Assembly: GCA_017998715.1 (NCBI GenBank) | Contig: JAGOCP010000002.1 | Coordinates: 5,429-69,428 of the forward strand | Length of the DNA: 64,000 nt | Source: Thermoanaerobaculia bacterium | GTDB lineage: Bacteria > Acidobacteriota > Thermoanaerobaculia > Multivoradales > JAGPDF01 | Direction: 5' to 3' | Shown here: positions 1-64,000 of the stretch, piece by piece | Numbering within the stretch: position 1 is the first letter of the stretch | Layout of the letters: each line of letters opens with the position of its first letter | Made by a program: the position numbers and the translations under genes | The notes under the pieces: generated by a model | The model's input: the letters and a program-made list of their open reading frames with translations, nothing else | Told to the model about the DNA's origin: nothing | The model's database searches: none

Positions 1-1515
1 GAAGACGTGGCAGAAGAAATGACCGTAGTAGAGCTTCTTCTCGATCTGCGCGTCGATCTCGGGCGGCAGCCGCTCGATCCAGTCCCGGTCGTTGCGCCGG
101 AGCGCGATGTCGAGGGCGACGATGTCCTCGACATCGCGGGAGTGGACGGCGCGGTAGCGCACCGCCGCCCCCGCCACCGCGAAGCGGTGAAGGAAGGCGG
201 CCTTGCCCTCCGCAGGGGTGCACTCGAAGACGTCGCCGGTCTCGGACGGAAAGATGGTGGCGAGATAGGCACGCGCCTCGGCGATGCCGGCTCCGCCCAT
301 CTTGATCAGCAGGTGATGCTCGAACCGGTCACGGAACGCGTTCATCCGCGCCGGCAGGTGCTGGGGGGCGAGCTGGGCGACCGCTTGGGCGACGCGGTCG
401 GACACCGCGGCGCCGAGGCCGAGCCGCTCGGTCATCGCATCGACCTTCGCCTTGGCCGCGAAGAACGCGGGCATCCGGTCCGTGCCGGCCTTCTCGATGA
501 ACAGGAAGGTGTCCTTGCCGTATTTCGCCGCGACATCGTAGGCGTCGCGATGGATGTATTCGCCGGCGATTGGCAGATGCTCGAACGTCGCCAGCATGTG
601 GCGGCGGATCCCGGTCAGTTCTTCCGGATCGTTGCTGCCGACATAGAAGACCGTGGTCTCCTTCTCGGCCTCGAAGGTGTCGAGCCGCACCGCGAAGACC
701 GCGAGCTTGCCGGCGCATCCCGCTGCCTCGCGCAGCCGGCGCGGATCGGCGTTGAACCGGGCCGGGGTCTCGGCATCGACGTCGCGCACATGCCGCGCAT
801 ACTCGCGATCCGACGCCCAGGCCTCGGTCGGCTGGGGCGCGGGCAGGTCGCCGCGCTCGACCCGGGCGAGGATCTCCTCGGGATCGTTGCCGAGCGGCAG
901 CCCGAGATTGTTGACGAGCGCGACCGAGCCGTCCTCGCGCACTTCGGCGAACAGGCTCATCTCGCTGTAGGCGGGTCCGCGCTGGATCAGGGCGCCGCCG
1001 GAGTTGTTGCAGATGCCCCCCAACACCGAGGCGCCGATGCAGGAGGAGCCGATCACCGAATGCGGCTCGCGCCCGAGCGGGCGCAGGGCCTTCTCCAGGG
1101 CGTCAAGCGTCGCGCCGGGCAGGCAGACGACCTGCCGCCCCTCCTCGATGAGGTGGACGCCCTTCAGCCGGCGCAGGCTCACGAGGACGATCTCCCGGTC
1201 GTAGTCGTCGCCCCAGGGTGTCGACCCGCCCGTCAGGCCGGTATTCGCGGCCTGGAAGATCACGACCCGCCCGGCTGCAATCGCCGCCTGCAGGACGCGC
1301 CACTGCTCGACGAGACTGCCGGGGCGCACCACCGCGGCGACCCGGCCGCTGCCGTAGCGAAAGCCGCGCGTATAGCCACGGGTGTCGCGGGCGGAGGTCA
1401 GCACGTGGCGCGTGCCGACGATCCGGCCGAGCTCTGCGATCAAGTCCCCGCGCGAGGCTTCGGGCGCGGGCTGGGGCGGGAGTCCGGCAGCCGGACCACG
1501 GGCGGGGATCGTCAT
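1..1515 (-). CDS. dld: FAD-binding D-lactate dehydrogenase, quinone-dependent (Dld family); about 505 codons present, 3' end (C-terminus) lies beyond the window start
   Basis: Translating the reverse complement from the ATG at 1515 gives MTIPARGP...VIGSSCIGASVLGGICNNSGGALIQRGPAYSEMSLF...GCAGKLAVFAVRLDTFEAEKE...HRFAVAGAAVRYRAVH, which is collinear with E. coli Dld along its whole length. The 525-aa plus-strand ORF at 7-1584 is its antisense shadow. Confidence 0.85.
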   Translation of the reverse strand, partial: MTIPARGPAAGLPPQPAPEASRGDLIAELGRIVGTRHVLTSARDTRGYTRGFRYGSGRVAAVVRPGSLVEQWRVLQAAIAAGRVVIFQAANTGLTGGSTPWGDDYDREIVLVSLRRLKGVHLIEEGRQVVCLPGATLDALEKALRPLGREPHSVIGSSCIGASVLGGICNNSGGALIQRGPAYSEMSLFAEVREDGSVALVNNLGLPLGNDPEEILARVERGDLPAPQPTEAWASDREYARHVRDVDAETPARFNADPRRLREAAGCAGKLAVFAVRLDTFEAEKETTVFYVGSNDPEELTGIRRHMLATFEHLPIAGEYIHRDAYDVAAKYGKDTFLFIEKAGTDRMPAFFAAKAKVDAMTERLGLGAAVSDRVAQAVAQLAPQHLPARMNAFRDRFEHHLLIKMGGAGIAEARAYLATIFPSETGDVFECTPAEGKAAFLHRFAVAGAAVRYRAVHSRDVEDIVALDIALRRNDRDWIERLPPEIDAQIEKKLYYGHFFCHVF

Positions 1516-1600
1516 GCGGCTCCTCCGTGTGAGGGGGCTTGCCCGGGCGTCGGGAGCTCCCCTTCGTGCTGGACCTTGGGGTAGACCAACGTTTCACCAT

Positions 1601-1642
1601 TGGTAAAACAATTTTGCCACTTGCGTCAATCCATAAATTGAC
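1601..1642. promoter_or_regulatory. Two operator-like palindromes in the dld/GntR divergent intergenic region: TGGTAAAAC-A-ATTTTGCCA (1601-1619) and GTCAAT-N6-ATTGAC (1625-1642)
   Basis: Both inverted repeats are visible in the sequence. FadR/GntR-family operators are typically short palindromes of this type. Confidence 0.4.
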
Positions 1643-1728
1643 TTCACCCCCGGCGCGATCGCGGTTAGGCTCGTCTCGCCGGAAGCGCCCGCGCCAAACT
1701 CGAGGGCGGGGCTTCCGCGGGAGGCCGC

Positions 1729-2529
1729 ATGGTGAAGGACGCGATCAGGGGAAGCAGCGCCGGAGAGTCGACGGCGCGGCACATCGAGGACCTGATTCTC
1801 GAGGGCTCGCTCCGCCCCGGCGAGCCGCTGCTGCCCGAGCGCGAAATGGCGCTTCGGCTCAACGTGTCGCGGCCGACGCTGCGCCAGGGGATGAAGATGC
1901 TCGAGGAGAAGGGACTGCTGCTTGCGGAGCCCGGCGGCGCGCGGGTCGTCGCCCCACTGGCGACGAGCATCACCGATCCGCTGATCGACCTGCTCTCGAC
2001 GCGCGACGACGTGGTCGAGGACTATCTCGAGCTGCGCCGGACGCTCGAGGGCATGGCCGCGACGCTCGCCGCGACGCGCGCGAACGATGTCGATCGCGCC
2101 ATGCTGGAACGCTGCATGGACCGCATCGACGCCGCGCACGAGAAGGCAGACCCACATGACGAGGCGGACGGCGACGTCGATCTCCACGTCGCGATCTACG
2201 AGGCCAGCCACAACGTCGTCCTGCTCCAGGTGATGCGCGCGCTGTCGGGCATGCTCCGCCGCGGCGTCTTCCACAACCGAGAGAAGCTCTACGCCCGCTC
2301 CGAGGTCCGCGAGGTCCTGCTCGCGCAGCACCGGGCGATCTTCGAGGCCGTGATGGCGCGCGACCCGGAAGCGGCCGGTCGCGCCGCCGAGGATCACATG
2401 ACCTACACCCGTCGCGTGCTGAACGAGATCGCCGCCGCCGAGGCCCGGCTCGAGATCTCGCTTCGGCGAATCGACGGCGGCAACCTGAGCTCACGGGCCC
2501 GGACAAAGCCGATTCCAGAGGCCGGCTGA
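1729..2529 (+). CDS. GntR family transcriptional regulator, FadR/FCD subfamily (LldR/PdhR-like), divergent from dld
   Basis: The N-terminus has a winged HTH (PGEPLLPEREMALRLNVSRPTLRQGMKMLEEKGLL) followed by an FCD-like helical C-domain. Its position next to dld supports a lactate-regulon role. Confidence 0.8.
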   Translation: MVKDAIRGSSAGESTARHIEDLILEGSLRPGEPLLPEREMALRLNVSRPTLRQGMKMLEEKGLLLAEPGGARVVAPLATSITDPLIDLLSTRDDVVEDYLELRRTLEGMAATLAATRANDVDRAMLERCMDRIDAAHEKADPHDEADGDVDLHVAIYEASHNVVLLQVMRALSGMLRRGVFHNREKLYARSEVREVLLAQHRAIFEAVMARDPEAAGRAAEDHMTYTRRVLNEIAAAEARLEISLRRIDGGNLSSRARTKPIPEAG

Positions 2530-3089
2530 GCAGTCGGCCGTGGGTTTCTCGAGTTATGTGCGGGCGGCAGCCAGCGGCGGAGCTCGGGGCGCGCGCGCGT
2601 ATCCGCCGCCCTGACTCATATCCGTTCGGCCCGCTGCCCTGGATAGTCTTGCAGGGCGGAACAGATGCTCGGTACGCCGGCGCACCGAAAGTCGACATTC
2701 AGGTCGCTGCCGCTACCGGGTCTCGATAGTCCTGTCCTTGTAAGCATCGCCCAAATTGATCTGGGCACCTTGTTTTCCAGAGCGATTGCAACCACCAGTC
2801 GAGGTCTACGCGCCGGCATACGGTCGAGCCAGCCCATGGTGTTCTTGCGCCCATGAGCTGTCGCGCACCAACGCCATGGCGCCAATGATTGGTAGGTTGC
2901 GGATGTCGCGCTGGCCCATTTTCGAGGTCTTGCCGAAGACCCGGACGCCCGGCAGCGGTAACGCAACGAACGGCCGCTTCTGTCCTTGTGGCCGATCCGG
3001 CCGGGCCACTGCAAATGGCGGCTGTCCGCCCATCGCGCCCACCAAGGAGCGCGCCGATCTGGCTCTGCACCCCACCGCGGTCGGATAAT

Positions 3090-3491
3090 TCAGTGGTTTC
3101 CCAACCGCTCGAACTGCCGGCTCCACTCCAACTGGAACCCTTCCAGCAGGGTGTCGAGCTGCAGGTCCACTTGCTGGCGTCCGTCGAGGATCGCCTCCAC
3201 GATCTCCGGCGCTAACAGCGTGAGCCGCAGGATGCCGCTGACGTACGACGGTGCGAGCCGCTCGGCCTGGGCGAGGTCCTCGATCGTCGCATGAACGCCC
3301 TCATCGAGCATCTTCCGCCACCGGAACGCCCGCGCGAGCGCCTTCACCATGGCATTGTCGATCCGCGGCCGTGGCGCCCACTCCGCACCGTCCGGCGTCA
3401 CCACCCGCTTCCGCCCGCCGCGCTTCCTGAATGTCAGCGGGATGTGGACGGTGATCGTCTCGCCGTCGGCCGAGATCGTGGCCCGCTTCAC
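3090..3491 (-). CDS. Conserved hypothetical protein co-transcribed downstream of the serine recombinase
   Basis: 133-aa ORF with realistic composition (MKRATISADGETITVHIPL...SYVSGILRLTLLAPEIVEAILDG). It overlaps the recombinase stop by 4 nt. Confidence 0.5.
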   Translation of the reverse strand: MKRATISADGETITVHIPLTFRKRGGRKRVVTPDGAEWAPRPRIDNAMVKALARAFRWRKMLDEGVHATIEDLAQAERLAPSYVSGILRLTLLAPEIVEAILDGRQQVDLQLDTLLEGFQLEWSRQFERLGNH

Positions 3492-4795
3492 GCTGCTGCC
3501 CTCCTGCTGCCCGCGACCTCACGGACCAGCCCGGCGAGCCCGTTCGGCCTCAGCCTGACCTCGACGCCGTTCATCCGCACCTCGACCCGTTCGACCAGCA
3601 ACTGCACGATCCGCGCCTGCTCGGCCGGGAACAGCTCGTCCCACAGCGGATCGAGCTCGGTGAGAGCCGTCCGCGCCTCGTCTTCGGTGATGTCGTCGGC
3701 TTCGGCCCGCGCCGCGCGCCATGTGCCTACGATGATCTCCGGCTGCCGGAAGATGCCGCGCAGCTGGTCGATCACCGCGGCCTCGATCTCCGCTGCCGGC
3801 ACCCGACCAACCGGACACGCGTCGGGCCCGCGCTTCAACACGTCCTGGCTGACGTAGTAGCGGTAGAGCCGGTTGCCCTTGCGCGTGTGCGTTGGCGACA
3901 TCGCCGCCCCGCTCGGCCCGAAGATCAGCCCCCTCAGCAGCGCCGGCGTCTGTGCCCGGGTGTTCGCCGAACGGGTGCGGACGTTCTCGGCGAGGATCGC
4001 ATGCACCTTGTCCCACAGATCCTGATCGATGATCGCCGCGTGTTCGCCCGGATGCGCCGTCCCCTTGTGCACCGCGAGGCCGAGGTAGGTACGGTTGTTG
4101 AGCAGCTTATAGAGGTAGCCCTTGTCGACCAGCTTGCCGCGCTTGGTGCGAACGGCCTCCCGCCGCAGTTCCCGAGCCAGCACCGTCGCAGAGCCGATGC
4201 TGACGAACCGTTCGAAGATGCTGCGCACGATCGCCGCATCGGGCTCGGACACCACGAGCTTCCGGTCCTTCGCCACGTAGCCGAGCGGGACGTTGCCGCC
4301 CATGAACATGCCCTTCTGTCGCGACGCCCTGATCTTGTCGCGGATGCGCTCGGCGGTGACCTCGCGCTCGAACTGGGCGAAGGAGAGCAGGATGTTGAGC
4401 GTGAGCCGCCCCATCGAGGTCGTGGTGTTGAACGACTGGGTGACCGACACGAAGGTGACGCCGGCGCGGTCGAAGACCTCGACCAGCTTTGAGAAGTCCA
4501 TCAGCGAGCGGCTGAGCCGGTCGATCTTGTAGACCACGACGACGTCGATCAGCCCCTCCTCGATGTCGGCGAGCAGCCGCTTCAGCGCCGGCCGCTCCAG
4601 CGTGCCGCCGGAGAAGCCGCCGTCGTCGTAGGGCTCGCGGATCAGCGCCCATCCCTCGGAGCGCTGGCTGGCGACATACGCCTCGCAGGCCTCGCGCTGG
4701 GCGTGCAGGCTGTTGAACTCCTGCTCCAGCCCCTCCTCGCTGGACTTCCGGGTGTAGACCGCGCAGCGGAGCTTGCGGGTGACGGGCTTCGTCAT
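3488..4795 (-). CDS. Large serine recombinase (resolvase/invertase catalytic domain + recombinase domain + zinc ribbon)
   Basis: MTKPVTRKLRCAVYTRKSSEEGLEQEFNSLHAQREACEAYV is a typical serine-recombinase N-terminus with the catalytic Ser. The long C-terminal recombinase/zinc-ribbon region follows. The ATG at 4795 overlaps the upstream gene stop (ATGA). Confidence 0.85.
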   Translation of the reverse strand: MTKPVTRKLRCAVYTRKSSEEGLEQEFNSLHAQREACEAYVASQRSEGWALIREPYDDGGFSGGTLERPALKRLLADIEEGLIDVVVVYKIDRLSRSLMDFSKLVEVFDRAGVTFVSVTQSFNTTTSMGRLTLNILLSFAQFEREVTAERIRDKIRASRQKGMFMGGNVPLGYVAKDRKLVVSEPDAAIVRSIFERFVSIGSATVLARELRREAVRTKRGKLVDKGYLYKLLNNRTYLGLAVHKGTAHPGEHAAIIDQDLWDKVHAILAENVRTRSANTRAQTPALLRGLIFGPSGAAMSPTHTRKGNRLYRYYVSQDVLKRGPDACPVGRVPAAEIEAAVIDQLRGIFRQPEIIVGTWRAARAEADDITEDEARTALTELDPLWDELFPAEQARIVQLLVERVEVRMNGVEVRLRPNGLAGLVREVAGSRRAAA

Positions 4796-5238
4796 GATGC
4801 ACCGCCCTGCCGCTTGAGGCCCCAGAAGACGAGCCCGTTCCACCTCGTGCCGGTGATCTCGCGGGCGATCGCGGAGAGCGAGCGGTAGGGGCGGCCCTGC
4901 CACTCGTAGCCGTCGGCAAGCACCGTGACCGTGTGCTCGACGCCGCGGTACTCGCGGACCAGCCGGGTCCCGGCGACCGGGCGCGCGTCATGCCGGATGC
5001 GGCGGGTGGCGACGTTGTCGCTGTCGTACTGCTCGCCGAGGATCTCCAGCCGCCGGAGCGTCTCCGGCTTCAGCCCGCCGTAGGCAAGCTCCTGGATGCG
5101 GTAGGCGATGCGATTTTCGAGGTGGCGGCGGTTGAACGGTGGCGGCTCGGTCTCGAACAGCGCGCGCCATTGCGCCTTCAGCTCCGGCATCGGCATGGTC
5201 TTCAGCGCGGCGACGCGCGCGGGGATCGGGTCGGTCAT
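4792..5238 (-). CDS. DUF2924-like protein, the usual partner of large serine recombinases in integrative elements
   Basis: MTDPIPARVAALKTMPMPELKAQWRALFETEPPPFNRRHLENRIAYRIQELAYGGL matches the DUF2924 signature as I recall it. Confidence 0.65.
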   Translation of the reverse strand: MTDPIPARVAALKTMPMPELKAQWRALFETEPPPFNRRHLENRIAYRIQELAYGGLKPETLRRLEILGEQYDSDNVATRRIRHDARPVAGTRLVREYRGVEHTVTVLADGYEWQGRPYRSLSAIAREITGTRWNGLVFWGLKRQGGAS

Positions 5239-5307
5239 GCGGTTCTCCGTCGTTCCGGTTTTGCATGACCGCTCCGGTCGGGCGGGATGTGTAGGCAACT
5301 TTCTCTC

Positions 5308-5331
5308 GTCAAGTCAGATACTTGACTTGAC
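5308..5331. repeat. Perfect 9-bp inverted repeat GTCAAGTCA-gatact-TGACTTGAC immediately upstream of the DUF2924/recombinase operon
   Basis: Seen directly in the sequence. It could be an operator, or a recombinase-binding site. Confidence 0.5.
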
Positions 5332-5652
5332 TGCCGGGCGCGGAGCCGGATCAGGCCGAAGGCGAGCAGCTCGCAGACCTCGGTGCGGCGCTCGGTGGCC
5401 GACATGCGCTCCGGCAGCAGTGGATTCGGGCGGTTCACGGGGCGAGAGGGGGCGGGTGTCAAAGCCACACTGCTGGGGTTCGGGGATTGCTGTCGGCGCC
5501 CCGGGAGTCGGGCTGCACGAAATGAATCGTGATCCGGTTTTTTCGCGTCGTCAATCATATTGATACGAGATCATGGAATTTGCGTGGCGATCGGTTCGCG
5601 AGTGCGATAGGTGGGCGATCCCTGACAGAATCAGCCTCGGATCGCCGCCCTC

Positions 5653-6387
5653 ATGAACTGCTACATCCGCTCGGTCGAGGTGATTGACCGCACCCTTCCC
5701 GACCTCGCGCCGCTCTTCGACGAGATGCGGGATCGCCTGCGCGACGAGCACGGCGTCACCCGGGCGCGTTACTATCACGCCGTTCCGATCGCCGACGGCG
5801 CCCGCCTTGCTGTGTCCGCCAGCCCGCCGATCCGGGCGCTGGCCGAGGACTACGTCCGCAACCGACGTCACGAGATCGACCACCTGCTGCTCGAGCGCAT
5901 GCGGATTGCCGAGCCGACGGTCTGGGACCGGGAGCGGCGCGACGAAGGCTGCCCGCCGCGGATGCGGGCGTCGCGAGAGCGCTGGGCAAAGCTCACCCAG
6001 GAAGCCATCGGCGCGGGATGGTGGCACGGCTTCGACGTCGCTGCCTTCGGCCCCGGAGGACGACGGGGCCTCTTCAAGATCAACGCCCCGCTCGAGCAGC
6101 CGCTCGGCCGCCGCTACATGGGCGGGGTGCGGCACGTGCTGCACGACTTCCACCTGGCCTATTGCAACGTCGAGCTGGCGGCAGCGCCGAGGATCAGACT
6201 GGCGCCCGGCGACCAGGAGGCGCTCGCTGGCGTCGCCTCCGGTCGCAAGATCGACGTGATCGCCCATGAGCTTGGCATCACCAGCCGCGGGGTCGAGGAG
6301 CGCCTGGCCCGGGCGCGCAAGCTGCTCGGCTGCCGGACGACCCCCGAGGCCGTCGCCAAGGCGGTGGCGCTGGGATTTATTCTCTAG
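5653..6387 (+). CDS. LuxR-family transcriptional regulator (solo), with an N-terminal ligand/autoinducer-binding-like domain and a C-terminal GerE-type HTH
   Basis: C-terminal PGDQEALAGVASGRKIDVIAHELGITSRGVEERLARARKLLGCRT is a LuxR-type HTH. No luxI-like gene is nearby. Confidence 0.65.
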   Translation: MNCYIRSVEVIDRTLPDLAPLFDEMRDRLRDEHGVTRARYYHAVPIADGARLAVSASPPIRALAEDYVRNRRHEIDHLLLERMRIAEPTVWDRERRDEGCPPRMRASRERWAKLTQEAIGAGWWHGFDVAAFGPGGRRGLFKINAPLEQPLGRRYMGGVRHVLHDFHLAYCNVELAAAPRIRLAPGDQEALAGVASGRKIDVIAHELGITSRGVEERLARARKLLGCRTTPEAVAKAVALGFIL

Positions 6388-6553
6388 ACCCCGTCCGAAG
6401 TGTGGGATCTCCCATCGAGTGTGGGATTTCCCAGCTAGTCGGATCAACCATAAGTTGTATCACTGACCTTCAAGAACACTCGGTCTTGAGGGAAGTCGCT
6501 TCACATGCAGCGCCGCGTGCGGCTCGCGATCCTGATCCGCAAGGCGGTCCCGG

Positions 6554-6892
6554 TCAGCCTGGACCTTCTGCTCGACCCTTTCGGGCCTCTATGTCGCGCA
6601 TGGCGGCGAAGACGCGCTCCGCCGTCTCGACCGGCAGGCGCCGGAAGTCCCCGTAGATCACGAAGTCGAAGCTGATGTCGTGCTCGCGGCGAAAATGCCG
6701 AATGACGTCGATGGACGGATAGGCCTTGGCGGTCTCGTAGCTGGCATAGCTCGAGCTCGGCATGTCGAGGGCGGCGGCCATCGTCTTCTGGTCGACGCCG
6801 AGCGCCATTCGGGCGGCGCGCAGCCGGAACGACGCCGCCTCGATCGAGGTGTCGGCGAAGCGCGCCAGCGCGTGCCTCTCGTCCTGCTGCAT
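6554..6892 (-). CDS. XRE-family (Cro/CI-type) HTH repressor-like protein
   Basis: HTH_3 motif LRAARMALGVDQKTMAAALDMPSSSYASYETAKAYPSID. It is divergent from a rightward early operon. Confidence 0.7.
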   Translation of the reverse strand: MQQDERHALARFADTSIEAASFRLRAARMALGVDQKTMAAALDMPSSSYASYETAKAYPSIDVIRHFRREHDISFDFVIYGDFRRLPVETAERVFAAMRDIEARKGRAEGPG

Positions 6893-7050
6893 CCTGATCC
6901 TGCCTTCCTGCTCCCCGATCGCCGGCACTTTCCGGGTTTTTCGAACAAAATGCGAGCGCGAGATTTTCACATCTTGTTGATTGCAGAATCTGGGATAATG
7001 ATTCGGCATCGCAAACGCTTCATCCCCCGCAACTTCGTTCGAGAGCACCC
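6893..7050. promoter_or_regulatory. Divergent promoter/operator region between the cI-like gene and the early operon; contains the palindrome GATTGCAGAATC and a GATAAT -10-like box
   Basis: Sequence inspection, and position between divergent regulatory genes. Confidence 0.35.
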
Positions 7051-7392
7051 ATGGCGAAAACGCCTACGATCCGGATTCCCCGACCCCGCGTCAGCGAGAT
7101 CGAGCTCTGCGCCTGGGTGGCGCAGGCCCAGCCCGGCGCAAGCCTCACCTATCACCGCGGCTATCTCGCGCTCGACCGCACCGCCTTCGGCCCCTTCGCC
7201 GACACGCCGGAGCGGGCGGCCATCGGCCTCCTCGGCGCCCGCGCCCACGACCTCGCCGAGCGCGGCCTCGTCCACCTGGTGCAGCACCGGCACGGACCGG
7301 AGGACTACAGCTACATCGCCGTCGCCCGAGCCCGCGGGAAGAAGGCGCTCCCCGACTTCGCGGCCCACGTCATCACCGAGGAGGCCGCGTAA
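7051..7392 (+). CDS. Hypothetical phage early protein
   Basis: ORF with coding-like composition, first gene of the rightward operon. No recognisable motif. Confidence 0.45.
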   Translation: MAKTPTIRIPRPRVSEIELCAWVAQAQPGASLTYHRGYLALDRTAFGPFADTPERAAIGLLGARAHDLAERGLVHLVQHRHGPEDYSYIAVARARGKKALPDFAAHVITEEAA

Positions 7393-7878
7393 GTGGACAC
7401 CCCCGCCAACCGTCCCCGGCTCGGGGACCTGCCGACGATGCCGATCGGCGAGATCGCGGCGCTTCCCGCCGATCTCCTCGCTGTCCTGCAGGAGGAGGCG
7501 GAGGACGCCGCGAAGGCCGCGCGTTCGCTCGCCGACTGGCTGAACGGCGCCATCGCGCTCCGCTACGCCGACCGCGCCGCCGCGGCGCGCCGCGCCGAAG
7601 GCAAGGACACCGGCACCGTCCGCCTCAACGACGACGAGGTCACGGTGGTCGCCGACCTGCCGAAGCGGATCGAGTGGGATCAGACGAAGCTCGGCGAGAT
7701 GGTCGCGCGCATCCGCGCGGCCGGGGACGACCCGGCCGAGTATGTCGAGACCAGCTTCAAGGTCTCCGAGCGGAAGTACGGCGCCTGGCCGGCGGCGATC
7801 CGTGATGGCTTCGAGGCCGCTCGCACCGTCAGGCCGGGTAAGCCGACGTTCCGGCTGCAGCTCGGGGAGGTGCGGTGA
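7393..7878 (+). CDS. Hypothetical phage early protein
   Basis: ORF contiguous with its neighbours (ATG follows the upstream stop). Confidence 0.45.
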   Translation: MDTPANRPRLGDLPTMPIGEIAALPADLLAVLQEEAEDAAKAARSLADWLNGAIALRYADRAAAARRAEGKDTGTVRLNDDEVTVVADLPKRIEWDQTKLGEMVARIRAAGDDPAEYVETSFKVSERKYGAWPAAIRDGFEAARTVRPGKPTFRLQLGEVR

Positions 7879-8771
7879 TGGCTCTCCCGATCATCACCGC
7901 CGACCAGCGTCTGGCCGAGCCGCGGGGCATCAAGGGCTGCATCTTCGGCAGGTCCGGGCTCGGCAAGACCAGCCTGCTCTGGACGCTCAACGCCTCGACG
8001 ACGCTCTTCTTCGACCTCGAAGCGGGTGATCTCGCGATCGAGGGCTGGGAAGGCGACGCGATCCGCCCGCGTACCTGGACCGAGTGCCGCGACTTCGCCG
8101 TCTTCATCGGCGGACCGAACCCGGCGCTCCGGAAGGACCAGTCCTACAGCCAGGCGCATTACGACGCGGTCTGCACGAAGTTCGGCGATCCCGCCGTCCT
8201 CGACCGCTACGACACCATCTTCATCGACTCGATCACCGTCGCCGGCCGGCTCTGCTTCCAGTGGTGCAAGGGCCAGCCCGAGGCCACCTCCGAGAAGACC
8301 GGCAAGCCGGACGTGCGCGGCGCCTACGGGCTGCACGGCCGCGAGATGATCGGCTGGCTCACCCACCTGCAGCACACCCGGGCGAAGAACGTCTGGTTCG
8401 TCGGAATCCTCGACGAGCGGCTCGACGACTTCAATCGCAAGGTGTTCTCGCCGCAGATCGACGGATCAAAAACCGGCCTCGAGCTGCCCGGGATCGTCGA
8501 CCAGGTGATCACCATGGCGGAGATCCCGGACGCGAACGGCAAGGCCGGCCGCGCCTTCGTCTGCCAGACCCTGAACCCCTGGGGCTTCCCGGCCAAGGAC
8601 CGCTCGGGCCGTCTCGACATGGTCGAGGCGCCGCATCTCGGCCGGCTGATGGAGAAGGTGCACGGGCCGGTGCAGCCGGCGTCGCTGCGCCTGACCTACA
8701 CACCCCTCGCGCTTCCCGCGCCCCCCGCCGGCCCCGCGGCCGACGACAGCAATCCTTCCCATGGCAACTGA
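7875..8771 (+). CDS. RecA-like AAA ATPase (AAA_24 / Sak4-like recombination protein)
   Basis: Walker A GRSGLGKTSLLWTL and Walker B-like IFIDSITVAG motifs. AAA_24 proteins are typical of phage replication/recombination modules. Confidence 0.7.
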   Translation: MMALPIITADQRLAEPRGIKGCIFGRSGLGKTSLLWTLNASTTLFFDLEAGDLAIEGWEGDAIRPRTWTECRDFAVFIGGPNPALRKDQSYSQAHYDAVCTKFGDPAVLDRYDTIFIDSITVAGRLCFQWCKGQPEATSEKTGKPDVRGAYGLHGREMIGWLTHLQHTRAKNVWFVGILDERLDDFNRKVFSPQIDGSKTGLELPGIVDQVITMAEIPDANGKAGRAFVCQTLNPWGFPAKDRSGRLDMVEAPHLGRLMEKVHGPVQPASLRLTYTPLALPAPPAGPAADDSNPSHGN

Positions 8772-9381
8772 CAGGAGCCTCCCCGTGACCGGACTCTGGA
8801 ACGACTTCAACTCGGCGCCGGACAACGCCAACGTCATCCCGAAGGGCACGCTCGCCAAGGTGCGTCTGACCATCCGCCCGGGCGGCTTCGACGACCCGAC
8901 GCAGGGCTGGACCGGCGGCTACGCCACCCGCGCCACCAGCGGCGCGGTCTACCTCAACGGCGAGTTCACGGTGCTCGAAGGCCCCTACGCCCGGCGCAAG
9001 GTCTTCACGCTGATCGGGCTCTACAGCCCCAAGGGCCCGGACTGGGCGAACAAGGGCCGGAGCCTCGTCCGCGGCATGCTGAACTCGGCGCGCGGCATCT
9101 CGGCCAAGGATGTCTCGCCGCACGCGCAGGCGGCGCGGCGCATCTCCGGCTTCGCCGATCTCGACGGGCTCGAGTTCGTCGCGCGCATCGACATCGGCAG
9201 CGACACCGACGGCGACGACAAGAACGAGATCCGGAGCGCGGTGACCCCGGATCATCGCGACTATGCCCAGTTCATGGCCGGCGTCGCGGCGGCCCCTGCA
9301 ACGGCCGCCTACACCGCGCCGGCCGCGCCGCGGCCGCAGCCGGGCCCCGGCGCTCCGGTGCGGCCCGCCTGGGCACAGTAG
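8761..9381 (+). CDS. Hypothetical phage protein (possibly a DUF669-like partner of the Sak4-type ATPase)
   Basis: Its position immediately after the AAA_24 gene. Only weak recollected similarity to DUF669. Confidence 0.4.
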   Translation: MATDRSLPVTGLWNDFNSAPDNANVIPKGTLAKVRLTIRPGGFDDPTQGWTGGYATRATSGAVYLNGEFTVLEGPYARRKVFTLIGLYSPKGPDWANKGRSLVRGMLNSARGISAKDVSPHAQAARRISGFADLDGLEFVARIDIGSDTDGDDKNEIRSAVTPDHRDYAQFMAGVAAAPATAAYTAPAAPRPQPGPGAPVRPAWAQ

Positions 9382-9385
9382 GCCG

Positions 9386-11056
9386 ATGCGACTTCGCCCG
9401 CGTCAGACCACCTTCGTGGAGCGCAGCCTCGCTGCGCTTCGCGAGCGCGGCAACACGCTCGGCGTCGCCCCGACCGGAGCCGGAAAGACGATCATGCTCT
9501 CGGCGGTCACTGGCACGCTGGTAACGGGGAGCGATGCGAAGGCCTGCGTGCTGGCGCACCGCGACGAGCTGACCCAGCAGAACCGCGCGAAGTTTACCCG
9601 GGTCCACCCCGGGGTCGCGACCTCGGTGGTCAACGCTGCGGGCAAGTCCTGGGCAGGCCAGGTCACCTTCGCCATGGTCCCGACGCTCACCCGCGCCGCG
9701 GCCCTCGCGGCGATGCCGGGGCTCGACCTGCTGGTGATCGACGAGGCGCACCACGCCGTCGCCGGCAGCTACCGCCGCATCATCGACCGGGCGCGCGACG
9801 CCAATCCCGCCTGCCGCATCTTCGGCGTCACCGCCACGCCGAACCGCGGCGACCGTAAGGGCCTGCGCGAGATCTTCGACAACGTCGCCGACCAGGTCCG
9901 ACTCGGCGAGCTGATCGCCTCCGGCCACCTGGTGCCGCCGCGCACCTTCATCATCGATGTCGGGGTGCAGGAGAAACTGCGCACGGTGCGCCGGCTCGCT
10001 GCCGACTACGATATGGCCGAGGTGGCGCGGATCATGAACCGCGCCCCGGTCACCGACGAGGTGATCCGGCACTGGAAGGAGAAGGCCGCCGACCGTCCGA
10101 CGGTCGTGTTCTGCTCCACGGTCGCCCATGCCGAGAACGTCGGCGCGGCGTTCAACGCGGCCGGGGTGCCGGCGGCAGTCGTGCATGGCGATCTCGACAT
10201 CGACGCCCGCCGGCGGCTGCTCGCGGCCTACGCCGCGGGCGATGTCCGGGTGATCGTCAACGTCGCGGTTCTCACCGAGGGCTGGGATCATCCGCCGACC
10301 TCCTGCGTCGTGCTGCTCCGGCCGAGCTCGGCCAAGTCGACGATGATCCAGATGGTCGGGCGCGGGCTGCGCACCGTCGATCCGGCCGAGCACCCGGGTG
10401 TCGTGAAGACCGACTGCATCGTGCTCGACTTCGGCGCATCGAGCCTGACCCACGGCACGCTCGAGCAGGACGTCGATCTCGACGGCCGCGAGCCGGTGGA
10501 GGGTGTCGCGCCGACCCGCAACTGTCCGGAGTGCGAAGCGGAGATCCCGCTCGCCTGCACCGAGTGCCCGATCTGCGGCGCCGAACTCGTGCGTGAAGGC
10601 GCCGAGCCGATCGCCGGGTTCATCATGACCGAGATCGACCTTCTGAAGCGTTCGAGCTTCGAATGGGTCGACCTCTTCGCCGACGACGCGGCGCTGATGG
10701 CGAACGGCTTCACCGCCTGGGGCGGCATCTTCTGCCTCGGCGGGCGCTGGCATGCGGTGGGCGGGGCGAAGGGCGAGAGCCCGCGGCTCCTCGGCATCGG
10801 CGAGCGCCCGGTCTGCCTAGCGCAGGCGGACGACTGGCTGAACGCGCACGAGTCCGACGAGAGCGCCTACAAGACCCGCAGCTGGCTCAGCCAGTCCGTG
10901 ACCGAGAGGCAGCTGCAGTACCTCCCCCGGGAGCGCCGGCAGGACTTCGGCCTGACCCGCTACCACGCCTCGGCGCTGATCACCTTCCGCTTCAACCGGC
11001 GCGAGATCAGGCAGCTCGTCGGCCAGGCGACGCCGCTGCCGGGACGGGCGGCGTGA
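9386..11056 (+). CDS. Superfamily-2 DEAD/DEAH-box helicase with a C-terminal zinc ribbon
   Basis: Motif I GVAPTGAGKT, motif II VIDEAHH, motif III VTATP, and helicase C-domain VIVNVAVLTEGWDHP...MVGRGLR. CPECEAEIPLACTECPICG forms the zinc ribbon. Confidence 0.85.
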   Translation: MRLRPRQTTFVERSLAALRERGNTLGVAPTGAGKTIMLSAVTGTLVTGSDAKACVLAHRDELTQQNRAKFTRVHPGVATSVVNAAGKSWAGQVTFAMVPTLTRAAALAAMPGLDLLVIDEAHHAVAGSYRRIIDRARDANPACRIFGVTATPNRGDRKGLREIFDNVADQVRLGELIASGHLVPPRTFIIDVGVQEKLRTVRRLAADYDMAEVARIMNRAPVTDEVIRHWKEKAADRPTVVFCSTVAHAENVGAAFNAAGVPAAVVHGDLDIDARRRLLAAYAAGDVRVIVNVAVLTEGWDHPPTSCVVLLRPSSAKSTMIQMVGRGLRTVDPAEHPGVVKTDCIVLDFGASSLTHGTLEQDVDLDGREPVEGVAPTRNCPECEAEIPLACTECPICGAELVREGAEPIAGFIMTEIDLLKRSSFEWVDLFADDAALMANGFTAWGGIFCLGGRWHAVGGAKGESPRLLGIGERPVCLAQADDWLNAHESDESAYKTRSWLSQSVTERQLQYLPRERRQDFGLTRYHASALITFRFNRREIRQLVGQATPLPGRAA

Positions 11057-11059
11057 ACC

Positions 11060-11458
11060 ATGGCAGCACCAGCATCCGTCCGCGATCGGCGGTTGCTCTG
11101 GCATCCGCGGCCTTGCCTCTGCGCGGTCTGCGCCGGCCCCGCCACGGGGTTCGGCTTCTTCGATCCGCACGACCGAACCCGCCCGCGTCCGCGGCGCTGG
11201 TTCTGCTCGATGACCTGCCAGGCGCTCTACGCCCGCAAAGCACGCAAAGGACTGATCATGATCGACTTCACCGAAGAGGAAACCCAGGCGCTGCCCGCCG
11301 TGATGCGCGCGCTCGCGCCCGAGCTGGAGCGGATCGGCTGGGACCGGCCGCTCGGGCAGCTCACCGCGAACGACATGCACCGGCTGATCGTCACGACCGT
11401 CGAGGCGTTCCGCGCCGAGATGGCGGCGATCGCCGCCGACGCGGAGATCCCGTTCTGA
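11060..11458 (+). CDS. Hypothetical protein with a Cys-rich N-terminal segment (CLCAVC...CSMTC)
   Basis: ORF tightly packed between the helicase and nuclease genes. Could be two small genes. Confidence 0.4.
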   Translation: MAAPASVRDRRLLWHPRPCLCAVCAGPATGFGFFDPHDRTRPRPRRWFCSMTCQALYARKARKGLIMIDFTEEETQALPAVMRALAPELERIGWDRPLGQLTANDMHRLIVTTVEAFRAEMAAIAADAEIPF

Positions 11459-12216
11459 TGCTGGACTTCAATCCCCGGCCATCGATGGCGGACCGCGTCA
11501 ACACGCTGGTCGATGCCGCGCTCGAGGCCGAGCGGGCGGCCACACCGCCGCGCGACTATCTCGGCGGCTCGCGCCTCGGGCACGCCTGCGAGCGGGCGCT
11601 GCAGTTCGAGTTCACCGCGACGCCGAAGGACGAGGGCGCCGACTTCGCCGGCCAGACCCTGCGCATCTTCGCCACCGGCCACGCCCTCGAAGACCTGGCG
11701 ATCCTCTGGCTGCGCGCCGCCGGGCTCGATCTCTATACCCGTAAGGCCGACGGCGGGCAGTTCGGCTTCTCGGTCGCCGGCGGCCGCGTCCGCGGACACG
11801 TCGACGGCGTCATCGCCGCCGCACCCGCCGCGCTCGGTCTCCGGGTTCCCGCCCTCTGGGAATGCAAGACCATGAACGCGAAGAACTGGCGCGAGACCGT
11901 CTCCAAGGGCATGCGCGTAGCCAAACCGGTCTACGCCGCGCAGATCGCGCTCTATCAGGCCTACATGGAGCCGACGGTCCCGGGCATTTCCGTCGCCCCG
12001 GCGCTCTTCACCGCGATCAACAAGGACACCGCCGAGCTCCACCACGAGCTCGTGCCCTTCGACGCCGCCCTCGCGCAGCGCATGTCCGATCGCGCCGTGC
12101 GCATCCTGCGGGCGACCGACGCGGGCGAGCTGCTGCCCCGCATCGCCGCCACCCGCGACTTCCTCGACTGCCGCTTCTGCCCCTGGGCCGAGCGCTGCTG
12201 GAGCCTGCCTCGGTGA
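11458..12216 (+). CDS. PD-(D/E)XK nuclease of the Cas4/RecB-like family (phage exonuclease)
   Basis: The catalytic region HVDGVI...LWECKT gives a D...ExK pattern, and the Cys pattern C...CxxCx5C (GHAC ... CRFCPWAERC) is characteristic of Cas4-type Fe-S nucleases. Confidence 0.7.
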   Translation: MLDFNPRPSMADRVNTLVDAALEAERAATPPRDYLGGSRLGHACERALQFEFTATPKDEGADFAGQTLRIFATGHALEDLAILWLRAAGLDLYTRKADGGQFGFSVAGGRVRGHVDGVIAAAPAALGLRVPALWECKTMNAKNWRETVSKGMRVAKPVYAAQIALYQAYMEPTVPGISVAPALFTAINKDTAELHHELVPFDAALAQRMSDRAVRILRATDAGELLPRIAATRDFLDCRFCPWAERCWSLPR

Positions 12217-14528
12217 CCGACGACACCATCGTCCACTTCAACCCGTGGCGCGACTTCAACGATGCGCCCATCGACGATGATCCGTTCGGCATCGAGCCCG
12301 ACGCCGGCCAGATCGCCACCTTCCTCGACGTGGTGTTCGGGTATTGCGACGGGCTGATCCCGGTGCGCGGCTTCGTCGACAAGGGTCAGGGCAAGGACGG
12401 CAAGCCGCACAACGTCTGGATCGACGCCGACGCCAGCGCCCCGGAAAAGCTCGCCACCTTCGCCACCTGGGCCTGGCGCGAGGGCGCCGCGGTCTATGTG
12501 ATCCCCGGCACCGTCGCGGAGCCCGGCCAGGCGAAGTCGGCCGACGTGCTGCAGATGCAGGCGGTCGTCGTCGATCTCGACGCCGGCGACATCGCCGCCA
12601 AGCTCGACCACCTCGTCCGGCATCTCGGCCGCCCGACGCTCGTCATCGAGAGCGGCGGGCGCACGCCCGAGGGCGATCTCAAGCTGCATCTCTGGTGGAA
12701 GCTCACCGAGCCGGCCGAGGGCGCGGACCTGGCGCGGCTCTGCCGGCTGCGCGGCGAGATCGCGCTGAAGGTCGGCGGCGACACGCATTTCCGCTCGGCG
12801 CACCAGCCGATCCGCGTCGCGGGCAGCGTCTACCACAAGGGCGGCTTCCAGCGCATCGTCGAGATTCGCGAGCACAATTCCGTCGAGCTCGAGCTCGACG
12901 ACCTCGCCGAGCTCGTCGCCGAGATGCCGCCGCTCGCAGGCCTGGGCGCCGGGTCCGCCGCCGACGCTGGCGAGAAGCCGTCGCTCGACGCGGTGCTCAC
13001 CACCCCGGTCCACGCCGGCGGTGGCGACGACTGGACCCGCTTCGCCGGCGCCAGCGCCGCCATCGGCCACTACATCCGCCAGGTCCACGAGGGACGGATC
13101 ACCCCCGACGACGGCTGGGAAGCGATCCGCGGCTACAATGCCGCCATGCTGCGTCCGAGCTGGCCGGAGGAGCGGCTGAAGGCCGAGGCCGACCGGCTCT
13201 GGGGCAAGCACATCGAGAAGAACGGGCCGCCCCTTCTCCGCGCGCCAGCCAGCGCGACGTCCGCCGCTATGCCCGCCTTCACCCTCGGCGCGCTGCTCGA
13301 CGACGTGACGCCGATGCCCGAGGACATCATCGCGCCCCGCGTGCTGACCCCGGGCGGGCTCCTCGTGCTCGGCGGCGCGCCGAAGGTCGGCAAGAGCGAC
13401 TTCCTGATCAGCTGGCTCGTGCACATGGCCGCGGGCGTGCCCTTCCTCGGCTTCACCCCGCCGCGGCCGCTGCGGGTGTTCTATCTGCAGGCGGAGATCC
13501 AGTACCACTACCTCCGCGAACGGTTGCAGGCGATCCGGCTCGACGCACGCGTCATTGCCGCCGCACGCGACACCTTCGTCGCCACGCCGAAGCTGAAGCT
13601 GCTCCTCGACGGTCAGGGCTGCGCCCAGGCCGCCGCCGCAATCGCCGAGGCCTTCCCCGAGGCGCCCGTCGACATTCTCTGCATCGACCCGATCCGCAAC
13701 GTCTTCGACGGCGGCCCGGACGGCGCCGGCGAGAACGACAACGCGGCGATGATGTTCTTCCTCAAGGACCGGGTCGAGGTTCTGCGCGAGGCGGTGAACC
13801 CGGACTGCGGCGTGATCCTCGCCCACCACACCAAGAAGCTCGGCAAGCAGCAGGTGAAGGACGACCCGTTCCTCGCGCTCTCCGGCGCCAGCGCGCTCCG
13901 CGGCTTCTACACCTCCGGGCTGATCATGCACCGGCCCGACGAGGAGAGGAGCGAGCGGCGGCTGGAGATCGAGCTCCGCAACGGGCCGGCGCTCGCGTCG
14001 AAGCTGATCGACAAGGTAGATGGGCGCTGGGTCGAGCTCGACCGCGACCATGAGCGACTGGTGCGCCAGGACGTCGGCGCCCGGCTCGATGCCGAGCGCT
14101 CGCGCAAGCACGACGTCATCCTTCAGACGATCTTCTCGGAGGCACAGGAAGGCCGGCTCTACCTCGGCCTGCAGTTCGCCGAGAAGTTCGAGAACACCGG
14201 CGGGCTCGGCAGCAAGCACACCATACGGGAGCGGCTGGGTGTGCTGGCGACGAACGGCTTCGTGAAGTTCCGCCGCGATGCGCGCGACTTCGGATACCCG
14301 GTGACCCGCTCGCATTTCGGCTACCTCTGCGTCGAGGGCATGATCTTCGGAGCGCCTGTCGAGATCGTCGACCCCGACACCGGCGAGATCACCGAAGACG
14401 TCCGTCCGGTGCACCCCAGCCACTACAAATGCTCGCAGTCGGGCGCCTGCCTCGACGTCGAAAACCCGTCGGTCTGGGTCTATCCCGCCGGCTCCGAAGA
14501 CGACCTCACTCATATGAGTGAGGCCTGA
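12213..14528 (+). CDS. Replicative primase-helicase (N-terminal primase/polymerase-like domain + AAA_25/DnaB-like ATPase)
   Basis: Walker A LVLGGAPKVGKSDFLISWL and downstream RecA-fold motifs. GTG start overlaps the upstream stop (GTGA). Large N-terminal domain is typical of phage prim-pol/RepA-like initiators. Confidence 0.75.
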   Translation: MTDDTIVHFNPWRDFNDAPIDDDPFGIEPDAGQIATFLDVVFGYCDGLIPVRGFVDKGQGKDGKPHNVWIDADASAPEKLATFATWAWREGAAVYVIPGTVAEPGQAKSADVLQMQAVVVDLDAGDIAAKLDHLVRHLGRPTLVIESGGRTPEGDLKLHLWWKLTEPAEGADLARLCRLRGEIALKVGGDTHFRSAHQPIRVAGSVYHKGGFQRIVEIREHNSVELELDDLAELVAEMPPLAGLGAGSAADAGEKPSLDAVLTTPVHAGGGDDWTRFAGASAAIGHYIRQVHEGRITPDDGWEAIRGYNAAMLRPSWPEERLKAEADRLWGKHIEKNGPPLLRAPASATSAAMPAFTLGALLDDVTPMPEDIIAPRVLTPGGLLVLGGAPKVGKSDFLISWLVHMAAGVPFLGFTPPRPLRVFYLQAEIQYHYLRERLQAIRLDARVIAAARDTFVATPKLKLLLDGQGCAQAAAAIAEAFPEAPVDILCIDPIRNVFDGGPDGAGENDNAAMMFFLKDRVEVLREAVNPDCGVILAHHTKKLGKQQVKDDPFLALSGASALRGFYTSGLIMHRPDEERSERRLEIELRNGPALASKLIDKVDGRWVELDRDHERLVRQDVGARLDAERSRKHDVILQTIFSEAQEGRLYLGLQFAEKFENTGGLGSKHTIRERLGVLATNGFVKFRRDARDFGYPVTRSHFGYLCVEGMIFGAPVEIVDPDTGEITEDVRPVHPSHYKCSQSGACLDVENPSVWVYPAGSEDDLTHMSEA

Positions 14529-14618
14529 ACTCATATGAGTGCGGCATGCAGACTCCAGCGAAATCAATGGCTTGCGTATGAGCATGAGTGAGGTGCCGAC
14601 ATCATGCCCTCACTCATG
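14504..14618. repeat. Cluster of CCTCACTCAT / ATGAGTGAGG palindromic repeats at the 3' end of and just after the primase-helicase gene
   Basis: A 20-bp perfect palindrome at 14504-14523, a 12-bp palindrome ACTCATATGAGT at 14529-14540, and an 11-bp inverted repeat CATGAGTGAGG (14583-14593) / CCTCACTCATG (14608-14618). All are seen directly. Confidence 0.7.
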
Positions 14619-14861
14619 TCGGATGATGTTTTCAACAGAAAAAACAAAGGCTTGCAGCGAAAATATGATGATAGGTGCTCTATCCCCCATACTACGTATG
14701 GGGGTGCCACCCTGAAGGGTTGGCACCCGATCCCATACGTAACGGGGTTCTCTGCCGGGCTCCCCGAGCGTCCGGAAGAACGATCAGGCGACGACGGCCA
14801 GTACCGCCAAGCACCGGGCCGCCGTCGCCCTCCACCACCGACAGCCTCCAAGGAGACCATC
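14619..14861. promoter_or_regulatory. AT-rich structured non-coding segment (candidate origin DNA-unwinding element and/or promoter for the downstream resolvase operon)
   Basis: Local GC is about 50% against roughly 67% around it. There is an A-rich tract (cagaaaaaacaaagg...gaaaatatgatgatagg), a hairpin CCCCCATAC-tac-GTATGGGGG (14684-14704), an imperfect inverted repeat GTGCCACCC/GGGTTGGCAC (14705-14726) and a second TACGTA-centred motif. Confidence 0.35.
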
Positions 14862-15398
14862 ATGGCTGCAGCGACTCTGACTCTGCACGACGGCGACGCA
14901 AGGCCCGCCTCGCCCACCGCCCTGACGGCGGCGCCGACAATCCTCGCGCTGGATCTCGGCACCACCACCGGCTGGGCGCTCCGGGCGCACGACGGCCTGA
15001 TCACCAGCGGCACCGTGTCGTTCCGCCCGAGTCGCTACGACGGCGGCGGCATGCGCTACCTGCGCTTCACCAACTGGCTCACCGAGCTTGACCAGCTGAG
15101 CGGCCCGATCGCCGCGATCTGGTTCGAGGAGGTCCGCCGGCACGCCGGGACCGACGCCGCGCACGTCTATGGGGGACTGATGGCGACGCTGACCAGCTGG
15201 GCCGAGCTGCGCGGCGTGCCCTACCAGGGCGTCCCGGTCGGCACGATCAAGATCCACGCCACGGGCAAGGGCAATGCGCCGAAGGAGGCAATGATTGCCG
15301 CCGCCCGCTCCCGCGGCTTCAGCCCGAGCGATGACAACGAGGCGGACGCGATCGCCATCCTGCTCTGGGCCATCGAGACCCGCGGAGGTGTGCGGTGA
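14862..15398 (+). CDS. RuvC-like Holliday junction resolvase (phage type)
   Basis: ILALDLGTTTGWAL is the N-terminal RuvC-fold motif. Acidic catalytic residues appear later (EADAIAILLWA). Strong RBS AAGGAG 8 nt upstream of the ATG. Confidence 0.75.
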   Translation: MAAATLTLHDGDARPASPTALTAAPTILALDLGTTTGWALRAHDGLITSGTVSFRPSRYDGGGMRYLRFTNWLTELDQLSGPIAAIWFEEVRRHAGTDAAHVYGGLMATLTSWAELRGVPYQGVPVGTIKIHATGKGNAPKEAMIAAARSRGFSPSDDNEADAIAILLWAIETRGGVR

Positions 15399-15652
15399 AC
15401 GGCGAGGCAATGCTCCGGCAGGCAGCGCGCGTCGTCGGTCAGCGCCGCCGCGCCTACGGCGCCCCTGCCGGATCGATGGCGGCCGTGGCGGCGCGCTGGT
15501 CGCTCACCCTCGGGCACACGGTGACGCCGGCGCAGGTTGTGCTCTGCCTGATCGATCTGAAGCTCGCCCGGCTCGGCCACGACCCCGCGCATGCGGACTC
15601 GATCCTCGATGTCGCGGGCTACGCCGCGGTGCTCGAGGAGGTGCGGTCATGA
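15395..15652 (+). CDS. Small conserved phage protein (DUF6378-like)
   Basis: 85-aa ORF translationally coupled to the resolvase gene. VxGxRxxxYGxP...DLKLARLGHDPAHADSILDVAGYAA resembles a phage family seen next to RuvC-like genes (from memory). Confidence 0.45.
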   Translation: MNGEAMLRQAARVVGQRRRAYGAPAGSMAAVAARWSLTLGHTVTPAQVVLCLIDLKLARLGHDPAHADSILDVAGYAAVLEEVRS

Positions 15653-15849
15653 ACGCGATGAAGTGGCACCCGCGCGGCTACGGCGGACAGCGTCGCGCAC
15701 CCGACAAGGTCAAGCGGGACGGTTGGCTGGAACAGGGCGTGCTGGCTGTCGCGGTCGACGACGAGCGGCTGAGCTGGCCGGAGCGCGAGCTCGTCCGCCA
15801 GCTCGGCGACAAGCTCTACGGCAAACGTCCGGAGGCGGCTCATGACTGA
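15649..15849 (+). CDS. Hypothetical small phage protein
   Basis: 66-aa ORF translationally coupled in the operon. Confidence 0.35.
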   Translation: MNAMKWHPRGYGGQRRAPDKVKRDGWLEQGVLAVAVDDERLSWPERELVRQLGDKLYGKRPEAAHD

Positions 15850-16267
15850 CTGGACCCGCGACATGGTCGAGGACCGGGTGGAGGAGGCCGCCGACGTCCT
15901 GCGCCAGCTGCCGCACGTCCGGCTCAGCGGCTACTTCAGCACCTGGCCGGAGATCCTGCGCAGCTTCGGCGACCGGGTCGGGGCGAACCCGGTCCCGATG
16001 CGCCGGCCGCCGCCGAACCCCGCTGCGATCAGCCGGATGGAGGAGGCGATCACCTGGAACCGCTTCCTCGAGCGCGACGAGTGCCAGCTCATGTGGGCAC
16101 GTGTCGAGGGCACGCCGTGGAAGCATCTGTGCCACCGCTTCGGCATCAGTCGGCCGACGGCGCACCGGCGATACGACTACGCGCTCAGCGTCATCGCCTG
16201 GCGGCTCAACGGCCGCGAGGTGCACCACCGGCGCGGACGGCGGTTCGTCGTGGCTCGGGCGGGGTAA
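15842..16267 (+). CDS. Hypothetical protein with a C-terminal HTH-like segment (possible late-gene regulator)
   Basis: 141-aa ORF. C-terminal WKHLCHRFGISRPTAHRRYDYALSVIAWRL resembles a sigma-region-4/HTH fold. Confidence 0.4.
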   Translation: MTDWTRDMVEDRVEEAADVLRQLPHVRLSGYFSTWPEILRSFGDRVGANPVPMRRPPPNPAAISRMEEAITWNRFLERDECQLMWARVEGTPWKHLCHRFGISRPTAHRRYDYALSVIAWRLNGREVHHRRGRRFVVARAG

Positions 16268-16467
16268 GAAGGGGATTGGCCGGAGGGCACACGAAGATCG
16301 TGGATCTCCGGCCCCATTGCGGCAGTGGTCGGCTCGCGCAGCGGCAGTGATCAGCGGCCAAAGGCGGATTGGCCGCGAGCGCCGAAGAAAGCAGATTTGC
16401 TATTCCATGCGGCGCGTGAGAGCCTGACAGGCGCAGCCCGGCGCTGCCAACAAGGGGGGATTTCGTC

Positions 16468-16728
16468 ATGCCGAAACTGATCGCCACCCATGAAGTCGAT
16501 GATGTCGCGCACTGGCTCGCGTCCCCGAAGAGGGAGGAGGTCTTCGCTGGCGTGGCGACGAACATCACCACGTTTGTCCACCCAAGCGCCCCCAATCGCG
16601 TTGCGCTGTCCATGGAAGTTGCCGACATGGCGGCCTTCGACACGCTGATGAAGAGCGACGCGGCCGCGGCTGCCATGAAGTATGACGGCGTTCGACCGGA
16701 AACCCTCGACATCTTCCTGGAGGGGTGA
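16468..16728 (+). CDS. Hypothetical small protein
   Basis: 86-aa ORF with balanced composition. Confidence 0.35.
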   Translation: MPKLIATHEVDDVAHWLASPKREEVFAGVATNITTFVHPSAPNRVALSMEVADMAAFDTLMKSDAAAAAMKYDGVRPETLDIFLEG

Positions 16729-16752
16729 TCGAGACGGCGGTCGTTCCACGGA

Positions 16753-17124
16753 TCACTTCGGAGCGAGGTCTTCCGGCTTCTTCGTCATGAAGCTCGCCGG
16801 CGCCTTCCAGCGCCCCGCTATGTGCGCTTCGCCCCACCGGCAGAGCGCGTGCAACGTCGGAAGCAACGCCGCGCCCTTGGGCGTGAGGTGGTACTCGTAG
16901 CGTTTCGGACGCTGCCGATAGAGGCGGCTCTCGATCAGGCCCGCCCGCTCCATGGCCGTCAGGCGCGCGCTCAGGACGTTGCTGGCGATCCTCTCCGGGC
17001 CGTCGAGGAAGTCCGTGTAGCGCGTCTTGCCGTTCACGAGGTCCCGCAGGATCACGAGGGTCCAGCGATCGCCGATCAGGTCGAGCGCAGAGGCTATGGG
17101 GCAGCCTGATCGGAAGTCCTCCAT
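16753..17124 (-). CDS. HxlR-family winged-helix transcriptional regulator
   Basis: CPIASALDLIGDRWTLVILRDL...RYTDF is the HxlR signature. Confidence 0.8.
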   Translation of the reverse strand: MEDFRSGCPIASALDLIGDRWTLVILRDLVNGKTRYTDFLDGPERIASNVLSARLTAMERAGLIESRLYRQRPKRYEYHLTPKGAALLPTLHALCRWGEAHIAGRWKAPASFMTKKPEDLAPK

Positions 17125-17226
17125 GTCCGCGCTTCGACCCATCGGCGTGATTGACCTCATCTCTTGTCACTTGCAATATGCAACGTAATAGCATCTGTGA
17201 GAGCGTCAACATCACAGGAGGGGTCG

Positions 17227-17646
17227 ATGGCGCAAGCGTTCACGGGCGGATGCCTGTGCGGGGCGGTTCGATACAGCTGCGCCGGTGAGCCGATGATGGC
17301 GGGACACTGCCACTGCGAGGATTGCCGGCGCTCCAGCGGCACGGGGCACTGCTCTCATCTCGTCGTGCCTGAGGCGGCGCTTCGGATGACAGGCGAGACG
17401 CGCGCCTACGAGCGCCCCGCCAACAGCGGGCATATCATCACGCGCTGCTTCTGCCCCACCTGCGGCGCACCGATCCTATCCCTCAACTCGGCTATGCCGG
17501 GGACCGTCGCCCTGCGGGCATCGAGCCTCGACGACCTCGAAGTGTTCAAGCCGCAGATGCATGTCTATGTGGGGCGAGCGGCCAGTTGGGACCGTCCGGG
17601 CGACGGTCTGCCCGTGTTCGAGACAATGCCGCCCGGAATGGGTTAG
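17227..17646 (+). CDS. GFA-family protein (CENP-V/glutathione-dependent formaldehyde-activating enzyme fold)
   Basis: Cys ligand pattern GGCLCGAVRY...GHCHCEDC...CFCPTCG. Divergent from the HxlR gene, a common pairing. Confidence 0.8.
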   Translation: MAQAFTGGCLCGAVRYSCAGEPMMAGHCHCEDCRRSSGTGHCSHLVVPEAALRMTGETRAYERPANSGHIITRCFCPTCGAPILSLNSAMPGTVALRASSLDDLEVFKPQMHVYVGRAASWDRPGDGLPVFETMPPGMG

Positions 17647-18100
17647 TCGTGAGATCCCGGGCGCGGAGATTTCGCTTCATGCTCGTTCGACGTAACGCGC
17701 TCCCCCTGTGCGGAGCAAGTCGAGGTGATCGGGGTCGCGTAGCCGAACATGGCCCACTGATTGGGGCCGTTCTGCGAGGGAAACTTCGATCGGCTGTCAA
17801 GACAAATCGACTTCGTGAGACATCAAGAGTTGAGACACCGAGAGGGATTCACTTCCGCGGCGGCAATCGTTAGAAACACATCATGCTCGGAAAGTGCGGG
17901 CGCGGCGAAGGACGAGGGGGACAGGTCGGAGATCGGTTTGCAGATGCCCTTGCCGACCAACCGGATGAAGCAGAACGCGAGCATCGGCCTCTAAGCCACT
18001 GATTGTATGGGTCCCTCCTAGCGGGAACCGTATGCGGGAGCGCCAAGCGCGCAACTTCGCTAGCGACAGCCGCGAATTTTTGGGAAGCCACCCGGCACCC

Positions 18101-18234
18101 GGAATCCACCTGCTCGCCTGATATCGACGACAAAACAAAGACTTCTCCCCTTCCGGGGGTGGCTTCCGCTGGACCCCTGAAGGAGTCCACGGGACCCAGT
18201 GGAATCCAGTGACGGAATCCACTCTCGGAATCCA
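18101..18234. repeat. GGAATCCAC direct repeats: one copy at 18101 and three tandem 13-bp units at 18201, 18214 and 18227, ending 30 bp upstream of the ParB-methyltransferase gene
   Basis: ggaatccagtgac / ggaatccactctc / ggaatccaccggc are seen directly, plus ggaatccacc at 18101 and a one-mismatch copy ggagtccac at 18182. Confidence 0.65.
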
Positions 18235-18263
18235 CCGGCCGTCCGCCGTTCCAAGCCCCCAAG

Positions 18264-19619
18264 GTGCTACCCATGACCCTGAGCTTCGCTCCGGAGCGCA
18301 TCGAGACCTGGCCGCTCGATCGCCTGAAGCCCTACGCCCGGAACGCGAAGACGCATGGGGCGGACCAGGTCGCGAAGATCGCCGCCTCGATGGCGAAGTT
18401 CGGCTGGACCAACCCGGTACTGGTCGCCGGCGACGGCGAGGTGATCGCTGGCCACGGCCGCATCCTCGCCGCCGCCGAGCTCGGGCTGACCGAGGCGCCG
18501 GTGATCGTGCTCGACCACCTGACCGAGGAAGAGCGGCAGGCGTACCGCATCAGCGACAACAAGCTGACCGAGCTTGGAGCGTGGGACGAGGCGCTGCTCG
18601 CTGCCGAGCTGCAGGCGCTGGCGGCCGACGACTTCGACCTGTCGCTCACCGGCTTCTCCGACGCCGAGCTCGACCAGCTGCTCGCCCTCGACGTGGGCGG
18701 CGGGACCACGGAGGGGCCGAGCGTTCCCCCGGTCGTGGTGCCCGAGCCGCCGCGCAACCCGGCGTCGCGGACGGGCGATCTCTGGATCCTCGGCGACCAC
18801 CGGCTGCTCTGCGGCGACAGCACCAGTGCCGCCGACGTGCGGCGGCTGATGAACGGCGAGCGGGCGGCGCTGTTCGCGACCGATCCGCCCTACCTCGTCG
18901 ACTACGACGGCTCGAACCATCCGACCCGCAACAAGGACTGGTCGCCCTCCTACGGCGTGACCTGGGACGACAGCTCGCAGGGCGCCGAGCTCTACGACGG
19001 GTTCATCCGTGCCGCCATCGACGAGGCGATCGCCGAGGACGCCGCCTGGTACTGCTGGCACGCCTCGCGCCGGCAGGCGATGCTCGAGGCCTGCTGGGAG
19101 AAGGCCGGCGCCTTCGTGCATCAGCAGATCATCTGGGTGAAGGACCGCGGGGTCCTCACCCGCTCGCACTACCTCTGGAAACACGAGCCCTGCTTCATGG
19201 GCTGGGTGCGTCCGCACCGTCCGCCGAAGGTCGCCGACGAGATGCTGGCTTCGACCTGGGTGATCCCGAGCCTCGCTGGCGAGGAGCGCCCCGACCACCC
19301 GACGCCGAAGCCGCTCGACTGCTTCGCCATCCCGATGCGCCAGCACTTGGCGCGCGGCGGGCTCTGCTACGAGCCGTTCTCGGGCTCTGGCTCGCAGATC
19401 ATGGCCGGGGAGGCGACCGGGCGGCGGGTCTTCGCGATGGAGATCAGCCCGGCCTATGTCGACGTGGCGGTCGAGCGCTGGCAGACCGAGACCGGGCGCG
19501 ACGCCACTCTCGACGGCGACGGCCGCAGCTTCGCCACGGTGAAGGTCGAGCGGCTCGGCGCCGACGCGGACGTGGAGCCCGCGGCCCCGAAGCGCTCGCC
19601 CAAGCCGCCGGCCGCGTGA
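18264..19619 (+). CDS. ParB/Srx-like nuclease domain fused to a beta-class N6-adenine/N4-cytosine DNA methyltransferase
   Basis: N-terminal ParB-like domain (PLDRLKPYARNAKTHGADQVAKIAASMAKFGWTNPVLV...AGHGR). Motif IV DPPY precedes motif I FSGSGS, which marks a beta-class amino-methyltransferase. Confidence 0.85.
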   Translation: MLPMTLSFAPERIETWPLDRLKPYARNAKTHGADQVAKIAASMAKFGWTNPVLVAGDGEVIAGHGRILAAAELGLTEAPVIVLDHLTEEERQAYRISDNKLTELGAWDEALLAAELQALAADDFDLSLTGFSDAELDQLLALDVGGGTTEGPSVPPVVVPEPPRNPASRTGDLWILGDHRLLCGDSTSAADVRRLMNGERAALFATDPPYLVDYDGSNHPTRNKDWSPSYGVTWDDSSQGAELYDGFIRAAIDEAIAEDAAWYCWHASRRQAMLEACWEKAGAFVHQQIIWVKDRGVLTRSHYLWKHEPCFMGWVRPHRPPKVADEMLASTWVIPSLAGEERPDHPTPKPLDCFAIPMRQHLARGGLCYEPFSGSGSQIMAGEATGRRVFAMEISPAYVDVAVERWQTETGRDATLDGDGRSFATVKVERLGADADVEPAAPKRSPKPPAA

Positions 19620-19626
19620 CCCTGCC

Positions 19627-20223
19627 ATGCGCATCCTCGTTGCCTGCGAGTTCTCGGGCGTGGTTCGCGACGCCTTCCGGGCGCGCGGCCATGACGCCGT
19701 GTCGTGCGACCTGCTGCCGAGTGAGCGGCCCGGTCCGCACATCGTCGGGGACGTCCGCGCCGTCCTGCATGATGGCTGGGATCTGCTGATCGCGCACCCG
19801 CCGTGCACCTTCCTCGCCAACAGCGGCGCCAAGCATCTTTACCTCGGATGCCGCCGGGAGAACGGCGCCGCCGGGGACCGCTGGGCCAACCTCGGGCACG
19901 CGGCGGCCTTCTTCCTCGACATGATTCGGGCGCCGATCCCGCGGGTCGCGGTCGAGAACCCGATCATGCTCGGGCATGTCCGGCGGCTCTTCGACATCCC
20001 GGCACCGTCTCAGACGATTCAACCCTGGCAGTTCGGGCACCCCGAGACCAAGGCGACCTGCCTCTGGCTCCGGAGCCTGCCGCGGCTGACGCCGGCGCAT
20101 CTCGTCGAGGGACGCGACGCCCGCGTGCACCGCGAGCCGCCGGGGCCTGATCGCTGGAGGAACCGGAGCCGGACCTATCCGGGCGTTGCCGCGGCGATGG
20201 CAGATCAATGGGGCGCTGCATGA
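19627..20223 (+). CDS. Compact (198-aa) C5-cytosine-methyltransferase-like protein carrying motif I/IV/VI look-alikes but no recognisable target-recognition domain
   Basis: CEFSGVV (motif I-like), HPPCTFLANSG (PC motif IV-like), VAVENP (ENV motif VI-like). It is too short for a canonical Dcm. Confidence 0.45.
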   Translation: MRILVACEFSGVVRDAFRARGHDAVSCDLLPSERPGPHIVGDVRAVLHDGWDLLIAHPPCTFLANSGAKHLYLGCRRENGAAGDRWANLGHAAAFFLDMIRAPIPRVAVENPIMLGHVRRLFDIPAPSQTIQPWQFGHPETKATCLWLRSLPRLTPAHLVEGRDARVHREPPGPDRWRNRSRTYPGVAAAMADQWGAA

Positions 20224-20675
20224 CGATCTGGACGATTAACGAGGTCGCCGCGGCCTGCGGACTGTCTCGCCACGAGATCAGCAAGTGGATCTCAAGGGGC
20301 GTGTTCCTGCCGAGCATGTCGACCCGCAAGGGAGAGTGGCGGCACTATGACTGGCGCGATGTGGTCTGCCTGGCGGTCATCGCTCAGCTCCGCCGAATCC
20401 CGATCGATACCGCCACGGCGCTGCGCTGCGCCGGAGACGAACTTCGCCGCGGCCTGGCGGGATACGAGAGCTTGCCGTCGGCCCCGATGCACTGGCTCGT
20501 TCGCGAGGTCGGTCGCGAGCGGCGAATGAGCTTCGAATCCGCCGATGCCGTCGCCGCTTCGCTCGCCGAGGCGCGCACGACCCTCGCGGTGGATGTGGCG
20601 CGGGTCGGGCGGGCGGCCCTGAACAGGCTCGAAGCGACGTCCGGCGCCGCAAGTAGGAAGCAGTCGCGATCGTGA
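20220..20675 (+). CDS. MerR-like HTH DNA-binding protein (possible regulator or excision-directionality factor)
   Basis: WTINEVAAACGLSRHEISKWISRGVFLP...GEWRHYDWRDVVCLAVIAQLRR follows the MerR HTH and wing pattern. Confidence 0.5.
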   Translation: MTIWTINEVAAACGLSRHEISKWISRGVFLPSMSTRKGEWRHYDWRDVVCLAVIAQLRRIPIDTATALRCAGDELRRGLAGYESLPSAPMHWLVREVGRERRMSFESADAVAASLAEARTTLAVDVARVGRAALNRLEATSGAASRKQSRS

Positions 20676-20787
20676 GCATCACCAGATCGCGTACGCTTCA
20701 ACGGCGTCGAGGCGCTGCCGGTGCGCGGTGTCGAACGAGTAGCCGCCGCCTGCGAGGGCGGCGGCTACCGACGCGGTGATCGACCGA

Positions 20788-20994
20788 TCAGGCGTCCGAG
20801 TTGCGGAGCGCGGCCTGTGTCGCCTTCCAGTCGACCCCGGCGTCGCTGAGGGCCTCGCGCAGCTCGGTGATGAGCCGCCAAGGGACGCGCGCCTCGTAGA
20901 CGTGCTCGTGCTTACGCACCGGCGGGTACGCTGCGATCGGCAGGGCGAGCCCGAGGATGCGATGCCGCGGGTCGGGACGGTCGGCGGGACTCAA
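20788..20994 (-). CDS. Hypothetical small protein, translationally coupled downstream of the DUF3489 gene
   Basis: 68-aa ORF with a 4-nt overlap with the upstream gene. Composition is not GC-shadow-like. Confidence 0.35.
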   Translation of the reverse strand: MSPADRPDPRHRILGLALPIAAYPPVRKHEHVYEARVPWRLITELREALSDAGVDWKATQAALRNSDA

Positions 20995-21659
20995 CGCCCC
21001 GCCTCCTGCGGCAGCCGGTAGACCCGGTCCTTGGCGCCCTCGGGCTTCTCCGAGGTGACGTTGAGACCGAGCTTCTTCTTCAGCGCCCCGGCGAAAAAGC
21101 CCCTGACGGTGTGAGCCGCCCAGTCGGTGGCTGCGACGATCTCGGCGATGGTCGCGCCCTCCTTGCGACGGAGCAGGGCGATCACCTGCTCCTGCTTGGT
21201 GCCGCTGCGGGTCTTCGGCGCAGGCGCGACCTCCGCGCCGGTGGGCGCGGTCTTCCGCGGCCGGCCCCGACGCTTCGGCGTCGCCTCGACCGGCGCCTCG
21301 TCGGCGTTCGTGGGCGCACCCGCGGCGGGCTCGCCGGCGGAGTTGGTTCCCTCGTTGAAGGCGTAGGGCACCGCCTCGGACTCGACGCCGATGGCGTCCG
21401 CGCCGGCCGCGGTGATGAAGAGCAGCACCCCGCGGCCGTCCGGCTCGGGGAGGTTGCGCCAGATCGTGTTCATCGCAGCGTCCGCCTTACGTGGGCTGTC
21501 GATGATGTGCTCGCGGATGAAACCGCGCGTGAGGAGCGCGGCCACCACCTTGGTGGCGGCCCCGCCGCGCAGGCTGCCCGGGAGCGGCAGCAGGTTGCCG
21601 TCGGCGCGCTGGGCGGCGGCAGAGAGGATGATCGACTGGGTGTCGGAGAGCTTGGTCAT
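20991..21659 (-). CDS. DUF3489-domain protein
   Basis: C-terminal KQEQVIALLRRKEGATIAEIVAATDWAAHTVRGFFAGALKKKLGLNV matches the DUF3489 signature (recollected). An N-terminal repeat of the same fold is likely. Confidence 0.6.
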   Translation of the reverse strand: MTKLSDTQSIILSAAAQRADGNLLPLPGSLRGGAATKVVAALLTRGFIREHIIDSPRKADAAMNTIWRNLPEPDGRGVLLFITAAGADAIGVESEAVPYAFNEGTNSAGEPAAGAPTNADEAPVEATPKRRGRPRKTAPTGAEVAPAPKTRSGTKQEQVIALLRRKEGATIAEIVAATDWAAHTVRGFFAGALKKKLGLNVTSEKPEGAKDRVYRLPQEAGR

Positions 21660-21759
21660 CGGGTCGTCCTTCATTGCGAGACGCGGGACCATCCCGCGCC
21701 TGCTACGACCCCGAGCCACGCATCCCGGCGGGAGCGCGGCGGAGCCGGAAGGGCGGCGA

Positions 21760-22137
21760 TCAGTAGGGAAGCTGGGCCATGATCGCGAAGTGGTTGGCGA
21801 GGCCGGTCAGGTAGGGGAGCCCCTTCGGGATCCCGGTCTCGCGGCTGGTCTTGCGGTCGATGCGCCACCCCATCCATCGGGCGATCGCGGCATCGATCGC
21901 CTCCTTCAGGGTCTCGCCCTTCGCGAGCTCGCCCGCGACATCGTCGGCGAAGTGGCGGCCGTGCCGGCTGTCGAGGAAGTCGCGCACCCCCTCGGACGAG
22001 GCGGTGGTCACCTCGGCGATCCGGCGGGAGGCGATGTCCCAGGCCTTCGCGGGGTCGGCGGCAGGGTCGTTCTCGATGCGGCCGATGGTGCCCCAGTAAC
22101 CCCATTCGGTGTTCCGGCTGGGCAGGATCGTGGTCAT
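21760..22137 (-). CDS. Hypothetical protein, first gene of the leftward three-gene cassette
   Basis: ORF MTTILPSRNTEWGYWGTIGRIENDP... with balanced composition. No assignable motif. Confidence 0.4.
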   Translation of the reverse strand: MTTILPSRNTEWGYWGTIGRIENDPAADPAKAWDIASRRIAEVTTASSEGVRDFLDSRHGRHFADDVAGELAKGETLKEAIDAAIARWMGWRIDRKTSRETGIPKGLPYLTGLANHFAIMAQLPY

Positions 22138-22239
22138 TGTCGTGCTCCATTCAAGCGTCTGCTTGACACCACACATGCTCGGTTCCGCGCACGATCCAAG
22201 TCGATAAGTGGATCATAAGATTGCTATTTTGGGGTCGCG

Positions 22240-22812
22240 ATGCAGGGCATGAGCGAGCGCGAGTACGCCGCCCGCGCCGGGCTCTCGCGCGGCGCGATCC
22301 AGAAGGCAAAGGCCGCCGGGCGGCTGGTGCTGTACGTCGACGGCTCGATCGATCCGGAGGCATCCGATGCGCGGCGCGCCGCCGCGACCGATCCGTCGAA
22401 GCAGCGCGTGGCTCCGTCGCCAACCTCGGCGCAGCCGAAGCTGAAGCCGGTGCCGAACGCCGCGCTCTCCGCGGTCGGCGACACCCTCCGGGAGCACGGG
22501 CTGCCGACGCCCTCCGGCGGCGGCGCGACCTTCCTGCAGGCGAAGACCGCCAACGAGGTGCTGAAGTCGCAGGAACGGCGGCTGAAGCTCCAGAAGCTGA
22601 AGGGCGAGCTGGTCGACCGCGCCCGGGCCGAGGCGCTGGTCTTCCGGCTCGCCCGCGAGACCCGCGACGCCTGGGTGAACTGGCCGGCCCGCGCCGCGGC
22701 GCTGATCGCCGCCGAGGTCGGGCTCGATCCCGCCGCCATGCAGAAGGTTCTCGAAGCCCATGTCCGAGCGCATCTCGACGAGCTCGCCGAGGCTCGGCTC
22801 GATCTCGGATGA
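22240..22812 (+). CDS. Terminase small subunit
   Basis: N-terminal HTH (MSEREYAARAGLSRGAIQKAKAAGRL). Sits immediately upstream of and overlaps the GpA-type large terminase. Confidence 0.65.
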   Translation: MQGMSEREYAARAGLSRGAIQKAKAAGRLVLYVDGSIDPEASDARRAAATDPSKQRVAPSPTSAQPKLKPVPNAALSAVGDTLREHGLPTPSGGGATFLQAKTANEVLKSQERRLKLQKLKGELVDRARAEALVFRLARETRDAWVNWPARAAALIAAEVGLDPAAMQKVLEAHVRAHLDELAEARLDLG

Positions 22813-24757
22813 CGACCCGATCCTGGCGTTCGACGGGGCCGCGGCGTTGTTGCGCGCCTGGGGCGGCGGGCTGAAGCCCGATCCGCTGCTCACCGTGTCG
22901 GAATGGGCCGACCGCTACCGCATGCTGAGTTCGCGGGCCGCCGCCGAGCCCGGGCGCTACCGCACCCGGCGCACGCCGTACATGAAGGACATCATGGACG
23001 CGCTCTCGCCGGGGCATCCGGCGCAGCGGATCGTCTTCATGAAGGCTGCACAGGTCGGTGCCACGGAGGCTGGAAGCTGTTTTTTGGGCTTCATCATTCA
23101 CCAGGCGCCGGGACCGGCGCTGGCGGTACAGCCGACCGTCGAGCTCGCCAAGAGGAACTCGCGGCAGCGGATCGATCCCTTGATCGAGGAGAGCCCGGCG
23201 CTGCGGGACAAGGTGAAGCCGGCCCGCTCGCGCGACGCCGGCAACACCATGCTGTCGAAGGAGTTCGCCGGCGGCATCCTGATCATGACCGGGGCCAACT
23301 CGGCGGTCGGGCTGCGCTCGACCCCGGCGCGCTACATCTTCCTCGACGAGGTCGACGCCTATCCCGCCTCGGTCGACGAGGAAGGCGATCCGGTCTCGCT
23401 CGCCGAGGCGCGGTCGCTGACCTTCGCCCACCGGCGCAAGGTTTTCCTCGCCTCGACCCCGACGATCCGGGGCTTGAGCCGGATCGAGCGCGAGTACGAG
23501 GCGAGCGACCAGCGGCGCTACTTCGTCGCCTGCCCGCTCTGCGCCACGTCGCAGTGGCTGAAGTTCGAGCGGCTGCGCTGGGAGAAGGGCAAGCCCGAGA
23601 CCGCCGCCTACGCTTGCGAGAGCTGCGACGCCGCGATCGCCGAGCACCACAAGACCGCCATGCTCGAAGGCGGCGAGTGGCGGGCGACGGCGACTTCGGC
23701 CGATCCTTCGACGATCGGCTTCCACCTCTCGGCGCTCTACTCGCCGGCGGGGTGGCTGAGCTGGGAGCGGATCGCCCGGGCGTGGGAGGCCGCACAGGGT
23801 TCGGACGAGGCGATCCGCGCCTTTCGCAACACCATCCTCGGCGAGACCTGGGTCGAGACCGGCGAGGCGCCGGACTGGCGGCGGCTCTACGACCGGCGGG
23901 AAACGTGGCCCGCGGGCACCGTCCCGGAGGGCGGCCTCTTCCTGACCGCCGGCGCCGACGTACAGAAGGACCGGATCGAGGTCGACGTCTGGGCCTGGGG
24001 CCGCGGGCTGGAGAGCTGGCTCGTCGATCATGTCGTCATCGACGGCGGGCCGGAGCACCACGCCGGCTGGGATGCGCTCGCCCAGGTGCTAGGCCGCACC
24101 TGGCCGCACGCCAGCGGCGCTGGTCTGCAGATCGCGCGCCTCGCCGTCGACACCGGCTACGAGGCGCCTGCGGTCTATGCCTGGTCGCGGCGGCAGGGCT
24201 TCGCGCAGGTCGCGCCGGTGAAGGGCGTCGAGGGCTTCAACCGGGCGAGCCCGGTGTCGGGCCCGACCTACGTCGACGTCACCGACGGCGGCCGTCGTCT
24301 CCGGCGCGGCGCCCGGCTGTGGACTGTGGCGGTCTCGACCTTCAAGGCCGAGACCTACCGCTTCCTGCGGCTCGACCGCCCGACGGCGGAGGAGCTGGCC
24401 GCCGGTGCATCGTTTGCGCCGGGCACGGTGCATCTGCCGGACTGGGTCGAGTCCGAGTGGCTGAAGCAGTTCGTCGCCGAGCAGCTGGTTACGGTGAAGA
24501 CGAAGCGCGGCTTCGCCCGGCTCGAATGGCAGAAGCTCCGCGAGCGGAACGAGGCGCTCGACACCCGGGTCTACGCCCGCGCCGCCGCCTGGATCGCCGG
24601 CGCCGACCGCTGGTCCGAGGCGCGCTGGGCCGACCTGGAGGCGCAGCTGGGGACGGGCGGCGATGATGACAAGGCCGCGCCGCCGGCCGCCGGCACGGTG
24701 CGGCCCGTCCGCCACGTGCTGCGCCGGCGCAGCGTTCGATCCAGCTACATGGGGTGA
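22760..24757 (+). CDS. Terminase large subunit, lambda GpA family
   Basis: LTVSEWADRYRMLS...MKAAQVGATEAGSCFLGFII (Walker A-like) and the C-terminal nuclease region are collinear with GpA-type terminases. Confidence 0.9.
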   Translation: MSERISTSSPRLGSISDDDPILAFDGAAALLRAWGGGLKPDPLLTVSEWADRYRMLSSRAAAEPGRYRTRRTPYMKDIMDALSPGHPAQRIVFMKAAQVGATEAGSCFLGFIIHQAPGPALAVQPTVELAKRNSRQRIDPLIEESPALRDKVKPARSRDAGNTMLSKEFAGGILIMTGANSAVGLRSTPARYIFLDEVDAYPASVDEEGDPVSLAEARSLTFAHRRKVFLASTPTIRGLSRIEREYEASDQRRYFVACPLCATSQWLKFERLRWEKGKPETAAYACESCDAAIAEHHKTAMLEGGEWRATATSADPSTIGFHLSALYSPAGWLSWERIARAWEAAQGSDEAIRAFRNTILGETWVETGEAPDWRRLYDRRETWPAGTVPEGGLFLTAGADVQKDRIEVDVWAWGRGLESWLVDHVVIDGGPEHHAGWDALAQVLGRTWPHASGAGLQIARLAVDTGYEAPAVYAWSRRQGFAQVAPVKGVEGFNRASPVSGPTYVDVTDGGRRLRRGARLWTVAVSTFKAETYRFLRLDRPTAEELAAGASFAPGTVHLPDWVESEWLKQFVAEQLVTVKTKRGFARLEWQKLRERNEALDTRVYARAAAWIAGADRWSEARWADLEAQLGTGGDDDKAAPPAAGTVRPVRHVLRRRSVRSSYMG

Positions 24758-25372
24758 TCAGGCCTTCCGGCCCCGGCGGCCGCTGCGGTGGCTGGCGAGC
24801 GGGCCCTTGCGCCGGTCGGCGATCATGGAGAGCACGACACGGATGTGGCGCTCGTCGATGTCGTCGGGATCGAAAGGGCCACCGTACCACTCGAGCATCC
24901 GGGCATGCTCTTCATGGGTGGGGTCGAGCATAGCTTCCAGGAAGTCCATGAAGCCATAGGCGCCGCCGACGTCCTCGGGCGGCCCGCGGCGGGCGCCATC
25001 CACGAAGGCGGGGTAGTCGATGTCGGCTGCACCGTCGCGGACGTCCTCGATGATCACGCCGTGTCGCCAGTCGTCGCCGAAGTCGTAGGCATAGACGAAC
25101 CGCCCGATGCCGCGATCAACGAGGGTCTTCAGGCGGATGCTCTTTGCCTGATGGACCTTGCGCTCGTAGAGCGCGTCTTCGGGGTCCGGCTCGCCGTAGA
25201 CCTTGTCGCCGACGACGAACTCGAAGAGATGGGCGTCCTTCCAGCCCATCGCCACCTGGATGATGTCGTGCAGCGCGAAGAGCGTCACGGACAGCGGCAC
25301 GTCGACGCGCCGCCAGATCTTCGGCTCGATCTCCTGCAGCTCGATCCGGATGCGGGCGATCGGCTCGATCAT
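24758..25372 (-). CDS. pRiA4b ORF-3-like family protein (moron inserted antisense between the terminase and gpW genes)
   Basis: MIEPIARIRIELQEIEPKIWRRVDVPLSVTLFALHDIIQVAMGWKDAHLFEF matches the plasmid pRiA4b ORF-3 family signature (recollected). Its stop abuts the terminase stop in the palindrome TGATCA. Confidence 0.65.
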   Translation of the reverse strand: MIEPIARIRIELQEIEPKIWRRVDVPLSVTLFALHDIIQVAMGWKDAHLFEFVVGDKVYGEPDPEDALYERKVHQAKSIRLKTLVDRGIGRFVYAYDFGDDWRHGVIIEDVRDGAADIDYPAFVDGARRGPPEDVGGAYGFMDFLEAMLDPTHEEHARMLEWYGGPFDPDDIDERHIRVVLSMIADRRKGPLASHRSGRRGRKA

Positions 25373-25416
25373 CGACGGCGTCCTCTCTGAACCCTGACCC
25401 TACCGGGCGACCCACC

Positions 25417-25632
25417 ATGGCATCAATCGCCGAGCTGAAGTCTCGCCGCGAGGCGCTGTCGGCCTCGCGCGCCAGCGGCGTGGCGCGGGTCAGCTACGAC
25501 GGCCGCACCGTCGACTACCGCAGCATGGCCGAGATCGATCGGGCGATCGAGGCGCTCGACCGCGAGATCGCCGCCGCGGAGGGCCGGCCGATCGTGCGGC
25601 AGGTCCGCGTGACTGCGACGAAGGGCCTCTGA
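25417..25632 (+). CDS. Head-tail joining protein gpW-like
   Basis: 71 aa. Lies between the GpA terminase and the portal gene, exactly as in lambda. Residue pattern SRREALSASRASGVARVSYDGRTVDYRSMAEIDRAIEAL parallels lambda W. Confidence 0.65.
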   Translation: MASIAELKSRREALSASRASGVARVSYDGRTVDYRSMAEIDRAIEALDREIAAAEGRPIVRQVRVTATKGL

Positions 25633-25635
25633 CCG

Positions 25636-27117
25636 ATGGGCATCCTCGACGCCTTCCGCCGGCGGGGTCCCGGCGGCGACCCCGCGGCCGTGCGCGCCCG
25701 GCTCGAAGGCGCGATGGCGAAGCGCCGCCTCCGCGGCTGGCAGCCGCCACTGGAGAACCTCAACTCGCTGGTCGCCTCGGGCGGCCCCAGGCTGCTCGCC
25801 CGCGCACGCGAGCTCGTGGTCAGCAACGGTTACGCCGCCAACGCCTGCGAGGCCTTCGCCGCCAACCTGGTCGGCGACGGCATCAAGCCGTCGTCGCTGA
25901 TCGAGGACGCGGAGGTGCGCGATCGCGTCCAGCGGCTCTGGCTCGCCTGGACCGACGAGGCCGACGCCGACGGGCTGACCGACTTCTACGGCCTGCAGGC
26001 GATGGTCGCCCGCGAGATGTTCGTCGCCGGCGAATGCTTCGTTCGGCTCCGCCCGCGCCGGGCCGAGGACGGCCTGCTGGTGCCCCTGCAGCTGCAGCTG
26101 TTGCAGTCGGAGATGCTGCCGTTCGAGAAGACCGAGGACCTCGGCGGCGGCCGCCGCATCCGCTGCGGCATCGAGTTCGACGCGATCGGTCGGCGGCTCG
26201 CCTACCACTTCCGCCGCCGGCACCCGGGCGACAGCACGGATCGCGGGTCTCCCATCCCTGAGATGGTGCGCGTGCCGGCGAGCGAGGTGCTCCACATCTA
26301 TCGCCCGATCGATGCCGGCCAGATCAGGGGGCTGCCGCATGTTGCTCCGGCGATGGTGCGGCTGTTCCTGCTCGACCAGTACGACGACGCCGAGCTCGAC
26401 CGGAAGAAGACCGCGGCGATGTTCGCGGGCTTCATCACCAAGACCGCTCCCGAGGAGGCGCTGCTCGGCGAAACGCAGGTCGCCGACGACGGCACGTCCA
26501 CGGCGAGCCTGGAACCCGGCACCCTACAGGTGCTGCTGCCCGGCGAGGACGTGAAGTTCTCGGCGCCGGCGGACGTCGGCGGCGGCTACGAGGCGTTCCA
26601 GTACCGGACGCTCCTCGGGGTCTCGGCCTCGCTCGGGCTGCCGTATCACCTGGTCACCGGCGACGTGCGTCAGGCCAACTACTCGAGCCTGCGCGCCGAG
26701 CTCGTCGAGTTCCGCCGCCGGGTCGAGCAGCTGCAGCACGGGGTGATCGCCCACCAGCTCTGCCGCCCGATCTGGGCGCGGTGGATGGAGGCGGCGGTGC
26801 TCGTGGGCGCCCTCGATCTGCCCGGCTACGCCTCGGCTCCGGCGCGCTGGCGCGCCGTGCAGTGGATCCCGCCGCGCTGGGACTGGGTCGATCCCTTGAA
26901 GGACATCCAGGCGCAGGTGCTGGCGATCGACGCCGGGCTGCTCTCGCGGCGGAAGGCGGTCGAAGCGACCGGCTACGACATCGAGGAGATCGACCGCGAG
27001 AACGCGGCGGACGCTGCCCGGGCCAACGAACTCGGCCTCGGCTACCGCACGAAGCCCGGCGAGACCCAGGGCGCGCGGGCGACGCCCGAGCGGACCCCCG
27101 ACACCGAAGAGGAGTAG
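25636..27117 (+). CDS. Portal protein (lambda gpB family)
   Basis: 493 aa, position after W, conserved portal blocks (LQAMVAREMFVAGECFVRLRPRR...LPYHLVTGDVRQANYSSLRAELVEFRR). Confidence 0.9.
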   Translation: MGILDAFRRRGPGGDPAAVRARLEGAMAKRRLRGWQPPLENLNSLVASGGPRLLARARELVVSNGYAANACEAFAANLVGDGIKPSSLIEDAEVRDRVQRLWLAWTDEADADGLTDFYGLQAMVAREMFVAGECFVRLRPRRAEDGLLVPLQLQLLQSEMLPFEKTEDLGGGRRIRCGIEFDAIGRRLAYHFRRRHPGDSTDRGSPIPEMVRVPASEVLHIYRPIDAGQIRGLPHVAPAMVRLFLLDQYDDAELDRKKTAAMFAGFITKTAPEEALLGETQVADDGTSTASLEPGTLQVLLPGEDVKFSAPADVGGGYEAFQYRTLLGVSASLGLPYHLVTGDVRQANYSSLRAELVEFRRRVEQLQHGVIAHQLCRPIWARWMEAAVLVGALDLPGYASAPARWRAVQWIPPRWDWVDPLKDIQAQVLAIDAGLLSRRKAVEATGYDIEEIDRENAADAARANELGLGYRTKPGETQGARATPERTPDTEEE

Positions 27118-27120
27118 AGC

Positions 27121-28104
27121 ATGCGATCCTGGTACGCGATCCGCGCCCGCGCCGAGGGCGCGGAAGTCTCGATCTATGACGAGATCGGTGCCTACGGCGT
27201 CTCGGCGAAGAGCTTCCTCGACGAGCTCGGCGCGCTGCCCGACGACGGCGCGCTGACCCTGCGGCTGAACAGCCCGGGCGGCTCGGTCTTCGACGCGGTG
27301 GCGATCTACAACGCCCTGAAGCGCCACGCCGGCCCGGTCAGCGTCTGGATCGACGGCATCGCCGCCTCGGCCGCCTCCTACGTCGCCATGGCCGGCGACG
27401 AGGTGGTGATGCCGGAGAACGCCTTCCTGATGATCCACGACCCCTCGGGCGTGGTGTACGGGACGGCGGACGACATGCGGGCGATGGCCGAGGCGCTCGA
27501 CAAGATCAAGGGCAGCCTCGTCGCCGGCTACGTCGCGAAATCCGGCGGCGCCGAGGACGACATCGCCGCGCTGATGGCGAAGGAGACCTGGCTCGCCGCC
27601 GCGGAGGCGGTCGAGCTCGGCTTCGCCGACCGGCTTGCCGAGCCGGTGCGGATCGCCGCGCGGTTCGACATCGCGCGGTTCCGCAACGCGCCTCCGGCAC
27701 TGGTCGACGCCACGGCCGAGATCGGCGAGGCCGAGGACGACACTGCCGATGATGAGGCCGATCCGCCGGCGGGCGATGCCGAGGACGACGGCGCGGGCAT
27801 GGACGCGGTCGATCCCCCGCCGCCCGAAGCACGCGACCCGGTCTCGGCCTCCGCCGCGATCCGCGCCGAGGCGCTCGCGCATGCCGCCGCGGTGATCGAC
27901 CTTTGTGCGTTGGCCGGCCTCCCGCTGCAGGCGCGGCGGTTCTTGGAGGCCGGCGCCAGCCTCGACGAGGTGCGCGCGGCGCTACTGGCCGCAAGGGCCG
28001 ATGCCACCCCGGAGGTCACCGCCCTCCATCCGCAACCGGGCCGCTCCGCCGACGCCCGGCCCTGGGGCGAGGTGATCGCCCGCACCTTCAAGCCGAGAGG
28101 ATAA
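27121..28104 (+). CDS. Head maturation protease, ClpP/S49 family, with a C-terminal scaffold-like acidic/Ala-rich region
   Basis: LRLNSPGGSVFDAVAIYNALKRH...IDGIAASAASYVAMAGDEVVMPENAFLMIHDP is a ClpP-like Ser protease core. Confidence 0.85.
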   Translation: MRSWYAIRARAEGAEVSIYDEIGAYGVSAKSFLDELGALPDDGALTLRLNSPGGSVFDAVAIYNALKRHAGPVSVWIDGIAASAASYVAMAGDEVVMPENAFLMIHDPSGVVYGTADDMRAMAEALDKIKGSLVAGYVAKSGGAEDDIAALMAKETWLAAAEAVELGFADRLAEPVRIAARFDIARFRNAPPALVDATAEIGEAEDDTADDEADPPAGDAEDDGAGMDAVDPPPPEARDPVSASAAIRAEALAHAAAVIDLCALAGLPLQARRFLEAGASLDEVRAALLAARADATPEVTALHPQPGRSADARPWGEVIARTFKPRG

Positions 28105-28110
28105 TCCAAC

Positions 28111-28476
28111 ATGCCCACGCTCACCGAAGGCCGCCATCCGGGCGGCTTTCTCGTCTGGGAGGCCTTCCGCGACTACTGCCGCGAGGTCGTCACCATCGAC
28201 ACCGGCACGCTCGAGCCCGGCACGGTGCTCGGCAAGGTCACCGTCGGCGGCAAGTATGTCGCCCACGACCCGGACGCCACCGACGGCTCCGAGACCGCGG
28301 TCGCCGTGCTCTGGGGCAAGGCCGACGCCAGCGCCGGCGACGTGCCCGCCGTCGCGCTCGTCCGCGGCCCCGCCATCGTCAACCGCCACGATCTGGTCTT
28401 CGCCGGCACGCCGAGCGAGCCCGAGATCACCGCCGCCCATGCCGCGCTCGCGGTCGCGGGCATCATCGTCCGCTAA
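28111..28476 (+). CDS. Head decoration protein (gpD-like)
   Basis: 121 aa, between the protease and major capsid genes. Composition resembles decoration proteins. Confidence 0.65.
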   Translation: MPTLTEGRHPGGFLVWEAFRDYCREVVTIDTGTLEPGTVLGKVTVGGKYVAHDPDATDGSETAVAVLWGKADASAGDVPAVALVRGPAIVNRHDLVFAGTPSEPEITAAHAALAVAGIIVR

Positions 28477-28489
28477 GGGAGACCCGCAC

Positions 28490-29503
28490 ATGGCCAGCAT
28501 GGACATCTTCGAGGGCGACGCCTTCTCGATCATCGAGCTCACCCGGGCGCTCGAGAACATCCCCTTCAAGCCGGCGACGCTGTCGGGCTCCGGCCTTTTC
28601 GGCGACCGAGGCGTGCGCTCGCGCACGGTGGTGATCGAGAGCCGCGACGGCACCCTGTCGCTGATCCCGTTCTCCGAGCGCGGGTCGGCCTACGACCAGC
28701 AGGTTGCGGAGCGGCGCGACGTGCGCGCCTTCGTCTGCCGCCAGTTCAAGAAGCAGGACGTGATCTGGGCCGCCGAGATCCAGAGCGTCCGGGACTTCGG
28801 CTCCGAGAGCGCGCTGCAGCAAGTGCAGACCGAGGTCGCGCGGCGCCTGGGAAACCTGCGTCGCGACGCCGAGGCGACCTTCGAGTACCATCTCCTCAAC
28901 GGCATCCAGGGGCTGGTCAAGGACCCGAAGGACGGGGCGACGGTGGTGAACTACTTCACCGAGTTCGCCATCACGCCCGCGACCGAGGTCGACTTCGACC
29001 TCGACAACGCCTCGCCGGCCTCGGGGGCGCTCAGGAAGCGCTGCCAGGCGCTGATCGAGGACGTCGAGGCGAGCATGGGCGGGCTCGCGACGGGCGCCGT
29101 GCAGCTCCGCGCCGAATGCGGCTCGGCGTTCTTCGCCGATCTCGTCGCCCACAAGGAGGTGCGGGAGACCTACCTCAACACCGCGGCCGCCGCCGATCTC
29201 AGGAGCCGGGTCGCCGACGAGGTCAGCTTCGGCGGCATCAGCTTCCGCCGCTACCGCGGCAACGCCGCCTTCGGGGTGCCGGCCGACAAGGCGTTCTTCT
29301 ATCCCGAGGGCGTCGACGGGCTCTTCGAGATCTACTACGCCCCGGCCGACACCTTCGAGACGGTCAACACCCTCGGCCTGCCGCTCTACGCCCGGGCGAT
29401 CCCGGACCGTGAGCGCGACGAGTGGGTGCGGCTGGAGATCGAGAGCAACCCGCTGCCGATCTGCACCCGGCCGCAGGTGCTGCGCTCGGCGCGGCGGACG
29501 TGA
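28490..29503 (+). CDS. Major capsid protein (lambda gpE-like, phage_cap_E family)
   Basis: MASMDIFEGDAFSIIELTRALENIPFKPATLSGSGLF... is collinear with E-type capsid proteins. RBS AAGGGAG precedes the ATG. Confidence 0.9.
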   Translation: MASMDIFEGDAFSIIELTRALENIPFKPATLSGSGLFGDRGVRSRTVVIESRDGTLSLIPFSERGSAYDQQVAERRDVRAFVCRQFKKQDVIWAAEIQSVRDFGSESALQQVQTEVARRLGNLRRDAEATFEYHLLNGIQGLVKDPKDGATVVNYFTEFAITPATEVDFDLDNASPASGALRKRCQALIEDVEASMGGLATGAVQLRAECGSAFFADLVAHKEVRETYLNTAAAADLRSRVADEVSFGGISFRRYRGNAAFGVPADKAFFYPEGVDGLFEIYYAPADTFETVNTLGLPLYARAIPDRERDEWVRLEIESNPLPICTRPQVLRSARRT

Positions 29504-29811
29504 CCGCCTTCGCCACCGCGGTCGACGCGCTGTTCGCCGATCCAAACCTCGCGCGGGAGGCGGTCTACGAACCGGCGGACGGGGAGCCGTTCCCCGTCCG
29601 TGTCATCGCTCGCCGGGCCGACGCCATCACCGAGTTCGGCGAGGCGCGGCTCTGGTCGGAGACGACGCGCTTCGACGTCCGCGTCGCAGAAGTCGCGAAC
29701 CCACGACCGGGCGACCGCATCGTGATCGACGGCGAGGCGTTCGTCGTTCAGGGCGAGCCGGTACGGGACCGCGAACGGCTGGTCTGGACGCTCGACACGA
29801 GGCCCGCATGA
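29500..29811 (+). CDS. Putative head completion / head-tail adaptor protein
   Basis: 104-aa ORF with a GTG start overlapping the capsid stop. Its position and size match adaptor proteins. Confidence 0.45.
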   Translation: MTAFATAVDALFADPNLAREAVYEPADGEPFPVRVIARRADAITEFGEARLWSETTRFDVRVAEVANPRPGDRIVIDGEAFVVQGEPVRDRERLVWTLDTRPA

Positions 29812-30476
29812 AACTCAAGCTCGACATCCGGCCCGACCTCGTCGCGATGATGAGGACGGAGATCGCTGCCGGCGAGCGGGCGGTGACCGCAGCGATCCGC
29901 GAGGCCGGAACCGGGCTGAAGCTCGGCTGGCGCGGGCAGATCGTCGGCGCCGGGCTCGGACCGCGGCTCGCCAACTCGATCCGCTCGGAGGTGTTTCCGA
30001 AGGCCGGCGCCAGCCTCAACGCCGCGGCGGTGGTCTGGTCGAAGGCGCCGGTGATCGTCGGCGCCCACGACGCAGGTCCGCTGATCCGCTCGAAGAACGG
30101 GCTCTGGCTGGCGATCCCGACGCCGGCCGCAGGGAAGGCGCTTGGCGGGCGGCGCATCACGCCAGCCGCCTGGGAGCGGAAGACCGGGCTGCGGCTGCGG
30201 TTCGTCTACCGCCGGGCCGGCCCGAGCCTGTTGGTGGCCGAGGGGCGGCTGAACACCAAGGGACAAGCGGTGGCGTCGCGGTCGAAGACCGGGCGCGGCC
30301 AGGTCACCGCGCCGATCTTCCTGCTGGTGCCGCAGGTCAAGCTGCCGAAGCGGCTCGACCTGGCGCGGGACGCCGAGCGCGCGCACGACGTGGTGTCGGG
30401 GCTGATCGTGGCGAACTGGGTGGCGAGCGGTCAACGGACAGGGCAGTCTTTCAGGCCGATCGATCTCCGCCCTTGA
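29808..30476 (+). CDS. DUF6441-like phage structural protein (neck region)
   Basis: MKLKLDIRPDLVAMMRTEIAAGERAVTAAIREAGTGLKLGWRGQIVGAGLG... A family found at this position in Rhizobiales prophages (recollected). Confidence 0.5.
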   Translation: MKLKLDIRPDLVAMMRTEIAAGERAVTAAIREAGTGLKLGWRGQIVGAGLGPRLANSIRSEVFPKAGASLNAAAVVWSKAPVIVGAHDAGPLIRSKNGLWLAIPTPAAGKALGGRRITPAAWERKTGLRLRFVYRRAGPSLLVAEGRLNTKGQAVASRSKTGRGQVTAPIFLLVPQVKLPKRLDLARDAERAHDVVSGLIVANWVASGQRTGQSFRPIDLRP

Positions 30477-31149
30477 AAACTGGGGTGCCGTCTGGCGTGT
30501 AGCCAACAATCCCAGGCTCCCACCACCAGATGGGGTTGGCCTTGAAGCTGTCCCGCTCGTCGAGACGCTCGAGGAGCGACGCGACCTTCTCGTACTTCTG
30601 GAGAAACAGGTCGATCCCGAGCGGTCTCGCCTGGACAAAGCGCACATGGGCCGCGAGAAAGATGTCGTGGACTGATAGGAACCCCGGCTGGAACCCGCTC
30701 TCCGGATCGGCGAGTTGGCCATCGAGCCATCCAAGAATGTGGGGGAGTTTCTCGGCCGAGCGCTTGAGATGGGCGTTTGCATCTAAAGCAACCTCCGTCC
30801 ACATCATTTGGGAGACGGTGGTCGCTGCAGTCCCAAAGGTCTGGATCGTAGAGAACACAAGCTTGTCCCGCCACAGGTCGTCCGCGCGGAAAGCTTGACT
30901 GGCCAGAGGAGGCTCAACGGCGGGCCGCTGCGGAAAGGTCGACAACAAATACTCTACGATAGTGCCGCTTTCCCAAAGCTTTAAGTCACCGTCCCAGAAT
31001 GCGGGCACCTGTAATGTCGGGGGCGCAAGTTGCCCGGCACTTGGCGCGACGATTCTTTCATGGCGCTCATAGTCCAGCCCGATTTCGTCGAGGACGATCC
31101 GCACGGCACGGGCGAAGGGCGATCCGGTGGTGTAAAGCAATGCAAGCAT
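30451..31149 (-). CDS. Glutathione S-transferase (cargo gene)
   Basis: N-terminal thioredoxin-like GST domain (MLALLYTTGSPFARAVRIVLDEIGLDYE) and a helical C-domain. Local GC is noticeably lower than in the flanking phage genes. Confidence 0.8.
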   Translation of the reverse strand: MLALLYTTGSPFARAVRIVLDEIGLDYERHERIVAPSAGQLAPPTLQVPAFWDGDLKLWESGTIVEYLLSTFPQRPAVEPPLASQAFRADDLWRDKLVFSTIQTFGTAATTVSQMMWTEVALDANAHLKRSAEKLPHILGWLDGQLADPESGFQPGFLSVHDIFLAAHVRFVQARPLGIDLFLQKYEKVASLLERLDERDSFKANPIWWWEPGIVGYTPDGTPVFKGGDRSA

Positions 31150-31202
31150 GGTCGCCTCCGGTATAGATCACGCCGAACTTAGCGGAACGCGCTGCCGCGC
31201 TG

Positions 31203-31330
31203 CCGATCTTTCTGCTCGCGCCGCAGGTGAAGCAGACCAAGCGGCTCGATCTGGCGCGGGATGCGGAGCAAGTGGTGGATGGTCGCCGGGGGCTGATCGT
31301 GGCGAACTGCGTAGAGGGCGGGTGGGTCGA
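31203..31330 (+). pseudogene. Remnant 3' fragment of a DUF6441-homolog gene (about 77% nt identity to 30312-30430)
   Basis: Translates as PIFLLAPQVKQTKRLDLARDAEQVVDGRRGLIVAN, against PIFLLVPQVKLPKRLDLARDAERAHDVVSGLIVAN in the intact gene. There is no upstream coding continuation. Confidence 0.65.
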
Positions 31331-31389
31331 TGGCCGCGCTGCGGGACCTTTCGGTCACTCGCCGCGCGTCCTCGATCTCCCCTGCGCCC

Positions 31390-32310
31390 TTAGGGGCCAT
31401 CCGTAGAATCAACGAACGACAGCACAGCGTCGATGAACGCCGCGCGGTCCTGAACCGGTCCTCCATGGTTGGTTCCCTCGAGAACCGAACCGGTCGCGTT
31501 CGGCTGGCAGCGCACCACCTCGTCGGCCATCATCGCATCCAGAACATAGGCGTCGCTGCCTTGGATCACCAATGTTGGAACCTCGATGCGCGCAAGCCCG
31601 TCGCAGTCGATGGGTTCCGCTGCAGCGACGGCTTCCAGAAAGGGCGGAAGGGTGCGCGCATTGTCGTCCCACATCTGCTGCGCAAGATCGGAATGTGTCT
31701 CGGCCTCGCCGGGTTCCAGCCGGAACACCGCCTCGATCAGCCGCCGGACGGCATCCTCATTCTTGCCGGCTTGCAGCGCCTCTGCCATTGGGCCGAAGGC
31801 CAAGAATTTCTGTGCGATCGCGGCACGCTCGCCTGACAGGCCCGCATGCAATGACGAAACCGTCGGCTCGAAATGGGTGATGGACCGGAACTTCTCGGGA
31901 AAGCGCATTGCTGCGTGCAACCCGACCAGCCCGCCATAGGACCATGTCACCAGATGGACCGGGCCGGCATCCAAGGCATCGATCACCGCTGCCAGATCCT
32001 CGGCATGGGTCGCGACGCTTAAGCCGGCAGCCTCGTCGGGCCATTCGGCCGGTCCGAAATATCGCTGGTCATAGGCCACGAAGCGATGTCGCTCGGCGGC
32101 GCGATCGCGGATGCCGCCCCAGACCCGATGGTCAGAAACCGCGCCATGCAGGAACAGGACCACCGGCCCGCTGCCTGCCTCTTCGTAAGTCAGCAAAGCT
32201 TCCCCGACAGCGATCTCGTCGCCGCTGGCCGGCAGAGTCGACGGCAGCAACAGCGCGGCAGCGGCGAGGCCAGCGCGAAGATGCGTTTCGATGACGCTTT
32301 GATGTGTCAT
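31390..32310 (-). CDS. Secreted alpha/beta hydrolase (cargo gene)
   Basis: Signal-peptide-like N-terminus, HG oxyanion motif (VLFLHGAVSD), and nucleophile elbow GWSYGG with Ser. Confidence 0.8.
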   Translation of the reverse strand: MTHQSVIETHLRAGLAAAALLLPSTLPASGDEIAVGEALLTYEEAGSGPVVLFLHGAVSDHRVWGGIRDRAAERHRFVAYDQRYFGPAEWPDEAAGLSVATHAEDLAAVIDALDAGPVHLVTWSYGGLVGLHAAMRFPEKFRSITHFEPTVSSLHAGLSGERAAIAQKFLAFGPMAEALQAGKNEDAVRRLIEAVFRLEPGEAETHSDLAQQMWDDNARTLPPFLEAVAAAEPIDCDGLARIEVPTLVIQGSDAYVLDAMMADEVVRCQPNATGSVLEGTNHGGPVQDRAAFIDAVLSFVDSTDGP

Positions 32311-32438
32311 TCTGATAGCCCTTCCCGTGTTGTGACAAGGGAGATCAGGCCCAAACACAGTCTGAATGTCCTGATGGAGGTCTGAATTCTCTCTGAATCG
32401 AGATTCAGGTGGTAGGATGATCTGGTCTGGAGCGTGTC

Positions 32439-34043
32439 ATGGACCTCGGTGGCCACAGGTTTGACCCGGAGAGCGGCGACCTCTTCACGGGCGGCGGAGA
32501 AGCCATCCCGTTGAAGCGGCAGGCCCGCGCGCTGATGCAGGCGCTTGCAGCCGCCGAGGGCCGCGTCGTCTCGAAGGACCATTTGATGGATGCCGTCTGG
32601 CCGGATGTGACGGTCAGCGAGGATTCGCTTTATCAGGCCGTCGCTGAGGCAAGGCGGGCGCTTGGCGCGAATGGGTCCGAGATCATCAGATCGGTGCCGC
32701 GCCAGGGCTATCTTCTGGATGCGACGGGGGCCGGTGCAGGCAAGATCAGGCGATGGCCTGCGATGGCCGGGCTTGCGTCATTCGCCGTGATCTGCGTTGT
32801 CGTCGTCTGGTCGCAACGGCAGATGCCGTCCGACGATACCCGGCATCCGGTGATTGCGGTCCTGCCATTCGAGGCCGTGACCGGTGACGAGACCTGGCAG
32901 CGCCGTGGCGCGGGGCTGTCCGCTGAAATCGCCACGGAGCTTGCGCGCAACGACTGGCTGGATGTCGTCGCGCCAGAGGCGACCGAGACGCTGGCGGGCT
33001 CCACCTTGCCACCGGCGGCCGAATCCCTTGGGGCGAGATTTCTTCTGGCGGGTACGCTGGCAGCCGAGGATGGCGCGCTGAGGGTGTCAGCGCGCATGAT
33101 GGATGCCGAGACAGGCAAACTCATCTGGTCGGATCGCTGGAACCGCGACGAGACGGGCTTTCTGGATCTCGAGGCGGATGTTCTCGACCGGATCGCAGGT
33201 CCTCTGGGCGGTGCGTTGACCGGTGCGATCGCCCGGGCCGAGCTGGCCAGTTCACAGGCAAGGCAACCCGGCTCGCTTGATGCCTACGACCATTTCCTGC
33301 TGGGGCTCGAGGCGAAGCACCATTGGAACCGCGAGGGGTTCACGCTTGCAACGAGGCATTTCAAACGGGCCATCGCGCTCGATCCGGAGTACGCAAAGGC
33401 ATGGTCGTTCCTGTCGCTCAACCTCAGCTTTCTGGCGCTGGAAGCGGCATCGCGGGAAGAACGCCAGACGTTGTGGCAAGAGGCCCGCGACGCGGCAGAG
33501 CGGGCCTATGCGCTGGATCCGGACGATCCGGAGGTTCTGTGGCGCGTCGCGCGAGAGCGGGGCGCGCAGGGTGATCTCGAGAATGCAGCACGAATGCTGC
33601 GCCGGTCGGTGGAACTGGCGCCGGGCAATGCCGACGTGCTGATGGTTGCCGCATGGACCAGTCACTACGCGGGGGTGCGGGGTGACGAACCGTTGACCTG
33701 GGCGCGACGGGCGCATGAGCTGACGCCGATACGGCCCGCGAAATATACCATAAGCCTTGGGCTCGCGGCATTTTCATCCAGGGATTATCGGCTGTGCGTG
33801 GAGACCTTGCGGAATGCGCCGCGCTCGCCCGAGGTCCTGGCCCATCTGGCCGCCGCAGAGGCGCTTCTGGGAAATGTCTCCGAGGCTAGAGAGGTAGCCA
33901 GATTACTTCGGGAGGCGCGTCCCGATTTCGTGATCGATGATATGTTCGGGCCGGTCGGGTTGGACGGATTTGGCGATCTGGAAGATCTTCGGCAAGGTGC
34001 GGCGCTCGCCGGCGTGCCTGTCAGTCGCGCGGAAAGCATCTGA
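32439..34043 (+). CDS. CadC/ToxR-like membrane-anchored winged-helix (OmpR-C type) transcriptional regulator with a C-terminal TPR domain
   Basis: N-terminal trans_reg_C-like domain (HRFDPESGDLF...VVSKDHLMDAVWPDVTVSEDSLYQAVAEARRAL...VPRQGYLL), a single TM helix (MAGLASFAVICVVVVW), and TPR-like repeats to the C-terminus. Confidence 0.75.
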   Translation: MDLGGHRFDPESGDLFTGGGEAIPLKRQARALMQALAAAEGRVVSKDHLMDAVWPDVTVSEDSLYQAVAEARRALGANGSEIIRSVPRQGYLLDATGAGAGKIRRWPAMAGLASFAVICVVVVWSQRQMPSDDTRHPVIAVLPFEAVTGDETWQRRGAGLSAEIATELARNDWLDVVAPEATETLAGSTLPPAAESLGARFLLAGTLAAEDGALRVSARMMDAETGKLIWSDRWNRDETGFLDLEADVLDRIAGPLGGALTGAIARAELASSQARQPGSLDAYDHFLLGLEAKHHWNREGFTLATRHFKRAIALDPEYAKAWSFLSLNLSFLALEAASREERQTLWQEARDAAERAYALDPDDPEVLWRVARERGAQGDLENAARMLRRSVELAPGNADVLMVAAWTSHYAGVRGDEPLTWARRAHELTPIRPAKYTISLGLAAFSSRDYRLCVETLRNAPRSPEVLAHLAAAEALLGNVSEAREVARLLREARPDFVIDDMFGPVGLDGFGDLEDLRQGAALAGVPVSRAESI

Positions 34044-34089
34044 TATTGCGTGATAGACCTCCTCTGCACTCGCACAATACCCGAGAGCC

Positions 34090-34512
34090 ATGCCCACCAC
34101 GCGCGAAACCATCCTCTCGGCCCTGCACGCACTCTTGCAGACCCAGCCTGCGCCCGTTCTGCGCGGCGAGGTCTTGCCCGAGCGCGTGCCGGCCGCGGGT
34201 CTCCTCATCCTGCGCGACGGCGACCCGGGCGAACCGGCGGTGACGCTCTCGCCGCTCCGCTACCACTACCAGCACCGCGCCGAGGTCGAGGCGGTCGTCC
34301 AGGTCGGCACTGGGCGCGACGCCGCCTTCGATGCGCTCACCGCCGGCGTTGGCACCGCGCTCACGGCCGACCGCACGCTCGGGGGCTTGTGCGACTGGGC
34401 CGAAGCCGAGGCGCCGCGGCCTATCGACCTCGCGGTCGACGGCGCGGCGACGCTGAAGGCCGCGGCCATCCCGATCGTGCTGCACTACGCGAGCGCGGAC
34501 CCGCTCGGCTAG
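34090..34512 (+). CDS. Putative tail terminator / head-tail connector protein (GTA gp8-like position)
   Basis: 140-aa ORF directly upstream of the major tail gene. Weak recollected similarity to DUF3168-type proteins. Confidence 0.45.
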   Translation: MPTTRETILSALHALLQTQPAPVLRGEVLPERVPAAGLLILRDGDPGEPAVTLSPLRYHYQHRAEVEAVVQVGTGRDAAFDALTAGVGTALTADRTLGGLCDWAEAEAPRPIDLAVDGAATLKAAAIPIVLHYASADPLG

Positions 34513-34537
34513 GCCCGCTGGTCGAAGGCCGGGACCG

Positions 34538-34948
34538 CTACGCCACGGCCTCGGCGGAGACCTCGGCCAGGACCTCGCCCATCGTGACCACGGGCGTTGC
34601 GCCTCCGATCATGTTCGCGAGATTCTCCTTGATCCACGCCAGCGAGCGGTCGTGCGCCGCCTTGGCGTTGTCGGCGGTGTCGAAGAGGCTGATCGAGCCG
34701 CCGCCACCGCCCTCGAGTTGCATGATGTAGTAGGCCCTGAACCCGGGCTGCTGCTTCAGGATCGGCGCGAGGCCGGTCTCGGCGAGCCGCCGGGCCTCCT
34801 CGACATTCTGCATCTGCGGGAAACTGCGGATCACGGCATACATGACGCTCTCCTGCTGAACGCAGGCGACGAGAAGGCCGCGCCTGCCCGCCAAGTCTAC
34901 ACCCGACTCGGCCGGCTCCCTACCGACAACTCCGAAGGACACCGACAT
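34538..34948 (-). CDS. ABM-domain (antibiotic biosynthesis monooxygenase-like) protein (cargo gene)
   Basis: MYAVIRSFPQMQNVEEARRLAETGLAPILKQQPGFRAYYIMQLEGGGGGSISLFDTADNAKAA is a typical ABM ferredoxin-like fold sequence. Confidence 0.65.
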   Translation of the reverse strand: MSVSFGVVGREPAESGVDLAGRRGLLVACVQQESVMYAVIRSFPQMQNVEEARRLAETGLAPILKQQPGFRAYYIMQLEGGGGGSISLFDTADNAKAAHDRSLAWIKENLANMIGGATPVVTMGEVLAEVSAEAVA

Positions 34949-35881
34949 GGCACGTGCACAGGGGGCGCGGGCGCAGATGGCGCTCGCGTTCGAGACGGTC
35001 TACGGCATCCGGCGGGCGGCTACACCCGGGTGCCGTTTGTCAGCACCTCCCTCGGCTCCGAGCAGCCGCTGATCAGCTCGGAGCTCCTCGGCTACGGCCG
35101 CGACCCGCTGGCGCCGATCAAGGACGCGGTCACCGCCGATGGCGACGTCGTCGTGCCGATCGACGCCGAGGCCTTCGGCTTCTGGCTGAAGGCGGCCTTC
35201 GGCGCCCCGACCACGAGCGGCACCGGCCCCTGGACGCACGAGTTCCGCTCCGGCGGCTGGACGCTGCCGTCGCTGTCGATCGAGACGGCGATGCCCGAGG
35301 TGCCGCGGTACGCGATGTACTCCGGCTGCGTGCTCGACCCGCTCAGCTGGCAGCTGCAGCGCTCGGGGCTGCTGACGGCGACCACGCGGCTGGTGGCGCA
35401 GGGCGAGGCGGTGGCGACGACGACGGCCGCCGGCACCCCGGCGGAGCTGGCCCTGAAGCGCTTCGGCCACTTCAACGGCAGCATCACCCGCAACGGCACG
35501 GCGCTCGGCAACGTGGTCTCGGCCGAGATCACCTATGCCAACAACCTCGACCGCATCGAGACCATCCGCAGCGACGGCCGCATCGACGGGGCCGACCCGT
35601 CGATCGCGGCACTGACCGGCCGGGTCGAGGTGCGCTTCGCCGACAGCACGCTGGTCAACCAGGCGATCGCCGGCGACCCCTGCGAGCTCGAGTTCGCCTA
35701 TGCGCTGCCGTCGGGCGAGAGCTTCACCTTCACGATCCACGCCGTCTACCTGCCGCGGCCGCGGATCGAGATCGCTGGCCCGCAGGGCGTGCAGGCGACA
35801 TTCGACTGGCAGGCCGCCCGGGACCCGGGGCTAGGCCGGATGTGCACCGCCACCCTCATCAACGACATCGAGGAGTACTGA
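34947..35881 (+). pseudogene. Major tail protein, reading frame broken after about 21 codons by a 1-nt deficit in a C run near 35008-35015
   Basis: N-terminus MARAQGARAQMALAFETVYGI is in frame 0 (stop at 35067). The remaining 290 aa (GGYTRVPFVSTSLGSEQPL...TATLINDIEEY) are in frame +2. Inserting one C (ATCCGG to ATCCCGG) restores ...YGIPAGGYTRVPF... Confidence 0.6.
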
Positions 35882-35883
35882 CC

Positions 35884-36321
35884 ATGCTGAGGCTCGACCT
35901 CACCGCGGAGCCGCGCTGGCTCGATCTCGGCCACGGCGTGCGCATCCGCGTGGCCTCGCTTACCACTGCGTTGATGGTGGCGGCGCGCAGCGACGCCGCC
36001 ATCGAGGCGCTGCCCGCCACCGCCTCCGACGAGGAACGGGCGCTGGTCTTCGCCAAGGCAATCGCGCGGCGGGCGGTGACCGACTGGGAGGGCGTCGGCG
36101 ACGCCGACGGCAGCCCGACGCCGGTCACGCCCGAGGGCATCGACGCGCTGCTCGAGGTCTGGCCGATCTTCGAGGCATTCCAGGCGGCCTTCGTCTCGAA
36201 AGGCCTGCTGCTGGATTCGGAAAAAAACGTCTCCGCGCCCTCGCCGACTGGCACTTCGGCGGGGGCGATCGCTACTGCGCGGCCTGCGGCCAAGCGTGCC
36301 CGGACTGCCCGGCGCGGCTGA
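35884..36321 (+). CDS. Tail assembly chaperone (lambda G / GTA gp10 analogue), zero-frame product
   Basis: 146-aa acidic protein between the major tail and tape-measure genes. Contains the slippery heptamer A_AAA_AAC at 36222-36228. Confidence 0.7.
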   Translation: MLRLDLTAEPRWLDLGHGVRIRVASLTTALMVAARSDAAIEALPATASDEERALVFAKAIARRAVTDWEGVGDADGSPTPVTPEGIDALLEVWPIFEAFQAAFVSKGLLLDSEKNVSAPSPTGTSAGAIATARPAAKRARTARRG

Positions 36322-36548
36322 ACCGGCCGGCGACCTTCGAGGGCTGGCAAGTCTGGGACATGGTGGGCCGCCTCGGCGGCCAACTCCGCGTCATCCCCGG
36401 CGCGGTGATCGGCTGGGACATGGGTGCGGCGCTGGCTCTCGCGGCGGCGCTCGGGATCGAGCCAATGACCGCGGCCGAGCTGCTGCCGGAGATCGAGGCG
36501 GTGATGGTCCGCCGAACCAACGAAGCGATCGGAGACGGCCATGGCTGA
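35884..36548 (+). CDS. Tail assembly chaperone -1 frameshift fusion product (lambda GT / GTA gp10.1 analogue), predicted by a -1 slip at 36222-36228
   Basis: The -1 frame is open from the heptamer to 36548 and encodes ...KKRLRALADWHFGGGDRYCAACGQACPDCPARLNRPATFEGWQVWDMVGRLGGQ...GDGHG. It ends 7 nt into the tape-measure gene, as in G/GT arrangements. Confidence 0.55.
36222..36228 (+). promoter_or_regulatory. -1 programmed ribosomal frameshift slippery heptamer AAAAAAC (X_XXY_YYZ)
   Basis: Zero-frame codons are GAA AAA AAC (E K N). Re-pairing in the -1 frame gives AAA AAA and continues into a 106-codon open extension. Confidence 0.6.
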
Positions 36549-38697
36549 AAAGCGTGTCAGCGTCCGGCTCGCCGTCGTCGGCGGGCGCGAGGTGCGGGCC
36601 GAGCTCGAGGGCGTCGGCGAGGCCGGCAACCGCGGCTTCGGCCGGCTCGGGCGCGAGATGGAAGCGGCGAACGCCCGGCTCGCCGCCTTCTCGGCACGAG
36701 TGAAGATCGCCACAGCGGCGGCCATCGCCGCGGCGGCGGCCTCCGGCATCGCCATGGTCCGCTCCGGACTCGCCACCGTCGATGCGCAGGCAAAGCTCGC
36801 GCAGTCGCTCGGCACCACGGTCGCCTCGATCCAGGTGCTGGAGCGCGCGGGCGAGCTTGCCGGCGTCGCGATGTCCGGCATAGAGCAGGCGACCAAGGAC
36901 CTGACCCGGCGGCTGAGCCAGGCCGCCTCCGGCGCCGGGCCGGCTGCGGAGGCGCTCGGCCGGCTCGGGCTCTCGGCCTCGGAGCTGTTGGCGCTGCCGC
37001 TCGACGAGCGGGTCGGCCGGATCAATGCGGCGATCGCCGACTTCGTGCCCGTCGCCGAGCGCGCCGCGGTCGCCGGCCAGCTTTTCGGCGAGGAGGGCTC
37101 GATCGCAATTCGCGCATCGACACCGCGACGCTGCGCCAGGCGACCCAGGACGTCCGCGACTTCGGCGTGGTGGTGTCGGAGGCCGACGCCGACCGCATCG
37201 AGCGGGCGAACGATGCCATTTCCCGGCTCGGGCTGATCTGGCGCGGGCTCTCGAACCAGCTGGCAGCCGCGGCCGCGCCGGCGCTCGAGGCGGTGGCGAA
37301 CGCGATGGCGGCGCTCGCCCGCACCACCGGTCCGCTCGGGATCGCGATCCGCGGCCTCTTCGACAACGTCGGCCGGCTCGCGGCCTATGCCGCGACCTTC
37401 GCCGGCATCATGGCCGGGCGCTGGGTCGCCGGGCTGGTCGCCGCCGCCGTCTCGGTGCGCGGCCTCGCCACCGCGCTCGTGGTGCTGCGCGGCGCGCTGA
37501 TCCGGACCGGCATCGGCGCGCTGATCGTCGCCGCCGGCGAGATGGTCTACCAGTTCGGCCGGCTGGTATCTGGCGCCGGTGGCTTCGGCGAGGCGCTGTC
37601 GCTGCTCGGCGACGTCGCGTCCGAGGTCTGGGAGCGGATCAAGCTCGGCGGCCGGTCGCTCGCCCTATCGCTGCAGTCGGTCTGGGCGACGATCGAGGCC
37701 GGCTGGCTGACGGCGCTCTCGCGGATCCAGCGCAGCTGGGCCGACTTCCTGCATGCGGCGACCGGTGGCATCGCCCGGATACCCGGCATGGAGGATGCGA
37801 CGCTCGCCTTGAGCGAGGCGGCGATCCGTGCCGGCTCGGCCTTCTACGAGACCTCGGCCGCGGCCGGCGAGGCGAGCGCCCGGGCCGACGGTCTCGCCGC
37901 CTCTGCCGCTGCAGCAGCCAACGCCGCCACCGCGCCGCTCGCCTCGCTCCAGGCGCTGCGGGACGCGGTGAAGGGCTCGGCCGAGGCGGCGGAGACGGCG
38001 CTCGGCGGGGCCACGGTCGCGGCCGAGGAGTTCGGCGGCGCGGTCGGCCAGGCTGGCGGCGCCAGCGCGGCGGCGGCGCCGGCGGTGGCGGAGGCGCCCG
38101 AGGCGGCGAAGTCGGGCTGGGAGCGCGCGACCGAAGCGGTGCGCGACTATGCCGACAAGGCGAAGCAGACCGGCGACGGGATCGGCGAGGCGCTCATCAG
38201 TGGCTTCCGCGGCGCCGAGGATGCTGTGGGCGAGTTCGTCAAGACCGGCAAGCTCGGCATGCGCGACCTCGTCACCTCGATCCTCGCCGATCTCGCCAAG
38301 GTCTCGGTGCGGCGCTTCGTGCTGGCGCCGGTCGCAAATGCGCTATCCGGCGTGCTCGGCAGCCTCGGGCCCGCCTTCGCCAGCGTGCTGCACGCCGGCG
38401 GTGTGGCTGGAGCCTCGGCGCCGCAGCGAATGGTGCCGGCACTCGCCTTCGCCGGGGCGCCGCGTCTCCATTCCGGTGGCGTCGCCGGCCTCCGCCCCGA
38501 TGAGGTGCCGGCGATCCTGCAGCGTGGCGAGCGGGTGCTGAGCCGGGCGGAGACCCGGGCCTTCGAGCGGGCGCGGGCCGACGGCGGCGTCACCGTCAAC
38601 ATCATGACCAGCGACGCCGAGAGCTTCCGCCGCTCGCGCACCCAGGTCGCGAGCGACATCGCCCGGGCGGTCGCCTTCGGACGTAGAGGGATGTGAG
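36541..38697 (+). pseudogene. Tail tape measure protein with an apparent -1 frame break near 37100-37120
   Basis: Frame 1 ORF 36541-37236 (...AGQLFGEEGSIAIRASTPRR...) and frame 0 ORF continuing to 38696 (...RIDTATLRQATQDVRDFGVVVSEADADRIERAND...). One extra C near CGCGCATCGAC reconnects them as ...EEGSIAIRAIDTATLRQ... Ala/Gly/Leu-rich helical composition is typical of tape-measure proteins. Confidence 0.65.
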
Positions 38698-38698
38698 C

Positions 38699-39325
38699 AT
38701 GGCCTTCCACGAGGTCCGGTTTCCCGACGACATCAGCCGCGGCGCCCGCGGCGGACCGGAGCGCCGGACGCAGGTGGTCGAGCTCGCCTCCGGCGACGAG
38801 GAGCGCAACGCGTCCTGGGCGGACTCGCGCCGCCGCTACGACGCCGCCTACGGCATCCGCCGCGCCGACGACCTCGCTGCGGTCGTCGCCTTCTTCGAGG
38901 CCCGCAACGGCCGGCTGCACGGCTTCCGCTGGAAGGACTGGGGCGACTATCGCTCCGGCTTGCCGTCGGCGCCGGTGACCCCGATCGACCAGGCGCTCGG
39001 CACCGGCGACGGGGAAACTTCGACGTTCCAGCTGGTGAAGCGCTACGAGAGCGGCCCGCAGTCCTGGGTGCGGCGGATCGTCAAGCCGGTCGCCGGCACG
39101 GTGCGGGTCGCGCGCGGGGGCGTCGAGGCCCCCTCGGGCTGGTCAATCGATGTGACCACCGGCGTCGTCACCTTCGCCACGGCGCCAGCCGCCGGCGTTC
39201 TCGTGACCGCCGGCTTCGAGTTCGACGTGCCCGTCCGCTTCGACACCGACCGGCTCGACGTCACCTGGGACCTCGACCGCCTCGGCTCGATCGCCTCAAT
39301 CCCGCTCGTGGAGGTGCGGCGATGA
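38699..39325 (+). CDS. Distal tail protein (DUF2460 / GTA gp12-like)
   Basis: MAFHEVRFPDDISRGARGGPERRTQVVELASGDEERNASW...GFRWKDWGDY matches the TIGR02217/DUF2460 family found in GTAs and related prophages. Confidence 0.85.
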   Translation: MAFHEVRFPDDISRGARGGPERRTQVVELASGDEERNASWADSRRRYDAAYGIRRADDLAAVVAFFEARNGRLHGFRWKDWGDYRSGLPSAPVTPIDQALGTGDGETSTFQLVKRYESGPQSWVRRIVKPVAGTVRVARGGVEAPSGWSIDVTTGVVTFATAPAAGVLVTAGFEFDVPVRFDTDRLDVTWDLDRLGSIASIPLVEVRR

Positions 39326-39675
39326 ATGAGGAGCCCGGTTTCGTCGCCGGCGTCTTGCGCGACCTCGCCGCGTCGACCGCAGCGATCCTCGCCGCCTGGG
39401 GTGCGCTCGGCGGCGCCACCAATGCGCTCACAACCCGCATGCGGCTGCGCGATGCGGTCCGCCACATCCTGCTCGGCGGCCTCATCGCCGCCGGCATGGG
39501 CAGCTTCTCGATGGCGCTCGTCGCCCGCTGGCTCGGGCTGCCGCCCGAGGCGGTGCCGGCCGGCGGCGCCGCCGGCTCGGCCGCCTACCTCGTCGGCGTG
39601 TTCGGCCCGGCGGTGATCGAAGTGACGCTCGCCCGCATCCGCGGCCTTCGATCCGGGGACGGCCCCGATGCGTGA
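39322..39675 (+). CDS. Putative holin (two predicted TM helices)
   Basis: 117 aa. Hydrophobic stretches ILLGGLIAAGMGSFSMALVARWLGL and AYLVGVFGPAVIEV. Directly upstream of the endolysin gene. Confidence 0.5.
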   Translation: MNEEPGFVAGVLRDLAASTAAILAAWGALGGATNALTTRMRLRDAVRHILLGGLIAAGMGSFSMALVARWLGLPPEAVPAGGAAGSAAYLVGVFGPAVIEVTLARIRGLRSGDGPDA

Positions 39676-39798
39676 GCTCATCGGCCTCGCGGCTCGGCTG
39701 CGCTGCGGCGACGCCGATCCGTGCCGCCTCTTCCGTCACCGGATGCGGGTCGGCCTCGCCGTCGCCGCCCTGGTCCTGCTCCTCTCGCTGCTCAGGTA
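39667..39798 (+). CDS. Small single-TM membrane protein (43 aa; holin partner or spanin-like)
   Basis: MRELIGLAARLRCGDADPCRLFRHRMRVGLAVAALVLLLSLLR. Below the ORF-track size cut-off, found by hand translation. Confidence 0.3.
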
Positions 39799-39806
39799 AT
39801 CTCTCC

Positions 39807-40466
39807 ATGATCATGACCGACCGGGGGCTATTGGCCCTCACCCGGCACGAAGGCATCGTGCCGGCTCCCTATCTCGACGTGAAACAGGTCTGGACCTTCG
39901 GCGTCGGCCACACGGCGGCGGCGGGCGCGCCCGATCCCGCCCGGCTGCCGCGCGGCATGCCGGCCGATCTCGACGCCGGCATCCGCGAGGCGCTTCGGCT
40001 GTTCCGCGTCGACCTCGGCCGCTACGAGGCGGAGGTCCTGCGCGCCGTGACCGTGCCGCTCGCGCCCCACGAGTTCGATGCGCTGGTGTCCTTCCACTTC
40101 AACACCGGCGCGATCGCCCGGGCGGCGCTGACAAGGGCCCTCAACGCCGGCGACCGGGCCGGTGCGGGCGCGGCGTTCATGAACTGGCTGCGACCGGCCA
40201 GCCTGCGCCAGCGTCGCGAGGCCGAGCGCGATCTCTTCCTGCACGGGCGCTACCCCGAGGGGCCAATTCCGGTCTGGGCCGCCGATGCTCACGGCGAGGT
40301 CGACTTCTCGCGGCCGGTGCACCGGTTGACCGAGCCGCAAGCGCTGGCGCTGCTGCGGTCCGCGCCTGCAGCCGAACCGGCGCCAAAGGTCGCGGCCGCC
40401 TCCCTGCCGGGCCGCTGGCTCGCCGCGCTGCTCGCTTCCCTTTCCGCCGCCTTCCAACGGAGCTGA
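39807..40466 (+). CDS. Endolysin, GH24 phage lysozyme family
   Basis: LALTRHEGIVPAPYLDVKQVWTFGVGHT matches the EG..L.AY.D..G.WTIG.GH lysozyme motif with the catalytic Glu. Confidence 0.8.
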   Translation: MIMTDRGLLALTRHEGIVPAPYLDVKQVWTFGVGHTAAAGAPDPARLPRGMPADLDAGIREALRLFRVDLGRYEAEVLRAVTVPLAPHEFDALVSFHFNTGAIARAALTRALNAGDRAGAGAAFMNWLRPASLRQRREAERDLFLHGRYPEGPIPVWAADAHGEVDFSRPVHRLTEPQALALLRSAPAAEPAPKVAAASLPGRWLAALLASLSAAFQRS

Positions 40467-40470
40467 TCCC

Positions 40471-40707
40471 ATGCGCTACGTGCTTCCGACGTCCCTGACC
40501 TGGTGGGCGGGCCTCGCCGCGATCCTGATCGGGCTCCTCGCGCTGGCGCTGCCCGAGCACGGGCCGCTCGGCGAGCTCGCCGGAGTGATCGCCCAGCTGA
40601 TCGGCGCCAACGACGCGGCGCCGGCGACGCTGATCACCCTCGGCCTCGGGCTCATCGGCCTGCGCGACCGGCTGGAGCGGGCGATCCTGAGCCCCGAGAA
40701 GCGATGA
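40471..40707 (+). CDS. Small membrane protein (lysis-associated?)
   Basis: 78 aa with a strongly hydrophobic N-terminal half. Confidence 0.4.
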   Translation: MRYVLPTSLTWWAGLAAILIGLLALALPEHGPLGELAGVIAQLIGANDAAPATLITLGLGLIGLRDRLERAILSPEKR

Positions 40708-41588
40708 AGACGCTGTCGGCGGCGCTGCAGGCGCATCTCGACGGCGGCGCGACGACGCTCGCCTGGTGCTGGCGGATCGAACGCAGCGATGGCGTCGTCT
40801 TCGGCTTCACCGACCACGACCGCGAGCTGGAGTTTGGCGACGTCACCTACGAGCCCGACTCCGGCTTCGCCGCGTCGGAGATCCGATCCGGCACCGACCT
40901 CGCCGTCGACGCCCAGGACGCCGAGGGCGGGCTGACCTCGGACACCATCACCGAGACCGACATCCTCGACGGCCGCTGGGACAACGCCGCCGTCGAGGTC
41001 TGGCGGGTGAACTGGAGCACGGTCGGCCAGCGGGTGCTGATGCGTCGCGGCGCCATCGGCCAGGTTCGGCGCGGCCGGCTTGCCTTCGTCGCCGAGGTCC
41101 GATCGCTGGCGCACGTGCTGAACCAGACGGTCGGGCGCACCTTTCAGCACGCCTGCGACGCCGAGCTCGGCGACGCCCGTTGCGGCGTCGATCTCGACGA
41201 TTCGGCGTTCAAGGCGACCGGGTCGGTCACCAGCGTGACCGGCGACCGGAGTTTCACAGCCTCCGGACTCGGCGGCTTCGCCGCCGGCTGGTTCGCCCTC
41301 GGCCGGCTGACCTGGGCCAGCGGCCCGAATGCCGATCGCATCGCGGAGGTGACAGGCCACGATGTCGTCGCCGGTGCGCGGCGGCTGACGCTGCTCGAGG
41401 CGCCGGTGCGACCCATCGCCGTGGGCCACGACTTCGTCGTTCGCGCCGGCTGCGACAAGCGGCTGGAGACCTGCCGCGACCGCTTCGCCAACGTCGTGAA
41501 CTTCCGCGGCTTCCCGCACATCCCCGGCCAGGACACCGTGGTGCGCTACCCGAACCGCGGAGACGCCAACGCGGGAGATGTCCTGTGA
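40704..41588 (+). CDS. Tail hub protein (DUF2163 + phage BR0599-type C-domain; GTA gp13-like)
   Basis: MKTLSAALQAHLDGGATTLAWCWRIERSDGVVFGFTDHDRELEFGDVTYEP is the DUF2163 signature. C-terminal Cys-rich RFANVVNFRGFPHIPG matches the BR0599 type. Confidence 0.85.
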   Translation: MKTLSAALQAHLDGGATTLAWCWRIERSDGVVFGFTDHDRELEFGDVTYEPDSGFAASEIRSGTDLAVDAQDAEGGLTSDTITETDILDGRWDNAAVEVWRVNWSTVGQRVLMRRGAIGQVRRGRLAFVAEVRSLAHVLNQTVGRTFQHACDAELGDARCGVDLDDSAFKATGSVTSVTGDRSFTASGLGGFAAGWFALGRLTWASGPNADRIAEVTGHDVVAGARRLTLLEAPVRPIAVGHDFVVRAGCDKRLETCRDRFANVVNFRGFPHIPGQDTVVRYPNRGDANAGDVL

Positions 41589-42019
41589 CTGCTGCCGATC
41601 CTGCGGTCGTCGTTGCCGCCGCCCGCGGCTGGCTCGGCACGCCCTATCATGATCAGGCGAGCGTGCGCGGCGTCGGCAGCGACTGCCTCGGACTCGTCCG
41701 CGGGGTCTGGCGCGAGCTCTACGGCCCCGAGCCGATGCCGATCCCGCCCTACAGCCGCGACTGGGGCGAGACGGGCACCCTGGAGGTGTTGGCAGAGGCG
41801 GCCCGGTCGGCCATGCCGGAACTGTCGCCGACCGAGCTTCTGCCCGGCGCGCTGCTGCTCTTCCGCATGCGCACCGGCGCTCTCGCCAAGCACTGCGGCA
41901 TCGTCACCGAGCCCGACCGGTTCATCCATGCCTACGAGCGCACGGGCGTCGTCGAGGTTCCGCTCGACCCCGCCTGGCGCCGGCGCGTCGCCTTTGCCTT
42001 CCTGTTCCCGGAGCAGTGA
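41585..42019 (+). CDS. NlpC/P60 family cell-wall peptidase (GTA gp14-like)
   Basis: GWLGTPYHDQASVRGVGSDCLGLVRGVWREL has the catalytic Cys. His follows in AKHCGIV...FIHA. Confidence 0.85.
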   Translation: MTAADPAVVVAAARGWLGTPYHDQASVRGVGSDCLGLVRGVWRELYGPEPMPIPPYSRDWGETGTLEVLAEAARSAMPELSPTELLPGALLLFRMRTGALAKHCGIVTEPDRFIHAYERTGVVEVPLDPAWRRRVAFAFLFPEQ

Positions 42020-42024
42020 TTGGC

Positions 42025-42984
42025 TCAGGCGAGCTGCTCGAGGAATCCCTCCACCGCCGCGAAGACTTCTTCGTTGCGCCCGACCCAGACGTGGCCGCCG
42101 CTGGGGAAGCTGACCAGCTCTGCGCCGGGGACCGACGCCGCGATGTGCCGCGCGGCGTCGAGGGTCTCGAAGCGGTCGTCCGCAAGCGAAAGCGCCAGCG
42201 TCGGCGCCCGAATCGTCGCGAGCGCCATCGGCTCCGGCGAGCCCGCGAGCTTGCCGTCGTTCAGGAGCCCGCGGGCGCGGTCGCTGACCGGGAGGATGTG
42301 ATGCAGGATCGCGCGGACCCGCGCCTGCTCGGCCGGGCTGGCGGCGTGCACCAACTTGGGGTCGGTCGCGAGCAAGGTGCCGATCATCGCGTCCTCGGCC
42401 GTCATCATGCCGAGCCAGAACAGGAAGTCCGAGCGCAGGCCGTAGGCGATGATCGCCTCCGCGAGCGCGTTCGGCGGCCGCGGCGGCGGGCGGTTCGGCG
42501 CGAAGGCCGCCGGCACCAGCGCGACCAGCGCCGCGCAGCGGTCTGGATGGCGGATGGCGAAGGCCATCGCCGAGAGCGCGCCGGCGGAGCCGCCGATGAT
42601 CGGCGCCCGGTCGATCCCGAGATGGTCGAGGAGGTCGACGAACGCGTCCGCCTGGTTCTCCGAGGACGGGTTATCGGGGAAGTCGGAGCGCAGGTAGCCG
42701 AAGCGCGAGGGCGCGATGACCTGCCAACCGGCGGCGACCAGCGGCTCCGCGAACGCCAGCCCCTGGTCGAAGCCGCCGCCGGTGCCGTGGATCATCAGGA
42801 CCAGGGGGCCGGACCCGGCGACCGCATACTCCATCGTTCCGAAGCGGCTCGCGAAGACCTCGCTGCGGCCACGGGTTCGGGCCCGCGCCGCGGCGATGTC
42901 GCGGGCGTAGGCGCGCCACGTTACGCCGCCCGCGAGGGCGGCAACGCCGAGCAGCCCGAGCCCGAGTACCGTCCGCCGCCGCAT
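42025..42984 (-). CDS. Secreted alpha/beta hydrolase (moron, antisense inside the tail module)
   Basis: Tat/Sec-like signal MRRRTVLGLGLLGVAALA, HG motif (LVLMIHGTGGG), nucleophile GGSAG. Confidence 0.8.
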   Translation of the reverse strand: MRRRTVLGLGLLGVAALAGGVTWRAYARDIAAARARTRGRSEVFASRFGTMEYAVAGSGPLVLMIHGTGGGFDQGLAFAEPLVAAGWQVIAPSRFGYLRSDFPDNPSSENQADAFVDLLDHLGIDRAPIIGGSAGALSAMAFAIRHPDRCAALVALVPAAFAPNRPPPRPPNALAEAIIAYGLRSDFLFWLGMMTAEDAMIGTLLATDPKLVHAASPAEQARVRAILHHILPVSDRARGLLNDGKLAGSPEPMALATIRAPTLALSLADDRFETLDAARHIAASVPGAELVSFPSGGHVWVGRNEEVFAAVEGFLEQLA

Positions 42985-43034
42985 GCCCGCACTCCGTCGT
43001 CACCTGTCCACATCAACCATAGCCGAGCAAGCCC

Positions 43035-46000
43035 ATGGCCTCGATCATCCTCGCCGCCGCCGGGACTGCGATCGGCGGCTCGGTCGGCGGCTCGATCCTC
43101 GGCGTCTCGGCGGCTGCCATCGGCGGCGCCGTTGGCTCGATCGCCGGCGCGGCGATCGACAGCTGGCTCATCGCGTCGATGGCGCCGACGCAGCGGATCG
43201 CCGGCCAGCGCCTCGACACCTTGCAGATCACCTCCTCGACCGAGGGCGCGGTGATCCCGCGCGTCTACGGCGCCATGCGAACGGGGGGCAACATCATCTG
43301 GGCGACCGACTTCCGCGAGGAGACCGCGACCACCCGCCAGGGCGGCGGCGGCAAGGGCGGCGGCGGTGGCGGCGGCACCGAGGTCACCGAGTACTTCTAC
43401 TTCGCCTCGTTCGCCGTGGCGCTCTGCGAGGGTCCGATCACCGGCATCGGCCGCATCTGGGCCGACGGCAAGATCCTGAGCCGCGACGGCGTCACCCTGC
43501 GGCTGCACAGGGGCGGCGAGGACCAGGAGCCCGACCCGTTCATCGCGTCGAGGATGGGTACGGCGAACACGCCGGCCTATCGCGGCACGGCCTACGTCGT
43601 CTTCGAGGAGCTGCCGCTCGAGCGCTTCGGCAACCGGCTGCCGCAGCTCTCCTTCGAGGTGTTCCGGCCGATCCTCGACGGCGAGTCGGCCGAAAGCCTC
43701 GTCCGCGCCGTAACGTTGATCCCGGCTTCGGGCGAGTTCGCCTATGCGACCGAGATCGTCCGCCACGAGGGCGGGGACGGTGAGACTTGGGCGGAGAACG
43801 TCAACGCCGAGCCCGATGTCGCCGACCTCTCGGTCGCGCTCGACCGGCTGGAGGCCTGCGCGCCGAAGGTCGAGTCGGTCTCGCTGGTCGTCGCCTGGTT
43901 CGGCGACGATCTGCGCGCCGGCCATTGCCGCATCCGGCCCGGCGTCGAGGTGAGCGCCAAGGCGACGACGCCGGAGAACTGGTCGGTCGACGGGGTGAGC
44001 CGCGCCTCGGCGCATCTGGTCAGCCGCGATGCCGAGGGACGGCCGGCCTATGGCGGCACCCCGTCCGACAGCGCCGTGGTGCAGGCGATCCGCGAGCTGA
44101 AGGCGCGCGGCTACCGGGTGACCTTCTATCCGTTCATCCTGATGGACGTGCCGAGGGACAACGATCTGCCGGACCCGTACTCGGACGGCGCTTCCGCCAC
44201 CGGCCAGCCGACCTATCCCTGGCGCGGGCGGATCACCTGCTCGGCGGCGGCGGGCTATGCCGGGAGCCCGGACAAGACAGCCGCGGCAGGCACGCAGGTC
44301 GCCGCCTTCTTCGGCGGGGCGCAGCCGTCGGACTTCGATGTAGACGACGAGCGCGTCGACTGGGACGGCGATCCGGGCGACTGGGGCCTGCGCCGGATGA
44401 TCCTGCACTACGCGCACCTCTGCGCCGCGGCGGGCGGGGTCGACGCCTTCCTGATCGGCTCGGAGCTGCGTGGGATCACGCAAATCCGCTCCGGTGCGTC
44501 CTCGTATCCGGCGGTCGCAGAGCTGATCGACCTCGCTACCGACGTTCGCTTGATCCTCGGCTTCGGCACCAAGCTCAGCTACGCCGCCGACTGGTCGGAA
44601 TACTTCGGGCACCACCCGCAGGACGGCTCGGGGGACGTCTACTTCCACCTCGACCCGCTCTGGGCGGACGACGCGATCGACTTCGTCGGCATCGACAACT
44701 ACATGCCGCTCGCCGACTGGCGCGACGGCCTCGACCATCTCGACGCCGAGAGCGCGGACGCGATCACCGACCTCGCCTACCTTCGCGGCAACGTCGAAGG
44801 CGGCGAGGGTTTCGACTGGTTCTACGCCAGCACCTCCGACCGCGAGGCGCAGGTCCGGACGCCGATCACCGACGGGGCGGCCGGCAAGCCGTGGGTGTTC
44901 CGCACCAAGGACATCCGGAGCTGGTGGTCGAACCCGCACCGCCACCGCCCGGGCGGGGTCGAGAGCAGCTCGACGACGGCGTGGATCCCGGAATCGAAGC
45001 CGATCCGCTTCACCGAGATCGGCTGCCCGGCGGTCGATCGGGGTCCGAACCAGCCGAACGTCTTCTACGACCCGAAGTCGGCCGAGAGCTTCCTGCCGTA
45101 CTTCTCCCGCGGTTGGCGCGACGACGCGGTGCAGCGCCGTTTCCTCGAGGCGGCGCTCGGCTACTGGGCTGAGCCCGCGAACAACCCGAGCTCGAGCATC
45201 TATGGTGGCCGGATGATCGCCACCGCCGAGACCGCGGCCTGGACCTGGGACGCCCGGCCGTACCCGGCGTTCCCGGCGCGCAGCGACGTCTGGACCGACG
45301 CCGACAACTGGCGGCTCGGCCACTGGCTGAACGGCCGCCTCGGTGCGGTCTCGCTCGGCAGCCTCGTCCGCGAGCTCTGCCGCCGCGCCGGGCTGCCGGA
45401 CAGCCAGATCGACGCATCAGATCTCTCCGACGTCGTCCACGGATACTTCGTCACCGCGATCGAGAGCCCGCGCGCCTCGATCGCTCCCTTGGCCCGGCAC
45501 TTCGGCTTCGACGCGGTCGAGAGCGAGGGCGTCATCCGCTTCCAGCCGCGCGATCGCCGGCCGGTGGCGACGTTCGGTCTCGACGATCTCGTCGCCGCCT
45601 CCGACGCCGATGCCGAGGTCATCGAACTGGTGCGCGCGCAGGAGACCGAGCTGCCGGAGGCGCTGAAGTGGCAGCTGGTACGCTCCGACGAGGAGTATGA
45701 CGCGATGAGCGTCGAGGCGCGGCGTGCGACCGGCGCGGCCCTGCGCGTGACCGCGGAGACCTTCGCAATCGCCACGCCGGCCGGAGACGCCGAGCGTCGC
45801 TGCCGTCGGGCGCTGCTCGAGGAGTGGGTCGGGCGTGAGACCGCGTCGTTCCGGCTGCCGCCGTCGCGGCTCGCGCTCGATCCCGGCGACGTCGTCCGGC
45901 TCGACCACGACGGCCGGCTCTCCGCCCTGCGGCTGACCAGCGTCGCCGACGCCGGCCCCCGCGCGGTCGAGGCGGTGCGCACCGACGCCAGCGCCTATGG

Positions 46001-47012
46001 GCTCGCACCGGGCTCGGATCGCAACCCGCGGGTGTCGCGGCCGGTGGTCTACGGCCCGCCGGCGGTTGCCATCCTCGACCTGCCGCAGCTCCGCGAGGGA
46101 GCGGCCGCGCACCAGCCGCTGGCGGCGGTGCACGCCGTGCCGTGGCCGGGGCGCATCGCCGCCTGGACCAGCCCCGGCGAGGACGGCTTCACGCTGGCGA
46201 CGACGCTCGGCCGGCCGGCGCGGATGGGTCGACTGGTCTCGCCGCTCTACGCTGGCCCGACCTCGCGCTTCGACCTCGGCAACGTCGCAATCGTCGATCT
46301 CGTCTTCGGCACGCTCGCCAGCGTCACCGACCTCGCGCTCTTCGCCGGCGCCAACGCGCTGGCGCTGGAGGCGAGCCCCGGCGTCTGGGAGGTGCTGCAG
46401 GCCGGCGTCGCCGAGCTGATCGCGCCCGGCCGCTACCGGCTCTCGCGGCTGCTCCGCGGCCAACGCGGCACCGAGGGCGCGATCGGCAGCCCGGCGCCGG
46501 CCGGCGCGCGGGTCGTCGTGCTCGACGAGGCGCTCGTATCGCTGCCGATCCCGGAGGCGGCTCTCGGGCTCGAGGCCAACTGGCGGATCGGTCCGGCGTC
46601 GAAGCCGGTGAGCGACCGAGCCTACCGGCAGGTCGCCTTCACGCCGGAGGGTGTCGGTCTGCGACCGTTCTCGGTCGGCCACGTCCTCCAGCCGTGGCGA
46701 ACCGCGCGCGCGCCCGGCGATCTCGTCATCGCCTGGACCCGACGATCGCGGGCTCTCGCCGCCGACAGCTGGACCGCAGCCGAGGTCCCACTCGCCGAGG
46801 AGCGAGAGGCCTACGAGGTCGAGGTCCTCGACGGCGCCACGGTGCTGCGGAATCTCGGCACCGGGACGACCAGCGTGACCTACACCGCGCCCCAGCAGCT
46901 CGCCGACCTCGGGGCGCTGCTCGGCCCCGGCGGTACGCTCGATCTTCGCATCTTCCAGCTCTCCGCCCTCGTCGGGCGGGGCGCGCCGGCTTCCGTCACC
47001 CTGCAGCTCTGA
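43035..47012 (+). CDS. Host-specificity / central tail fibre protein (GTA gp15-like, with glycoside-hydrolase TIM-barrel-like domain)
   Basis: 1325 aa. N-terminal Gly-rich membrane-interacting segment, then conserved blocks (RLPQLSFEVFRP, GLRRMILHYAHLCAAAGGVDAFLIGSELRG, FTEIGCPAVDRGPNQPNVF) characteristic of gp15/host-specificity proteins. Confidence 0.9.
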   Translation: MASIILAAAGTAIGGSVGGSILGVSAAAIGGAVGSIAGAAIDSWLIASMAPTQRIAGQRLDTLQITSSTEGAVIPRVYGAMRTGGNIIWATDFREETATTRQGGGGKGGGGGGGTEVTEYFYFASFAVALCEGPITGIGRIWADGKILSRDGVTLRLHRGGEDQEPDPFIASRMGTANTPAYRGTAYVVFEELPLERFGNRLPQLSFEVFRPILDGESAESLVRAVTLIPASGEFAYATEIVRHEGGDGETWAENVNAEPDVADLSVALDRLEACAPKVESVSLVVAWFGDDLRAGHCRIRPGVEVSAKATTPENWSVDGVSRASAHLVSRDAEGRPAYGGTPSDSAVVQAIRELKARGYRVTFYPFILMDVPRDNDLPDPYSDGASATGQPTYPWRGRITCSAAAGYAGSPDKTAAAGTQVAAFFGGAQPSDFDVDDERVDWDGDPGDWGLRRMILHYAHLCAAAGGVDAFLIGSELRGITQIRSGASSYPAVAELIDLATDVRLILGFGTKLSYAADWSEYFGHHPQDGSGDVYFHLDPLWADDAIDFVGIDNYMPLADWRDGLDHLDAESADAITDLAYLRGNVEGGEGFDWFYASTSDREAQVRTPITDGAAGKPWVFRTKDIRSWWSNPHRHRPGGVESSSTTAWIPESKPIRFTEIGCPAVDRGPNQPNVFYDPKSAESFLPYFSRGWRDDAVQRRFLEAALGYWAEPANNPSSSIYGGRMIATAETAAWTWDARPYPAFPARSDVWTDADNWRLGHWLNGRLGAVSLGSLVRELCRRAGLPDSQIDASDLSDVVHGYFVTAIESPRASIAPLARHFGFDAVESEGVIRFQPRDRRPVATFGLDDLVAASDADAEVIELVRAQETELPEALKWQLVRSDEEYDAMSVEARRATGAALRVTAETFAIATPAGDAERRCRRALLEEWVGRETASFRLPPSRLALDPGDVVRLDHDGRLSALRLTSVADAGPRAVEAVRTDASAYGLAPGSDRNPRVSRPVVYGPPAVAILDLPQLREGAAAHQPLAAVHAVPWPGRIAAWTSPGEDGFTLATTLGRPARMGRLVSPLYAGPTSRFDLGNVAIVDLVFGTLASVTDLALFAGANALALEASPGVWEVLQAGVAELIAPGRYRLSRLLRGQRGTEGAIGSPAPAGARVVVLDEALVSLPIPEAALGLEANWRIGPASKPVSDRAYRQVAFTPEGVGLRPFSVGHVLQPWRTARAPGDLVIAWTRRSRALAADSWTAAEVPLAEEREAYEVEVLDGATVLRNLGTGTTSVTYTAPQQLADLGALLGPGGTLDLRIFQLSALVGRGAPASVTLQL

Positions 47013-47019
47013 GCGGTCA

Positions 47020-48924
47020 ATGTCCGACACCAGCACCCATCTCCTGCTGCCGTACTTGCTGGCGGCGCAGGCGCAGAAGCACATCACCGTCAACGAAGCG
47101 CTGAGGCTGCTCGATGGCCTCGTCCAACTCGCCGTGCTCGACCGGCACCTCAGCGCGCCACCGGCCACCCCGGCCGACGGCGCCCGCTACATCGTCGCCT
47201 CCGGGGCCACCGGCGCCTGGTCCGGCTGGGACCTCAACGTCGCCTATTGGGTCGACGGCGCCTGGATGCGGCTGGCGCCGCGACCGGGCTGGCAGGCCTG
47301 GGTCGTCGACGAGGCGAACTTCCTTGCCTGGAACGGCAGCGCCTGGACATCGGCGGGGCTACCCGCCTTCTTCTCCGACGCGGTGTTCGAGCTGGCTCAC
47401 GATGGCGACCCGACCCGGCGAGCGGTGTTCGACCTGGCAGCGATCGCTGCCGGGAGTACCCGCAGCTTCGCGCTGCCCGACGTCTCGACCGAGCTCGCCG
47501 GGCTCTCTGGCGCGCAGAACTTCACCGGCGACAAGACCTTCGCCGGCGCGCTCGAGGCGAGCGGTCCGGTCGCGACGATCGGCACGGCACCGGGCACAGC
47601 GACCTATGGCGTCGGCACCGGTGCGACCGCCTCAGGCGCCATCAAGACGGTGAACCTCGGCACCGGTGGCGCCGCCGGCTCCGACACTGTCGTCAACATC
47701 GGCTCGGCCACGCCCGGCGCCGACGGGGTCATGGTGATCAATACCCCGACCGTCACCTTCGCCAACGGCGTCGCGGAGGTCGGGATGCCCCAGGCCAACC
47801 TGACCGCGCTCCTGCTCGGCCTCGGCGGCGCCGTCGCCGACGCCTGGAACCGGCTCTCGGTGAACACGCCGGCGGTGCTCTTGAACAACGCCGGCGCCGG
47901 GATCGAGGCGACGGTCAACAAGGCGGCGGCCGGCAACGACGCCGCCTTCGCCTTCAAGACCGGCTTCAGCGCCCGGGCGTTGTTCGGCCTCCTCAGCTCG
48001 GACGATCTCACCCTCAAGGTCAGCCCGGACGGCACGGCCTACTTCGATGCGCTGCGCGTCGACCGCACCAGCGGCCGGGTCGAGCTGCCGAAGCCGGCGA
48101 TCCTGCCAGCGGCAGCTAGCGCCCCCGCTGCGCCGGCGTCGGGCAAGCTCGCGCTCTACGCCCGCAGCCGCGCGGGCCAGCCTTGGCTCGACGCGATGCG
48201 CCCGAATGGCCGCGACTTCTCCCTGCAGCCGCATCTCGGGCTGGCACGCCCGGCGAACTGGCTGCCGTCTTCGGGCGCGACGATCAACACTGAGGGCATG
48301 TCGAACTCGACGGTGGGCACCGTCTCGACGCCGGGGATCGCCGCCGGCTCGCTCGCCAACAGCATGCGCCGCTGGCGGCTGACTTCGGCGGCAACGGCGG
48401 ACTCGGCGTCGGACCAGCGGAGCGGCGTCTTCACCTGCTGGCGCGGCAACGCCGCCGGCCTCGGCGGCTGGACCTTCGTGACACGGATTTCGCTCGCCAC
48501 GCTTCAGGCGACCGGCACGGCGTTCTTCGGCCTCTACGGCTCGACAGCGGCGCTCGCGACCACGCTCGCCTTGAGCGCCGTCGTCAGCTGCATCGGCATC
48601 GGTTTCCAGCGCGGCACCCACACGCGATGGCAGCTGGTGACGAACGACGCGAGCGGATCTCCGACGCTCGTCGACATGGGTGCCAGCTTCTCCATCGCCA
48701 CCGGCGGCGTGCTGACCCTGACGATAGCCGCGGCGCCGAATGCCGGCTCGATCTGGGTGCGGGTGGTCGACGAGGTCAGCGGCGCCGTATTCGAGCAGGA
48801 GGTGACCGCGGACCTGCCGGCGGCGAACCAGTTCCTGGCGCCCCGGCTCTTTATGAACAACGGCGCCACCGCGGCCGCCGTCGCGTTCGACTGCTCCGGC
48901 GCCTACCTCGAGACCGATTTCTGA
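47020..48924 (+). CDS. DUF2793-domain tail fibre-like protein
   Basis: N-terminal MSDTSTHLLLPYLLAAQAQKHITVNEALRLLDGLVQLAV... matches DUF2793, which follows gp15 in GTA-like clusters. The C-terminal region is beta-rich and repeat-like. Confidence 0.7.
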   Translation: MSDTSTHLLLPYLLAAQAQKHITVNEALRLLDGLVQLAVLDRHLSAPPATPADGARYIVASGATGAWSGWDLNVAYWVDGAWMRLAPRPGWQAWVVDEANFLAWNGSAWTSAGLPAFFSDAVFELAHDGDPTRRAVFDLAAIAAGSTRSFALPDVSTELAGLSGAQNFTGDKTFAGALEASGPVATIGTAPGTATYGVGTGATASGAIKTVNLGTGGAAGSDTVVNIGSATPGADGVMVINTPTVTFANGVAEVGMPQANLTALLLGLGGAVADAWNRLSVNTPAVLLNNAGAGIEATVNKAAAGNDAAFAFKTGFSARALFGLLSSDDLTLKVSPDGTAYFDALRVDRTSGRVELPKPAILPAAASAPAAPASGKLALYARSRAGQPWLDAMRPNGRDFSLQPHLGLARPANWLPSSGATINTEGMSNSTVGTVSTPGIAAGSLANSMRRWRLTSAATADSASDQRSGVFTCWRGNAAGLGGWTFVTRISLATLQATGTAFFGLYGSTAALATTLALSAVVSCIGIGFQRGTHTRWQLVTNDASGSPTLVDMGASFSIATGGVLTLTIAAAPNAGSIWVRVVDEVSGAVFEQEVTADLPAANQFLAPRLFMNNGATAAAVAFDCSGAYLETDF

Positions 48925-48988
48925 GCCGACCCCGGGGGGCCACCAGCCGACGCGGATCTTCGACGCTCGGCCACATTCCCGCGAAAGG

Positions 48989-49285
48989 ATGATCGTCATG
49001 ACCCCGCCTCGCCACGACGCGGCCGTCCGCCTGTCCGACCTCGAGCTCGAAGGAATGCTGGAGCGCGCCGCCGAGGAAGGCGCGCGCCGGGCGCTCTCCG
49101 ACGTCGGGCTCGGTGGCAAGGACGCCGTGCTGACCATCCACGACATGCGCTCGCTGCTCGAGTGCATCCAGTTCGTGCGGCGTACTGCGGTGCAGACCGC
49201 CGTGCACGTCATCACCACCGGCGCGCTGATCGCGCTCCTGACCGGGATCGCGATGAAGCTGCGCTGGTTCGGACCGAACCCATGA
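48989..49285 (+). CDS. Hypothetical small protein with a C-terminal TM helix (last prophage gene before the right junction)
   Basis: 98-aa ORF with a hydrophobic C-terminus HVITTGALIALLTGIAMKL. Confidence 0.4.
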   Translation: MIVMTPPRHDAAVRLSDLELEGMLERAAEEGARRALSDVGLGGKDAVLTIHDMRSLLECIQFVRRTAVQTAVHVITTGALIALLTGIAMKLRWFGPNP

Positions 49286-49813
49286 GCGCGGGGAACGCGC
49301 GAGCGGCTCTCTCGATTTCTCGAAGAGAACGTCGTGATCTTCAGCGTCGCGCTCTCGCCCCCGGAGTGCGCCGCCATCGACACGCTAGCGGTTCGCACTG
49401 GGCCACTTCGCGTATCGTGGCGCCTCCCGGTTACACCGCGCGGCCCCCTAGCTACGTCTTCATCCTCCCGCAACGGGCGCCCGTCGCCGCTCCCTACGCG
49501 ATCCGTCATCGCCACTTTTTGTTGCTTCGCACGGCCTGACGTGAGGTTCCTCCAGAGTGTGGATAGGCGCCGCAGGTTGTCCCCTTTCGGCTCCGAAGCG
49601 TGACCCTTGAATCGCGTCCCAACGTTCTGCCTTTCCAGAGGAAGTGAGGGCCGAGCCGGGATTACAGTTTGACGCTTGTGGGGGGTCACCCGGCACGCCG
49701 ATCTACACGGCAGGTGACCTTGAGCGGTCCGGCGAAGGCCCGGCCGAACAGACCGGCGGCACCGAACGCGAGGACCGCTTTGGAAGTGACGGACAAGGCG
49801 CACTCCGATGCGC

Positions 49814-51052
49814 TCACTTCGGATCTGGCGCGACGTCCCGAAGGCAAAGCCGCGCCACCGCTGTTTCCTCGCGCACGGCGAGATCGAGAGTCCAGCCAAA
49901 CCGATCTGCGACCGCACGCGCGATGGCGAGGCCAAGACCGCTGCCCGCGGAGTGGGGTCCCGCGGCGAGGCGGTCCTCGAGGAACGCGGCGCCTGGCGGG
50001 ACAGGGTTGCGGATCTCGAGACCGAGCGGTGACCTGAGGACGATGTCGACCGGGCCGGTGCCGTGCTCAACAGCGTTGCGGAGCAGGTTGCCTATGAGGA
50101 GCGCTAGAGAGTCCGCGTCCGCCGCTACCTCCATTGTCTCGATATCGCCATCGTCGAGGCGAATGCGCCCCGCAGGGTGGTCCGAGACCAGAAGGCTGAC
50201 CACCCGCACCACGTCGGCGCGTTCGGCGGTCCGGCCGGTCTCGGCGCGGGCGAGATCGAGCAGCCGCTCGACCGTCCGGCTCAGCCTCGACAGCGCTGCG
50301 ACCACTGCTTCCGCCGCCTTCGGTCCCGCCCGCCCCTGGGCGATCAGCTGGGCCTGGGCCGAGGCGACCGCGAGCGGGGTGCGGAGCTCGTGCGCGGCGT
50401 TGGCGGAGAAGTCGCGCTCGGCGGCGAGGAGCGCCTCGATCCGCGCGAGGTAGCTGTTGAGCGCTCGCGGAATCGGCAGCAGCTCCCGCGGCAGGCCGGC
50501 CTCAGAGGTCGGAGACAGGTCGGCGGCGCGCCGCCGCTCCATCGCCGCGGCGAAGGTCGCGACCGGGACAAGCGCGCTACGCACCGTCGCCAGGACGACG
50601 ACGAGCATCAGCCCGAGAAGCGGGGCGCTCAGCAGCAGCCACACCCGGGCCGCTTCCCCGAAGTCCTCCTGCCGCTTCGAGCCGTCCTCCCCGACTTCCA
50701 CCGTGATGCCACCCGGCGTCGAGACACGCGCGACGGTCCAGAGTCCCGCCGAATGGACGCCGTCCGTAGTGAGCGGCGGCCACGGCGAGGTTGGCGCAGC
50801 GTGCCCGGGAACGACGATCCGGACGGCCGCGCCCGGCTGGCTGGCGGCTTCGGGGACCTTCCCTGTCTGCTCGACCAGCCGCGCGATCGTGTCGGCTTGC
50901 TGGGACAGACCGTCGTCGGCGAGCTCGCCCATCTCGTGGCCCATCACGCCCAGGCCCGCGACGAGCACGAGGCACCAGACGAGGCCGGTCGCCACGAGGG
51001 TCCGGCGCGCGAGCCGCCCGCGCAGCGACCATCCGCTTCGCTCGCCAGACAT
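49814..51052 (-). CDS. Sensor histidine kinase (two-component system)
   Basis: Two TM segments, H-box ERDFSANAAHELRTPLA, and ATPase motifs (N box LLRNAVEHG, G boxes GSGLGLAIA). Confidence 0.85.
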   Translation of the reverse strand: MSGERSGWSLRGRLARRTLVATGLVWCLVLVAGLGVMGHEMGELADDGLSQQADTIARLVEQTGKVPEAASQPGAAVRIVVPGHAAPTSPWPPLTTDGVHSAGLWTVARVSTPGGITVEVGEDGSKRQEDFGEAARVWLLLSAPLLGLMLVVVLATVRSALVPVATFAAAMERRRAADLSPTSEAGLPRELLPIPRALNSYLARIEALLAAERDFSANAAHELRTPLAVASAQAQLIAQGRAGPKAAEAVVAALSRLSRTVERLLDLARAETGRTAERADVVRVVSLLVSDHPAGRIRLDDGDIETMEVAADADSLALLIGNLLRNAVEHGTGPVDIVLRSPLGLEIRNPVPPGAAFLEDRLAAGPHSAGSGLGLAIARAVADRFGWTLDLAVREETAVARLCLRDVAPDPK

Positions 51053-51705
51053 CAGGGGATCAGGTATCCGAGACCGCGGCGCGTCTCGATCACGGCGGCG
51101 CCGAGCTTGCTGCGGAGGCGCGAGATGTAGACCTCGACGGCATTGCCTTCGATGTCGTCGTCGAAGGCATAGAGCGCCTCCTCGAGCGCGGCACGGGATC
51201 GGACGCGTCCGCGCGCGCTGACGAGCAGCTCGAGGACCGACCACTCCCGCGCCGTAAGCCTGATCTCGCCCGCGTCGCCAAAGACGCGCGCCGCCGCGAC
51301 ATCGACCCGCAGGCCGCCGACGCTGAACTCGGTCGCGCCGCCTGCCGTGGCCCGGCGGGCCTGGGCGCGGATGCGCGCCTCGACCTCGTCGAGGTCGAAC
51401 GGTTTGACGATATAGTCGTCCGCCCCCGCATCGAGGCCGGCGATGCGATCGGAGACGCGGTCGCGGGCCGTGGCGATGAGGATCGGGGTGCGGTTGCCCC
51501 GCGCCCGCTCCCGCCGCAGCAGGTCGAGCCCGGATCCGTCCGGCAGCCCAAGGTCGAGCAGCACAGCGGCGTAGTCGGCGACGCGGAGCGCCGCCCCCGC
51601 GTCCTCCGCCGTGGCGGCGTGGTCGACGGCATGACCCTCGGCACGCAGATGGCGCACCAGGGCGTCCGCGAGATCGGGAGTGTCCTCGACGACGAGCAAT
51701 CTCAT
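51052..51705 (-). CDS. OmpR-family response regulator
   Basis: Receiver domain (MRLLVVEDTPDLADAL...LLDLGLPDGSG...K) plus winged-helix output domain (...GNAVEVYISRLRSKL...GLGYLI). One-nt overlap with the kinase gene. Confidence 0.9.
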   Translation of the reverse strand: MRLLVVEDTPDLADALVRHLRAEGHAVDHAATAEDAGAALRVADYAAVLLDLGLPDGSGLDLLRRERARGNRTPILIATARDRVSDRIAGLDAGADDYIVKPFDLDEVEARIRAQARRATAGGATEFSVGGLRVDVAAARVFGDAGEIRLTAREWSVLELLVSARGRVRSRAALEEALYAFDDDIEGNAVEVYISRLRSKLGAAVIETRRGLGYLIP

Positions 51706-51815
51706 GGCGCGACCCTACGCGACGGCAGATCCGGGCGGAAGCGCCCGGTCGTAAGCGGAGCGCAAGGTGCGCCGGCGACAGCGGCCGGGCAATCGCAAAG
51801 CAAAGGAGCACCCGA

Positions 51816-52069
51816 TGCGACTCGCGCTACTCTCCGCCTTCGCCCTCTTCGCGCTGCCGGCCGTCGCCGCCGATCGCTGCGATGTCCCGAAGGCGAACTG
51901 GCGGTCGAAGGAGGACCTCCAGGCGCAGCTCGTCGCCAAGGGGTGGTCGATCAGCAACATCAAGACCGACGACGGCTGCTACGAAGTCTACGGCAAGGAC
52001 GCCGACGGCAAGCGCGTCGAGATCTATTTCGACCCGGCGAGCTTCGAGGCGGTCGGCTCCGATGACTGA
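51816..52069 (+). CDS. PepSY-domain periplasmic protein
   Basis: Signal peptide, then WRSKEDLQAQLVAKGWSISNIKTDDGCYEVYGKDADGKRVEIYFDP is a PepSY-like fold. RBS AAAGGAG. Confidence 0.65.
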
Positions 52070-52613
52070 GCCGCGCGCCGGGGAGGTCCCGGTCTGGGAC
52101 CCCCTCGTCCGCCTCGTGCACTGGAGCCAGGCCGCGCTGATCGCCGCGGCCTGGCTGAGCGCTGGCGAGTGGAAGTGGCTGCACGAGCGCCTCGGCTATG
52201 CCGTCGCGGCGCTCGTCGCGCTCCGCGTCGCCTGGGGGTTCGTCGGGTCACGTCACGCGCGGTTCTCCGACTTCGTCCGGGGCCCGCGTGCAGTCGGAGC
52301 CTACCTCGGCGCGCTGGTGCGCGGCCGCGAGCCGCGGATGCTCGGGCACAACCCGGCCGGCGGAGCGATGATCGTGGCGCTGCTCGCCACCGTCGCCGCC
52401 ACCGCCTTCACCGGATGGTTGCAGACGACGGACGCCTTCTTCGGGTCGGACCTCGTCGACGCCGTGCACGAGGCCCTCGCCAACCTGATCCTTGCGCTCG
52501 TGGCAGTCCATGTCGGCGGCGTGCTCTTCGAGAGCTGGCGGCACGGGGAAAGCCTCGTCGGCGCGATGGTCACCGGCCGGAAGCGTGACCTCGACACCTC
52601 CGGCGGCGCGTGA
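52062..52613 (+). CDS. Cytochrome b561 / Ni-Fe-hydrogenase b-type cytochrome family membrane protein
   Basis: His-containing TM helices (VRLVHW, LGHNPAGG, ALVAVHVGGVLFES). Overlaps the PepSY stop (ATGA). Confidence 0.7.
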   Translation: MTEPRAGEVPVWDPLVRLVHWSQAALIAAAWLSAGEWKWLHERLGYAVAALVALRVAWGFVGSRHARFSDFVRGPRAVGAYLGALVRGREPRMLGHNPAGGAMIVALLATVAATAFTGWLQTTDAFFGSDLVDAVHEALANLILALVAVHVGGVLFESWRHGESLVGAMVTGRKRDLDTSGGA

Positions 52614-52631
52614 GGCGCCGCCGGTAGGCGG

Positions 52632-53333
52632 CTATCCGACGGCGACCCCGAAGAGACGGCCGACCACCGCGGTCGCCGCCATCGCGAGCGCGCCCCAGAA
52701 GGCGACGCGCACGGCGCCGCGCGTCAGGGAGGCCCCGCCGGCCGAAGCGCCGAGGCCGCCGAGGATGACGAGCGCGAGGAGGGTCGTCGCGGCGACGAGC
52801 GGCGCGATCAGCGTCGGCGGCGACACCAGCACCACGAGGATCGGCACCGCGGCGCCGGAGGCGAAGGTCAGCGCGGAGACCACCGCCGCCTGGAGTGGGC
52901 GGGCCGCGATCGTCTCCGAGATGCCGAGCTCGTCGCGCGCGTGCGCCGCAAGGGCGTCGTGCGCGGTCAGCTGGCCGGCCACCTGCGCGGCGAGCGCGCG
53001 GTCGAGGCCGCGGGCGACGTAGATCTGCGTCAGCTCCTCGAGTTCCGCCGCCGGAGTCGCCGCCAGCTCCCGCGTCTCGCGCGCGATGTCGGCCCGCTCG
53101 GCGTCGGCCTGCGAGCTGACCGAAACATATTCTCCCGCCGCCATCGACATGGCACCGGCCACGAGGCCGGCCAGCCCGGCGACCAGCACCTCGGCACGGG
53201 CGCTTCCCGCCGCCGCCACGCCGACGACGAGGCTCGCGGTCGAGACAATCCCGTCATTGGCGCCAAGGACCGCCGCCCGCAGCCAGCCGATGCGGTGGAC
53301 CGTGTGGGTTTCCGTGTGCGCGCCGCGCCTCAT
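52632..53333 (-). CDS. VIT1/CCC1-family iron/manganese transporter
   Basis: LGANDGIVSTASLVVGVA and MSMAAGEYVSVSSQ motifs with a C-terminal TM bundle. Confidence 0.75.
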   Translation of the reverse strand: MRRGAHTETHTVHRIGWLRAAVLGANDGIVSTASLVVGVAAAGSARAEVLVAGLAGLVAGAMSMAAGEYVSVSSQADAERADIARETRELAATPAAELEELTQIYVARGLDRALAAQVAGQLTAHDALAAHARDELGISETIAARPLQAAVVSALTFASGAAVPILVVLVSPPTLIAPLVAATTLLALVILGGLGASAGGASLTRGAVRVAFWGALAMAATAVVGRLFGVAVG

Positions 53334-55204
53334 GCCTGTGCCTCCGGTTGATCCGGGGAGAGAGGCCCCGGTCCCCCCGAAGCTGCGGGCTCCGGAGCGA
53401 TCAGCAACGCGCGCAAGGCGTTGAGCACCACCGCCACGTCGATCCCTTCCTGGATGAGGGCGCCCTGCACCGGCGCCAGCAGCCCGACCGCCGCCGCCAC
53501 CATGCCGACGCCGGAAAGGCCGAGCCCGACCGCCACGCTTTGCAGCGCGATCCGCCGCGTGCGGCGTGCGATCTCGATGCCGGTGCCGATCCGGTCGAGG
53601 CGATCGACCAACAGCACGACGTCCGCGGCCTCGGCCGAGGCCGCGGCGCCGCGGGCACCCATCGCGACGCCGACGTCGGCGATGGCGAGGGCCGGCGCGT
53701 CGTTGACGCCGTCGCCCAGCATCATCACCGGCCCGCGCGTGCGCTCGTCGCGCACGACCTCTGCCTTCTGCTCCGGCCCGAGGCCGGCGTGGATCGCGTC
53801 GAGGCCGAGGCCGCGCGTGACCCGTTCCGCCACCTCGACCCGGTCGCCGGTCGCGAGGACGATGCGGTCGATCCCGTCACGCCGCAGCCGGCCGATCAGC
53901 GCCGCCGCGTCGTCCCGGATCGGGTCGGCCATCACGAGGCGCCCGGCGAGCCGTCCGTCGACCATCACCCCGACGAACACCGCGCCGGCCGCGTCCGCGC
54001 TCCCCCCTTCGGCGCCGCCGGAGACAAGGCCCGGCCCGCCGATGACGATCGCGCGGCCTTCGACCCGGCCGGCCACGCCCTCGCCCGGCCGCTCCACCAC
54101 ATCGCTTGGCAGCGGGAGCACGAGCCCGCGCGCCCGCGCTGCCGTCACGATCGCCTCCGCGACCGGGTGGGTCGACGCCTGGTCGAGGGCGGCGGCGAGG
54201 CGCAGCAGCTCGTCTTGCTGCAGGTCGCCCTCGGTCTCGATCGCGACGATCCGCGGGCGGCCGTCGGTCAGGGTCCCGGTCTTGTCGAGGATCATCGTCC
54301 TGACCTGCGCCATCGCCTCGAGCGGCTTCGCCCCCTTGACCAGCACGCCGAAACGGGCGGCCCGCGACACGCCGGCGACGAGCGCGACCGGCACGGCGAG
54401 GATCAGCGGGCACGGCGTCGCCACCACCAGCACCGCCACGGCCCGGACGGGATCGCCGCTCGCCCCCCAGGCGACCCCGGCAAGCAGCAGCGTCACTGCG
54501 AGAAAGCCGAGCGACCAGCGGTCGGCGAGCCGCGCCATCGGCGCCTTCGACCGCTGCGCCTGCGCGACGAGCCGGACGATGCCGGCGTAGGTGCTTTCCT
54601 CCGCCCGGCGGGTGGCGACGAGATCGAAGGGTCCGGCGGCGTTGGTCCCCCCGCTCATCGCCTCGGCGCCTTCCGTCAGCCGGACCGGAAGGGATTCCCC
54701 GGTCAGCGCTGACGCATCGACGAAGGCCGTCGGAGAGGCGATCCGGCCGTCGACCGGGACGATCTCGCCCTGACGGATCAGCAGCCGGTCGCCGGGGGCG
54801 ACGGCATCGAGCGCAACCTCCTCGAGGCCGCCGTCCCGAACCCGGGTCGCGCTCCGCGGGACGCGGGAGAGCAGGCCGGTCATCTCGCGGCGCGCGCGTC
54901 CGACGGCGAAGTCCTCGAGAAAGGTCCCGCCGGAATACATGAGAGCGACGACCGCCGCCGCGAGCGACTCGCCGACGAGGAGCGCTGCGGTCATCGACAG
55001 CGCGGCGACGATGTCGAGGCCGACCTCGCCGCGCCGGAGGCTGCGGACGATCTCCACGACGAGCCCCGCGAGCACTGGCAGAACGCCCGCGGCCCAGGCG
55101 ATGCGCGCCGCGCCGGCCGCACCCGCGACGGCCAGCCCGAGGCCGATCGCGAGCCCGGCCAGGGCGATAGCGAGGAGGATTGTCCCGTAGCGGTCCTTCA
55201 CGTC
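53330..55204 (-). CDS. P1B-type heavy-metal-translocating ATPase lacking an N-terminal metal-binding domain
   Basis: DKTGTLT phosphorylation motif, GDGVNDAPAL hinge, TGES actuator motif (ASALTGESLPV), PC-containing TM helix (ATPCPLILAVP). Start assigned to the GTG at 55204 (start of the VKDRYGTILL... frame) because no in-frame ATG is available. Confidence 0.8.
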   Translation of the reverse strand, partial: DVKDRYGTILLAIALAGLAIGLGLAVAGAAGAARIAWAAGVLPVLAGLVVEIVRSLRRGEVGLDIVAALSMTAALLVGESLAAAVVALMYSGGTFLEDFAVGRARREMTGLLSRVPRSATRVRDGGLEEVALDAVAPGDRLLIRQGEIVPVDGRIASPTAFVDASALTGESLPVRLTEGAEAMSGGTNAAGPFDLVATRRAEESTYAGIVRLVAQAQRSKAPMARLADRWSLGFLAVTLLLAGVAWGASGDPVRAVAVLVVATPCPLILAVPVALVAGVSRAARFGVLVKGAKPLEAMAQVRTMILDKTGTLTDGRPRIVAIETEGDLQQDELLRLAAALDQASTHPVAEAIVTAARARGLVLPLPSDVVERPGEGVAGRVEGRAIVIGGPGLVSGGAEGGSADAAGAVFVGVMVDGRLAGRLVMADPIRDDAAALIGRLRRDGIDRIVLATGDRVEVAERVTRGLGLDAIHAGLGPEQKAEVVRDERTRGPVMMLGDGVNDAPALAIADVGVAMGARGAAASAEAADVVLLVDRLDRIGTGIEIARRTRRIALQSVAVGLGLSGVGMVAAAVGLLAPVQGALIQEGIDVAVVLNALRALLIAPEPAASGGPGPLSPDQPEAQA

Positions 55205-55482
55205 ACGCAACGCCTCTCCGCCCGCCGCGCCGGCACCATGCCTGCGCTTGCCGGTGGACGACCATCGCGCAGCGGTGCCTGCGCGTCGAGGGCAACGCGA
55301 CGCCGCGGAGAGAGGCCTCTGCAAGACATATCGGGGAAAGCCGCTTCCTGGGTCTCGCTTCGCCGGTCGGTGTCGCGGGCGCGCGGAGGAGCTGCCGCGC
55401 CTCCTCCATCGACCGGTAGACGAGCTAGGCATTTGGCAGCCGGCACCCACGACCGGTGCAGGGATCCGGAGCGGGCCGGGTT

Positions 55483-56505
55483 CTACCGGTCGAAGGCGAA
55501 GATGCGCTTCCAGTCGTTCTTCATGCTGACGACGACCCAACCTTCCTTCCGCGCGAGGTCGTACATCTCTTGCGAGAAGGTGCCGACCGGGCTGTCGGGA
55601 AGCCCGGCGGCCGGGCCGTAGGGGTATTCGCGCTTCTCGTCGTCGTGCAGGATCGCCACCGACAGGCGCAGGCCCGGGGCGTTCCTCACATACTGGAGCG
55701 CCTGCTGGTCGTCGGAGGAGGAATTGCCGAATTGGGCGCGCGGGGTGACGCCGTAGACCATCTCGAAATTCTCGATCTTGCCGGCCTCGATGTTTTCGAG
55801 CGCGATCTTCGGCTCGCGGACCAGCCGCGGCTTGCCGTCGACCAGCTCGAACCTGAGGCTCTGGGCGCTGCCCGAGACCTACGCGGGCGGGATGCCGTAG
55901 ACGCGGTCGGAATAGGGCGTGACGAAGCCGACATTGCCGCCGGTGGCGATGAAGGTCTTGAAGCCGTTGGCACGCAGGAGTGCCAGCACCTCCTCCATCG
56001 GCTGATAGACGAGCTCGGTATAGGGCTTGTGCCAGCGCGGATCGCGCGCCGTGGCGAGCCAGGCGTTCGCCGCGTCGGCGAATTCGCCCGGGGTCATGCC
56101 GCTCATCGTGGCGAGCAGGATCTCGAAGAGCTCGCGGGCGCCGAGGGCGCGGATGCGCTCCGGATCCTTCGACAGCACGGCCTGGAAGGCCGGCTTGTCG
56201 GCGAACTCGGGGTGCGCCTTGACGACCTCCGGCACGCGGTCGAGCGCGAAGCGGAACTCGGTGTAGAGCGGCTGCTCGACCCAGAGCGTGCCGTCCTGGT
56301 CGAAGGCGGCGATACGCTCGGCGGGCGGCACGAAGTCGGGACCGCCCTCGGTGGTGGCACGGGCGACGAAGTCGAGGATCGCCTGCTTGGCGGGACCGTC
56401 GTTCCAGGAGGGCAGCGGGTCGGTCCGGGCGGAAGCGGACAGGCTGGCGGTGGCGAGAAGGACGAGGGCGACGAGGCCCCGCGCGAGGGTGCCGAAGCGG
56501 GTCAT
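55483..56505 (-). pseudogene. Secreted HAD-superfamily (class IB-like) hydrolase interrupted by an in-frame amber codon at 55879-55881
   Basis: ...VYGIPPA-TAG-VSGSAQSLRFELVDGKPRLV... continues in the same frame into the downstream ORF (MVYGVTPRAQF...VVVSMKNDWKRIFAFD). CAG to TAG at a conserved Gln is the simplest explanation. Confidence 0.65.
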
Positions 56506-56581
56506 GGGAAATCTTCCTCCGTGGAGCCGCGGCGGGGGGCGGATGCGCCGCCCCCCGCCCGTGACCGGGAGACTGTCCGGG

Positions 56582-59080
56582 TCAGCCCTTGTCGCCCTGG
56601 GCGCTGGCGGCCTGCTCGAGCATCTTCACGTCCTCGGGCGAGAGCTTCGGCCGCTGGATGTCGAGGGTGATCTTGTCGATCTTTCCGTTGAACGGGAAGG
56701 GCGAGGCATAGTCGGCGTCGTCGACGCTGGTCAGCGTGTCGGAGCCGATGTCCTGGCTCTCGTCCCAGGCCAGCGTGATCGGGACCGTGTGCTCCATCTT
56801 CTGCCGCGCGACCTCCTTGCCGTCGATCTTCAGCACGCCCTCCGCCGAGCGTCCGACGCCCGAAAGGTTATTGAAGGCGAAGGTGGCGAAGCCGAGCCCG
56901 TCATAGGTGAAGTCGAACTCGATCGTGTGCTTGCCCGGCGAGAGCCTCTCCGGCCCTTCCCAGCGCACGCGCTCCAGGTCGACGAGGTTCCAGGTGTAGA
57001 CGGGCTTGCCCTTCAGCAGGTAGAGGCCGTGCCCGGCGAAGCGGCCGCCCTGAGTGAAGAGCACGCCGTCACCGCCGTCCTCGCCCACCTCGATCTCGGC
57101 GACGAGCTTGTAGGTGGCGTTGAGCAGGTTAGGCTGGGTCCCATTCGGGTTGCCGGCGACCGGATAGGTGTACTCGAAGTGGGTCATCCCGGCGATCGGG
57201 CTCGGCCGCGGCGACACCATCCGCGTGGCGAGCGAGTTGTCCATCGGGAAGACCCCGTTCTTCGCGCCCTCGATCAAGAAGAGGTCCTGCATCTCGCGGA
57301 GCTTGTCCGGCATCTCGGCGGCGAGGTCGTGATCCTGCGTCCAGTCCTTGTTGAGATCATAGAGTTCCCACTTGTACGCTTGCCAGACGTCGGTCGGCGG
57401 CGCCGAGAACAGTGACCACGGATCGACGATCGGCGTGGTGTTGGCGTACCAGCCGTCGTTGTAGATGCCGCGGTTGCCGAACATCTCGAAATACTGGACC
57501 TTGTGCCGCGTCGGATCGTCGGCCTTCGCGTCCCAGGTGTAGTCCATGCTGATGCCGTCGATCGGCTTCTGCGCGATGCCGTTGACGATCTCCGGCGCCG
57601 GAATTCCCGTCGCCTCGAGGATCGTCGGGACGATGTCGATGAAGTGGCTGAACTGGTTGCGCACCCCGCCCTTGTCCTTGATTCGGTCGGGCCAGGACAT
57701 CACCATGCCCTGCCGGGTGCCGCCGAAGTGCGAGGCGATCTGCTTGGTCCACTTGAACGGCGTGTCGAAGGCCCAAGTCCAGCCGACCGCCATGTGGTTG
57801 TAGGTCTTGTCGGTGCCCCAGACGTCGTAGAAGTCCTTCAGCTGAACGTCGACCGGAACCTCGACGCCGTTGAACTGCGCCACCTCGTTCGGCGTGCCGT
57901 TGGGCGAGCCCTCGGCCGAAGAGCCGTTGTCGCCGACGATGTAGATGATGAGCGTATTGTCGAGCTTGCCGATGTCCTTGATCGCGTCGATCACGCGGCC
58001 GGTCTCGGCGTCGGCATAGGCGAGGTACGCGGCATAGACGTCGGCCTGGCGGATGAAGAGCTTCTTCTCGTCGGCAGACAGGTCGTCCCAATTCTTCAGC
58101 GCGTCCGGCCACGGCGTCAGCGCGGCGTCCTCCGGGATCACCCCGAGCCGCTTCTGGTTCGAATAGATCGTGTCGCGGAGCTTGTTCCAGCCCTCGTCGA
58201 AGAGGTGCATCCCGCTGATCTTGTCGACCCATTCCCTGGTCGGATGATGCGGCGCGTGGGTGGCGCCCGGCGCGAGGTAGACGAAGAAGGGCTTGCCCGG
58301 CGCGACCGAGTTCAGCGTCTCGATCTGCCGGATCGCGTCGTCGGCCTCGGCGGTGATCAGGTTCCAGCCGGGGTTGCCGCGGAAGGGGTAGATCTGGGTG
58401 GTGTCGTCGAAGAGGTTCGGCTGCCACTGATTGGCGTCGCCGCCCATGAAGCCGTAGAAATGGTCGAAGCCGAAGATCTCGCCGGTCGGCCACTGGTCGA
58501 ACGGCCCGGCCTGGCTCTCCGTATAGGGCGGGGTGTTGTGGTTCTTGCCGTACCACGACGTGTTGTAGCCGTTCGCCCGAAGAATGCCGCCGATGGAGAC
58601 GGAGTCGCGGCCGATCACCGAGTCATAGCCCGGAAAGCCGGTCGCCTGTTCGGCGATGACGCCAAAGCCGACATTGTGGTGGTTGCGCCCGGTCAGCAGC
58701 GCCGCCCGGGACGGCGAGCAGAGCGCGGTCGAGTTGAAGTTGGTGTAGCGCAGCCCGTCCGCGGCGAGCGCGTCGAGCGTCGGCATCGGGATCACCCCGC
58801 CGAAGGTCGAGCCGGCGCCGTAGCCGGTGTCGTCGGTCATCACCAGCAGGACGTTCGGCGCGCCTTCCGGCGGCACGACGCGCGGCGGCCACCAGGGCGT
58901 CGACTGGATCGCGTTGAGTTCTATGGTGCCGCCGAAGTTCGCCGCCGGGTTCGGTATGAAGGTGCCATCGATCGACTTCGTCGCGTCGGGCGAGCCGATC
59001 GGCGCCGCCTCCTGCGCCAGCGCGGCGCTTGCAAGAAGCGCGCTGAAGGCCACCGCCGACATCAGATGGGACCGGGTCAT
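56582..59080 (-). CDS. Arylsulfatase (formylglycine-dependent sulfatase family), secreted
   Basis: Signal peptide, then LLVMTDDTGYG and the FGly motif CSPSRAALLTGR. About 830 aa. Confidence 0.9.
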   Translation of the reverse strand: MTRSHLMSAVAFSALLASAALAQEAAPIGSPDATKSIDGTFIPNPAANFGGTIELNAIQSTPWWPPRVVPPEGAPNVLLVMTDDTGYGAGSTFGGVIPMPTLDALAADGLRYTNFNSTALCSPSRAALLTGRNHHNVGFGVIAEQATGFPGYDSVIGRDSVSIGGILRANGYNTSWYGKNHNTPPYTESQAGPFDQWPTGEIFGFDHFYGFMGGDANQWQPNLFDDTTQIYPFRGNPGWNLITAEADDAIRQIETLNSVAPGKPFFVYLAPGATHAPHHPTREWVDKISGMHLFDEGWNKLRDTIYSNQKRLGVIPEDAALTPWPDALKNWDDLSADEKKLFIRQADVYAAYLAYADAETGRVIDAIKDIGKLDNTLIIYIVGDNGSSAEGSPNGTPNEVAQFNGVEVPVDVQLKDFYDVWGTDKTYNHMAVGWTWAFDTPFKWTKQIASHFGGTRQGMVMSWPDRIKDKGGVRNQFSHFIDIVPTILEATGIPAPEIVNGIAQKPIDGISMDYTWDAKADDPTRHKVQYFEMFGNRGIYNDGWYANTTPIVDPWSLFSAPPTDVWQAYKWELYDLNKDWTQDHDLAAEMPDKLREMQDLFLIEGAKNGVFPMDNSLATRMVSPRPSPIAGMTHFEYTYPVAGNPNGTQPNLLNATYKLVAEIEVGEDGGDGVLFTQGGRFAGHGLYLLKGKPVYTWNLVDLERVRWEGPERLSPGKHTIEFDFTYDGLGFATFAFNNLSGVGRSAEGVLKIDGKEVARQKMEHTVPITLAWDESQDIGSDTLTSVDDADYASPFPFNGKIDKITLDIQRPKLSPEDVKMLEQAASAQGDKG

Positions 59081-59173
59081 GAATGCTCCCCCGTGGGTGT
59101 GATGCGCATCTCCGCGCGGGATCATAGGGGCCCCTTTGTTGACCGGATATCCTTTGGGGGACAAACATCGGCG

Positions 59174-60169
59174 ATGCAGCGCGCCGCACCCCTCGTCCCC
59201 CTGCCCGAGTTGCTCGAGCGGCTCGGCGTGCCCGTCGAGACGGCCTTCGCCGGGACCGGGGTGCGGCCGGAGGACTTGCGTCCCGATGCCTTCGTTCCGT
59301 TCGGGACCGTCCCGCTGCTGCTCGAGAGGGCGGCGGAGGTCTCCGGTCGCGAGGACTTGGGCCTGCTTCTCGGGCGGGAACTGACCCTGAGCGCGCTCGG
59401 CCCCTCGGGCCCGATCATGGCCGCCGCGGCAACGCTCGGCGAGGCGCTGGCCGACTTCGTCGCCATCCAGATCGGCAACTCGACTGCCGCCACGGTCTAT
59501 CTCAACCGCAGCGGCGACGACGTCGCCTTCGGCTACGGCGGGTATCGCACCGACGTCGCGATCTCGCCGCAGCTCCATGACGTGTCGGTGGCCGGCGGAT
59601 GCAACTTCCTGAGGGAGCTGACGCGGGGGGCAGTGCGGCCGCAGGAGATCCTCACCATGCGGCCGGCGCCTTCGGACGCCGGACCCTGGATCAGACTCGC
59701 CCACTGCCCGGTACGTTTCGGCCAGTCGGAGACCTGCCTGATCCTTCGCCGCGCCGCGCTCGGTTTCCCCCTGCCGACGGCGGACCGCGCCATCCACGAC
59801 TCGCTCCTCGCCGCGGTAGCGCCGCTGATCGCCCAAGCACCCTGGGGGGAGGCGGCCGAGGTCGGCCACGCGCTTCGCTCGGCGTTGCTGACGGGGCGGG
59901 CCGGGATGCCGGAGATCGCCGCCCATCTCGGGACGACGCCGCGCACGCTGCGCCGGGCGCTGGCCGCCGAGGGCGCGACCTTCGAGGCGGTGCGCGACCG
60001 GGTGCGCTTCGCCATGGCGCGCGAGCTCCTGGCGCTCACCCCGCTCGCCATCGGCGACATCGCCCTGACGCTCGACTTCGCGACGTCGAGTGCCTTCGTA
60101 CGAGCCTTTCGCCGCTGGACCGGCCTGCCGCCCGGCGCGTGGCGAGCGGAGAGGCGTCTCCGCGGTTGA
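59174..60169 (+). CDS. AraC-family transcriptional regulator, divergent from the sulfatase gene
   Basis: C-terminal AraC HTH pair (IAAHLGTTPRTLRRALAAEGATFEAVRDRVRFAMARELL...FATSSAFVRAFRRWTG). Confidence 0.8.
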   Translation: MQRAAPLVPLPELLERLGVPVETAFAGTGVRPEDLRPDAFVPFGTVPLLLERAAEVSGREDLGLLLGRELTLSALGPSGPIMAAAATLGEALADFVAIQIGNSTAATVYLNRSGDDVAFGYGGYRTDVAISPQLHDVSVAGGCNFLRELTRGAVRPQEILTMRPAPSDAGPWIRLAHCPVRFGQSETCLILRRAALGFPLPTADRAIHDSLLAAVAPLIAQAPWGEAAEVGHALRSALLTGRAGMPEIAAHLGTTPRTLRRALAAEGATFEAVRDRVRFAMARELLALTPLAIGDIALTLDFATSSAFVRAFRRWTGLPPGAWRAERRLRG

Positions 60170-60222
60170 CCGTTCGTCCGATCTTTCATACATCTCAACA
60201 CATCTTGACTGGTTGATGCGAC

Positions 60223-60558
60223 GTGATGAACGAGCCAGATGCCCTTGCCGCCTTCGCGGCGCTCTCGCAGGAGACGCGGCTGCGCATCATGCGGACCCTT
60301 GTGCGGGCCGGTTCCGACGGCATGGCCGCGGGCGCGCTCGGCGAGGCGATCGGCGGGGCCAGCAGCTCGCGCCTCTCTTTCCATCTCGCCCAGCTCGAAC
60401 ATGCGGGCCTCGTCACCTCGCGGCGCGACGGCCGCTTCGTGATCTATGCCGCCGCTTTCCCGGCCCTCTCCGGTCTCATCACCTTCCTGATGCGCGACTG
60501 CTGCCAGGGCCGCCCCGAAATCTGCGCCGTCGCCGTCGACGCGCTCTCCTGTTGCTGA
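60223..60558 (+). CDS. arsR: ArsR/SmtB-family metalloregulator
   Basis: [16 protein letters not shown]...[23 protein letters not shown], and a C-terminal Cys cluster ([19 protein letters not shown]). Confidence 0.85.
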
Positions 60559-60566
60559 GGCTCGGG

Positions 60567-60998
60567 ATGGACTTCGTCATCTACCACAACCCCGCCTGCG
60601 GCACGTCGCGCAACGCGCTGGCGATGATCCGCAACGCCGGGATCGAGCCGCACGTGATCGAATACCTGAAGTCGCCGCCGACGCGCGCGATGGTCGCCAC
60701 CCTCGCCGCGCGGATGGACCTTCCGATCCGCGCGCTCCTCCGCGAGAAGGGGACGCCCTACGCCGACCTCGGCCTCGCCGACGAGAGCCTGAGCGACGAG
60801 GCGCTCCTCGATGCCATCGAGACGCATCCGATCCTCCTGAACCGGCCGATCGTGGTCAGCCCGAAGGGCGTGAGGCTATGCCGCCCGTCCGAGCGTGTGC
60901 TCGACCTCCTGCCGCCGCAGCAGGCCGCTTTCGCCAAGGAGGACGGCGAGCGGATCGTCGACGCCGCGGGCGCGCGAGTCGCGGGGTCCGCGGCATGA
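60567..60998 (+). CDS. arsC: Arsenate reductase, glutaredoxin-coupled (R773 ArsC type)
   Basis: [21 protein letters not shown]...[23 protein letters not shown] is nearly collinear with E. coli R773 ArsC, including the catalytic Cys. Confidence 0.9.
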
Positions 60999-62059
60999 CC
61001 GCCCCGGTTCGCCGCCTCGGCTTTCTCGACCGCTACCTGACCGTCTGGATCTTCGCCGCCATGGCGCTCGGGATCGCCCTCGGCACGCTCGTTCCCGGCC
61101 TGCCCGCGGCACTCCAGTCGCTCTCGGTCGGCACGACCAACATCCCGATCGCGATCGGCCTCGTCCTGATGATGTACCCGCCGCTCGCGAAGGTCCGCTA
61201 TGAAGAGTTGCCGCGGGTCTTCGCCGACCGGCGCCTGCTCGCGCTGTCGCTGTTCCAGAACTGGCTGATCGGCCCGGTGCTGATGTTCCTGCTCGCAGTG
61301 ATCTTCCTGCGCGATCAGCCCGGCTACATGACCGGGCTGATCCTGATCGGGCTCGCCCGCTGCATCGCCATGGTGCTGGTCTGGAACGACCTCGCCCGCG
61401 GCGACGCCCAGTATGTCGCCGGCCTCGTCGCCTTCAACTCGATCTTTCAGATCCTGTTCTTTCCGGCCTACGCCTGGGTCTTCCTCACCGTCCTGCCGCC
61501 ACTCTTCGGTCTCGAGGGCAGCGTCGTCGATGTCGACTTCCGCACGATTGCCGGAGCGGTGCTGATCTACCTCGGTATCCCCTTCGCCGCCGGGTTCCTC
61601 ACCCGCCGGCTCCTCGTCGCCGCCAGGGGCGAGGCCTGGTACGCCGATCGCTTCCACCCCCGGATCGCGCCCCTTACCCTCGCCGCGCTCCTCTTCACCA
61701 TCGTCGCGATGTTCAGCCTCAAGGGCCGTGAGGTCGTGAGCCTGCCTTTCGACGCGCTCCGTATCGCCGTGCCGCTCGCGCTCTACTTCCTGATCCAGTT
61801 CTCCCTGAGCTTCTGGATGGGTCGTCTCGTCGAGGCCGACTATCCGCGGACGACCGCCGTCGCCTTTACCGCGGCCGGCAACAACTTCGAGCTCGCCATC
61901 GCCGTCGCCATCGCCTCCTTCGGCCTCGCCTCCCAGCCCGCCTTCGCCGCGGTCATCGGCCCGCTCGTCGAGGTGCCGGTCCTGATCCTGCTGGTCTCGG
62001 TGGCGCTCCGGCTCGGCGGGCGATGGTTCACGGACCGCGGCGCGCGCGCAACCCTGTAG
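60995..62059 (+). CDS. acr3: Arsenite efflux transporter ACR3
   Basis: [17 protein letters not shown]...[14 protein letters not shown]...[15 protein letters not shown] matches the ACR3 family. Ten predicted TM helices. Confidence 0.9.
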
Positions 62060-62278
62060 GTCGGGCGCAGAAAGCCACCGGCGGCCGCGGGAATACCCTG
62101 GTGCGATTTCGGCAACGGGCTGAGGGGCGGTGCTCGTCGCCAGCCCATGACTGCCGAACCGAATTGACAAGGTGCTCGCGCCTGAACAGTGTCTCGAGAT
62201 GGGGATCCGCGATCTCCCCACGAGGCGACAGCCGAAGCTCGCGTTCCGCCCACCACCGACCATTTCGGAGGAACGCAT

Positions 62279-63115
62279 ATGCCCTCGCCCGATGCCATTG
62301 CCTGCGACAAGCTCGCAAAGCTGCTCGGCACGCCCCGCTGCCCGACGATCCTCGATAACCGCGCCGACGCGGTCCGGGCCGACGATCCGCGATTGCTGCC
62401 GGGGGCGAGAGCGGTGACCGACGCCGACATGGCGCCTGAGGCACTCGCCCGGCTGATCGGCTCGCTTTCGGGTCCGGTCGTCGTCGCCTGCACCGAGGGA
62501 CACGCGCGCAGCCAATGGCTCGCCGCGCTCCTCCGCAGTCGCGGCCTTCACGCCGAGTATCTGGAAGACGGTTATGCCGGCTGGCGCGCGGACGGCCTGC
62601 CGCTCGTCGATCCCGCGAAGATCACCTCGCGGGATGGGAAAGGCCTCAGCGTCTGGGTGACCCGATCGCGGCCGAAGGTCGACCGCATCGCCTGCCCATG
62701 GCTGATCCGCCGCTTCGTGGACCCACGCGCCGTGATCCTTTACGTGGCGACGGCGGAGGTCGCTGGCGTTGCGCAGTTCTGCGGCGGGATGCCCTTCGAC
62801 GTCGAGGACACGTTCTGGAGCCACCGCGGCGAACTCTGCACCTTCGACGTCATGCTGATGGAATTCGGGCTCTCGACGCCGGCGCTCGACCGCCTCTCCG
62901 CCATCGTCCGCGGCGCCGACACCGCGCGGCCCGAGCTGGCACCCGAGGCGCCCGGCCTGCTGGCCGCGTCGCTCGGCCTGTCACGGATGTACTCCGACGA
63001 CCTCGAACAGCTCGATGCCGGCATGGCCCTTTACGACGCGTTCTACCGCTGGTGCCGCGACGCGACGGACGAGACGCACAACTGGCCGACGAACCGGCTG
63101 GGAGGGGCGGCATGA
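62279..63115 (+). CDS. Rhodanese-like domain (CX5R loop) fused to a ChrB C-terminal domain, a chromate-resistance regulator-like protein
   Basis: CTEGHAR rhodanese/Cdc25-type loop, and DRIACPWLIRRFVDP which is characteristic of the ChrB C-domain. RBS GGAGG. Confidence 0.65.
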   Translation: MPSPDAIACDKLAKLLGTPRCPTILDNRADAVRADDPRLLPGARAVTDADMAPEALARLIGSLSGPVVVACTEGHARSQWLAALLRSRGLHAEYLEDGYAGWRADGLPLVDPAKITSRDGKGLSVWVTRSRPKVDRIACPWLIRRFVDPRAVILYVATAEVAGVAQFCGGMPFDVEDTFWSHRGELCTFDVMLMEFGLSTPALDRLSAIVRGADTARPELAPEAPGLLAASLGLSRMYSDDLEQLDAGMALYDAFYRWCRDATDETHNWPTNRLGGAA

Positions 63116-64000
63116 TCGAGGCGGCGGTCGAAGACAGCCGTGGCGTCGAGGCATCCTCTTCGGCGTATCCGGCCCTCGCCGAGGCGACCCGCGTCTGGGC
63201 CCGGATCGCGGCGCTGTCCTTCGGCGGGCCCGCCGGGCAGATAGCGGTGATGCACCGCATCCTCGTCGAGGAGCGCCGCTGGCTCGGCGACGCCCGCTTC
63301 CTGCATGCGCTAAACTTCTGCATGCTCCTCCCGGGTCCCGAGGCCCAGCAGCTCGCCACCTACGTCGGCTGGCTGATGCACGGGGTGCGCGGCGCGCTCG
63401 TCGCCGGGCTCCTCTTCATCCTGCCGGGCGTCGTCGCGATCATGGCCCTGAGCTGGGTCTACGCGATCTGGGGCGAGGTCGGCATCGTCTCCGGCCTCTT
63501 CTTCGGGCTGAAGGCGGCGGTGCTCGCCATCGTGGTCGAGGCGGTGGCAAGGGTAGGCAAGCGGGCGCTCAAGAACCCGGCGATGCGGGCCATCGCCGCG
63601 CTGTCCTTCGTGGCGATCTTCGCCTTCGGGGCACCGTTTCCGGCCATCGTGGTCGCGGCGGCGCTGATCGGCTGGCTCGGGGCGAAGGCAGAATATTCGG
63701 CCTTTCTTGGCGGAGGCGGACATGGGTCTGTGGGCACAACCCAAGTCGCGGACGCCGGCACGCTGCTGGGTGAGGAGTCGATCGAGCTCGGACGCGCGGC
63801 AAACGCCCGCGCCTTGCGCGCCGGGCTGGTCGCCGTCGTGCTCTGGCTCCTGCCGGTGGCGGCGCTCGCATTGCTCGCTCCCGGCAGTGTCTTCGCCGAC
63901 ATCGCCACCTTCTTCTCGAAGCTCGCGATCCTGACCTTCGGCGGCGCCTACGCGGTCCTCGCCTGGGTGGCGCAGGAGGCCGTCGCCACCTACGGCTGGC
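63112..64000 (+). CDS. chrA: Chromate transporter ChrA (CHR family), 3' end beyond the window
   Basis: RIAALSFGGPAGQIAVMHRILVEERRWL...FCMLLPGPEAQQLATYVGW is the CHR family signature. ATGA overlap with the upstream gene. Confidence 0.85.
   Translation, partial: MIEAAVEDSRGVEASSSAYPALAEATRVWARIAALSFGGPAGQIAVMHRILVEERRWLGDARFLHALNFCMLLPGPEAQQLATYVGWLMHGVRGALVAGLLFILPGVVAIMALSWVYAIWGEVGIVSGLFFGLKAAVLAIVVEAVARVGKRALKNPAMRAIAALSFVAIFAFGAPFPAIVVAAALIGWLGAKAEYSAFLGGGGHGSVGTTQVADAGTLLGEESIELGRAANARALRAGLVAVVLWLLPVAALALLAPGSVFADIATFFSKLAILTFGGAYAVLAWVAQEAVATYGW

Follow-up and report, generated by a model that had tools for sequence, protein, structure and literature searches.

Genes and borders of the element

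The window, a stretch of 64,000 nt, carries an element of 46.3 kb that spans ~3032 to ~49290 (Table 1). All genes named in the original prediction are present and have strong Pfam support. At the left end lie three leftward integration genes (phrog_14161, phrog_11806), with the recombinase ~0.45 kb from the left junction. This protein matches CcrB/XisF-like recombinases and combines the resolvase catalytic, recombinase and zinc ribbon Pfam domains within 435 aa. More than 589 contigs in IMG/VR carry relatives of it. Of 80 IMG/VR relatives, 76–80 have the cassette with its three genes, and most of these 80 loci keep the replication module beside it. The early operon encodes an AAA_24 ATPase, a helicase, DUF6511, a Cas4-type exonuclease, a primase/helicase (AAA_25), a RuvC-like resolvase, DUF6378 and DUF6362. 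The assignments of the CI-like repressor and of the LuxR-like regulator depend on weak scores.

Table 1. Features of the element and its left flank (positions within the window).
Feature	Position	Strand	Support or remark
Host flank up to left junction	2530..3031	.	variable hot spot starts after ...GGCTGTCCGCCC
Integration cassette (three genes)	3090..5238	-	Pfam, PHROG
g4, ParB-HTH-like accessory	3090-3491	-	cassette member
Large serine recombinase	3488-4795	-	Resolvase 4e-39, Recombinase 6e-14, Zn_ribbon_recom 4e-7
DUF2924 protein	4792-5238	-	DUF2924 6.6e-51
Cargo: distant LuxR-family regulator (autoinducer-binding-like N-terminus + HTH)	5653..6387	+	weak scores
CI-like HTH_3 repressor, divergent from early operon	6554..6928	-	HTH_3 8.6e-5; weak repressor PHROG match
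Early/replication operon	7051..16267	+	Pfam, PHROG
Low-GC cargo slot: 86-aa unknown protein, HxlR regulator (-), GFA-family protein (+)	16468..17646	.	HxlR 2.9e-21, GFA 1.1e-20
ParB-nuclease/N6_N4 DNA methylase fusion, second DNA methylase, MerR-like regulator	18264..20675	+	Pfam; phrog_498/620, phrog_757
TerS and gpA-type TerL	22240..24757	+	TerS phrog_57; GpA_ATPase 4.6e-95, GpA_nuclease 1.6e-94
Cargo: PRiA4_ORF3-family protein, antisense between TerL and gpW	24758..25372	-	PF07929 2.4e-59
gpW-like adaptor, lambda-family portal, ClpP-type protease, gpD decoration protein, gpE capsid	25417..29503	+	Pfam
Head-tail joining: FII-like Phage_attach, DUF6441	29500..30476	+	Pfam
Cargo slot A, low GC	30451..34043	.	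Pfam; GC 0.64, GC3 0.71-0.73
Relic copy of g40 3' end, in slot A	31202-31321
Tail terminator, tail tube, tail assembly chaperone, DUF7697	34090..36548	+	phrog_4204, phrog_313; Phage_tube_2 1.1e-51
Cargo slot B: 136-aa unknown protein, antisense	34538..34948	-	no significant family match
Tape measure, broken into 36541-37236 and a second frame to 38696	36541..38696	+	1-nt deletion at ~37110
Distal tail protein (DUF2460, RcGTA g12 homolog)	38693..39325	+	PF09343 1.8e-89
Lysis cassette within baseplate module	39322..40707	+	Phage_lysozyme 3.4e-22; phrog_7 endolysin
Baseplate hub (Gp84_N, former DUF2163, + BR0599; RcGTA g13 homolog) and NlpC/P60 peptidase	40704..42019	+	Pfam
NlpC/P60 peptidase, g14-like	41585-42019	+	weak: 20.4 bits vs cut-off 23; start refined
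Cargo slot D: alpha/beta hydrolase, signal-like N-terminus, antisense	42025..42984	-	Abhydrolase_1 3.7e-21
Megatron (GTA_TIM, RcGTA g15 homolog), DUF2793 tail fibre (Rcc00171-like), DUF6127 protein	43035..49285	+	Pfam

The sequence from 2530 to 3031 is host DNA, which four other Amaricoccus sequences also conserve. Identity of the window to the A. macauensis type strain is 98% up to ~3031–3037; beyond, the type strain has different DNA, the next 9.5 kb of which are without prophage genes. The flank is identical in the window, A. macauensis L035, the MAG L004/L131 and L132 up to 3031, where four different continuations begin; the same junction was found again in an independent run (L002), and it is placed to within ~3 nt. 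The element had been predicted to extend from 2600 to 49300. Its right end was placed well, just after 49285 (homology with L135 and L017 ends at 49279–49285), while the left end had to be moved to ~3031–3037. The right flank has no synteny with any relative. No attB, attP or attR could be defined, and no arm similarity was found for the serine-recombinase junctions. A clean empty site was not seen, since the DNA past the left junction in other genomes is itself mobile (RepC and T4SS; MTase, SRAP, ParE, TIR).

None of 35 related loci, from the genera Amaricoccus, Paracoccus and others, contains the element at the corresponding position, and presence/absence polymorphism with a sharp left junction was seen among close relatives. 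A domesticated cluster, according to the original prediction, should share its genes and locus with related genomes; these genes are absent at the locus in the 98%-identical A. macauensis type strain, and the element is thus a mobile insertion. The host of the prophage is Amaricoccus. The left junction marks a site in this wastewater genus where no fewer than four different mobile elements border on one and the same nucleotide.

Structural genes and related phages

The head genes follow the lambda order, as had been proposed: TerS, gpA, W, portal B, protease, D, E and FII are encoded from 22240 to 29811 and match the respective Pfam and PHROG families (portal 1.5e-111; ClpP-type protease 1.7e-30; gpD decoration 5e-31; capsid E 5e-77). 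Phage lambda has the same head-to-joining order, including a Nu1-like TerS, and the window shares with it the GpA, Phage_portal_2, HDPD, Phage_cap_E, Phage_attach and Tape_meas_lam_C families. Lambda portal B (8K38, 1.4e-26) is the best solved-structure match of the portal. In contrast to lambda, the window has a protease that scores with the CLP_protease model and a tail tip that is not of the lambda J type; identity at the sequence level is low. A tRNA-Gly that ARAGORN reported at 27603-27684 was rejected, as it lies inside the protease gene and Rfam found no tRNA there.

The tail had been described as GTA-type. This holds for the baseplate and the fibre, which match RcGTA, and not for the tail terminator, tube, chaperones and tape measure, for which no match to RcGTA chains was found. 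Homologs of the RcGTA baseplate genes g12–g15 are present (DUF2460, Gp84_N with BR0599, a weak NlpC/P60 and GTA_TIM), and the baseplate is shared with the RcGTA of Rhodobacter capsulatus (PDB 6TBA/6TEH; PMC7296036). The distal tail protein is 56% identical to Rcc01695 (PDB 6TBA), the hub matches chain 6tba_7A at 3.5e-65, and the megatron (GTA_TIM 2.9e-154, Phage-tail_3, Rcc01698_C) aligns end to end, matching 6tba_8A at E=0 across residues 1–1323. This megatron is carried by 150 phage records. The fibre (DUF2793 2.7e-32; phrog_13925 over its full length) is as in Rcc00171 (PMC5026251). The lysis cassette consists of a membrane protein, a 43-aa membrane peptide, a lysozyme and a 78-aa membrane protein. 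It has the same position in six relatives (L119, L121, L122, L126, L127, L133) and is missing there in L135, L124, L125, L128, L129 and RcKemmy.

The closest isolated phages belong to the Rhodobacter RcC cluster (RcKemmy MW677517, RcDormio, RcBaka and others; PMC8601537), with which the window is collinear from TerS to the DUF2793 fibre. In RcKemmy the collinear genes comprise TerS, gpA TerL, gpW, the lambda-family portal, the FII-like protein, DUF6441, terminator, tube, chaperones, tape measure, DUF2460, hub, peptidase, GTA_TIM megatron and fibre, with 36–66% amino-acid identity (distal tail protein 66%, TerL 63%, hub 62%, megatron 59%). The best matches of TerL and megatron are RcC-cluster phages (60–64%). 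The RcC phages differ in having a capsid-protease fusion where the window has ClpP, gpD and gpE, lysis genes after the fibre and not within the baseplate module, no annotated integrase, a different early region and a late operon without cargo. In RcKemmy, L133 and L135 the capsid-protease fusion is accompanied by a cement protein. Nucleotide homology of the window with L133, L135 and L136 begins at 29501. In phage-clustering practice, cluster-level membership requires ~35% or more shared gene families. By tblastn, ~19 window genes match RcKemmy, which corresponds to ~34% of the ~56 window genes and ~28% of the 69 genes of RcKemmy; the element is related to RcC in its structural half only and probably lies outside the cluster.

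The roseophages vB_DshS-R4C (PDB 8GTC; PMC10276861) and RDJLphi1 are true phages that have distal tail protein, hub and megatron in common with the window, as well as the fibre block, there annotated as "ribonuclease III" (PMC5026251). The baseplate of the window matches the solved R4C proteins as well as those of RcGTA. Roseophages are more distant (megatron ~40–43% identical in RDJL Phi 1 and vB_DshS-R5C), and their head and early genes are different. The element had been singled out as a hybrid. The same TerS, gpA-TerL, W and lambda-portal front together with an RcGTA-type baseplate is, however, present in collinear order in the isolated RcC phages, and the combination of head and baseplate is not new: a group of alphaproteobacterial phages with a GTA-like tail tip has already been described and is common.

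Taken together, the element is very probably a temperate siphovirus prophage of an Amaricoccus replicon, and a member of a very common alphaproteobacterial prophage family. Gene content and order, homologies, the left junction, the lack of the element at the locus in the type strain, the frameshift, the differing cargo of the slots and the relic copy are direct observations; the life cycle, any present activity, and the cargo expression and recombination mechanism considered below are inferred. The large serine recombinase with its DUF2924 and ParB-HTH-like partners would have integrated the phage 0.5 kb downstream of a lactate-regulator gene, and the CI-like repressor would hold lysogeny. Once the phage is induced, genome replication would rely on the rightward early operon with its helicase, primase/helicase, Cas4-type exonuclease and RuvC, and the two methylases may modify the genome. 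TerS and the gpA-type TerL would package the DNA into the lambda-type head (portal B, ClpP-type protease, gpD, gpE), to be joined by a tail whose RcGTA-type baseplate is predicted to contain distal tail protein, hub, peptidase, megatron and DUF2793 fibre. The lysozyme cassette embedded in the baseplate module would release the particles.

The interrupted tape-measure gene and the cargo slots

The original prediction spoke of a full temperate phage and mentioned neither the broken tape-measure gene nor the fixed positions of the cargo. Gene content is indeed complete, but function as sequenced is doubtful because of the frameshift in the tape-measure gene. The single missing nucleotide, seen relative to five relatives, lies between GCAAT and TCGCG, and with the gene interrupted no normal tail should form; the prophage is thus either defective or mis-assembled. 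It is a serious possibility, although not the reading we favour, that the frameshift is real and that a cryptic, decaying prophage without infectious particles stays in the genome, carrying cargo and perhaps conferring superinfection immunity. The deletion is outside any long homopolymer, the gene is uninterrupted in seven relatives, the repaired product of 718 aa has intact 718-aa homologs at 91–95% identity, and the relatives L134 and L136 are clearly decayed, e.g., by loss of megatron parts. Against decay, the deletion is the only lesion found in 46 kb, the other structural genes align to relatives over their full length, and no independent copy of the deletion allele was found. The related contig L133, from a metagenome, shows several frameshifts of the kind that assembly errors produce, so the single indel may be technical.

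An unusual load of host-type genes, as originally noted, is carried by this prophage. About 12 morons had been counted, ten of which are credible. The ORF 31179-31412 was rejected as it is antisense on the relic copy of the g40 3' end, and the ORF 17761-17994 because of poor coding statistics. The LuxR-like regulator (Autoind_bind 3e-4, below threshold; Sigma70_r4_2 1e-3; TIGR03541 6.8e-9; TraR 0.05) has no homolog among 80 relatives. The PRiA4_ORF3-family protein gave no PHROG or PADLOC match, and its gene is missing between TerL and W in L049 and RcKemmy. The slot downstream of the early operon has a GC content of 0.647 compared to ~0.71 elsewhere (GC3 0.79–0.89).

Slot A contains a GST-like gene (-), an alpha/beta hydrolase gene (-) and a gene for a membrane OmpR/CadC-type wHTH + TPR regulator (+), and the relic of the g40 3' end brackets the GST gene. 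The slot B protein has an 86% homolog at the same place in L134 and is absent in L133. For slot D, L133 has an 82% homolog and L135 encodes a hydrolase at this place, while the slot is empty in L136 (91% nucleotide identity), in 11 IMG/VR relatives and in RcKemmy. L133–L136 are 83–91% identical at the nucleotide level across the tail, yet carry different cargo. Each of g33, g41–g44, g46 and g58 is missing or replaced in at least one relative having both flanking genes. GC3 is 0.71–0.73 for g41, g43 and g44 and 0.79–0.81 for g21 and g23, compared to ~0.90–0.95 for neighbours; it is not deviant for g22, g33, g46 and g58.

It is improbable that the low-GC block at 30.45–34.05 kb entered the prophage as an independent mobile element, such as a transposon or a small island, and not as phage-borne cargo exchanged by recombination. 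Its base composition deviates as given above, and it separates two genes that are direct neighbours in RcKemmy and L099, but neither a transposase or integrase nor terminal inverted repeats were detected. The four close relatives L133–L136 hold other cargo in the same slot. Within this slot, the window, L133, L134 and L136 contain relic copies of the flanking phage genes g40 and g45. Another prophage, L096, also has the g43-g44-g45 block (83% nucleotide identity over 32059-34487).

The ten or so host-type genes, most of them antisense to the late operon, occupy fixed slots and were probably acquired by recombination between related phages at conserved slot borders. Tentatively, these data suggest a Rhodobacterales prophage lineage with few fixed cargo slots in the virion operon, in which mostly antisense cassettes of a regulator plus an enzyme are exchanged and stacked. 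Such slots would follow DUF6441, flank the tube gene on both sides, and separate peptidase from megatron; cassettes may be swapped by recombination at conserved gene ends, leaving relic copies of those ends, and the recombination scar suggests how these swaps occur. If true, the late operon would be a shuttle for host-adaptive genes. With its close relatives, the element has a modest comparative value, as it pinpoints where host-type genes are swapped within a conserved operon for head and tail. The antisense orientation of most cargo genes implies that they are transcribed separately; a consensus scan for cargo promoters and terminators gave no more sites than shuffled sequence. Lysogenic conversion by the cargo is plausible, and the LuxR-type receptor beside the immunity region could tie the lysis-lysogeny decision to quorum sensing.

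Relation to gene transfer agents

That the element is a GTA or another anciently domesticated phage-derived cluster is hardly credible: its baseplate proteins are close homologs of RcGTA g12, g13 and g15 and its fibre is Rcc00171-like, but an integrase cassette, repressor, full replication module, methylases and TerS are present, its 46 kb are three times and thus far above the 14 kb of the RcGTA cluster (PMC8601537, table 3), head, portal and TerL are of lambda/gpA type with no RcGTA chain among the best 60 of 116 solved-structure matches of the head proteins, cargo and modules differ between close relatives, and the A. macauensis type strain lacks the element at the locus. The view that this is a prophage and not a GTA is borne out by its integration, immunity, replication, methylation, packaging, virion and lysis genes.

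The further claim that the element documents the lineage from which GTA tails derive is not supported. It shares ~5 genes with RcGTA, all at the tail tip, and nothing polarises descent. Sequence comparison matched none of peptidase, tube, terminator and head to RcGTA. Other alphaproteobacterial prophages, vB_MseS-P1 and LC1–LC5 of Methylobacterium nodulans, have 12–14 RcGTA homologs including head genes and have been used as evidence for a phage origin of RcGTA (PMC11409702); with its ~5 homologs, the element described here is a weaker witness for GTA ancestry. As its group is very large and already recognised, one more prophage leaves knowledge of GTA origin unchanged. Tail genes are shared with RcGTA by isolated RcC-type Rhodobacter phages (PMC8601537), and RDJLphi1 has g12–g15 together with a DUF2793 gene (PMC5026251).

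Host, boundaries and insertion site

When the flanking GntR/FCD regulator was scanned against one genome per species, Amaricoccus was the closest genus. The window shares 98% identity with A. macauensis DSM 101730 (the type strain, L035) over positions 1-3037, and 95.5% with an Amaricoccus MAG (L004) over positions 1-3031. Past this left junction both diverge from the window and from one another, and the alignment places the break directly after ...GGCTGTCCGCCC, at position 3031. The type strain continues with RepC and VirB1-B4, and the next 9.5 kb contains no prophage genes; the MAG continues with a DUF4942 protein, SRAP, ParE and a TIR protein. Searching metagenomes with the final 25 conserved bases yielded a further continuation (L132). 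In an independent run (L002, SRR31161434) this junction recurs and leads into the same ParB-HTH-like gene and recombinase, with 99.8% identity. Because the continuations in the type strain and the MAG encode different mobile-element genes, the site seems to be a hot spot of insertion or recombination, flanked by different mobile elements.

At least four different sequences abut the one host nucleotide at the end of this motif in Amaricoccus genomes and metagenomes: the prophage, the RepC region with a VirB T4SS, the MTase/SRAP/ParE/TIR island of the MAG, and the fourth sequence in L132. An ORF spanning the junction (2806-3126, minus strand) was considered as disrupted target gene and rejected, since none of the variants contains an ORF of greater length and L132 has an in-frame stop.

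At the right end, the related prophages in L017 and L135 cease to match the window at the nucleotide level at 49279-49285, where the DUF6127 gene has its stop codon. Together with the left break this points to an element of about 3032-49290, roughly 46.3 kb. The original prediction had set its start at 2600, a position that falls within host DNA. A comparison of the left junction with 49286-49815 for att sites, in direct and inverted orientation, gave only chance-level matches, as did a comparison of 59 relatives for a conserved arm downstream of the ParB-HTH-like gene; neither yielded an attB, attP or attR. One scan of genome contigs with the flanking regulator and one of metagenomes with the 25-nt junction flank, aimed at an empty site, returned four different continuations, none of which matches the right flank of the window. 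In Amaricoccus sp. B4 the left-flank genes, D-lactate dehydrogenase and the GntR/FCD regulator, have homologs on the 296-kb plasmid unnamed1 (L008, NZ_CP171226.1), and the window may therefore derive from a plasmid or chromid instead of the chromosome.

Gene content and relation to known phages and RcGTA

ORFs were selected by third-position GC (the window has about 70% G+C) and scanned against Pfam, PHROGs, NCBIfam and PADLOC. All prophage genes named in the original prediction were found by these family scans, with none missing (see the table). A tRNA-Gly(GCC) reported by ARAGORN at 27603-27684, within the ClpP-type protease gene, is most likely a false positive, as Rfam finds no tRNA there. 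A promoter and terminator scan performed no better than on shuffled sequence.

Features of the window and cargo of related prophages (window positions unless a locus is named)
Feature	Position	Content or location
Shared host junction	3024-3037	L035 about 11304; L004 about 11289; L132 about 474
Integration cassette	3090-5238 (-)	DUF2924 protein, 435-aa large serine recombinase (Resolvase, Recombinase, Zn_ribbon_recom), small ParB-HTH-like protein
Cargo: distant LuxR-family regulator	5653-6387	Between integrase cassette and repressor; weak autoinducer-binding and HTH similarity, scores below family thresholds
Immunity		HTH_3 repressor, upstream of rightward early operon
Early operon (rightward)		AAA_24 ATPase, helicase, Cas4-type exonuclease, AAA_25 primase/helicase, RuvC-like resolvase
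Modification		ParB-nuclease/methylase fusion, second methylase
Head		TerS, gpA-type TerL, gpW-like adaptor, lambda-family portal, ClpP-type protease, gpD, gpE, FII-like protein, DUF6441
Tail		Terminator, tube, chaperone, DUF7697, tape measure, DUF2460, Gp84_N/BR0599 hub, NlpC/P60 peptidase, 1325-aa GTA_TIM protein, DUF2793 fibre, DUF6127
Lysis		Lysozyme and three small membrane proteins, between DUF2460 and hub
Cargo: 86-aa unknown protein, HxlR, GFA		Low-GC stretch
Cargo: PRiA4_ORF3 protein		Between TerL and W, antisense
Cargo: GST-like protein, alpha/beta hydrolase, membrane wHTH-TPR (CadC-like) regulator		3.6-kb low-GC block
Cargo: 136-aa unknown protein		5' of tube gene, antisense
Cargo: second hydrolase		5' of megatron (GTA_TIM) gene, antisense
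Slot cargo, L133		LysR, LysE, FMN-binding protein
Slot cargo, L134		SRAP, BLUF, CIA30
Slot cargo, L135		Hydrolase, SDR, AraC regulator
Slot cargo, L136		Phasin, TetR regulator
Metal/oxyanion resistance region (right flank)	49814-64000	Histidine kinase and response regulator, PepSY, cytochrome b561, VIT1, P-type ATPase, ArsR-ArsC-ACR3, ChrB, ChrA
chrB-a RNA motif	62196-62281	Upstream of chrB

The best matches of both TerL (63%) and the GTA_TIM protein (59-61%) are in Rhodobacter capsulatus phages of the RcC cluster, which have been isolated. One of these, RcKemmy, has the same annotated gene order from TerS to the fibre, and 17 structural genes match the element collinearly in tblastn. It has been reported that RcC phages have these adjacent tail genes in common with RcGTA (PMC8601537), that in RDJLphi1 a DUF2793 gene lies immediately 3' of the g12-g15 homologs (PMC5026251), that the R4C baseplate including the 'megatron' has been solved (PMC10276861), and that prophages with 12-14 RcGTA homologs exist (PMC11409702). 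Homologs of the GTA_TIM protein are present in 150 phage records; for the tape measure, strong homologs number about 1,900, chiefly in Rhodobacterales. IMG/VR holds more than 589 relatives of the recombinase; in the 80 loci retrieved the DUF2924-recombinase pair is always present, the ParB-HTH-like gene is found in 76, and most contain the same replication genes. This collinearity, the published tail genes and the abundance of relatives show that the supposed 'hybrid' is a standard architecture, and that its novelty had been overstated. Brucella phage BiPBO1 was rejected as a relative: its lysozyme matches, but its architecture is unrelated.

For comparison with RcGTA, chains of solved structures served as reference. 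The DUF2460 protein shares 56% identity with the distal tail protein Rcc01695, the hub matches its counterpart at 3.5e-65, and the alignment of the 1325-aa protein with the RcGTA megatron runs from end to end; the N-terminus of the fibre matches the R4C fibre. The terminator, tube, chaperones and tape measure matched none of the solved RcGTA chains. Among solved structures, the top hits for the head proteins are the lambda portal gpB, other phage capsids and ClpP proteases, and RcGTA chains are absent from the 60 best of 116 such matches. Only about five genes are common to both systems, all at the tail tip; wherever the similarity of one of them to both RcC phages and RcGTA was measured, the RcC phages are the nearer. 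The view of a prophage instead of a GTA is borne out. The claim that it documents the ancestry of GTA tails goes too far, and these matches do not single the element out as a witness for it.

Module joints and proposed exchange of cargo

Four close relatives (L133-L136) were recovered via the tape measure, with 83-91% nucleotide identity across the tail; L133 (ERZ25039555 contig_951) is the closest, and L135 is Ga0506524_0000453. They begin to match the window precisely where the FII-like gene starts, at 29501. Upstream of this gene L133 and L135 encode a capsid-protease fusion and a cement protein, like RcKemmy, whereas the window and the IMG/VR locus L049 have ClpP, gpD and gpE. This places the real module joint within the head region, and not at a border of 'lambda head' and 'GTA tail'. 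The position of the lysis cassette between distal tail protein and hub is common to a subclade (L119, L121, L122, L126, L127, L133), and the cassette is cleanly missing there in L135 and RcKemmy. In L134, two GDPD genes, a phosphodiesterase gene and a tyrosine-integrase fragment (12856-18127) stand in place of the megatron; this locus is a copy from the same lineage of prophages that has decayed.

The element is indeed rich in cargo. The original prediction had counted about 12 morons; host-type genes are present, but the credible number is ten, and ORF 31179-31412 (minus strand) is an artefact, lying antisense on a partial copy of the DUF6441 gene's 3' end. None of the ten proteins matched a known defence system in PADLOC. 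The LuxR-family gene, a possible quorum-sensing input, has no counterpart among 80 relatives.

In L133-L136 the cargo positions of the window are occupied by other cargo, and the tube gene is surrounded by small antisense genes. A hydrolase 5' of the megatron is present in L133 and L135 and not in L136. Within the large cargo slot of the window, 31202-31321 partly duplicates (85%) the DUF6441 gene's 3' end (30311-30430), so that the GST gene is bracketed by two such ends. Similar relics of the ends of this gene or of the tail terminator gene are found in L133, L134 and L136, and the block of hydrolase, wHTH-TPR regulator and terminator is common to another prophage (83%). These relics and the shared block point to cargo that related phages would exchange and stack by recombining at the conserved borders of the slots.

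A frameshift in the tape-measure gene and the right flank

The only lesion seen in the element, missed in the original prediction, is a frameshift in the tape-measure gene. The N-terminal third (36541-37236, phrog_8462) lies in one frame and the rest, to 38696, in another, while seven relatives have an uninterrupted ORF of 700-840 codons. Nucleotide alignment shows that one base is missing after ...ATCGCAAT, at about 37110. With this base put back, the gene encodes a protein of 718 aa, a length matched exactly by intact homologs with 91-95% identity. The site has no evident slippery sequence, and the frameshift reflects either a recent mutation that inactivates the gene or an error in assembly. 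Exact-protein look-ups with the truncated tape-measure ORF, DUF2460, DUF7697, DUF6127 and the PepSY gene returned no second copy of the allele. In L133 the megatron and fibre genes (16504-22157) are each broken into several frames, which suggests an error-prone assembly. Because L133 has several such breaks, an assembly error is also plausible for the window, and its single frameshift has to be read with caution.

In the resistance region beyond the element, a long ORF on the minus strand (56582-59869) contains a putative sulfatase active-site motif (LCSPSRAALLTGR), read straight from the translation.

Follow-up and report, generated by a model that had tools for sequence, protein, structure and literature searches.

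A candidate iteron-type replication origin at the 3' end of a primase-helicase gene in a family of alphaproteobacterial prophages

In phages P4 (alpha protein, ori/crr) and lambda (O protein, ori-lambda), repeated sites are recognised by a dedicated domain of the initiator, which in P4 is a C-terminal winged helix, and these sites lie in or beside the initiator gene, next to an AT-rich stretch. Among lambdoid phages, the DNA-binding domain of the initiator and its iterons are exchanged together. A reference for the P4 winged helix is cited in PMC4234260. In SaPI Rep and PriRep5, a C-terminal winged helix binds iterons directly downstream of rep, around an AT-rich centre (PMC9371898). In the oriV of plasmid RSF1010, iterons are accompanied by an AT-rich stretch and by ssi hairpins located on complementary strands (PMC8567376), and pRN1 has a stem-loop origin, situated 3' of the gene for its primase-helicase (PMC4234260). 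Here, an interval (14504-14683) of the window, i.e., of the whole 64,000-nucleotide stretch of DNA that was analysed, is described that is probably the replication origin of a prophage, with the gene that ends inside it encoding the initiator (Table 1). Judged from sequence comparisons, the repeats in this interval are most likely the primase-helicase's own binding sites at an iteron-type origin, in a layout that is common to hundreds of alphaproteobacterial prophages.

The locus resembles SaPI and PICI elements (pri, rep, ori; PriRep5 of SaPI5) in that a gene for a fused primase-helicase is followed directly by iterons in both orientations and by an AT-rich stretch, and in that specificity varies among otherwise related elements. 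The C-terminal winged helix of PriRep5 reads short iterons, and a counterpart is predicted here from a structural model. Several differences should be noted. SaPI Reps are AAA+ helicases that have 3'-5' polarity and belong to the SF3 or MCM types, whereas the ATPase encoded here is of the Pfam AAA_25, RepA type. The iterons of SaPIs measure 5-6 bp, whereas those described here measure 10 bp and the first two lie inside the last codons of the gene. Further, the SaPI arrangement is extended here by a conserved IHF consensus and by a hairpin module that is invariant, and the locus belongs to a full prophage of Alphaproteobacteria rather than to a satellite. P4 alpha differs in its Toprim/DnaG-like primase and SF3 helicase, while lambda O, whose iterons lie mid-gene, has neither helicase nor primase, host DnaB being brought in by way of P. 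Like ORF904 of pRN1 (prim-pol, helicase, and winged helix; grouped with Bordetella phages BPP-1/BIP-1), the protein is a multifunctional primase-helicase, and in both cases a structured element whose structure is conserved in relatives is located no more than about 170 bp past the gene, that of pRN1 being essential (PMC4234260). However, pRN1 has an SF3 helicase and no described iterons, and its stem-loop is about 100 nt long and variable in sequence, whereas the module described here is about 64 nt long and almost invariant.

Table 1. Positions, in the window, of the candidate origin and of the features adjoining it.
Feature	Position	Strand	Sequence or basis
Primase-helicase (putative initiator) gene	12213-14528	+	771 aa; ends within the repeats
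Repeats 1 and 2	14504-14513; 14514-14523		CCTCACTCAT; inverse ATGAGTGAGG; together a 20-bp perfect palindrome, CCTCACTCATATGAGTGAGG
Repeat 3	14535-14544	-	ATGAGTGCGG; one mismatch; 21 bp past repeat 2
IHF consensus site	14562-14574	+	AATCAATGGCTTG (WATCARNNNNTTR); consensus match; between repeats 3 and 4
Repeats 4 and 5	14584-14593; 14608-14617		ATGAGTGAGG; CCTCACTCAT; everted pair, 14 nt apart
AT-rich core, candidate DNA-unwinding element	14619-14683		65 bp; 36.9% GC; contains the A-tract
Conserved structured module	14684-14747	+	CCCCCATAC-TAC-GTATGGGGG, inner hairpin 14704-14726, then CCCATACGTA
Hairpin, candidate antisense RNA stem opposite the resolvase 5' leader	14787-14829	-	Folding and alignment
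Resolvase ribosome-binding site	14850-14856	+	AAGGAGA; kept, with the start codon, in relatives
RuvC-like Holliday-junction resolvase gene	14862-15398	+	PHROG 159, E=6e-30
Promoter-like bipartite motif	14874-14901	-	TTGCGT (14896-14901, reverse complement), 16 nt, CAGAGT (14874-14879, reverse complement); in the first resolvase codons

The 10-bp unit ATGAGTGAGG/CCTCACTCAT occurs in five copies, all within 115 bp (14504-14618), and has no exact copy elsewhere in the 64 kb. Three copies (at 14514, 14535, and 14584) run one way and two (at 14504 and 14608) are inverted. The core of the unit, CTCACTCAT, is present in four exact copies and one with a single mismatch, every one inside this interval, as compared to no exact copy and five scattered one-mismatch matches in the remainder of the 64 kb. 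The initial annotation had listed three palindromic elements in this region, and all of them were recovered. The first, the 20-bp perfect palindrome, covers the final codons of the primase-helicase gene (DLTHMSEA; stop codon at 14526-14528), such that the last approximately 10 codons are the first repeats translated. The second, a 12-bp palindrome (ACTCATATGAGT, 14529-14540), is part of an imperfect second copy of the first (14529-14544) whose centre is displaced by +21 bp and whose right half is repeat 3. The third is an 11-bp inverted repeat with arms at 14583-14593 and 14608-14618 and a 14-nt spacer. A centre on CATATG, which had been ascribed to all three, is found in the first two only, while the third is an everted pair. 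On the far side of the AT-rich stretch lies a degenerate repeat-like copy (ATGATGATAGGTGC, 14665-14678). On its own, the 20-bp palindrome is unremarkable in the window, which holds three palindromes of at least 20 bp, a length attained by 32% of block shuffles; the signal is a unit that is repeated locally and kept in relatives, rather than palindrome length. The exact 20-mer was found in 23 IMG/VR contigs and in all 23 it is located at the 3' end of a homologous gene, although the encoded proteins are only about 75% identical. The motif is thus not a generic genomic repeat, an outcome that had been named beforehand as counting against an origin. In many relatives, the left arm reads CCTAACTCAT, a synonymous change with respect to repeat 1. 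In relatives, the place of repeats 4 and 5 is taken by GAGTTAGG-TC-CCTAACTC. The closest relative (L025) likewise carries direct copies of the ATGAGTGAGG type at three places (0, +21, and approximately +69).

Relatives of the gene are encoded in at least 497 alphaproteobacterial species genomes, including those of Paracoccus, Rhodobacter, Amaricoccus, Devosia, Mesorhizobium, and others. At the one position 3' of the gene, at least eight repeat classes were distinguished (ATGAGTGAGG, GTCGAAGTCG, CGTCCTC, AACTCCTC, CTCTGTCAT, CCTCATC, CCAGTTT.., and CAAGTTGGGAA), and in the other classes, too, several short repeats in both orientations directly follow the gene. Across classes, the proteins are still 70-77% identical. 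AcaML1, whose primase is 24% identical by alignment, has repeats of its own (GTCTGACGG; three direct and two inverted) in the same intergenic slot. The exchange of repeats is seen in three near-identical pairs, in which L088, L096, or L083 is compared with L030: the DNA is about 90% or more identical over nearly all of approximately 6 kb upstream and 1.8 kb downstream. Identity dips briefly, or is interrupted by a gap, at one or two other places, but the patch that diverges consistently extends between about -540 and about +240 nt relative to the stop codon, that is, over the C-terminal domain (the last approximately 180 codons) and the repeat region. Divergence between classes is concentrated in residues 620-771, where identity in 30-residue windows is mostly 0.89-0.97 within a class (with a dip to 0.83 around residues 701-740) versus 0.5-0.7 between classes, and the class-specific residues map to the recognition helix and wing of the predicted structure. 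The resolvase, in contrast, stays conserved across repeat classes; it is the primase-helicase with which the repeats co-vary. By analogy with SaPI pri-rep-ori, P4, lambda, and IncQ, joint change of repeats and C-terminal domain is the signature that an initiator and its iterons would leave. It should be noted that the domain and the repeats abut, and their co-inheritance could therefore partly reflect physical linkage, which is only partly separable from co-adaptation.

The start of the gene at 12213 is fixed by homologues of 771-773 aa that cover 100% of the protein, and three domains can be delineated: an archaeo-eukaryotic-type primase with a helix bundle (residues ~28-337), an AAA_25/RepA-type helicase (~362-544), and a C-terminal domain (~610-771). 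The helicase matches Pfam AAA_25 (E=2e-23), residues 378-764 match PHROG 239 ('DNA primase/helicase'), and relatives are annotated in their sources as 'helicase RepA family'. Pfam and NCBIfam did not recognise the N- or the C-terminal domain. The N-terminal model resembles the S-2L PrimPol (6zp9_A; E=1e-7, target-normalised TM 0.84) and, in Foldseek, RSF1010 RepB' (3h20, E=1.6e-7; 3h25_A, E=4e-6). The C-terminal model (pLDDT 78) has a helix-helix-helix-beta-hairpin topology, with a putative winged-helix-like core at about residues 629-707 (nt 14097-14333); its best Foldseek match is weak (E=0.057), and all of the top matches are winged-helix regulators. As modelled, one polypeptide combines a RepB'-like primase with a RepA-type (AAA_25) helicase and a winged-helix-like domain, and this fusion connects the replication modules of phages and IncQ plasmids.

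The IHF consensus is matched twice in the 64 kb, where 0.14 matches are expected, and one of the two matches is that between the repeat groups. The consensus was found in 172 of 190 family repeat regions, spanning repeat classes, and a weaker IHF-like site with one mismatch (14642-14654) is located inside the AT-rich core. GC content is 36.9% in this core, 46.5% over 14540-14683, 66.9% over 14684-14861, and 70.1% over the whole window. Accordingly, the roughly 240 bp of AT-rich, hairpin-dense DNA that had been proposed as an unwinding element is not uniform: only about 65 bp are AT-rich, and the hairpins lie in backbone DNA of 67% GC. Of the original proposal of a phage origin with iterons beside a primase-helicase gene, the repeats thus stand, on the strength of their position, their class-specific sequence, their exchange together with the C-terminal domain, and the accompanying IHF site and short AT stretch, while the hairpin region as an unwinding element does not. 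At such an origin, the C-terminal domain would bind the direct and inverted iterons, host IHF would bend the DNA between the two iteron groups, and the complex would melt the adjoining 65-bp stretch, upon which the helicase part may load itself and the primase part may lay down the first primers. Weakly in favour of this location, cumulative GC skew has a broad, shallow minimum at 12-20 kb. The origin could also be located elsewhere in the prophage.

The module that begins directly after the AT-rich core is a separate conserved element that, in the sequences compared, always follows the iterons of this primase-helicase family. Two TACGTA hairpins had been suggested here; TACGTA-type repeats are indeed present, but as three copies of one ~9-mer (14684-14692, 14696-14704, and 14732-14741) within a single-copy module, in which they permit two alternative pairings around the inner hairpin. 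RNA folding z-scores are -4.6 for the plus strand and -5.7 for the minus strand. Covariation is modest, with 8 pairs changed on both sides versus 3.3 +/- 1.1 in shuffles, and one-sided changes favour the plus strand (28 G.U versus 8 A.C). The core 18-mer is exact, and single copy, in each of at least 120 viral contigs; the module lies directly 3' of the primase-helicase family gene in 98 of 99 loci and is retained also where the downstream gene is not RuvC. It is about equally likely that the module is an RNA element or that it is a signal for priming or loading that is tied to the replicon, and in the latter case it would resemble ssiA/ssiB of IncQ plasmids or the pRN1 stem-loop origin.

A further hairpin, at 14787-14829, was not among the elements listed in the initial annotation. 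Its minus strand is the more stable one in all 34 unique family sequences, by a mean of 12 kcal/mol (-38.4 versus -24.5 kcal/mol in the window), and the minus-strand alignment supports a 12-bp stem in which substitutions are nearly all G.U and four pairs are changed on both sides. In one relative (L081), an ORF is inserted and the hairpin remains beside the RuvC ribosome-binding site, whereas several family members lack the hairpin and these also lack the promoter-like motif; overall, 133 members have both, 17 have neither, and 10 are discordant. On the plus strand, the motif reads ACT CTG ... GCA AGG, with a conserved 18-nt spacing in an N-terminal peptide that is otherwise variable, and these codons are expected to be rare at 70% GC. 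A transcript from the motif would begin near the RuvC start codon and run leftwards through the hairpin, although the motif can only be a presumptive promoter since it fails a generic sigma-70 scan. Alignment and folding suggest that the hairpin is most likely the stem of an antisense RNA lying across the resolvase start codon and its ribosome-binding site. The hairpin travels with the resolvase start and not with the repeats, and it probably falls outside the origin.

These features can be combined in a reading, given slightly less than an even chance, in which only 14504-14683 is replicative and 14684-14861 is expression machinery, producing a structured plus-strand RNA (the resolvase operon's leader, or a site for its processing) and a minus-strand antisense RNA, with its stem at 14787-14829, that masks the resolvase ribosome-binding site and start. 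The folding of the two modules on opposite strands, the strand bias of the substitutions in the right-hand hairpin and its persistence beside the ribosome-binding site, the leftward motif with its fixed spacing, and the position of both modules beyond the exchanged cassette, in backbone that is conserved, are all in line with this. Nevertheless, the left-hand module follows the iterons whatever gene is downstream, and its invariance in more than 120 contigs is more suggestive of a protein that recognises the sequence than of simple RNA pairing. Moreover, strand asymmetry is no proof of RNA because G.T is also the best-tolerated mismatch in DNA hairpins. A search of 14450-14900 against Rfam 15 returned no match that reached its gathering score (best permissive match RF00043, on the wrong strand; 21.8 bits versus 55, E=0.17). 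Similarly, a scan of both strands of 14300-15000 for E. coli-type promoters (two hexamers 16-18 nt apart) and for terminators (a GC-rich stem, then a T-run) yielded none of either, a scan that weak alphaproteobacterial promoters may escape; a terminator/promoter composite, another of the functions initially considered for the interval, thus found no support. The structured RNA that was also considered is probably right for part of the interval and not for the whole, since the modules fold on opposite strands and sit in the backbone and since the right-hand one stays associated with the start of the resolvase gene.

The same two hairpins (14684-14747 on the plus strand, 14787-14829 on the minus strand) could instead be primase-specific single-strand initiation sites, in a one-protein version of the IncQ system, in which primase and helicase parts, RepB'-like and RepA-like, respectively, would be joined to a domain that binds iterons. 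This is a rather unlikely proposal; if true, sequence-specific priming of both leading strands would start replication, as in RSF1010 strand displacement. What suggests it is a RepB' primase fold and a RepA-type helicase as in IncQ RSF1010/R1162 (RepA, RepB', RepC), an order of iterons, AT-rich stretch, and conserved hairpins folding on complementary strands as in oriV, and, at 14684-14704, the geometry of ssiA (a 6-nt tail and a 21-nt hairpin with 9 bp and a 3-nt loop). IncQ plasmids, however, encode three separate proteins, and their ~3.5 direct iterons of 20-22 bp (read in IncQ sequence L213) are bound by a separate RepC, whereas the repeats described here are 10 bp long and of mixed orientation, with no RepC-like gene adjacent to them. 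IncQ ssi sites face each other, whereas the two hairpins here would prime divergently, and the right-hand hairpin, which some members lack, goes with the resolvase gene. Sites here and in IncQ share no sequence-level homology, and an ssi role for the hairpins is a lead only.

It is unlikely that the repeats are transcriptional operators in place of an origin, at which the C-terminal domain of the primase-helicase, or another DNA-binding factor of the phage, would switch the resolvase operon with IHF as architectural cofactor. Each class does have one class-specific repeat copy about 10-25 nt ahead of the hairpin module, which is where a -10 element would be expected, a TTG/TAGGTG-like pair precedes the module in many members, and IHF sites are frequent at regulated phage promoters. 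Yet the putative -10 varies across classes, no sigma-70-type promoter was recovered from either strand in the scan, operators inside or at the 3' end of the regulator's own gene would be unusual, and the lysogeny switch region is located about 8 kb upstream, beside the integrase. In addition, the protein that would be bound is a primase-helicase, whose known role is origin binding (PMC9371898). Operator function is compatible with an origin and both may coexist.

That the whole interval acts as RNA, be it as an sRNA or as a terminator or attenuator between the two genes, with the palindromes as hairpins, is very improbable: inverted repeats abound in the region and several segments fold better than shuffled controls, but the first two elements are loop-less palindromes and the unit also serves as a direct repeat in the closest relative, which fits protein sites and not RNA stems, the repeat sequence switches class together with a protein domain, and neither a terminator-like site nor an Rfam match was obtained in the scans above. 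There is next to no likelihood of a recombination or packaging site (attP core, pac, cos, or resolvase target), even though inverted repeats with an IHF site are known at lambda attP and some cos sites and a resolvase gene adjoins, because the integrase, a serine recombinase, is encoded 10 kb away and the terminase 8 kb downstream, and because the repeats co-vary with the primase-helicase and not with the resolvase; attP itself is ruled out, as the element is intact mid-prophage where attP would be split.

The origin reading provides a concrete pair of candidate origin and initiator for this prophage family. Cassettes of C-terminal domain and repeats that can be swapped would constitute natural matched initiator-origin pairs, which could give compatible vectors for Alphaproteobacteria and material for studying the evolution of DNA-recognition specificity. 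Since the mechanism itself is classical, the finding fills a gap and overturns nothing. In the databases, the protein is labelled just 'AAA family ATPase'.

The five repeats that begin at the 3' end of the primase-helicase gene and the AT-rich core behind them (14619-14683) most plausibly constitute an iteron-type origin of replication served by that adjacent gene, a reading made from the sequence and one whose mechanistic steps we infer. Such an origin mechanism would be ordinary; the prophage family is unannotated yet very widespread, and, with one genome scanned for each species, relatives were detected in at least 497 species. In the right half of the interval, expression control (a leader RNA plus an antisense RNA) and a role in replication are about equally likely.

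Features of the prophage and of the candidate-origin interval (window coordinates)
Feature	Position	Strand	Sequence or remark
Serine integrase (large serine recombinase)	3488-4903	-	PHROG integrase, E=2e-109
Replication/recombination block		+	Sak4-like, SNF2-type helicase, Cas4-like exonuclease, primase-helicase, RuvC-like resolvase, DUF6378, DUF6362
Terminase, portal, major capsid and tail genes			also in prophage
Candidate-origin interval			between primase-helicase (12213-14528) and resolvase start (14862)
Repeats 1 and 2	14504-14523		CCTCACTCAT abutting ATGAGTGAGG; 20-bp perfect palindrome
Repeat 3	14535-14544		ATGAGTGCGG; end of imperfect second palindrome, centre 21 bp after first
IHF consensus	14562-14574		WATCARNNNNTTR; one of two matches in 64 kb, 0.14 expected
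Repeat 4	14584-14593		ATGAGTGAGG
Repeat 5	14608-14617		CCTCACTCAT
Second, weaker IHF-like site	14642-14654
Hairpin module	14684-14747		CCCCCATAC-TAC-GTATGGGGG, inner hairpin, CCCATACGTA
Minus-strand hairpin with bipartite motif	14787-14901		motif in first resolvase codons: ACT CTG, 18 nt, GCA AGG (+)
Resolvase ribosome-binding site	14850-14856

The repeat positions proposed in the initial annotation were confirmed by inspection of the sequence at 14504-14618, and a 64-kb search for the 9-mer core returned four exact copies and one with a single mismatch, all five within the repeat region. In the rest of the 64 kb there were no exact copies and five scattered one-mismatch matches. Palindrome length was dropped as a statistic: the window holds three palindromes of at least 20 bp, and 20 bp is reached in 32% of shuffles. 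Palindromes of 20 bp are not rare in this GC-rich window; the real signal is the clustered repetition. The other perfect palindromes, CGTCGAGCTCGAGCTCGACG (12881-12900, inside the primase-helicase gene) and the 24-mer CCGCGGCCTCGGCCGAGGCCGCGG (53623-53646), are GC-rich and within the shuffle range. The AT enrichment, earlier taken to span about 240 bp, holds for 14619-14683 (36.9% GC) but not for 14684-14861 (66.9% GC), and the AT-rich part is short. Of 190 family regions, 172 carry the same IHF consensus between their repeat groups, irrespective of repeat class. The only other exact match in the window, at 17992-18004 on the minus strand (AATCAGTGGCTTA), falls in the gap before an ORF starting at 18209.

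The exact 20-mer palindrome occurs in 23 viral contigs, each time at the 3' end of the homologous gene, with proteins only ~75% identical. Clustered short repeats follow the gene in 80/80 kept loci (all Alphaproteobacteria, chiefly Paracoccaceae and Hyphomicrobiales), and the repeat sequence differs by class, the classes being ATGAGTGAGG, GTCGAAGTCG, CGTCCTC, AACTCCTC, CTCTGTCAT, CCTCATC, CCAGTTT.., and CAAGTTGGGAA. Whichever repeat is the first is translated as the last residues of the protein, and classes without this overlap end ...VWVYPEG. The closest relative, locus L025 (87% identity), has three direct ATGAGTGAGG-type copies with the spacing kept and the palindromes absent, which argues that the 10-bp unit matters and that its symmetry does not. 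In Acidithiobacillus phage AcaML1 (L001) the primase is only 24% identical by alignment and the gene order is unchanged; the equivalent intergenic slot (8954-9093) holds GTCTGACGG in three direct and two inverted copies, flanking an AT-rich patch and a GCGCGCGCGC run, and this slot is probably the origin of AcaML1 itself.

The start of the primase-helicase gene was placed at 12213 because its homologues are 771-773 aa long. Sequence profiles detected only an AAA_25 ATPase and the PHROG 'DNA primase/helicase', and searches of Pfam (E up to 10), NCBIfam, and PDB sequences with the N- and C-terminal domains returned nothing useful; for these domains structure prediction alone was informative. The model of the N-terminal residues 1-345 (pLDDT 74) matched the primase domain of cyanophage S-2L PrimPol (E=1e-7, target-normalised TM 0.84), the full-length primase RepB' of plasmid RSF1010 (E=1.6e-7), and the RepB' catalytic domain bound to ssiA DNA (E=4e-6). 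The RepB'/PrimPol-like model, the AAA_25 domain, and the PHROG match together bear out the earlier label of primase-helicase. The model of the C-terminal 188 residues (pLDDT 78) has three helices, a beta-hairpin, and then a beta-rich tail; even the best matches are weak, with E no lower than 0.057, and every one is a winged-helix regulator (Fur, Zur, PerR, MarR, or PadR type). A DNA-binding domain at the C-terminus is likely. Wolbachia WO prophages (e.g. HQ906665.1, KX522565.1), in which the gene is annotated RepA/ATPase, share 36-52% identity with the helicase and C-terminal part and are the only phage records in the searched collection with protein-level similarity to it.

The repeats are exchanged jointly with the C-terminal domain. 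When locus L030 was compared over ~6 kb upstream and 1.8 kb downstream with three loci of other repeat classes (L088, L096, and L083), DNA identity was ~90% or more nearly throughout, with one or two short dips or gaps, and the consistent divergent patch ran from ~540 nt before the stop codon to ~240 nt after it, a span that comprises the C-terminal domain and the repeat region. In a set of 94 proteins, most of the between-class divergence sits in residues 620-771: 30-residue windows there are mostly 0.89-0.97 identical among proteins of one class (with a low of 0.83 near residues 701-740) and 0.5-0.7 identical across classes. The residues that distinguish the classes lie in the predicted recognition helix (GLGSK-H/Y/F/D-TIR...) and the predicted wing. 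Such a joint swap is how initiator-origin pairs behave. Co-adaptation and simple linkage are not fully separable because the two parts abut, yet in each of three independent class swaps the patch has its left edge at a domain boundary. In more distant pairs with L030 (the CCAGTTT.. and CAAGTTGGGAA classes and L025), divergence is uniform (70-80%) and no mosaic patch was resolved, so covariation of the primase domain and hairpin module is not readable from the mosaic comparison. That the repeats are operator sites is the main rival explanation for them and an improbable one; an operator role could, moreover, coexist with an origin. An attP, pac, or cos site was rejected because of the position in the prophage.

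The prophage in the window has 70% GC, and the serine integrase marks its left part; the lysogeny module is ~8-10 kb from the candidate origin. The cumulative GC skew has a broad and shallow minimum at 12-20 kb, which gives the candidate origin weak support. ARAGORN called an 82-nt tRNA-Gly (GCC) at 27603-27684 (+), in the head-gene block between portal and major capsid; the call overlaps a long ORF and may be false. Outside the prophage core, 62196-62281 (+) scores 63 bits for the Rfam chrB-a RNA (RF03078), above the family's gathering score of 43.9.

The nearest working analogue of the candidate origin is the SaPI/PICI replicon, where a primase-helicase (fused in SaPI5) binds, through a C-terminal winged helix, iterons in both orientations immediately after its own gene, accompanied by an AT-rich stretch (PMC9371898). 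Plasmid pRN1 has a stem-loop origin just past its primase-helicase gene, and its authors saw similar phage layouts (PMC4234260). RSF1010 pairs RepA, RepB', and RepC with an origin that has iterons, an AT-rich stretch, and a hairpin priming site on each of the two strands (PMC8567376). The prophage element differs in its helicase family, which is AAA_25 and not SF3 or MCM, in the presence of all three activities in one fused protein, in a conserved IHF consensus site, and in an invariant hairpin module. No paper describing the origin of this prophage family was found in the literature.

The hairpin module sits in the conserved backbone and not in the exchangeable patch. Its 18-nt core is found exactly, as a single copy per contig, in at least 120 viral contigs; the module directly follows the primase-helicase family gene in 98 of 99 loci, is kept where the downstream gene is not a resolvase, and has a counterpart of like design, spelled differently, in the CCAGTTT.. 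and CAAGTTGGGAA classes. Covariation is modest (8 double-change pairs versus 3.3 +/- 1.1 in shuffles). One-sided changes favour the plus strand (28 G.U versus 8 A.C), and folding energy gave no strand preference (12 sequences favour plus and 24 minus, mean difference 0.8 kcal/mol). As single-stranded DNA, the first hairpin comprises a 6-nt tail and a 21-nt hairpin of 9 bp with a 3-nt loop, a geometry that matches IncQ ssiA when checked against a real IncQ1 plasmid oriV sequence. With a RepB'-like primase as its neighbour, this likeness is a lead towards a possible ssiA-like role for the module. In L081 and L026 an extra ORF of ~110 aa, cysteine-rich (CxxC ... CPxHH) and zinc-binding-like in appearance, lies between the module and the resolvase gene.

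The hairpin at 14787-14829 clearly belongs to the minus strand, which folds more stably in 34/34 unique sequences, by a mean of 12 kcal/mol, and on which nearly all substitutions are G.U pairs. It keeps its place by the resolvase ribosome-binding site despite the ORF insertion in L081 and is absent from some members. The ACT CTG and GCA AGG codons are expected to be rare at 70% GC, and their spacing is fixed although the surrounding peptide is variable. On the minus strand this conserved motif reads as a promoter-like TTGCGT-16 nt-CAGAGT, and it co-occurs with the hairpin (both in 133, neither in 17, discordant in 10). Hairpin and motif are read as a candidate antisense RNA that would overlap the start codon of the resolvase gene and its ribosome-binding site. 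The TTGCGT-CAGAGT motif fails a generic promoter scan, the promoter/terminator scan found no site, and Rfam searches at gathering and permissive thresholds returned no family; a hit to the R1162 antisense RNA was taken as chance, being far below threshold and on the plus strand. GANTC, the CcrM methylase target in Alphaproteobacteria, occurs at 14551-14555, 14873-14877, and 14879-14883, and the conserved ACTCTG motif at the start of the resolvase gene contains two of these sites.

Follow-up and report, generated by a model that had tools for sequence, protein, structure and literature searches.

The cryptic prophages of E. coli K-12 are defective prophages with point or frameshift lesions in virion genes, and laboratory lambda PaPa carries a 1-bp frameshift in its side tail fibre gene, stf. 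The RcC-cluster siphoviruses of Rhodobacter capsulatus (RcDormio, RcOceanus, RcBaka, and others) share four distal tail genes with the Rhodobacter gene transfer agent, RcGTA (PMC8601537). The distal genes g12 to g15 are common to true phages too (PMC8601537) and are thus not diagnostic of an RcGTA-type agent.

The window analyzed here, a stretch of 64,000 nucleotides, contains a prophage with a lambda-like head and a GTA-like tail tip in which the tail tube and tape-measure genes each change reading frame. We consider it probable that both lesions are genuine and recent loss-of-function deletions. A first-pass annotation, made from the sequence alone, had attributed both to a single C missing from a short C run and proposed systematic undercalling in the assembly.

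Organization of the prophage

Pfam scans place the prophage at approximately 3090..49285, with host-type genes on both sides, including a GntR regulator and a D-lactate dehydrogenase at 1-2529. The element is best read as a ~46-kb temperate siphovirus prophage of an Amaricoccus-like alphaproteobacterium, at 70% GC, combining a lambda-type head module with a tail tip that resembles RcGTA. A large serine recombinase module (3488-4843), with DUF2924 at 4792-5298, marks one end and is followed by a repressor-like HTH gene, replication genes, a methylase, a terminase, and a lambda-like head module, then by the tail, the tail tip, and DUF2793/DUF6127. AAA_24, helicase, and AAA_25 primase/helicase-like proteins are encoded alongside the methylase and HTH repressor, and by profile annotation the capsid is of the lambda gpE type, with separate protease and decoration genes. 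Gene order from the terminase to the host-specificity protein matches that of phage RcDormio and of two related loci, L083 and L086. No damage is apparent in the integrase, repressor, replication, head, or lysis genes.

The same is true of most of the tail module. The tail terminator gene (34090..34512, +) matches phrog_4204 over its full length (E = 8.6e-39), and the exact protein occurs in two other public assemblies. A public contig of 10-20 kb is listed with the terminator, the regulator, and the small ORF described below. The tail assembly chaperone gene G (35884-36321) and its -1 frameshift extension GT (to 36548; together 35884..36548, +) match phrog_313, with the slippery heptamer A_AAA_AAC intact at 36222-36228, between the two lesions; a joined G/GT gene is annotated likewise in RcDormio. 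The distal tail genes (38699..47012, +) encode DUF2460, orf117, lysozyme, hub (Gp84_N plus BR0599), and NlpC/P60 proteins, and last a GTA_TIM/Phage-tail_3/Rcc01698_C host-specificity protein. All are intact, and tblastn of each gene in turn revealed neither stops nor frame changes.

Cargo genes interrupt the structural module at three junctions. A lower-GC insert (30430..34090), delimited by composition, synteny breaks, and Pfam content, separates the DUF6441 gene from the terminator. It contains genes for a GST-like protein, an alpha/beta-hydrolase, and an OmpR/TPR regulator and breaks synteny with L002, L006, and L083. The interval between terminator and tail tube holds a small ORF (34538..34948, -; third-codon-position GC [GC3], 0.92) whose start overlaps the tail tube ATG. 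This ORF is present in L003 and absent from L001, L006, and L083, and an exact 101-aa version is called in two other assemblies. A third cargo gene (42025-42984, -) interrupts the distal tail run. We considered whether the inserts at 30430-34090, 34512-34947, and 42020-43032 are signs of decay and rejected the idea, as relatives hold other cargo at the same three junctions.

The tail tube gene

Both frame switches are visible in three-frame translations and in a GC3 frame plot, and they lie where the first-pass annotation placed them; its gene identities are correct, and so is its intact programmed G/GT frameshift. The 5' part of the tail tube (major tail) gene, MARAQGARAQMALAFETVYG..., begins at the ATG at 34947 and occupies frame 0 over 34947..35007 (+). 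Its first 20 residues are 100% identical to those of L083 and L086 and nearly invariant in 80 homologues. Twenty codons into the gene, at 35007..35009 (+), the frame changes from 0 to 2, and the 3' part, PAGGYTRVPF...IEEY*, continues in frame 2 over 35009..35881 (+; GC3, 0.97). Once repaired, the protein matches profile positions 1-266 of 266 of PF18906 with its residues 6-290, across the join.

DNA alignments to orthologues show that the lesion is not the loss of one C from a C run. The window has a single T, at 35008, in place of 5 nt in relatives (CGACG, CGGCG, or CGGCC), a net loss of 4 nt. Against the closest relative, L083, the window reads TACGGCA-T-CCGGCGGGCGGCTAC for TACGGCA-CGACG-CCGGCCGGCGGCTAC, with substitutions in addition to the net 4-nt loss; in the window the site is CATCCGG, where the orthologue-type sequence is ACGNCGCCGG. 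Adding one C restores the frame and leaves the product one codon short, with a one-residue gap against 80/80 genomic homologues in tblastn alignments. That product would be 311 aa long, a length found in none of the best 120 protein hits, which measure 312-315 aa apart from three (two long fusions and one partial protein).

The related tail tube genes are single-frame in 82/82 cases. A downstream GTG at 35030 is the sole in-frame start past the lesion. We judged it nonfunctional as a rescue, as it would drop ~28 near-invariant N-terminal residues inside the PF18906 domain, and no Shine-Dalgarno sequence is evident for it.

The tape-measure gene

The 5' part of the tape-measure gene, translated from the ATG at 36541, lies in frame 1 over 36541..37109 (+), and its residues 1-190 are 96% identical to L086. 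The lesion, mapped to 37107..37110 (+) by DNA alignments, changes the frame from 1 to 0 between 37109 and 37110, 190 codons into the gene. The 3' part, with a lambda-type C-terminal domain, follows in frame 0 over 37110..38696 (+; GC3, 0.93). After repair, residues 6-717 match positions 2-672 of 672 of the phrog_8462 profile, and a PF09718 match also spans the join. For both repaired genes, alignments to 80 loci bear out this colinearity.

The site was aligned at the DNA level to 13 loci, L083, and L086. Relatives read GCC ATG TCG CGC ATC GAC and the window GCA AT- TCG CGC ATC GAC: a conserved ATG (Met) codon has lost its G, with an adjoining C>A change at 37107 (GCC>GCA). What was lost is thus a lone G, with a T on both sides, rather than a C from a run; the window has GCAATTCG where the orthologue-type sequence is GCCATGTCG. 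The homologues shown in the alignment have no gaps at the site and carry a residue at every query position, mostly as AMSRID or AMARID, with distant ones differing. The correct repair gives ...SIAMSRIDTAT..., whereas the one-C repair had given ...SIAIRAIDTAT....

The 78 related tape-measure genes comprise 63 intact copies, 11 that run off the contig, and 4 short ones; none of the 67 that can be assessed shares the lesion (63/67 intact). For both genes the homologues are single-frame, and none of these relatives shows the same split. Exact-protein look-ups, and scans of IMG/VR and of JGI metagenomes for the lesion patterns, returned no second record of the tape-measure lesion, and strain-specific 31-mers gave zero matches in IMG/VR.

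Other assemblies of the same sequence

The tail tube lesion occurs base for base in a second assembly. Contig JAHZTL010456822.1 (L084), from metagenome GCA_020047415.1, equals window positions 35583-34284 without gaps (1300/1300 identical), and its gene caller likewise started the tail tube gene at GTG 35030. A second contig of GCA_020047415.1, L082, is 100% identical to window positions 30527-34131 (3605 nt), and L081 is 100% identical over 994 nt, L081 and L082 coming from two sources. Some 5.2 kb of the window agrees at every base with contigs of other assemblies. The very different contiguity of the two assemblies (64 kb versus 1.3 kb) suggests that the window assembly and GCA_020047415.1 are independent. 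A literature search for the accession numbers gave no hits.

Several metagenome records of the gene family contain frameshifts (L086, L001, P0130, P0133, P0135, P0255, and P0003/P0256), which shows that misassembly of high-GC genes of this kind is no rarity among public records and counts against our reading. L086, an Amaricoccus metagenome-assembled genome (MAG), has a substitution-plus-deletion frameshift in its tape-measure gene ~110 nt downstream of the site in the window, and the end of its host-specificity gene differs in frame as well.

Genuine deletions or artefacts

Systematic undercalling of C runs, with an intact prophage behind both artefacts, has some initial appeal. Each lesion makes the sequence shorter, the GC content of the genome is 70%, and a single added C formally repairs each gene. 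We nevertheless regard it as very improbable. Alignment to orthologous DNA reveals no homopolymer contraction at either site: the missing bases fall outside C runs, and one lesion is a loss of 4 nt. The one-C tube product has the wrong length, and a second assembly carries the identical tube lesion. The window contains 15 C/G runs of 6, 53 of 5, and 310 of 4. The longer runs would be the first victims of undercalling, yet the C6/G6 runs are in frame in 15/15 cases, and no frame break occurs at runs of 6 or 5 in the genes checked. Only the two frame switches are multiply supported by tblastn with 2093 ORFs from 80 related loci, and no further frameshift was found in the window, either in the rest of the structural module or, over their full length, in the host genes tested.

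A mixed case, in which the tube lesion is real and the tape-measure lesion is a residual consensus error, such as a long-read error surviving polishing, is unlikely but the most plausible of the alternatives. The tube lesion alone is reproduced elsewhere, a substitution and a 1-nt deletion within 3 nt can resemble an imperfectly polished long-read consensus, and the two frame differences of L086 would fit error-prone MAG assemblies. Set against this are the remaining structural module and tested host genes, with no other frameshift, and the ~5.2 kb of base-perfect agreement with other assemblies. In addition, a tail module that has already lost its tube gene can be expected to acquire a second, neutral lesion, and from this context we infer that the tape-measure lesion is also real. 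Expression of both broken genes through programmed -1 ribosomal frameshifting or transcriptional slippage, as in G/GT, has a negligible probability, even though three of three frame changes across a 2.2-kb stretch go -1. G/GT has its slippery site, whereas no X_XXY_YYZ heptamer or homopolymer lies at 35000-35020 or 37100-37120, and neither lesion is conserved in relatives, with orthologues single-frame for the tube (82/82) and the tape measure (63/67 assessable). The window also lacks conserved residues present in relatives (at the Thr/Ala-Pro position and the Met), which argues for deletion and not alternative decoding.

The tape-measure genes of the window and L086 carry different -1 lesions ~110 nt apart, each with a nearby substitution. 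Tape-measure genes of related Amaricoccus prophages may conceivably be struck repeatedly and independently, through a local mutational hotspot or host-level selection rather than neutral decay or assembly noise, an idea that we regard as very improbable. If true, selection would favor tail-less elements that retain heads, lysis genes, and cargo genes.

Probable early decay of the tail module

Genuine deletion remains our preferred reading of both lesions. The tail tube gene would have been inactivated by a complex net loss of 4 nt and the tape-measure gene by a 1-nt loss with an adjoining substitution. No tail should polymerize unless the tube protein is full length and the tape measure a single chain, and induction would yield at most tailless, noninfectious heads. 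This predicted loss of tail assembly draws on the essential roles of the two proteins, and it agrees with the fallback proposal of the first-pass annotation that real lesions would leave a tail-defective prophage. The locus would then represent an early stage of ordinary prophage decay. That the rest of the element is intact and that the broken genes show no further degeneration suggest that the lesions are recent. Long-standing pseudogenes were considered and rejected, because the window shows no excess of changes of its own at sites that do not vary across 20 or more homologues (2/155 in the tail tube and 0/121 in the tape measure, against 4/1280 in other genes). Templated mutagenesis from a quasi-palindrome or repeat was also considered as a source of the lesions, and only chance-level 7-8-mers lie nearby. 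That the lesions lie only 2.1 kb apart, with ~40 kb of phage coding sequence available, is mildly unexpected under random decay; by our own estimate the chance of such spacing is roughly 10%.

For annotation, both genes should be recorded as pseudogenes of a tail-defective prophage, without silent repair, and their being broken should not be read as a sign of poor assembly. Frameshift repair from the sequence alone can miss both the position and the size of a lesion, and it is the DNA of orthologues that shows what was lost. The locus offers a snapshot of how prophage decay would begin in an alphaproteobacterial phage lineage that is very widespread and highly conserved. On this reading it is an ordinary case of a virus turning defective within its host and opens no new question.

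Comparison with known systems

The RcC-cluster phages have the same gene order as the window: TerS, TerL, gpW-like, portal, head, head-tail attachment, two minor tail genes, tail tube, G/GT chaperone (with an annotated frameshift in RcC), tape measure, and four distal genes. The tail tube proteins are 56-60% identical. RcC phages are free-living and functional, with a fused capsid-protease, whereas the window has a lambda gpE-type capsid and separate protease and decoration genes. The RcC tube gene has an extra ~110-residue insertion, while in the window the tube and tape-measure genes are broken.

RcGTA-type agents resemble the window in their DUF2460, Gp84_N/BR0599 hub, NlpC/P60 peptidase, and GTA_TIM/Rcc01698_C homologues. 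RcGTA is a ~15-kb head-tail cluster, in contrast to the 46-kb prophage with its serine recombinase, repressor-like HTH, helicase/primase, and methylase; the window does not have the compact form, without integration, regulation, and replication genes, by which an RcGTA is recognized. Its broken genes, the tube and the tape measure, are ones that a GTA would need, as a particle without them would have no tail for DNA delivery. The earlier suggestion of a cryptic, GTA-like particle producer is without support: the element has its integrase, repressor, and replication genes and is a full prophage.

Like the defective prophages, the window holds a host-resident temperate phage genome with small, probable loss-of-function mutations in tail genes and a remainder that is still readable. 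It differs in that decay would be very early, with two lesions found in the structural module and no large deletions.

Frame switches in the tail tube and tape-measure genes

In three-frame translation, the tail tube gene starts at ATG 34947 in frame 0, opening MARAQGARAQMALAFETVYGI, and this frame meets a stop codon at 35070-35072, with the remainder of the protein (PAGGYTRVPF...IEEY*) in frame 2 and ending at 35881. The tape-measure gene starts at ATG 36541 in frame 1, reads sensibly up to ...GEEGSIA, after which ...IDTATLRQATQDV... follows in frame 0 and runs to its end at 38696. With one base inserted, the tube protein matches PF18906 (Phage_tube_2) over the entire 266-position profile (E 8e-57), and the tape measure covers positions 2-672 of the 672-position phrog_8462 profile (E 1e-150) and also matches PF09718, a lambda-type C-terminal domain. 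A GC3 frame plot of the window, which is 70% GC with zero Ns, changes phase exactly at both switches. The two frame switches, as reported by the first-pass annotation, are real features of the window sequence, far beyond chance.

The lesions were compared with relatives of the tube protein, of which a scan with one genome per species yielded at least 531. From these the 80 best loci were taken, the closest being Amaricoccus MAGs with 91-93% amino-acid identity in the tube; of two still closer contigs added later, one from a JGI metagenome (L083) has a tube protein 96% identical. The first-pass annotation had attributed each switch to one C missing from a C run, but orthologue DNA shows that neither lesion is a C-run contraction. 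At the tube site, L083 reads TACGGCA CGACG CCGGCCGGCGGCTAC where the window reads TACGGCA T CCGGCGGGCGGCTAC, so that a single T (35008) stands in place of five bases; 4 nt are lost on balance, and neighbouring bases are substituted as well. Adding one C leaves the tube protein one residue short, with a one-residue gap needed in 80 of 80 alignments and YGIPAGGYT facing the relatives' YGT[A/P]P[A/V/P][S/G/I]G[Y/F]T. The resulting length of 311 aa occurs in none of the 120 best protein hits, 117 of which are 312-315 aa long (the remaining three being two long fusions and a partial). At the tape-measure site, relatives have GCC ATG TCG CGC ATC GAC (AMSRID or AMARID) and the window GCA AT- TCG CGC ATC GAC. 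A conserved Met codon has lost its G, which would stand between 37109 and 37110 and is flanked by T on both sides, and the Ala codon just before has changed from GCC to GCA; the IRAID produced by the proposed repair is not the ancestral AMSRID.

Recoding, assembly error or mutation

An intact programmed frameshift had been noted nearby, and indeed the slippery heptamer A_AAA_AAC of the G/GT tail assembly chaperone pair is present at 36222-36228, between the two lesions. At neither lesion site was an X_XXY_YYZ heptamer or slippery run found. The tube gene is in a single frame in 82 of 82 relatives, and the tape-measure genes of 78 relatives comprise 63 that are intact, 11 that run off a contig end and 4 that are short; homologues with the same split genes, a possibility raised in the first-pass annotation, were not seen among them. 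With no slippery motif, single-frame relatives and conserved residues missing from the window, programmed frameshifting at the lesions was rejected. Re-initiation at GTG 35030 was also rejected as a rescue of the tube gene, as about 28 near-invariant N-terminal residues would be lost and there is no evident ribosome-binding site.

Exact-protein look-ups located three contigs, taken as pieces of the window's own strain, that align to it without a single mismatch or gap: a short-read Logan contig of SRR11088434 (window 34001-34994) and, from GCA_020047415.1, JAHZTL010054598.1 (30527-34131) and the 1300-nt JAHZTL010456822.1 (34284-35583). The last contains the tube lesion, and there too the gene caller was forced to the GTG 35030 start. 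Because this is a 1.3-kb contig among more than 450,000, against a 64-kb window, GCA_020047415.1 is clearly a different assembly from that behind the window, and we infer that it is short-read based. The Logan contig ends at 34994, 13 nt short of the tube lesion and at the start of a 43-nt stretch common to related prophages; the break most likely reflects a graph branch from co-resident relatives, not the tube lesion.

Systematic C-run undercalling, the explanation first offered, is opposed by the nature of the lesions, the second assembly, the lack of any other frameshift and long homopolymers that remain in frame. Searching the window by tblastn with 2093 ORFs of the 80 loci gave multiply supported frame switches at ~35000 and ~37110 and no third. 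Compared gene by gene with L083 and with L086, a later-added contig of Amaricoccus MAG GCA_046348915.1, the other structural genes are all full length, with no stops or truncations found, and Pfam domains are fully covered in ten host genes. C/G runs of length 6, 5 and 4 number 15, 53 and 310 in the window, and the long ones lie within in-frame genes. That both lesions are artefacts is highly improbable. A residual consensus error confined to the tape-measure lesion is less remote, though still unlikely: no second record of this lesion was found by exact-protein look-ups or pattern scans of IMG/VR and JGI metagenomes, and because it is absent from all other records searched, its reality is something we infer rather than show. 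On balance, we consider both lesions likely to be genuine.

The L086 prophage, whose tube gene is intact, has its own, different -1 frameshift in the tape measure, some 110 nt downstream of that in the window (ATTTCCCGGCTC > ATTCCCC-GCTC, with a substitution; L086 6390-6440, window ~37219-37227), leaving an N-terminal fragment of 231 aa, equal in length to the window's. Its host-specificity gene C-terminus (L086 ~15940-16090) is in a frame unlike that of the window and other relatives. Several further metagenome records of tube or tape-measure genes are also frameshifted. Such cases may stem from noise in the assembly of high-GC MAGs or from ordinary decay, short tape-measure ORFs being present in 4 of 67 relatives; a mutational hotspot is least likely.

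Age and consequences of the lesions

Counting sites that are invariant in 20 or more homologues, the window has changes at 2 of 155 in the tube, none of 121 in the tape measure and 4 of 1280 across other genes. The lesions appear recent, because the broken genes show no measurable drift. A recently disabled prophage is the best-supported reading, and a fresh example of a well-known phenomenon. A tube protein cut off after 20 residues would not polymerise, a tape measure interrupted at residue 190 would offer no template for the tail, and induction would yield tailless heads at most.

A third gene lesion of the window, a substitution and not an indel, lies in a host HAD-family hydrolase gene (55483-56505, minus strand) split by an in-frame TAG at 55879-55881. 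Alignment to 4ovy_A, a solved homologue of 310 aa, runs across the TAG (E 8e-85) with Gln at the stop position, suggesting a CAG>TAG nonsense mutation.

Gene content, cargo and spread

The element spans ~3.1-49.3 kb of the window. It starts with a large serine recombinase, its DUF2924 partner and an HTH repressor-like gene, followed by a replication block (AAA_24, helicase, PD-(D/E)XK, AAA_25), a ParB-like/N6-N4 methylase and a head block (lambda gpA-type terminase, gpW-like, portal, ClpP-type protease, decoration protein, gpE-type capsid). Connector and tail genes (head-tail attachment, DUF6441, terminator, tube, G/GT, tape measure) precede a distal block of DUF2460, lysozyme, Gp84_N/BR0599 hub, NlpC/P60, a 1325-aa GTA_TIM/Rcc01698_C host-specificity protein, DUF2793 and DUF6127. 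The prophage flanks are without tRNA, and an 82-nt tRNA-Gly(GCC) called by ARAGORN within the head protease gene (27603-27684) is probably a false positive.

We rejected decay as the origin of the lower-GC stretches at 30430-34090, 34512-34947 and 42020-43032, as the three junctions where they lie (behind the DUF6441 gene, behind the terminator and ahead of the host-specificity gene) hold other cargo in relatives. These junctions serve as fixed cargo hotspots of the virion module. In the window they are occupied by a GST-like gene, two alpha/beta-hydrolases, an OmpR/TPR regulator and a small ORF; L083, L086 and the contig of protein record P0002 carry HEPN_Swt1, AAA_15/DUF3696, SNase, ABM and a LysR-led island. 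Within the cargo insert, a 117-nt diverged copy (~78% identical) of the DUF6441 gene 3' end (31202-31318) is probably the scar of an earlier recombination that delivered cargo. One alpha/beta-hydrolase (42025-42984, minus strand) is 100% identical in protein to its counterpart at L086 11235-12194, compared with 83-98% for flanking phage genes, which suggests that this cargo gene alone was recently exchanged.

The tail module of the 80 fetched elements is unusually conserved and widespread, with tube proteins at least 83% identical across Rhodobacterales, Hyphomicrobiales and Geminicoccaceae genomes (at least 531 confirmed relatives) and head modules far more divergent. An IS110-family transposase between the GT chaperone and tape-measure gene of L083, the closest relative (11698-12726), is another route of disturbance for this module.

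Comparison with cultured phages and RcGTA

The suggestion that the element could act as a cryptic, GTA-like particle producer finds no support, because it is a complete prophage and DNA delivery requires exactly the two broken genes. Its closest cultured phages are those of the Rhodobacter capsulatus RcC cluster, which have distal tail genes in common with RcGTA, the Rhodobacter gene transfer agent (PMC8601537). Gene order is the same in these phages and the prophage, and their tube proteins are 56-60% identical to its own. The RcC-cluster tube gene is ~110 residues longer than that of this prophage family, giving a two-piece match around the insert (RcDormio, 8959-10230).
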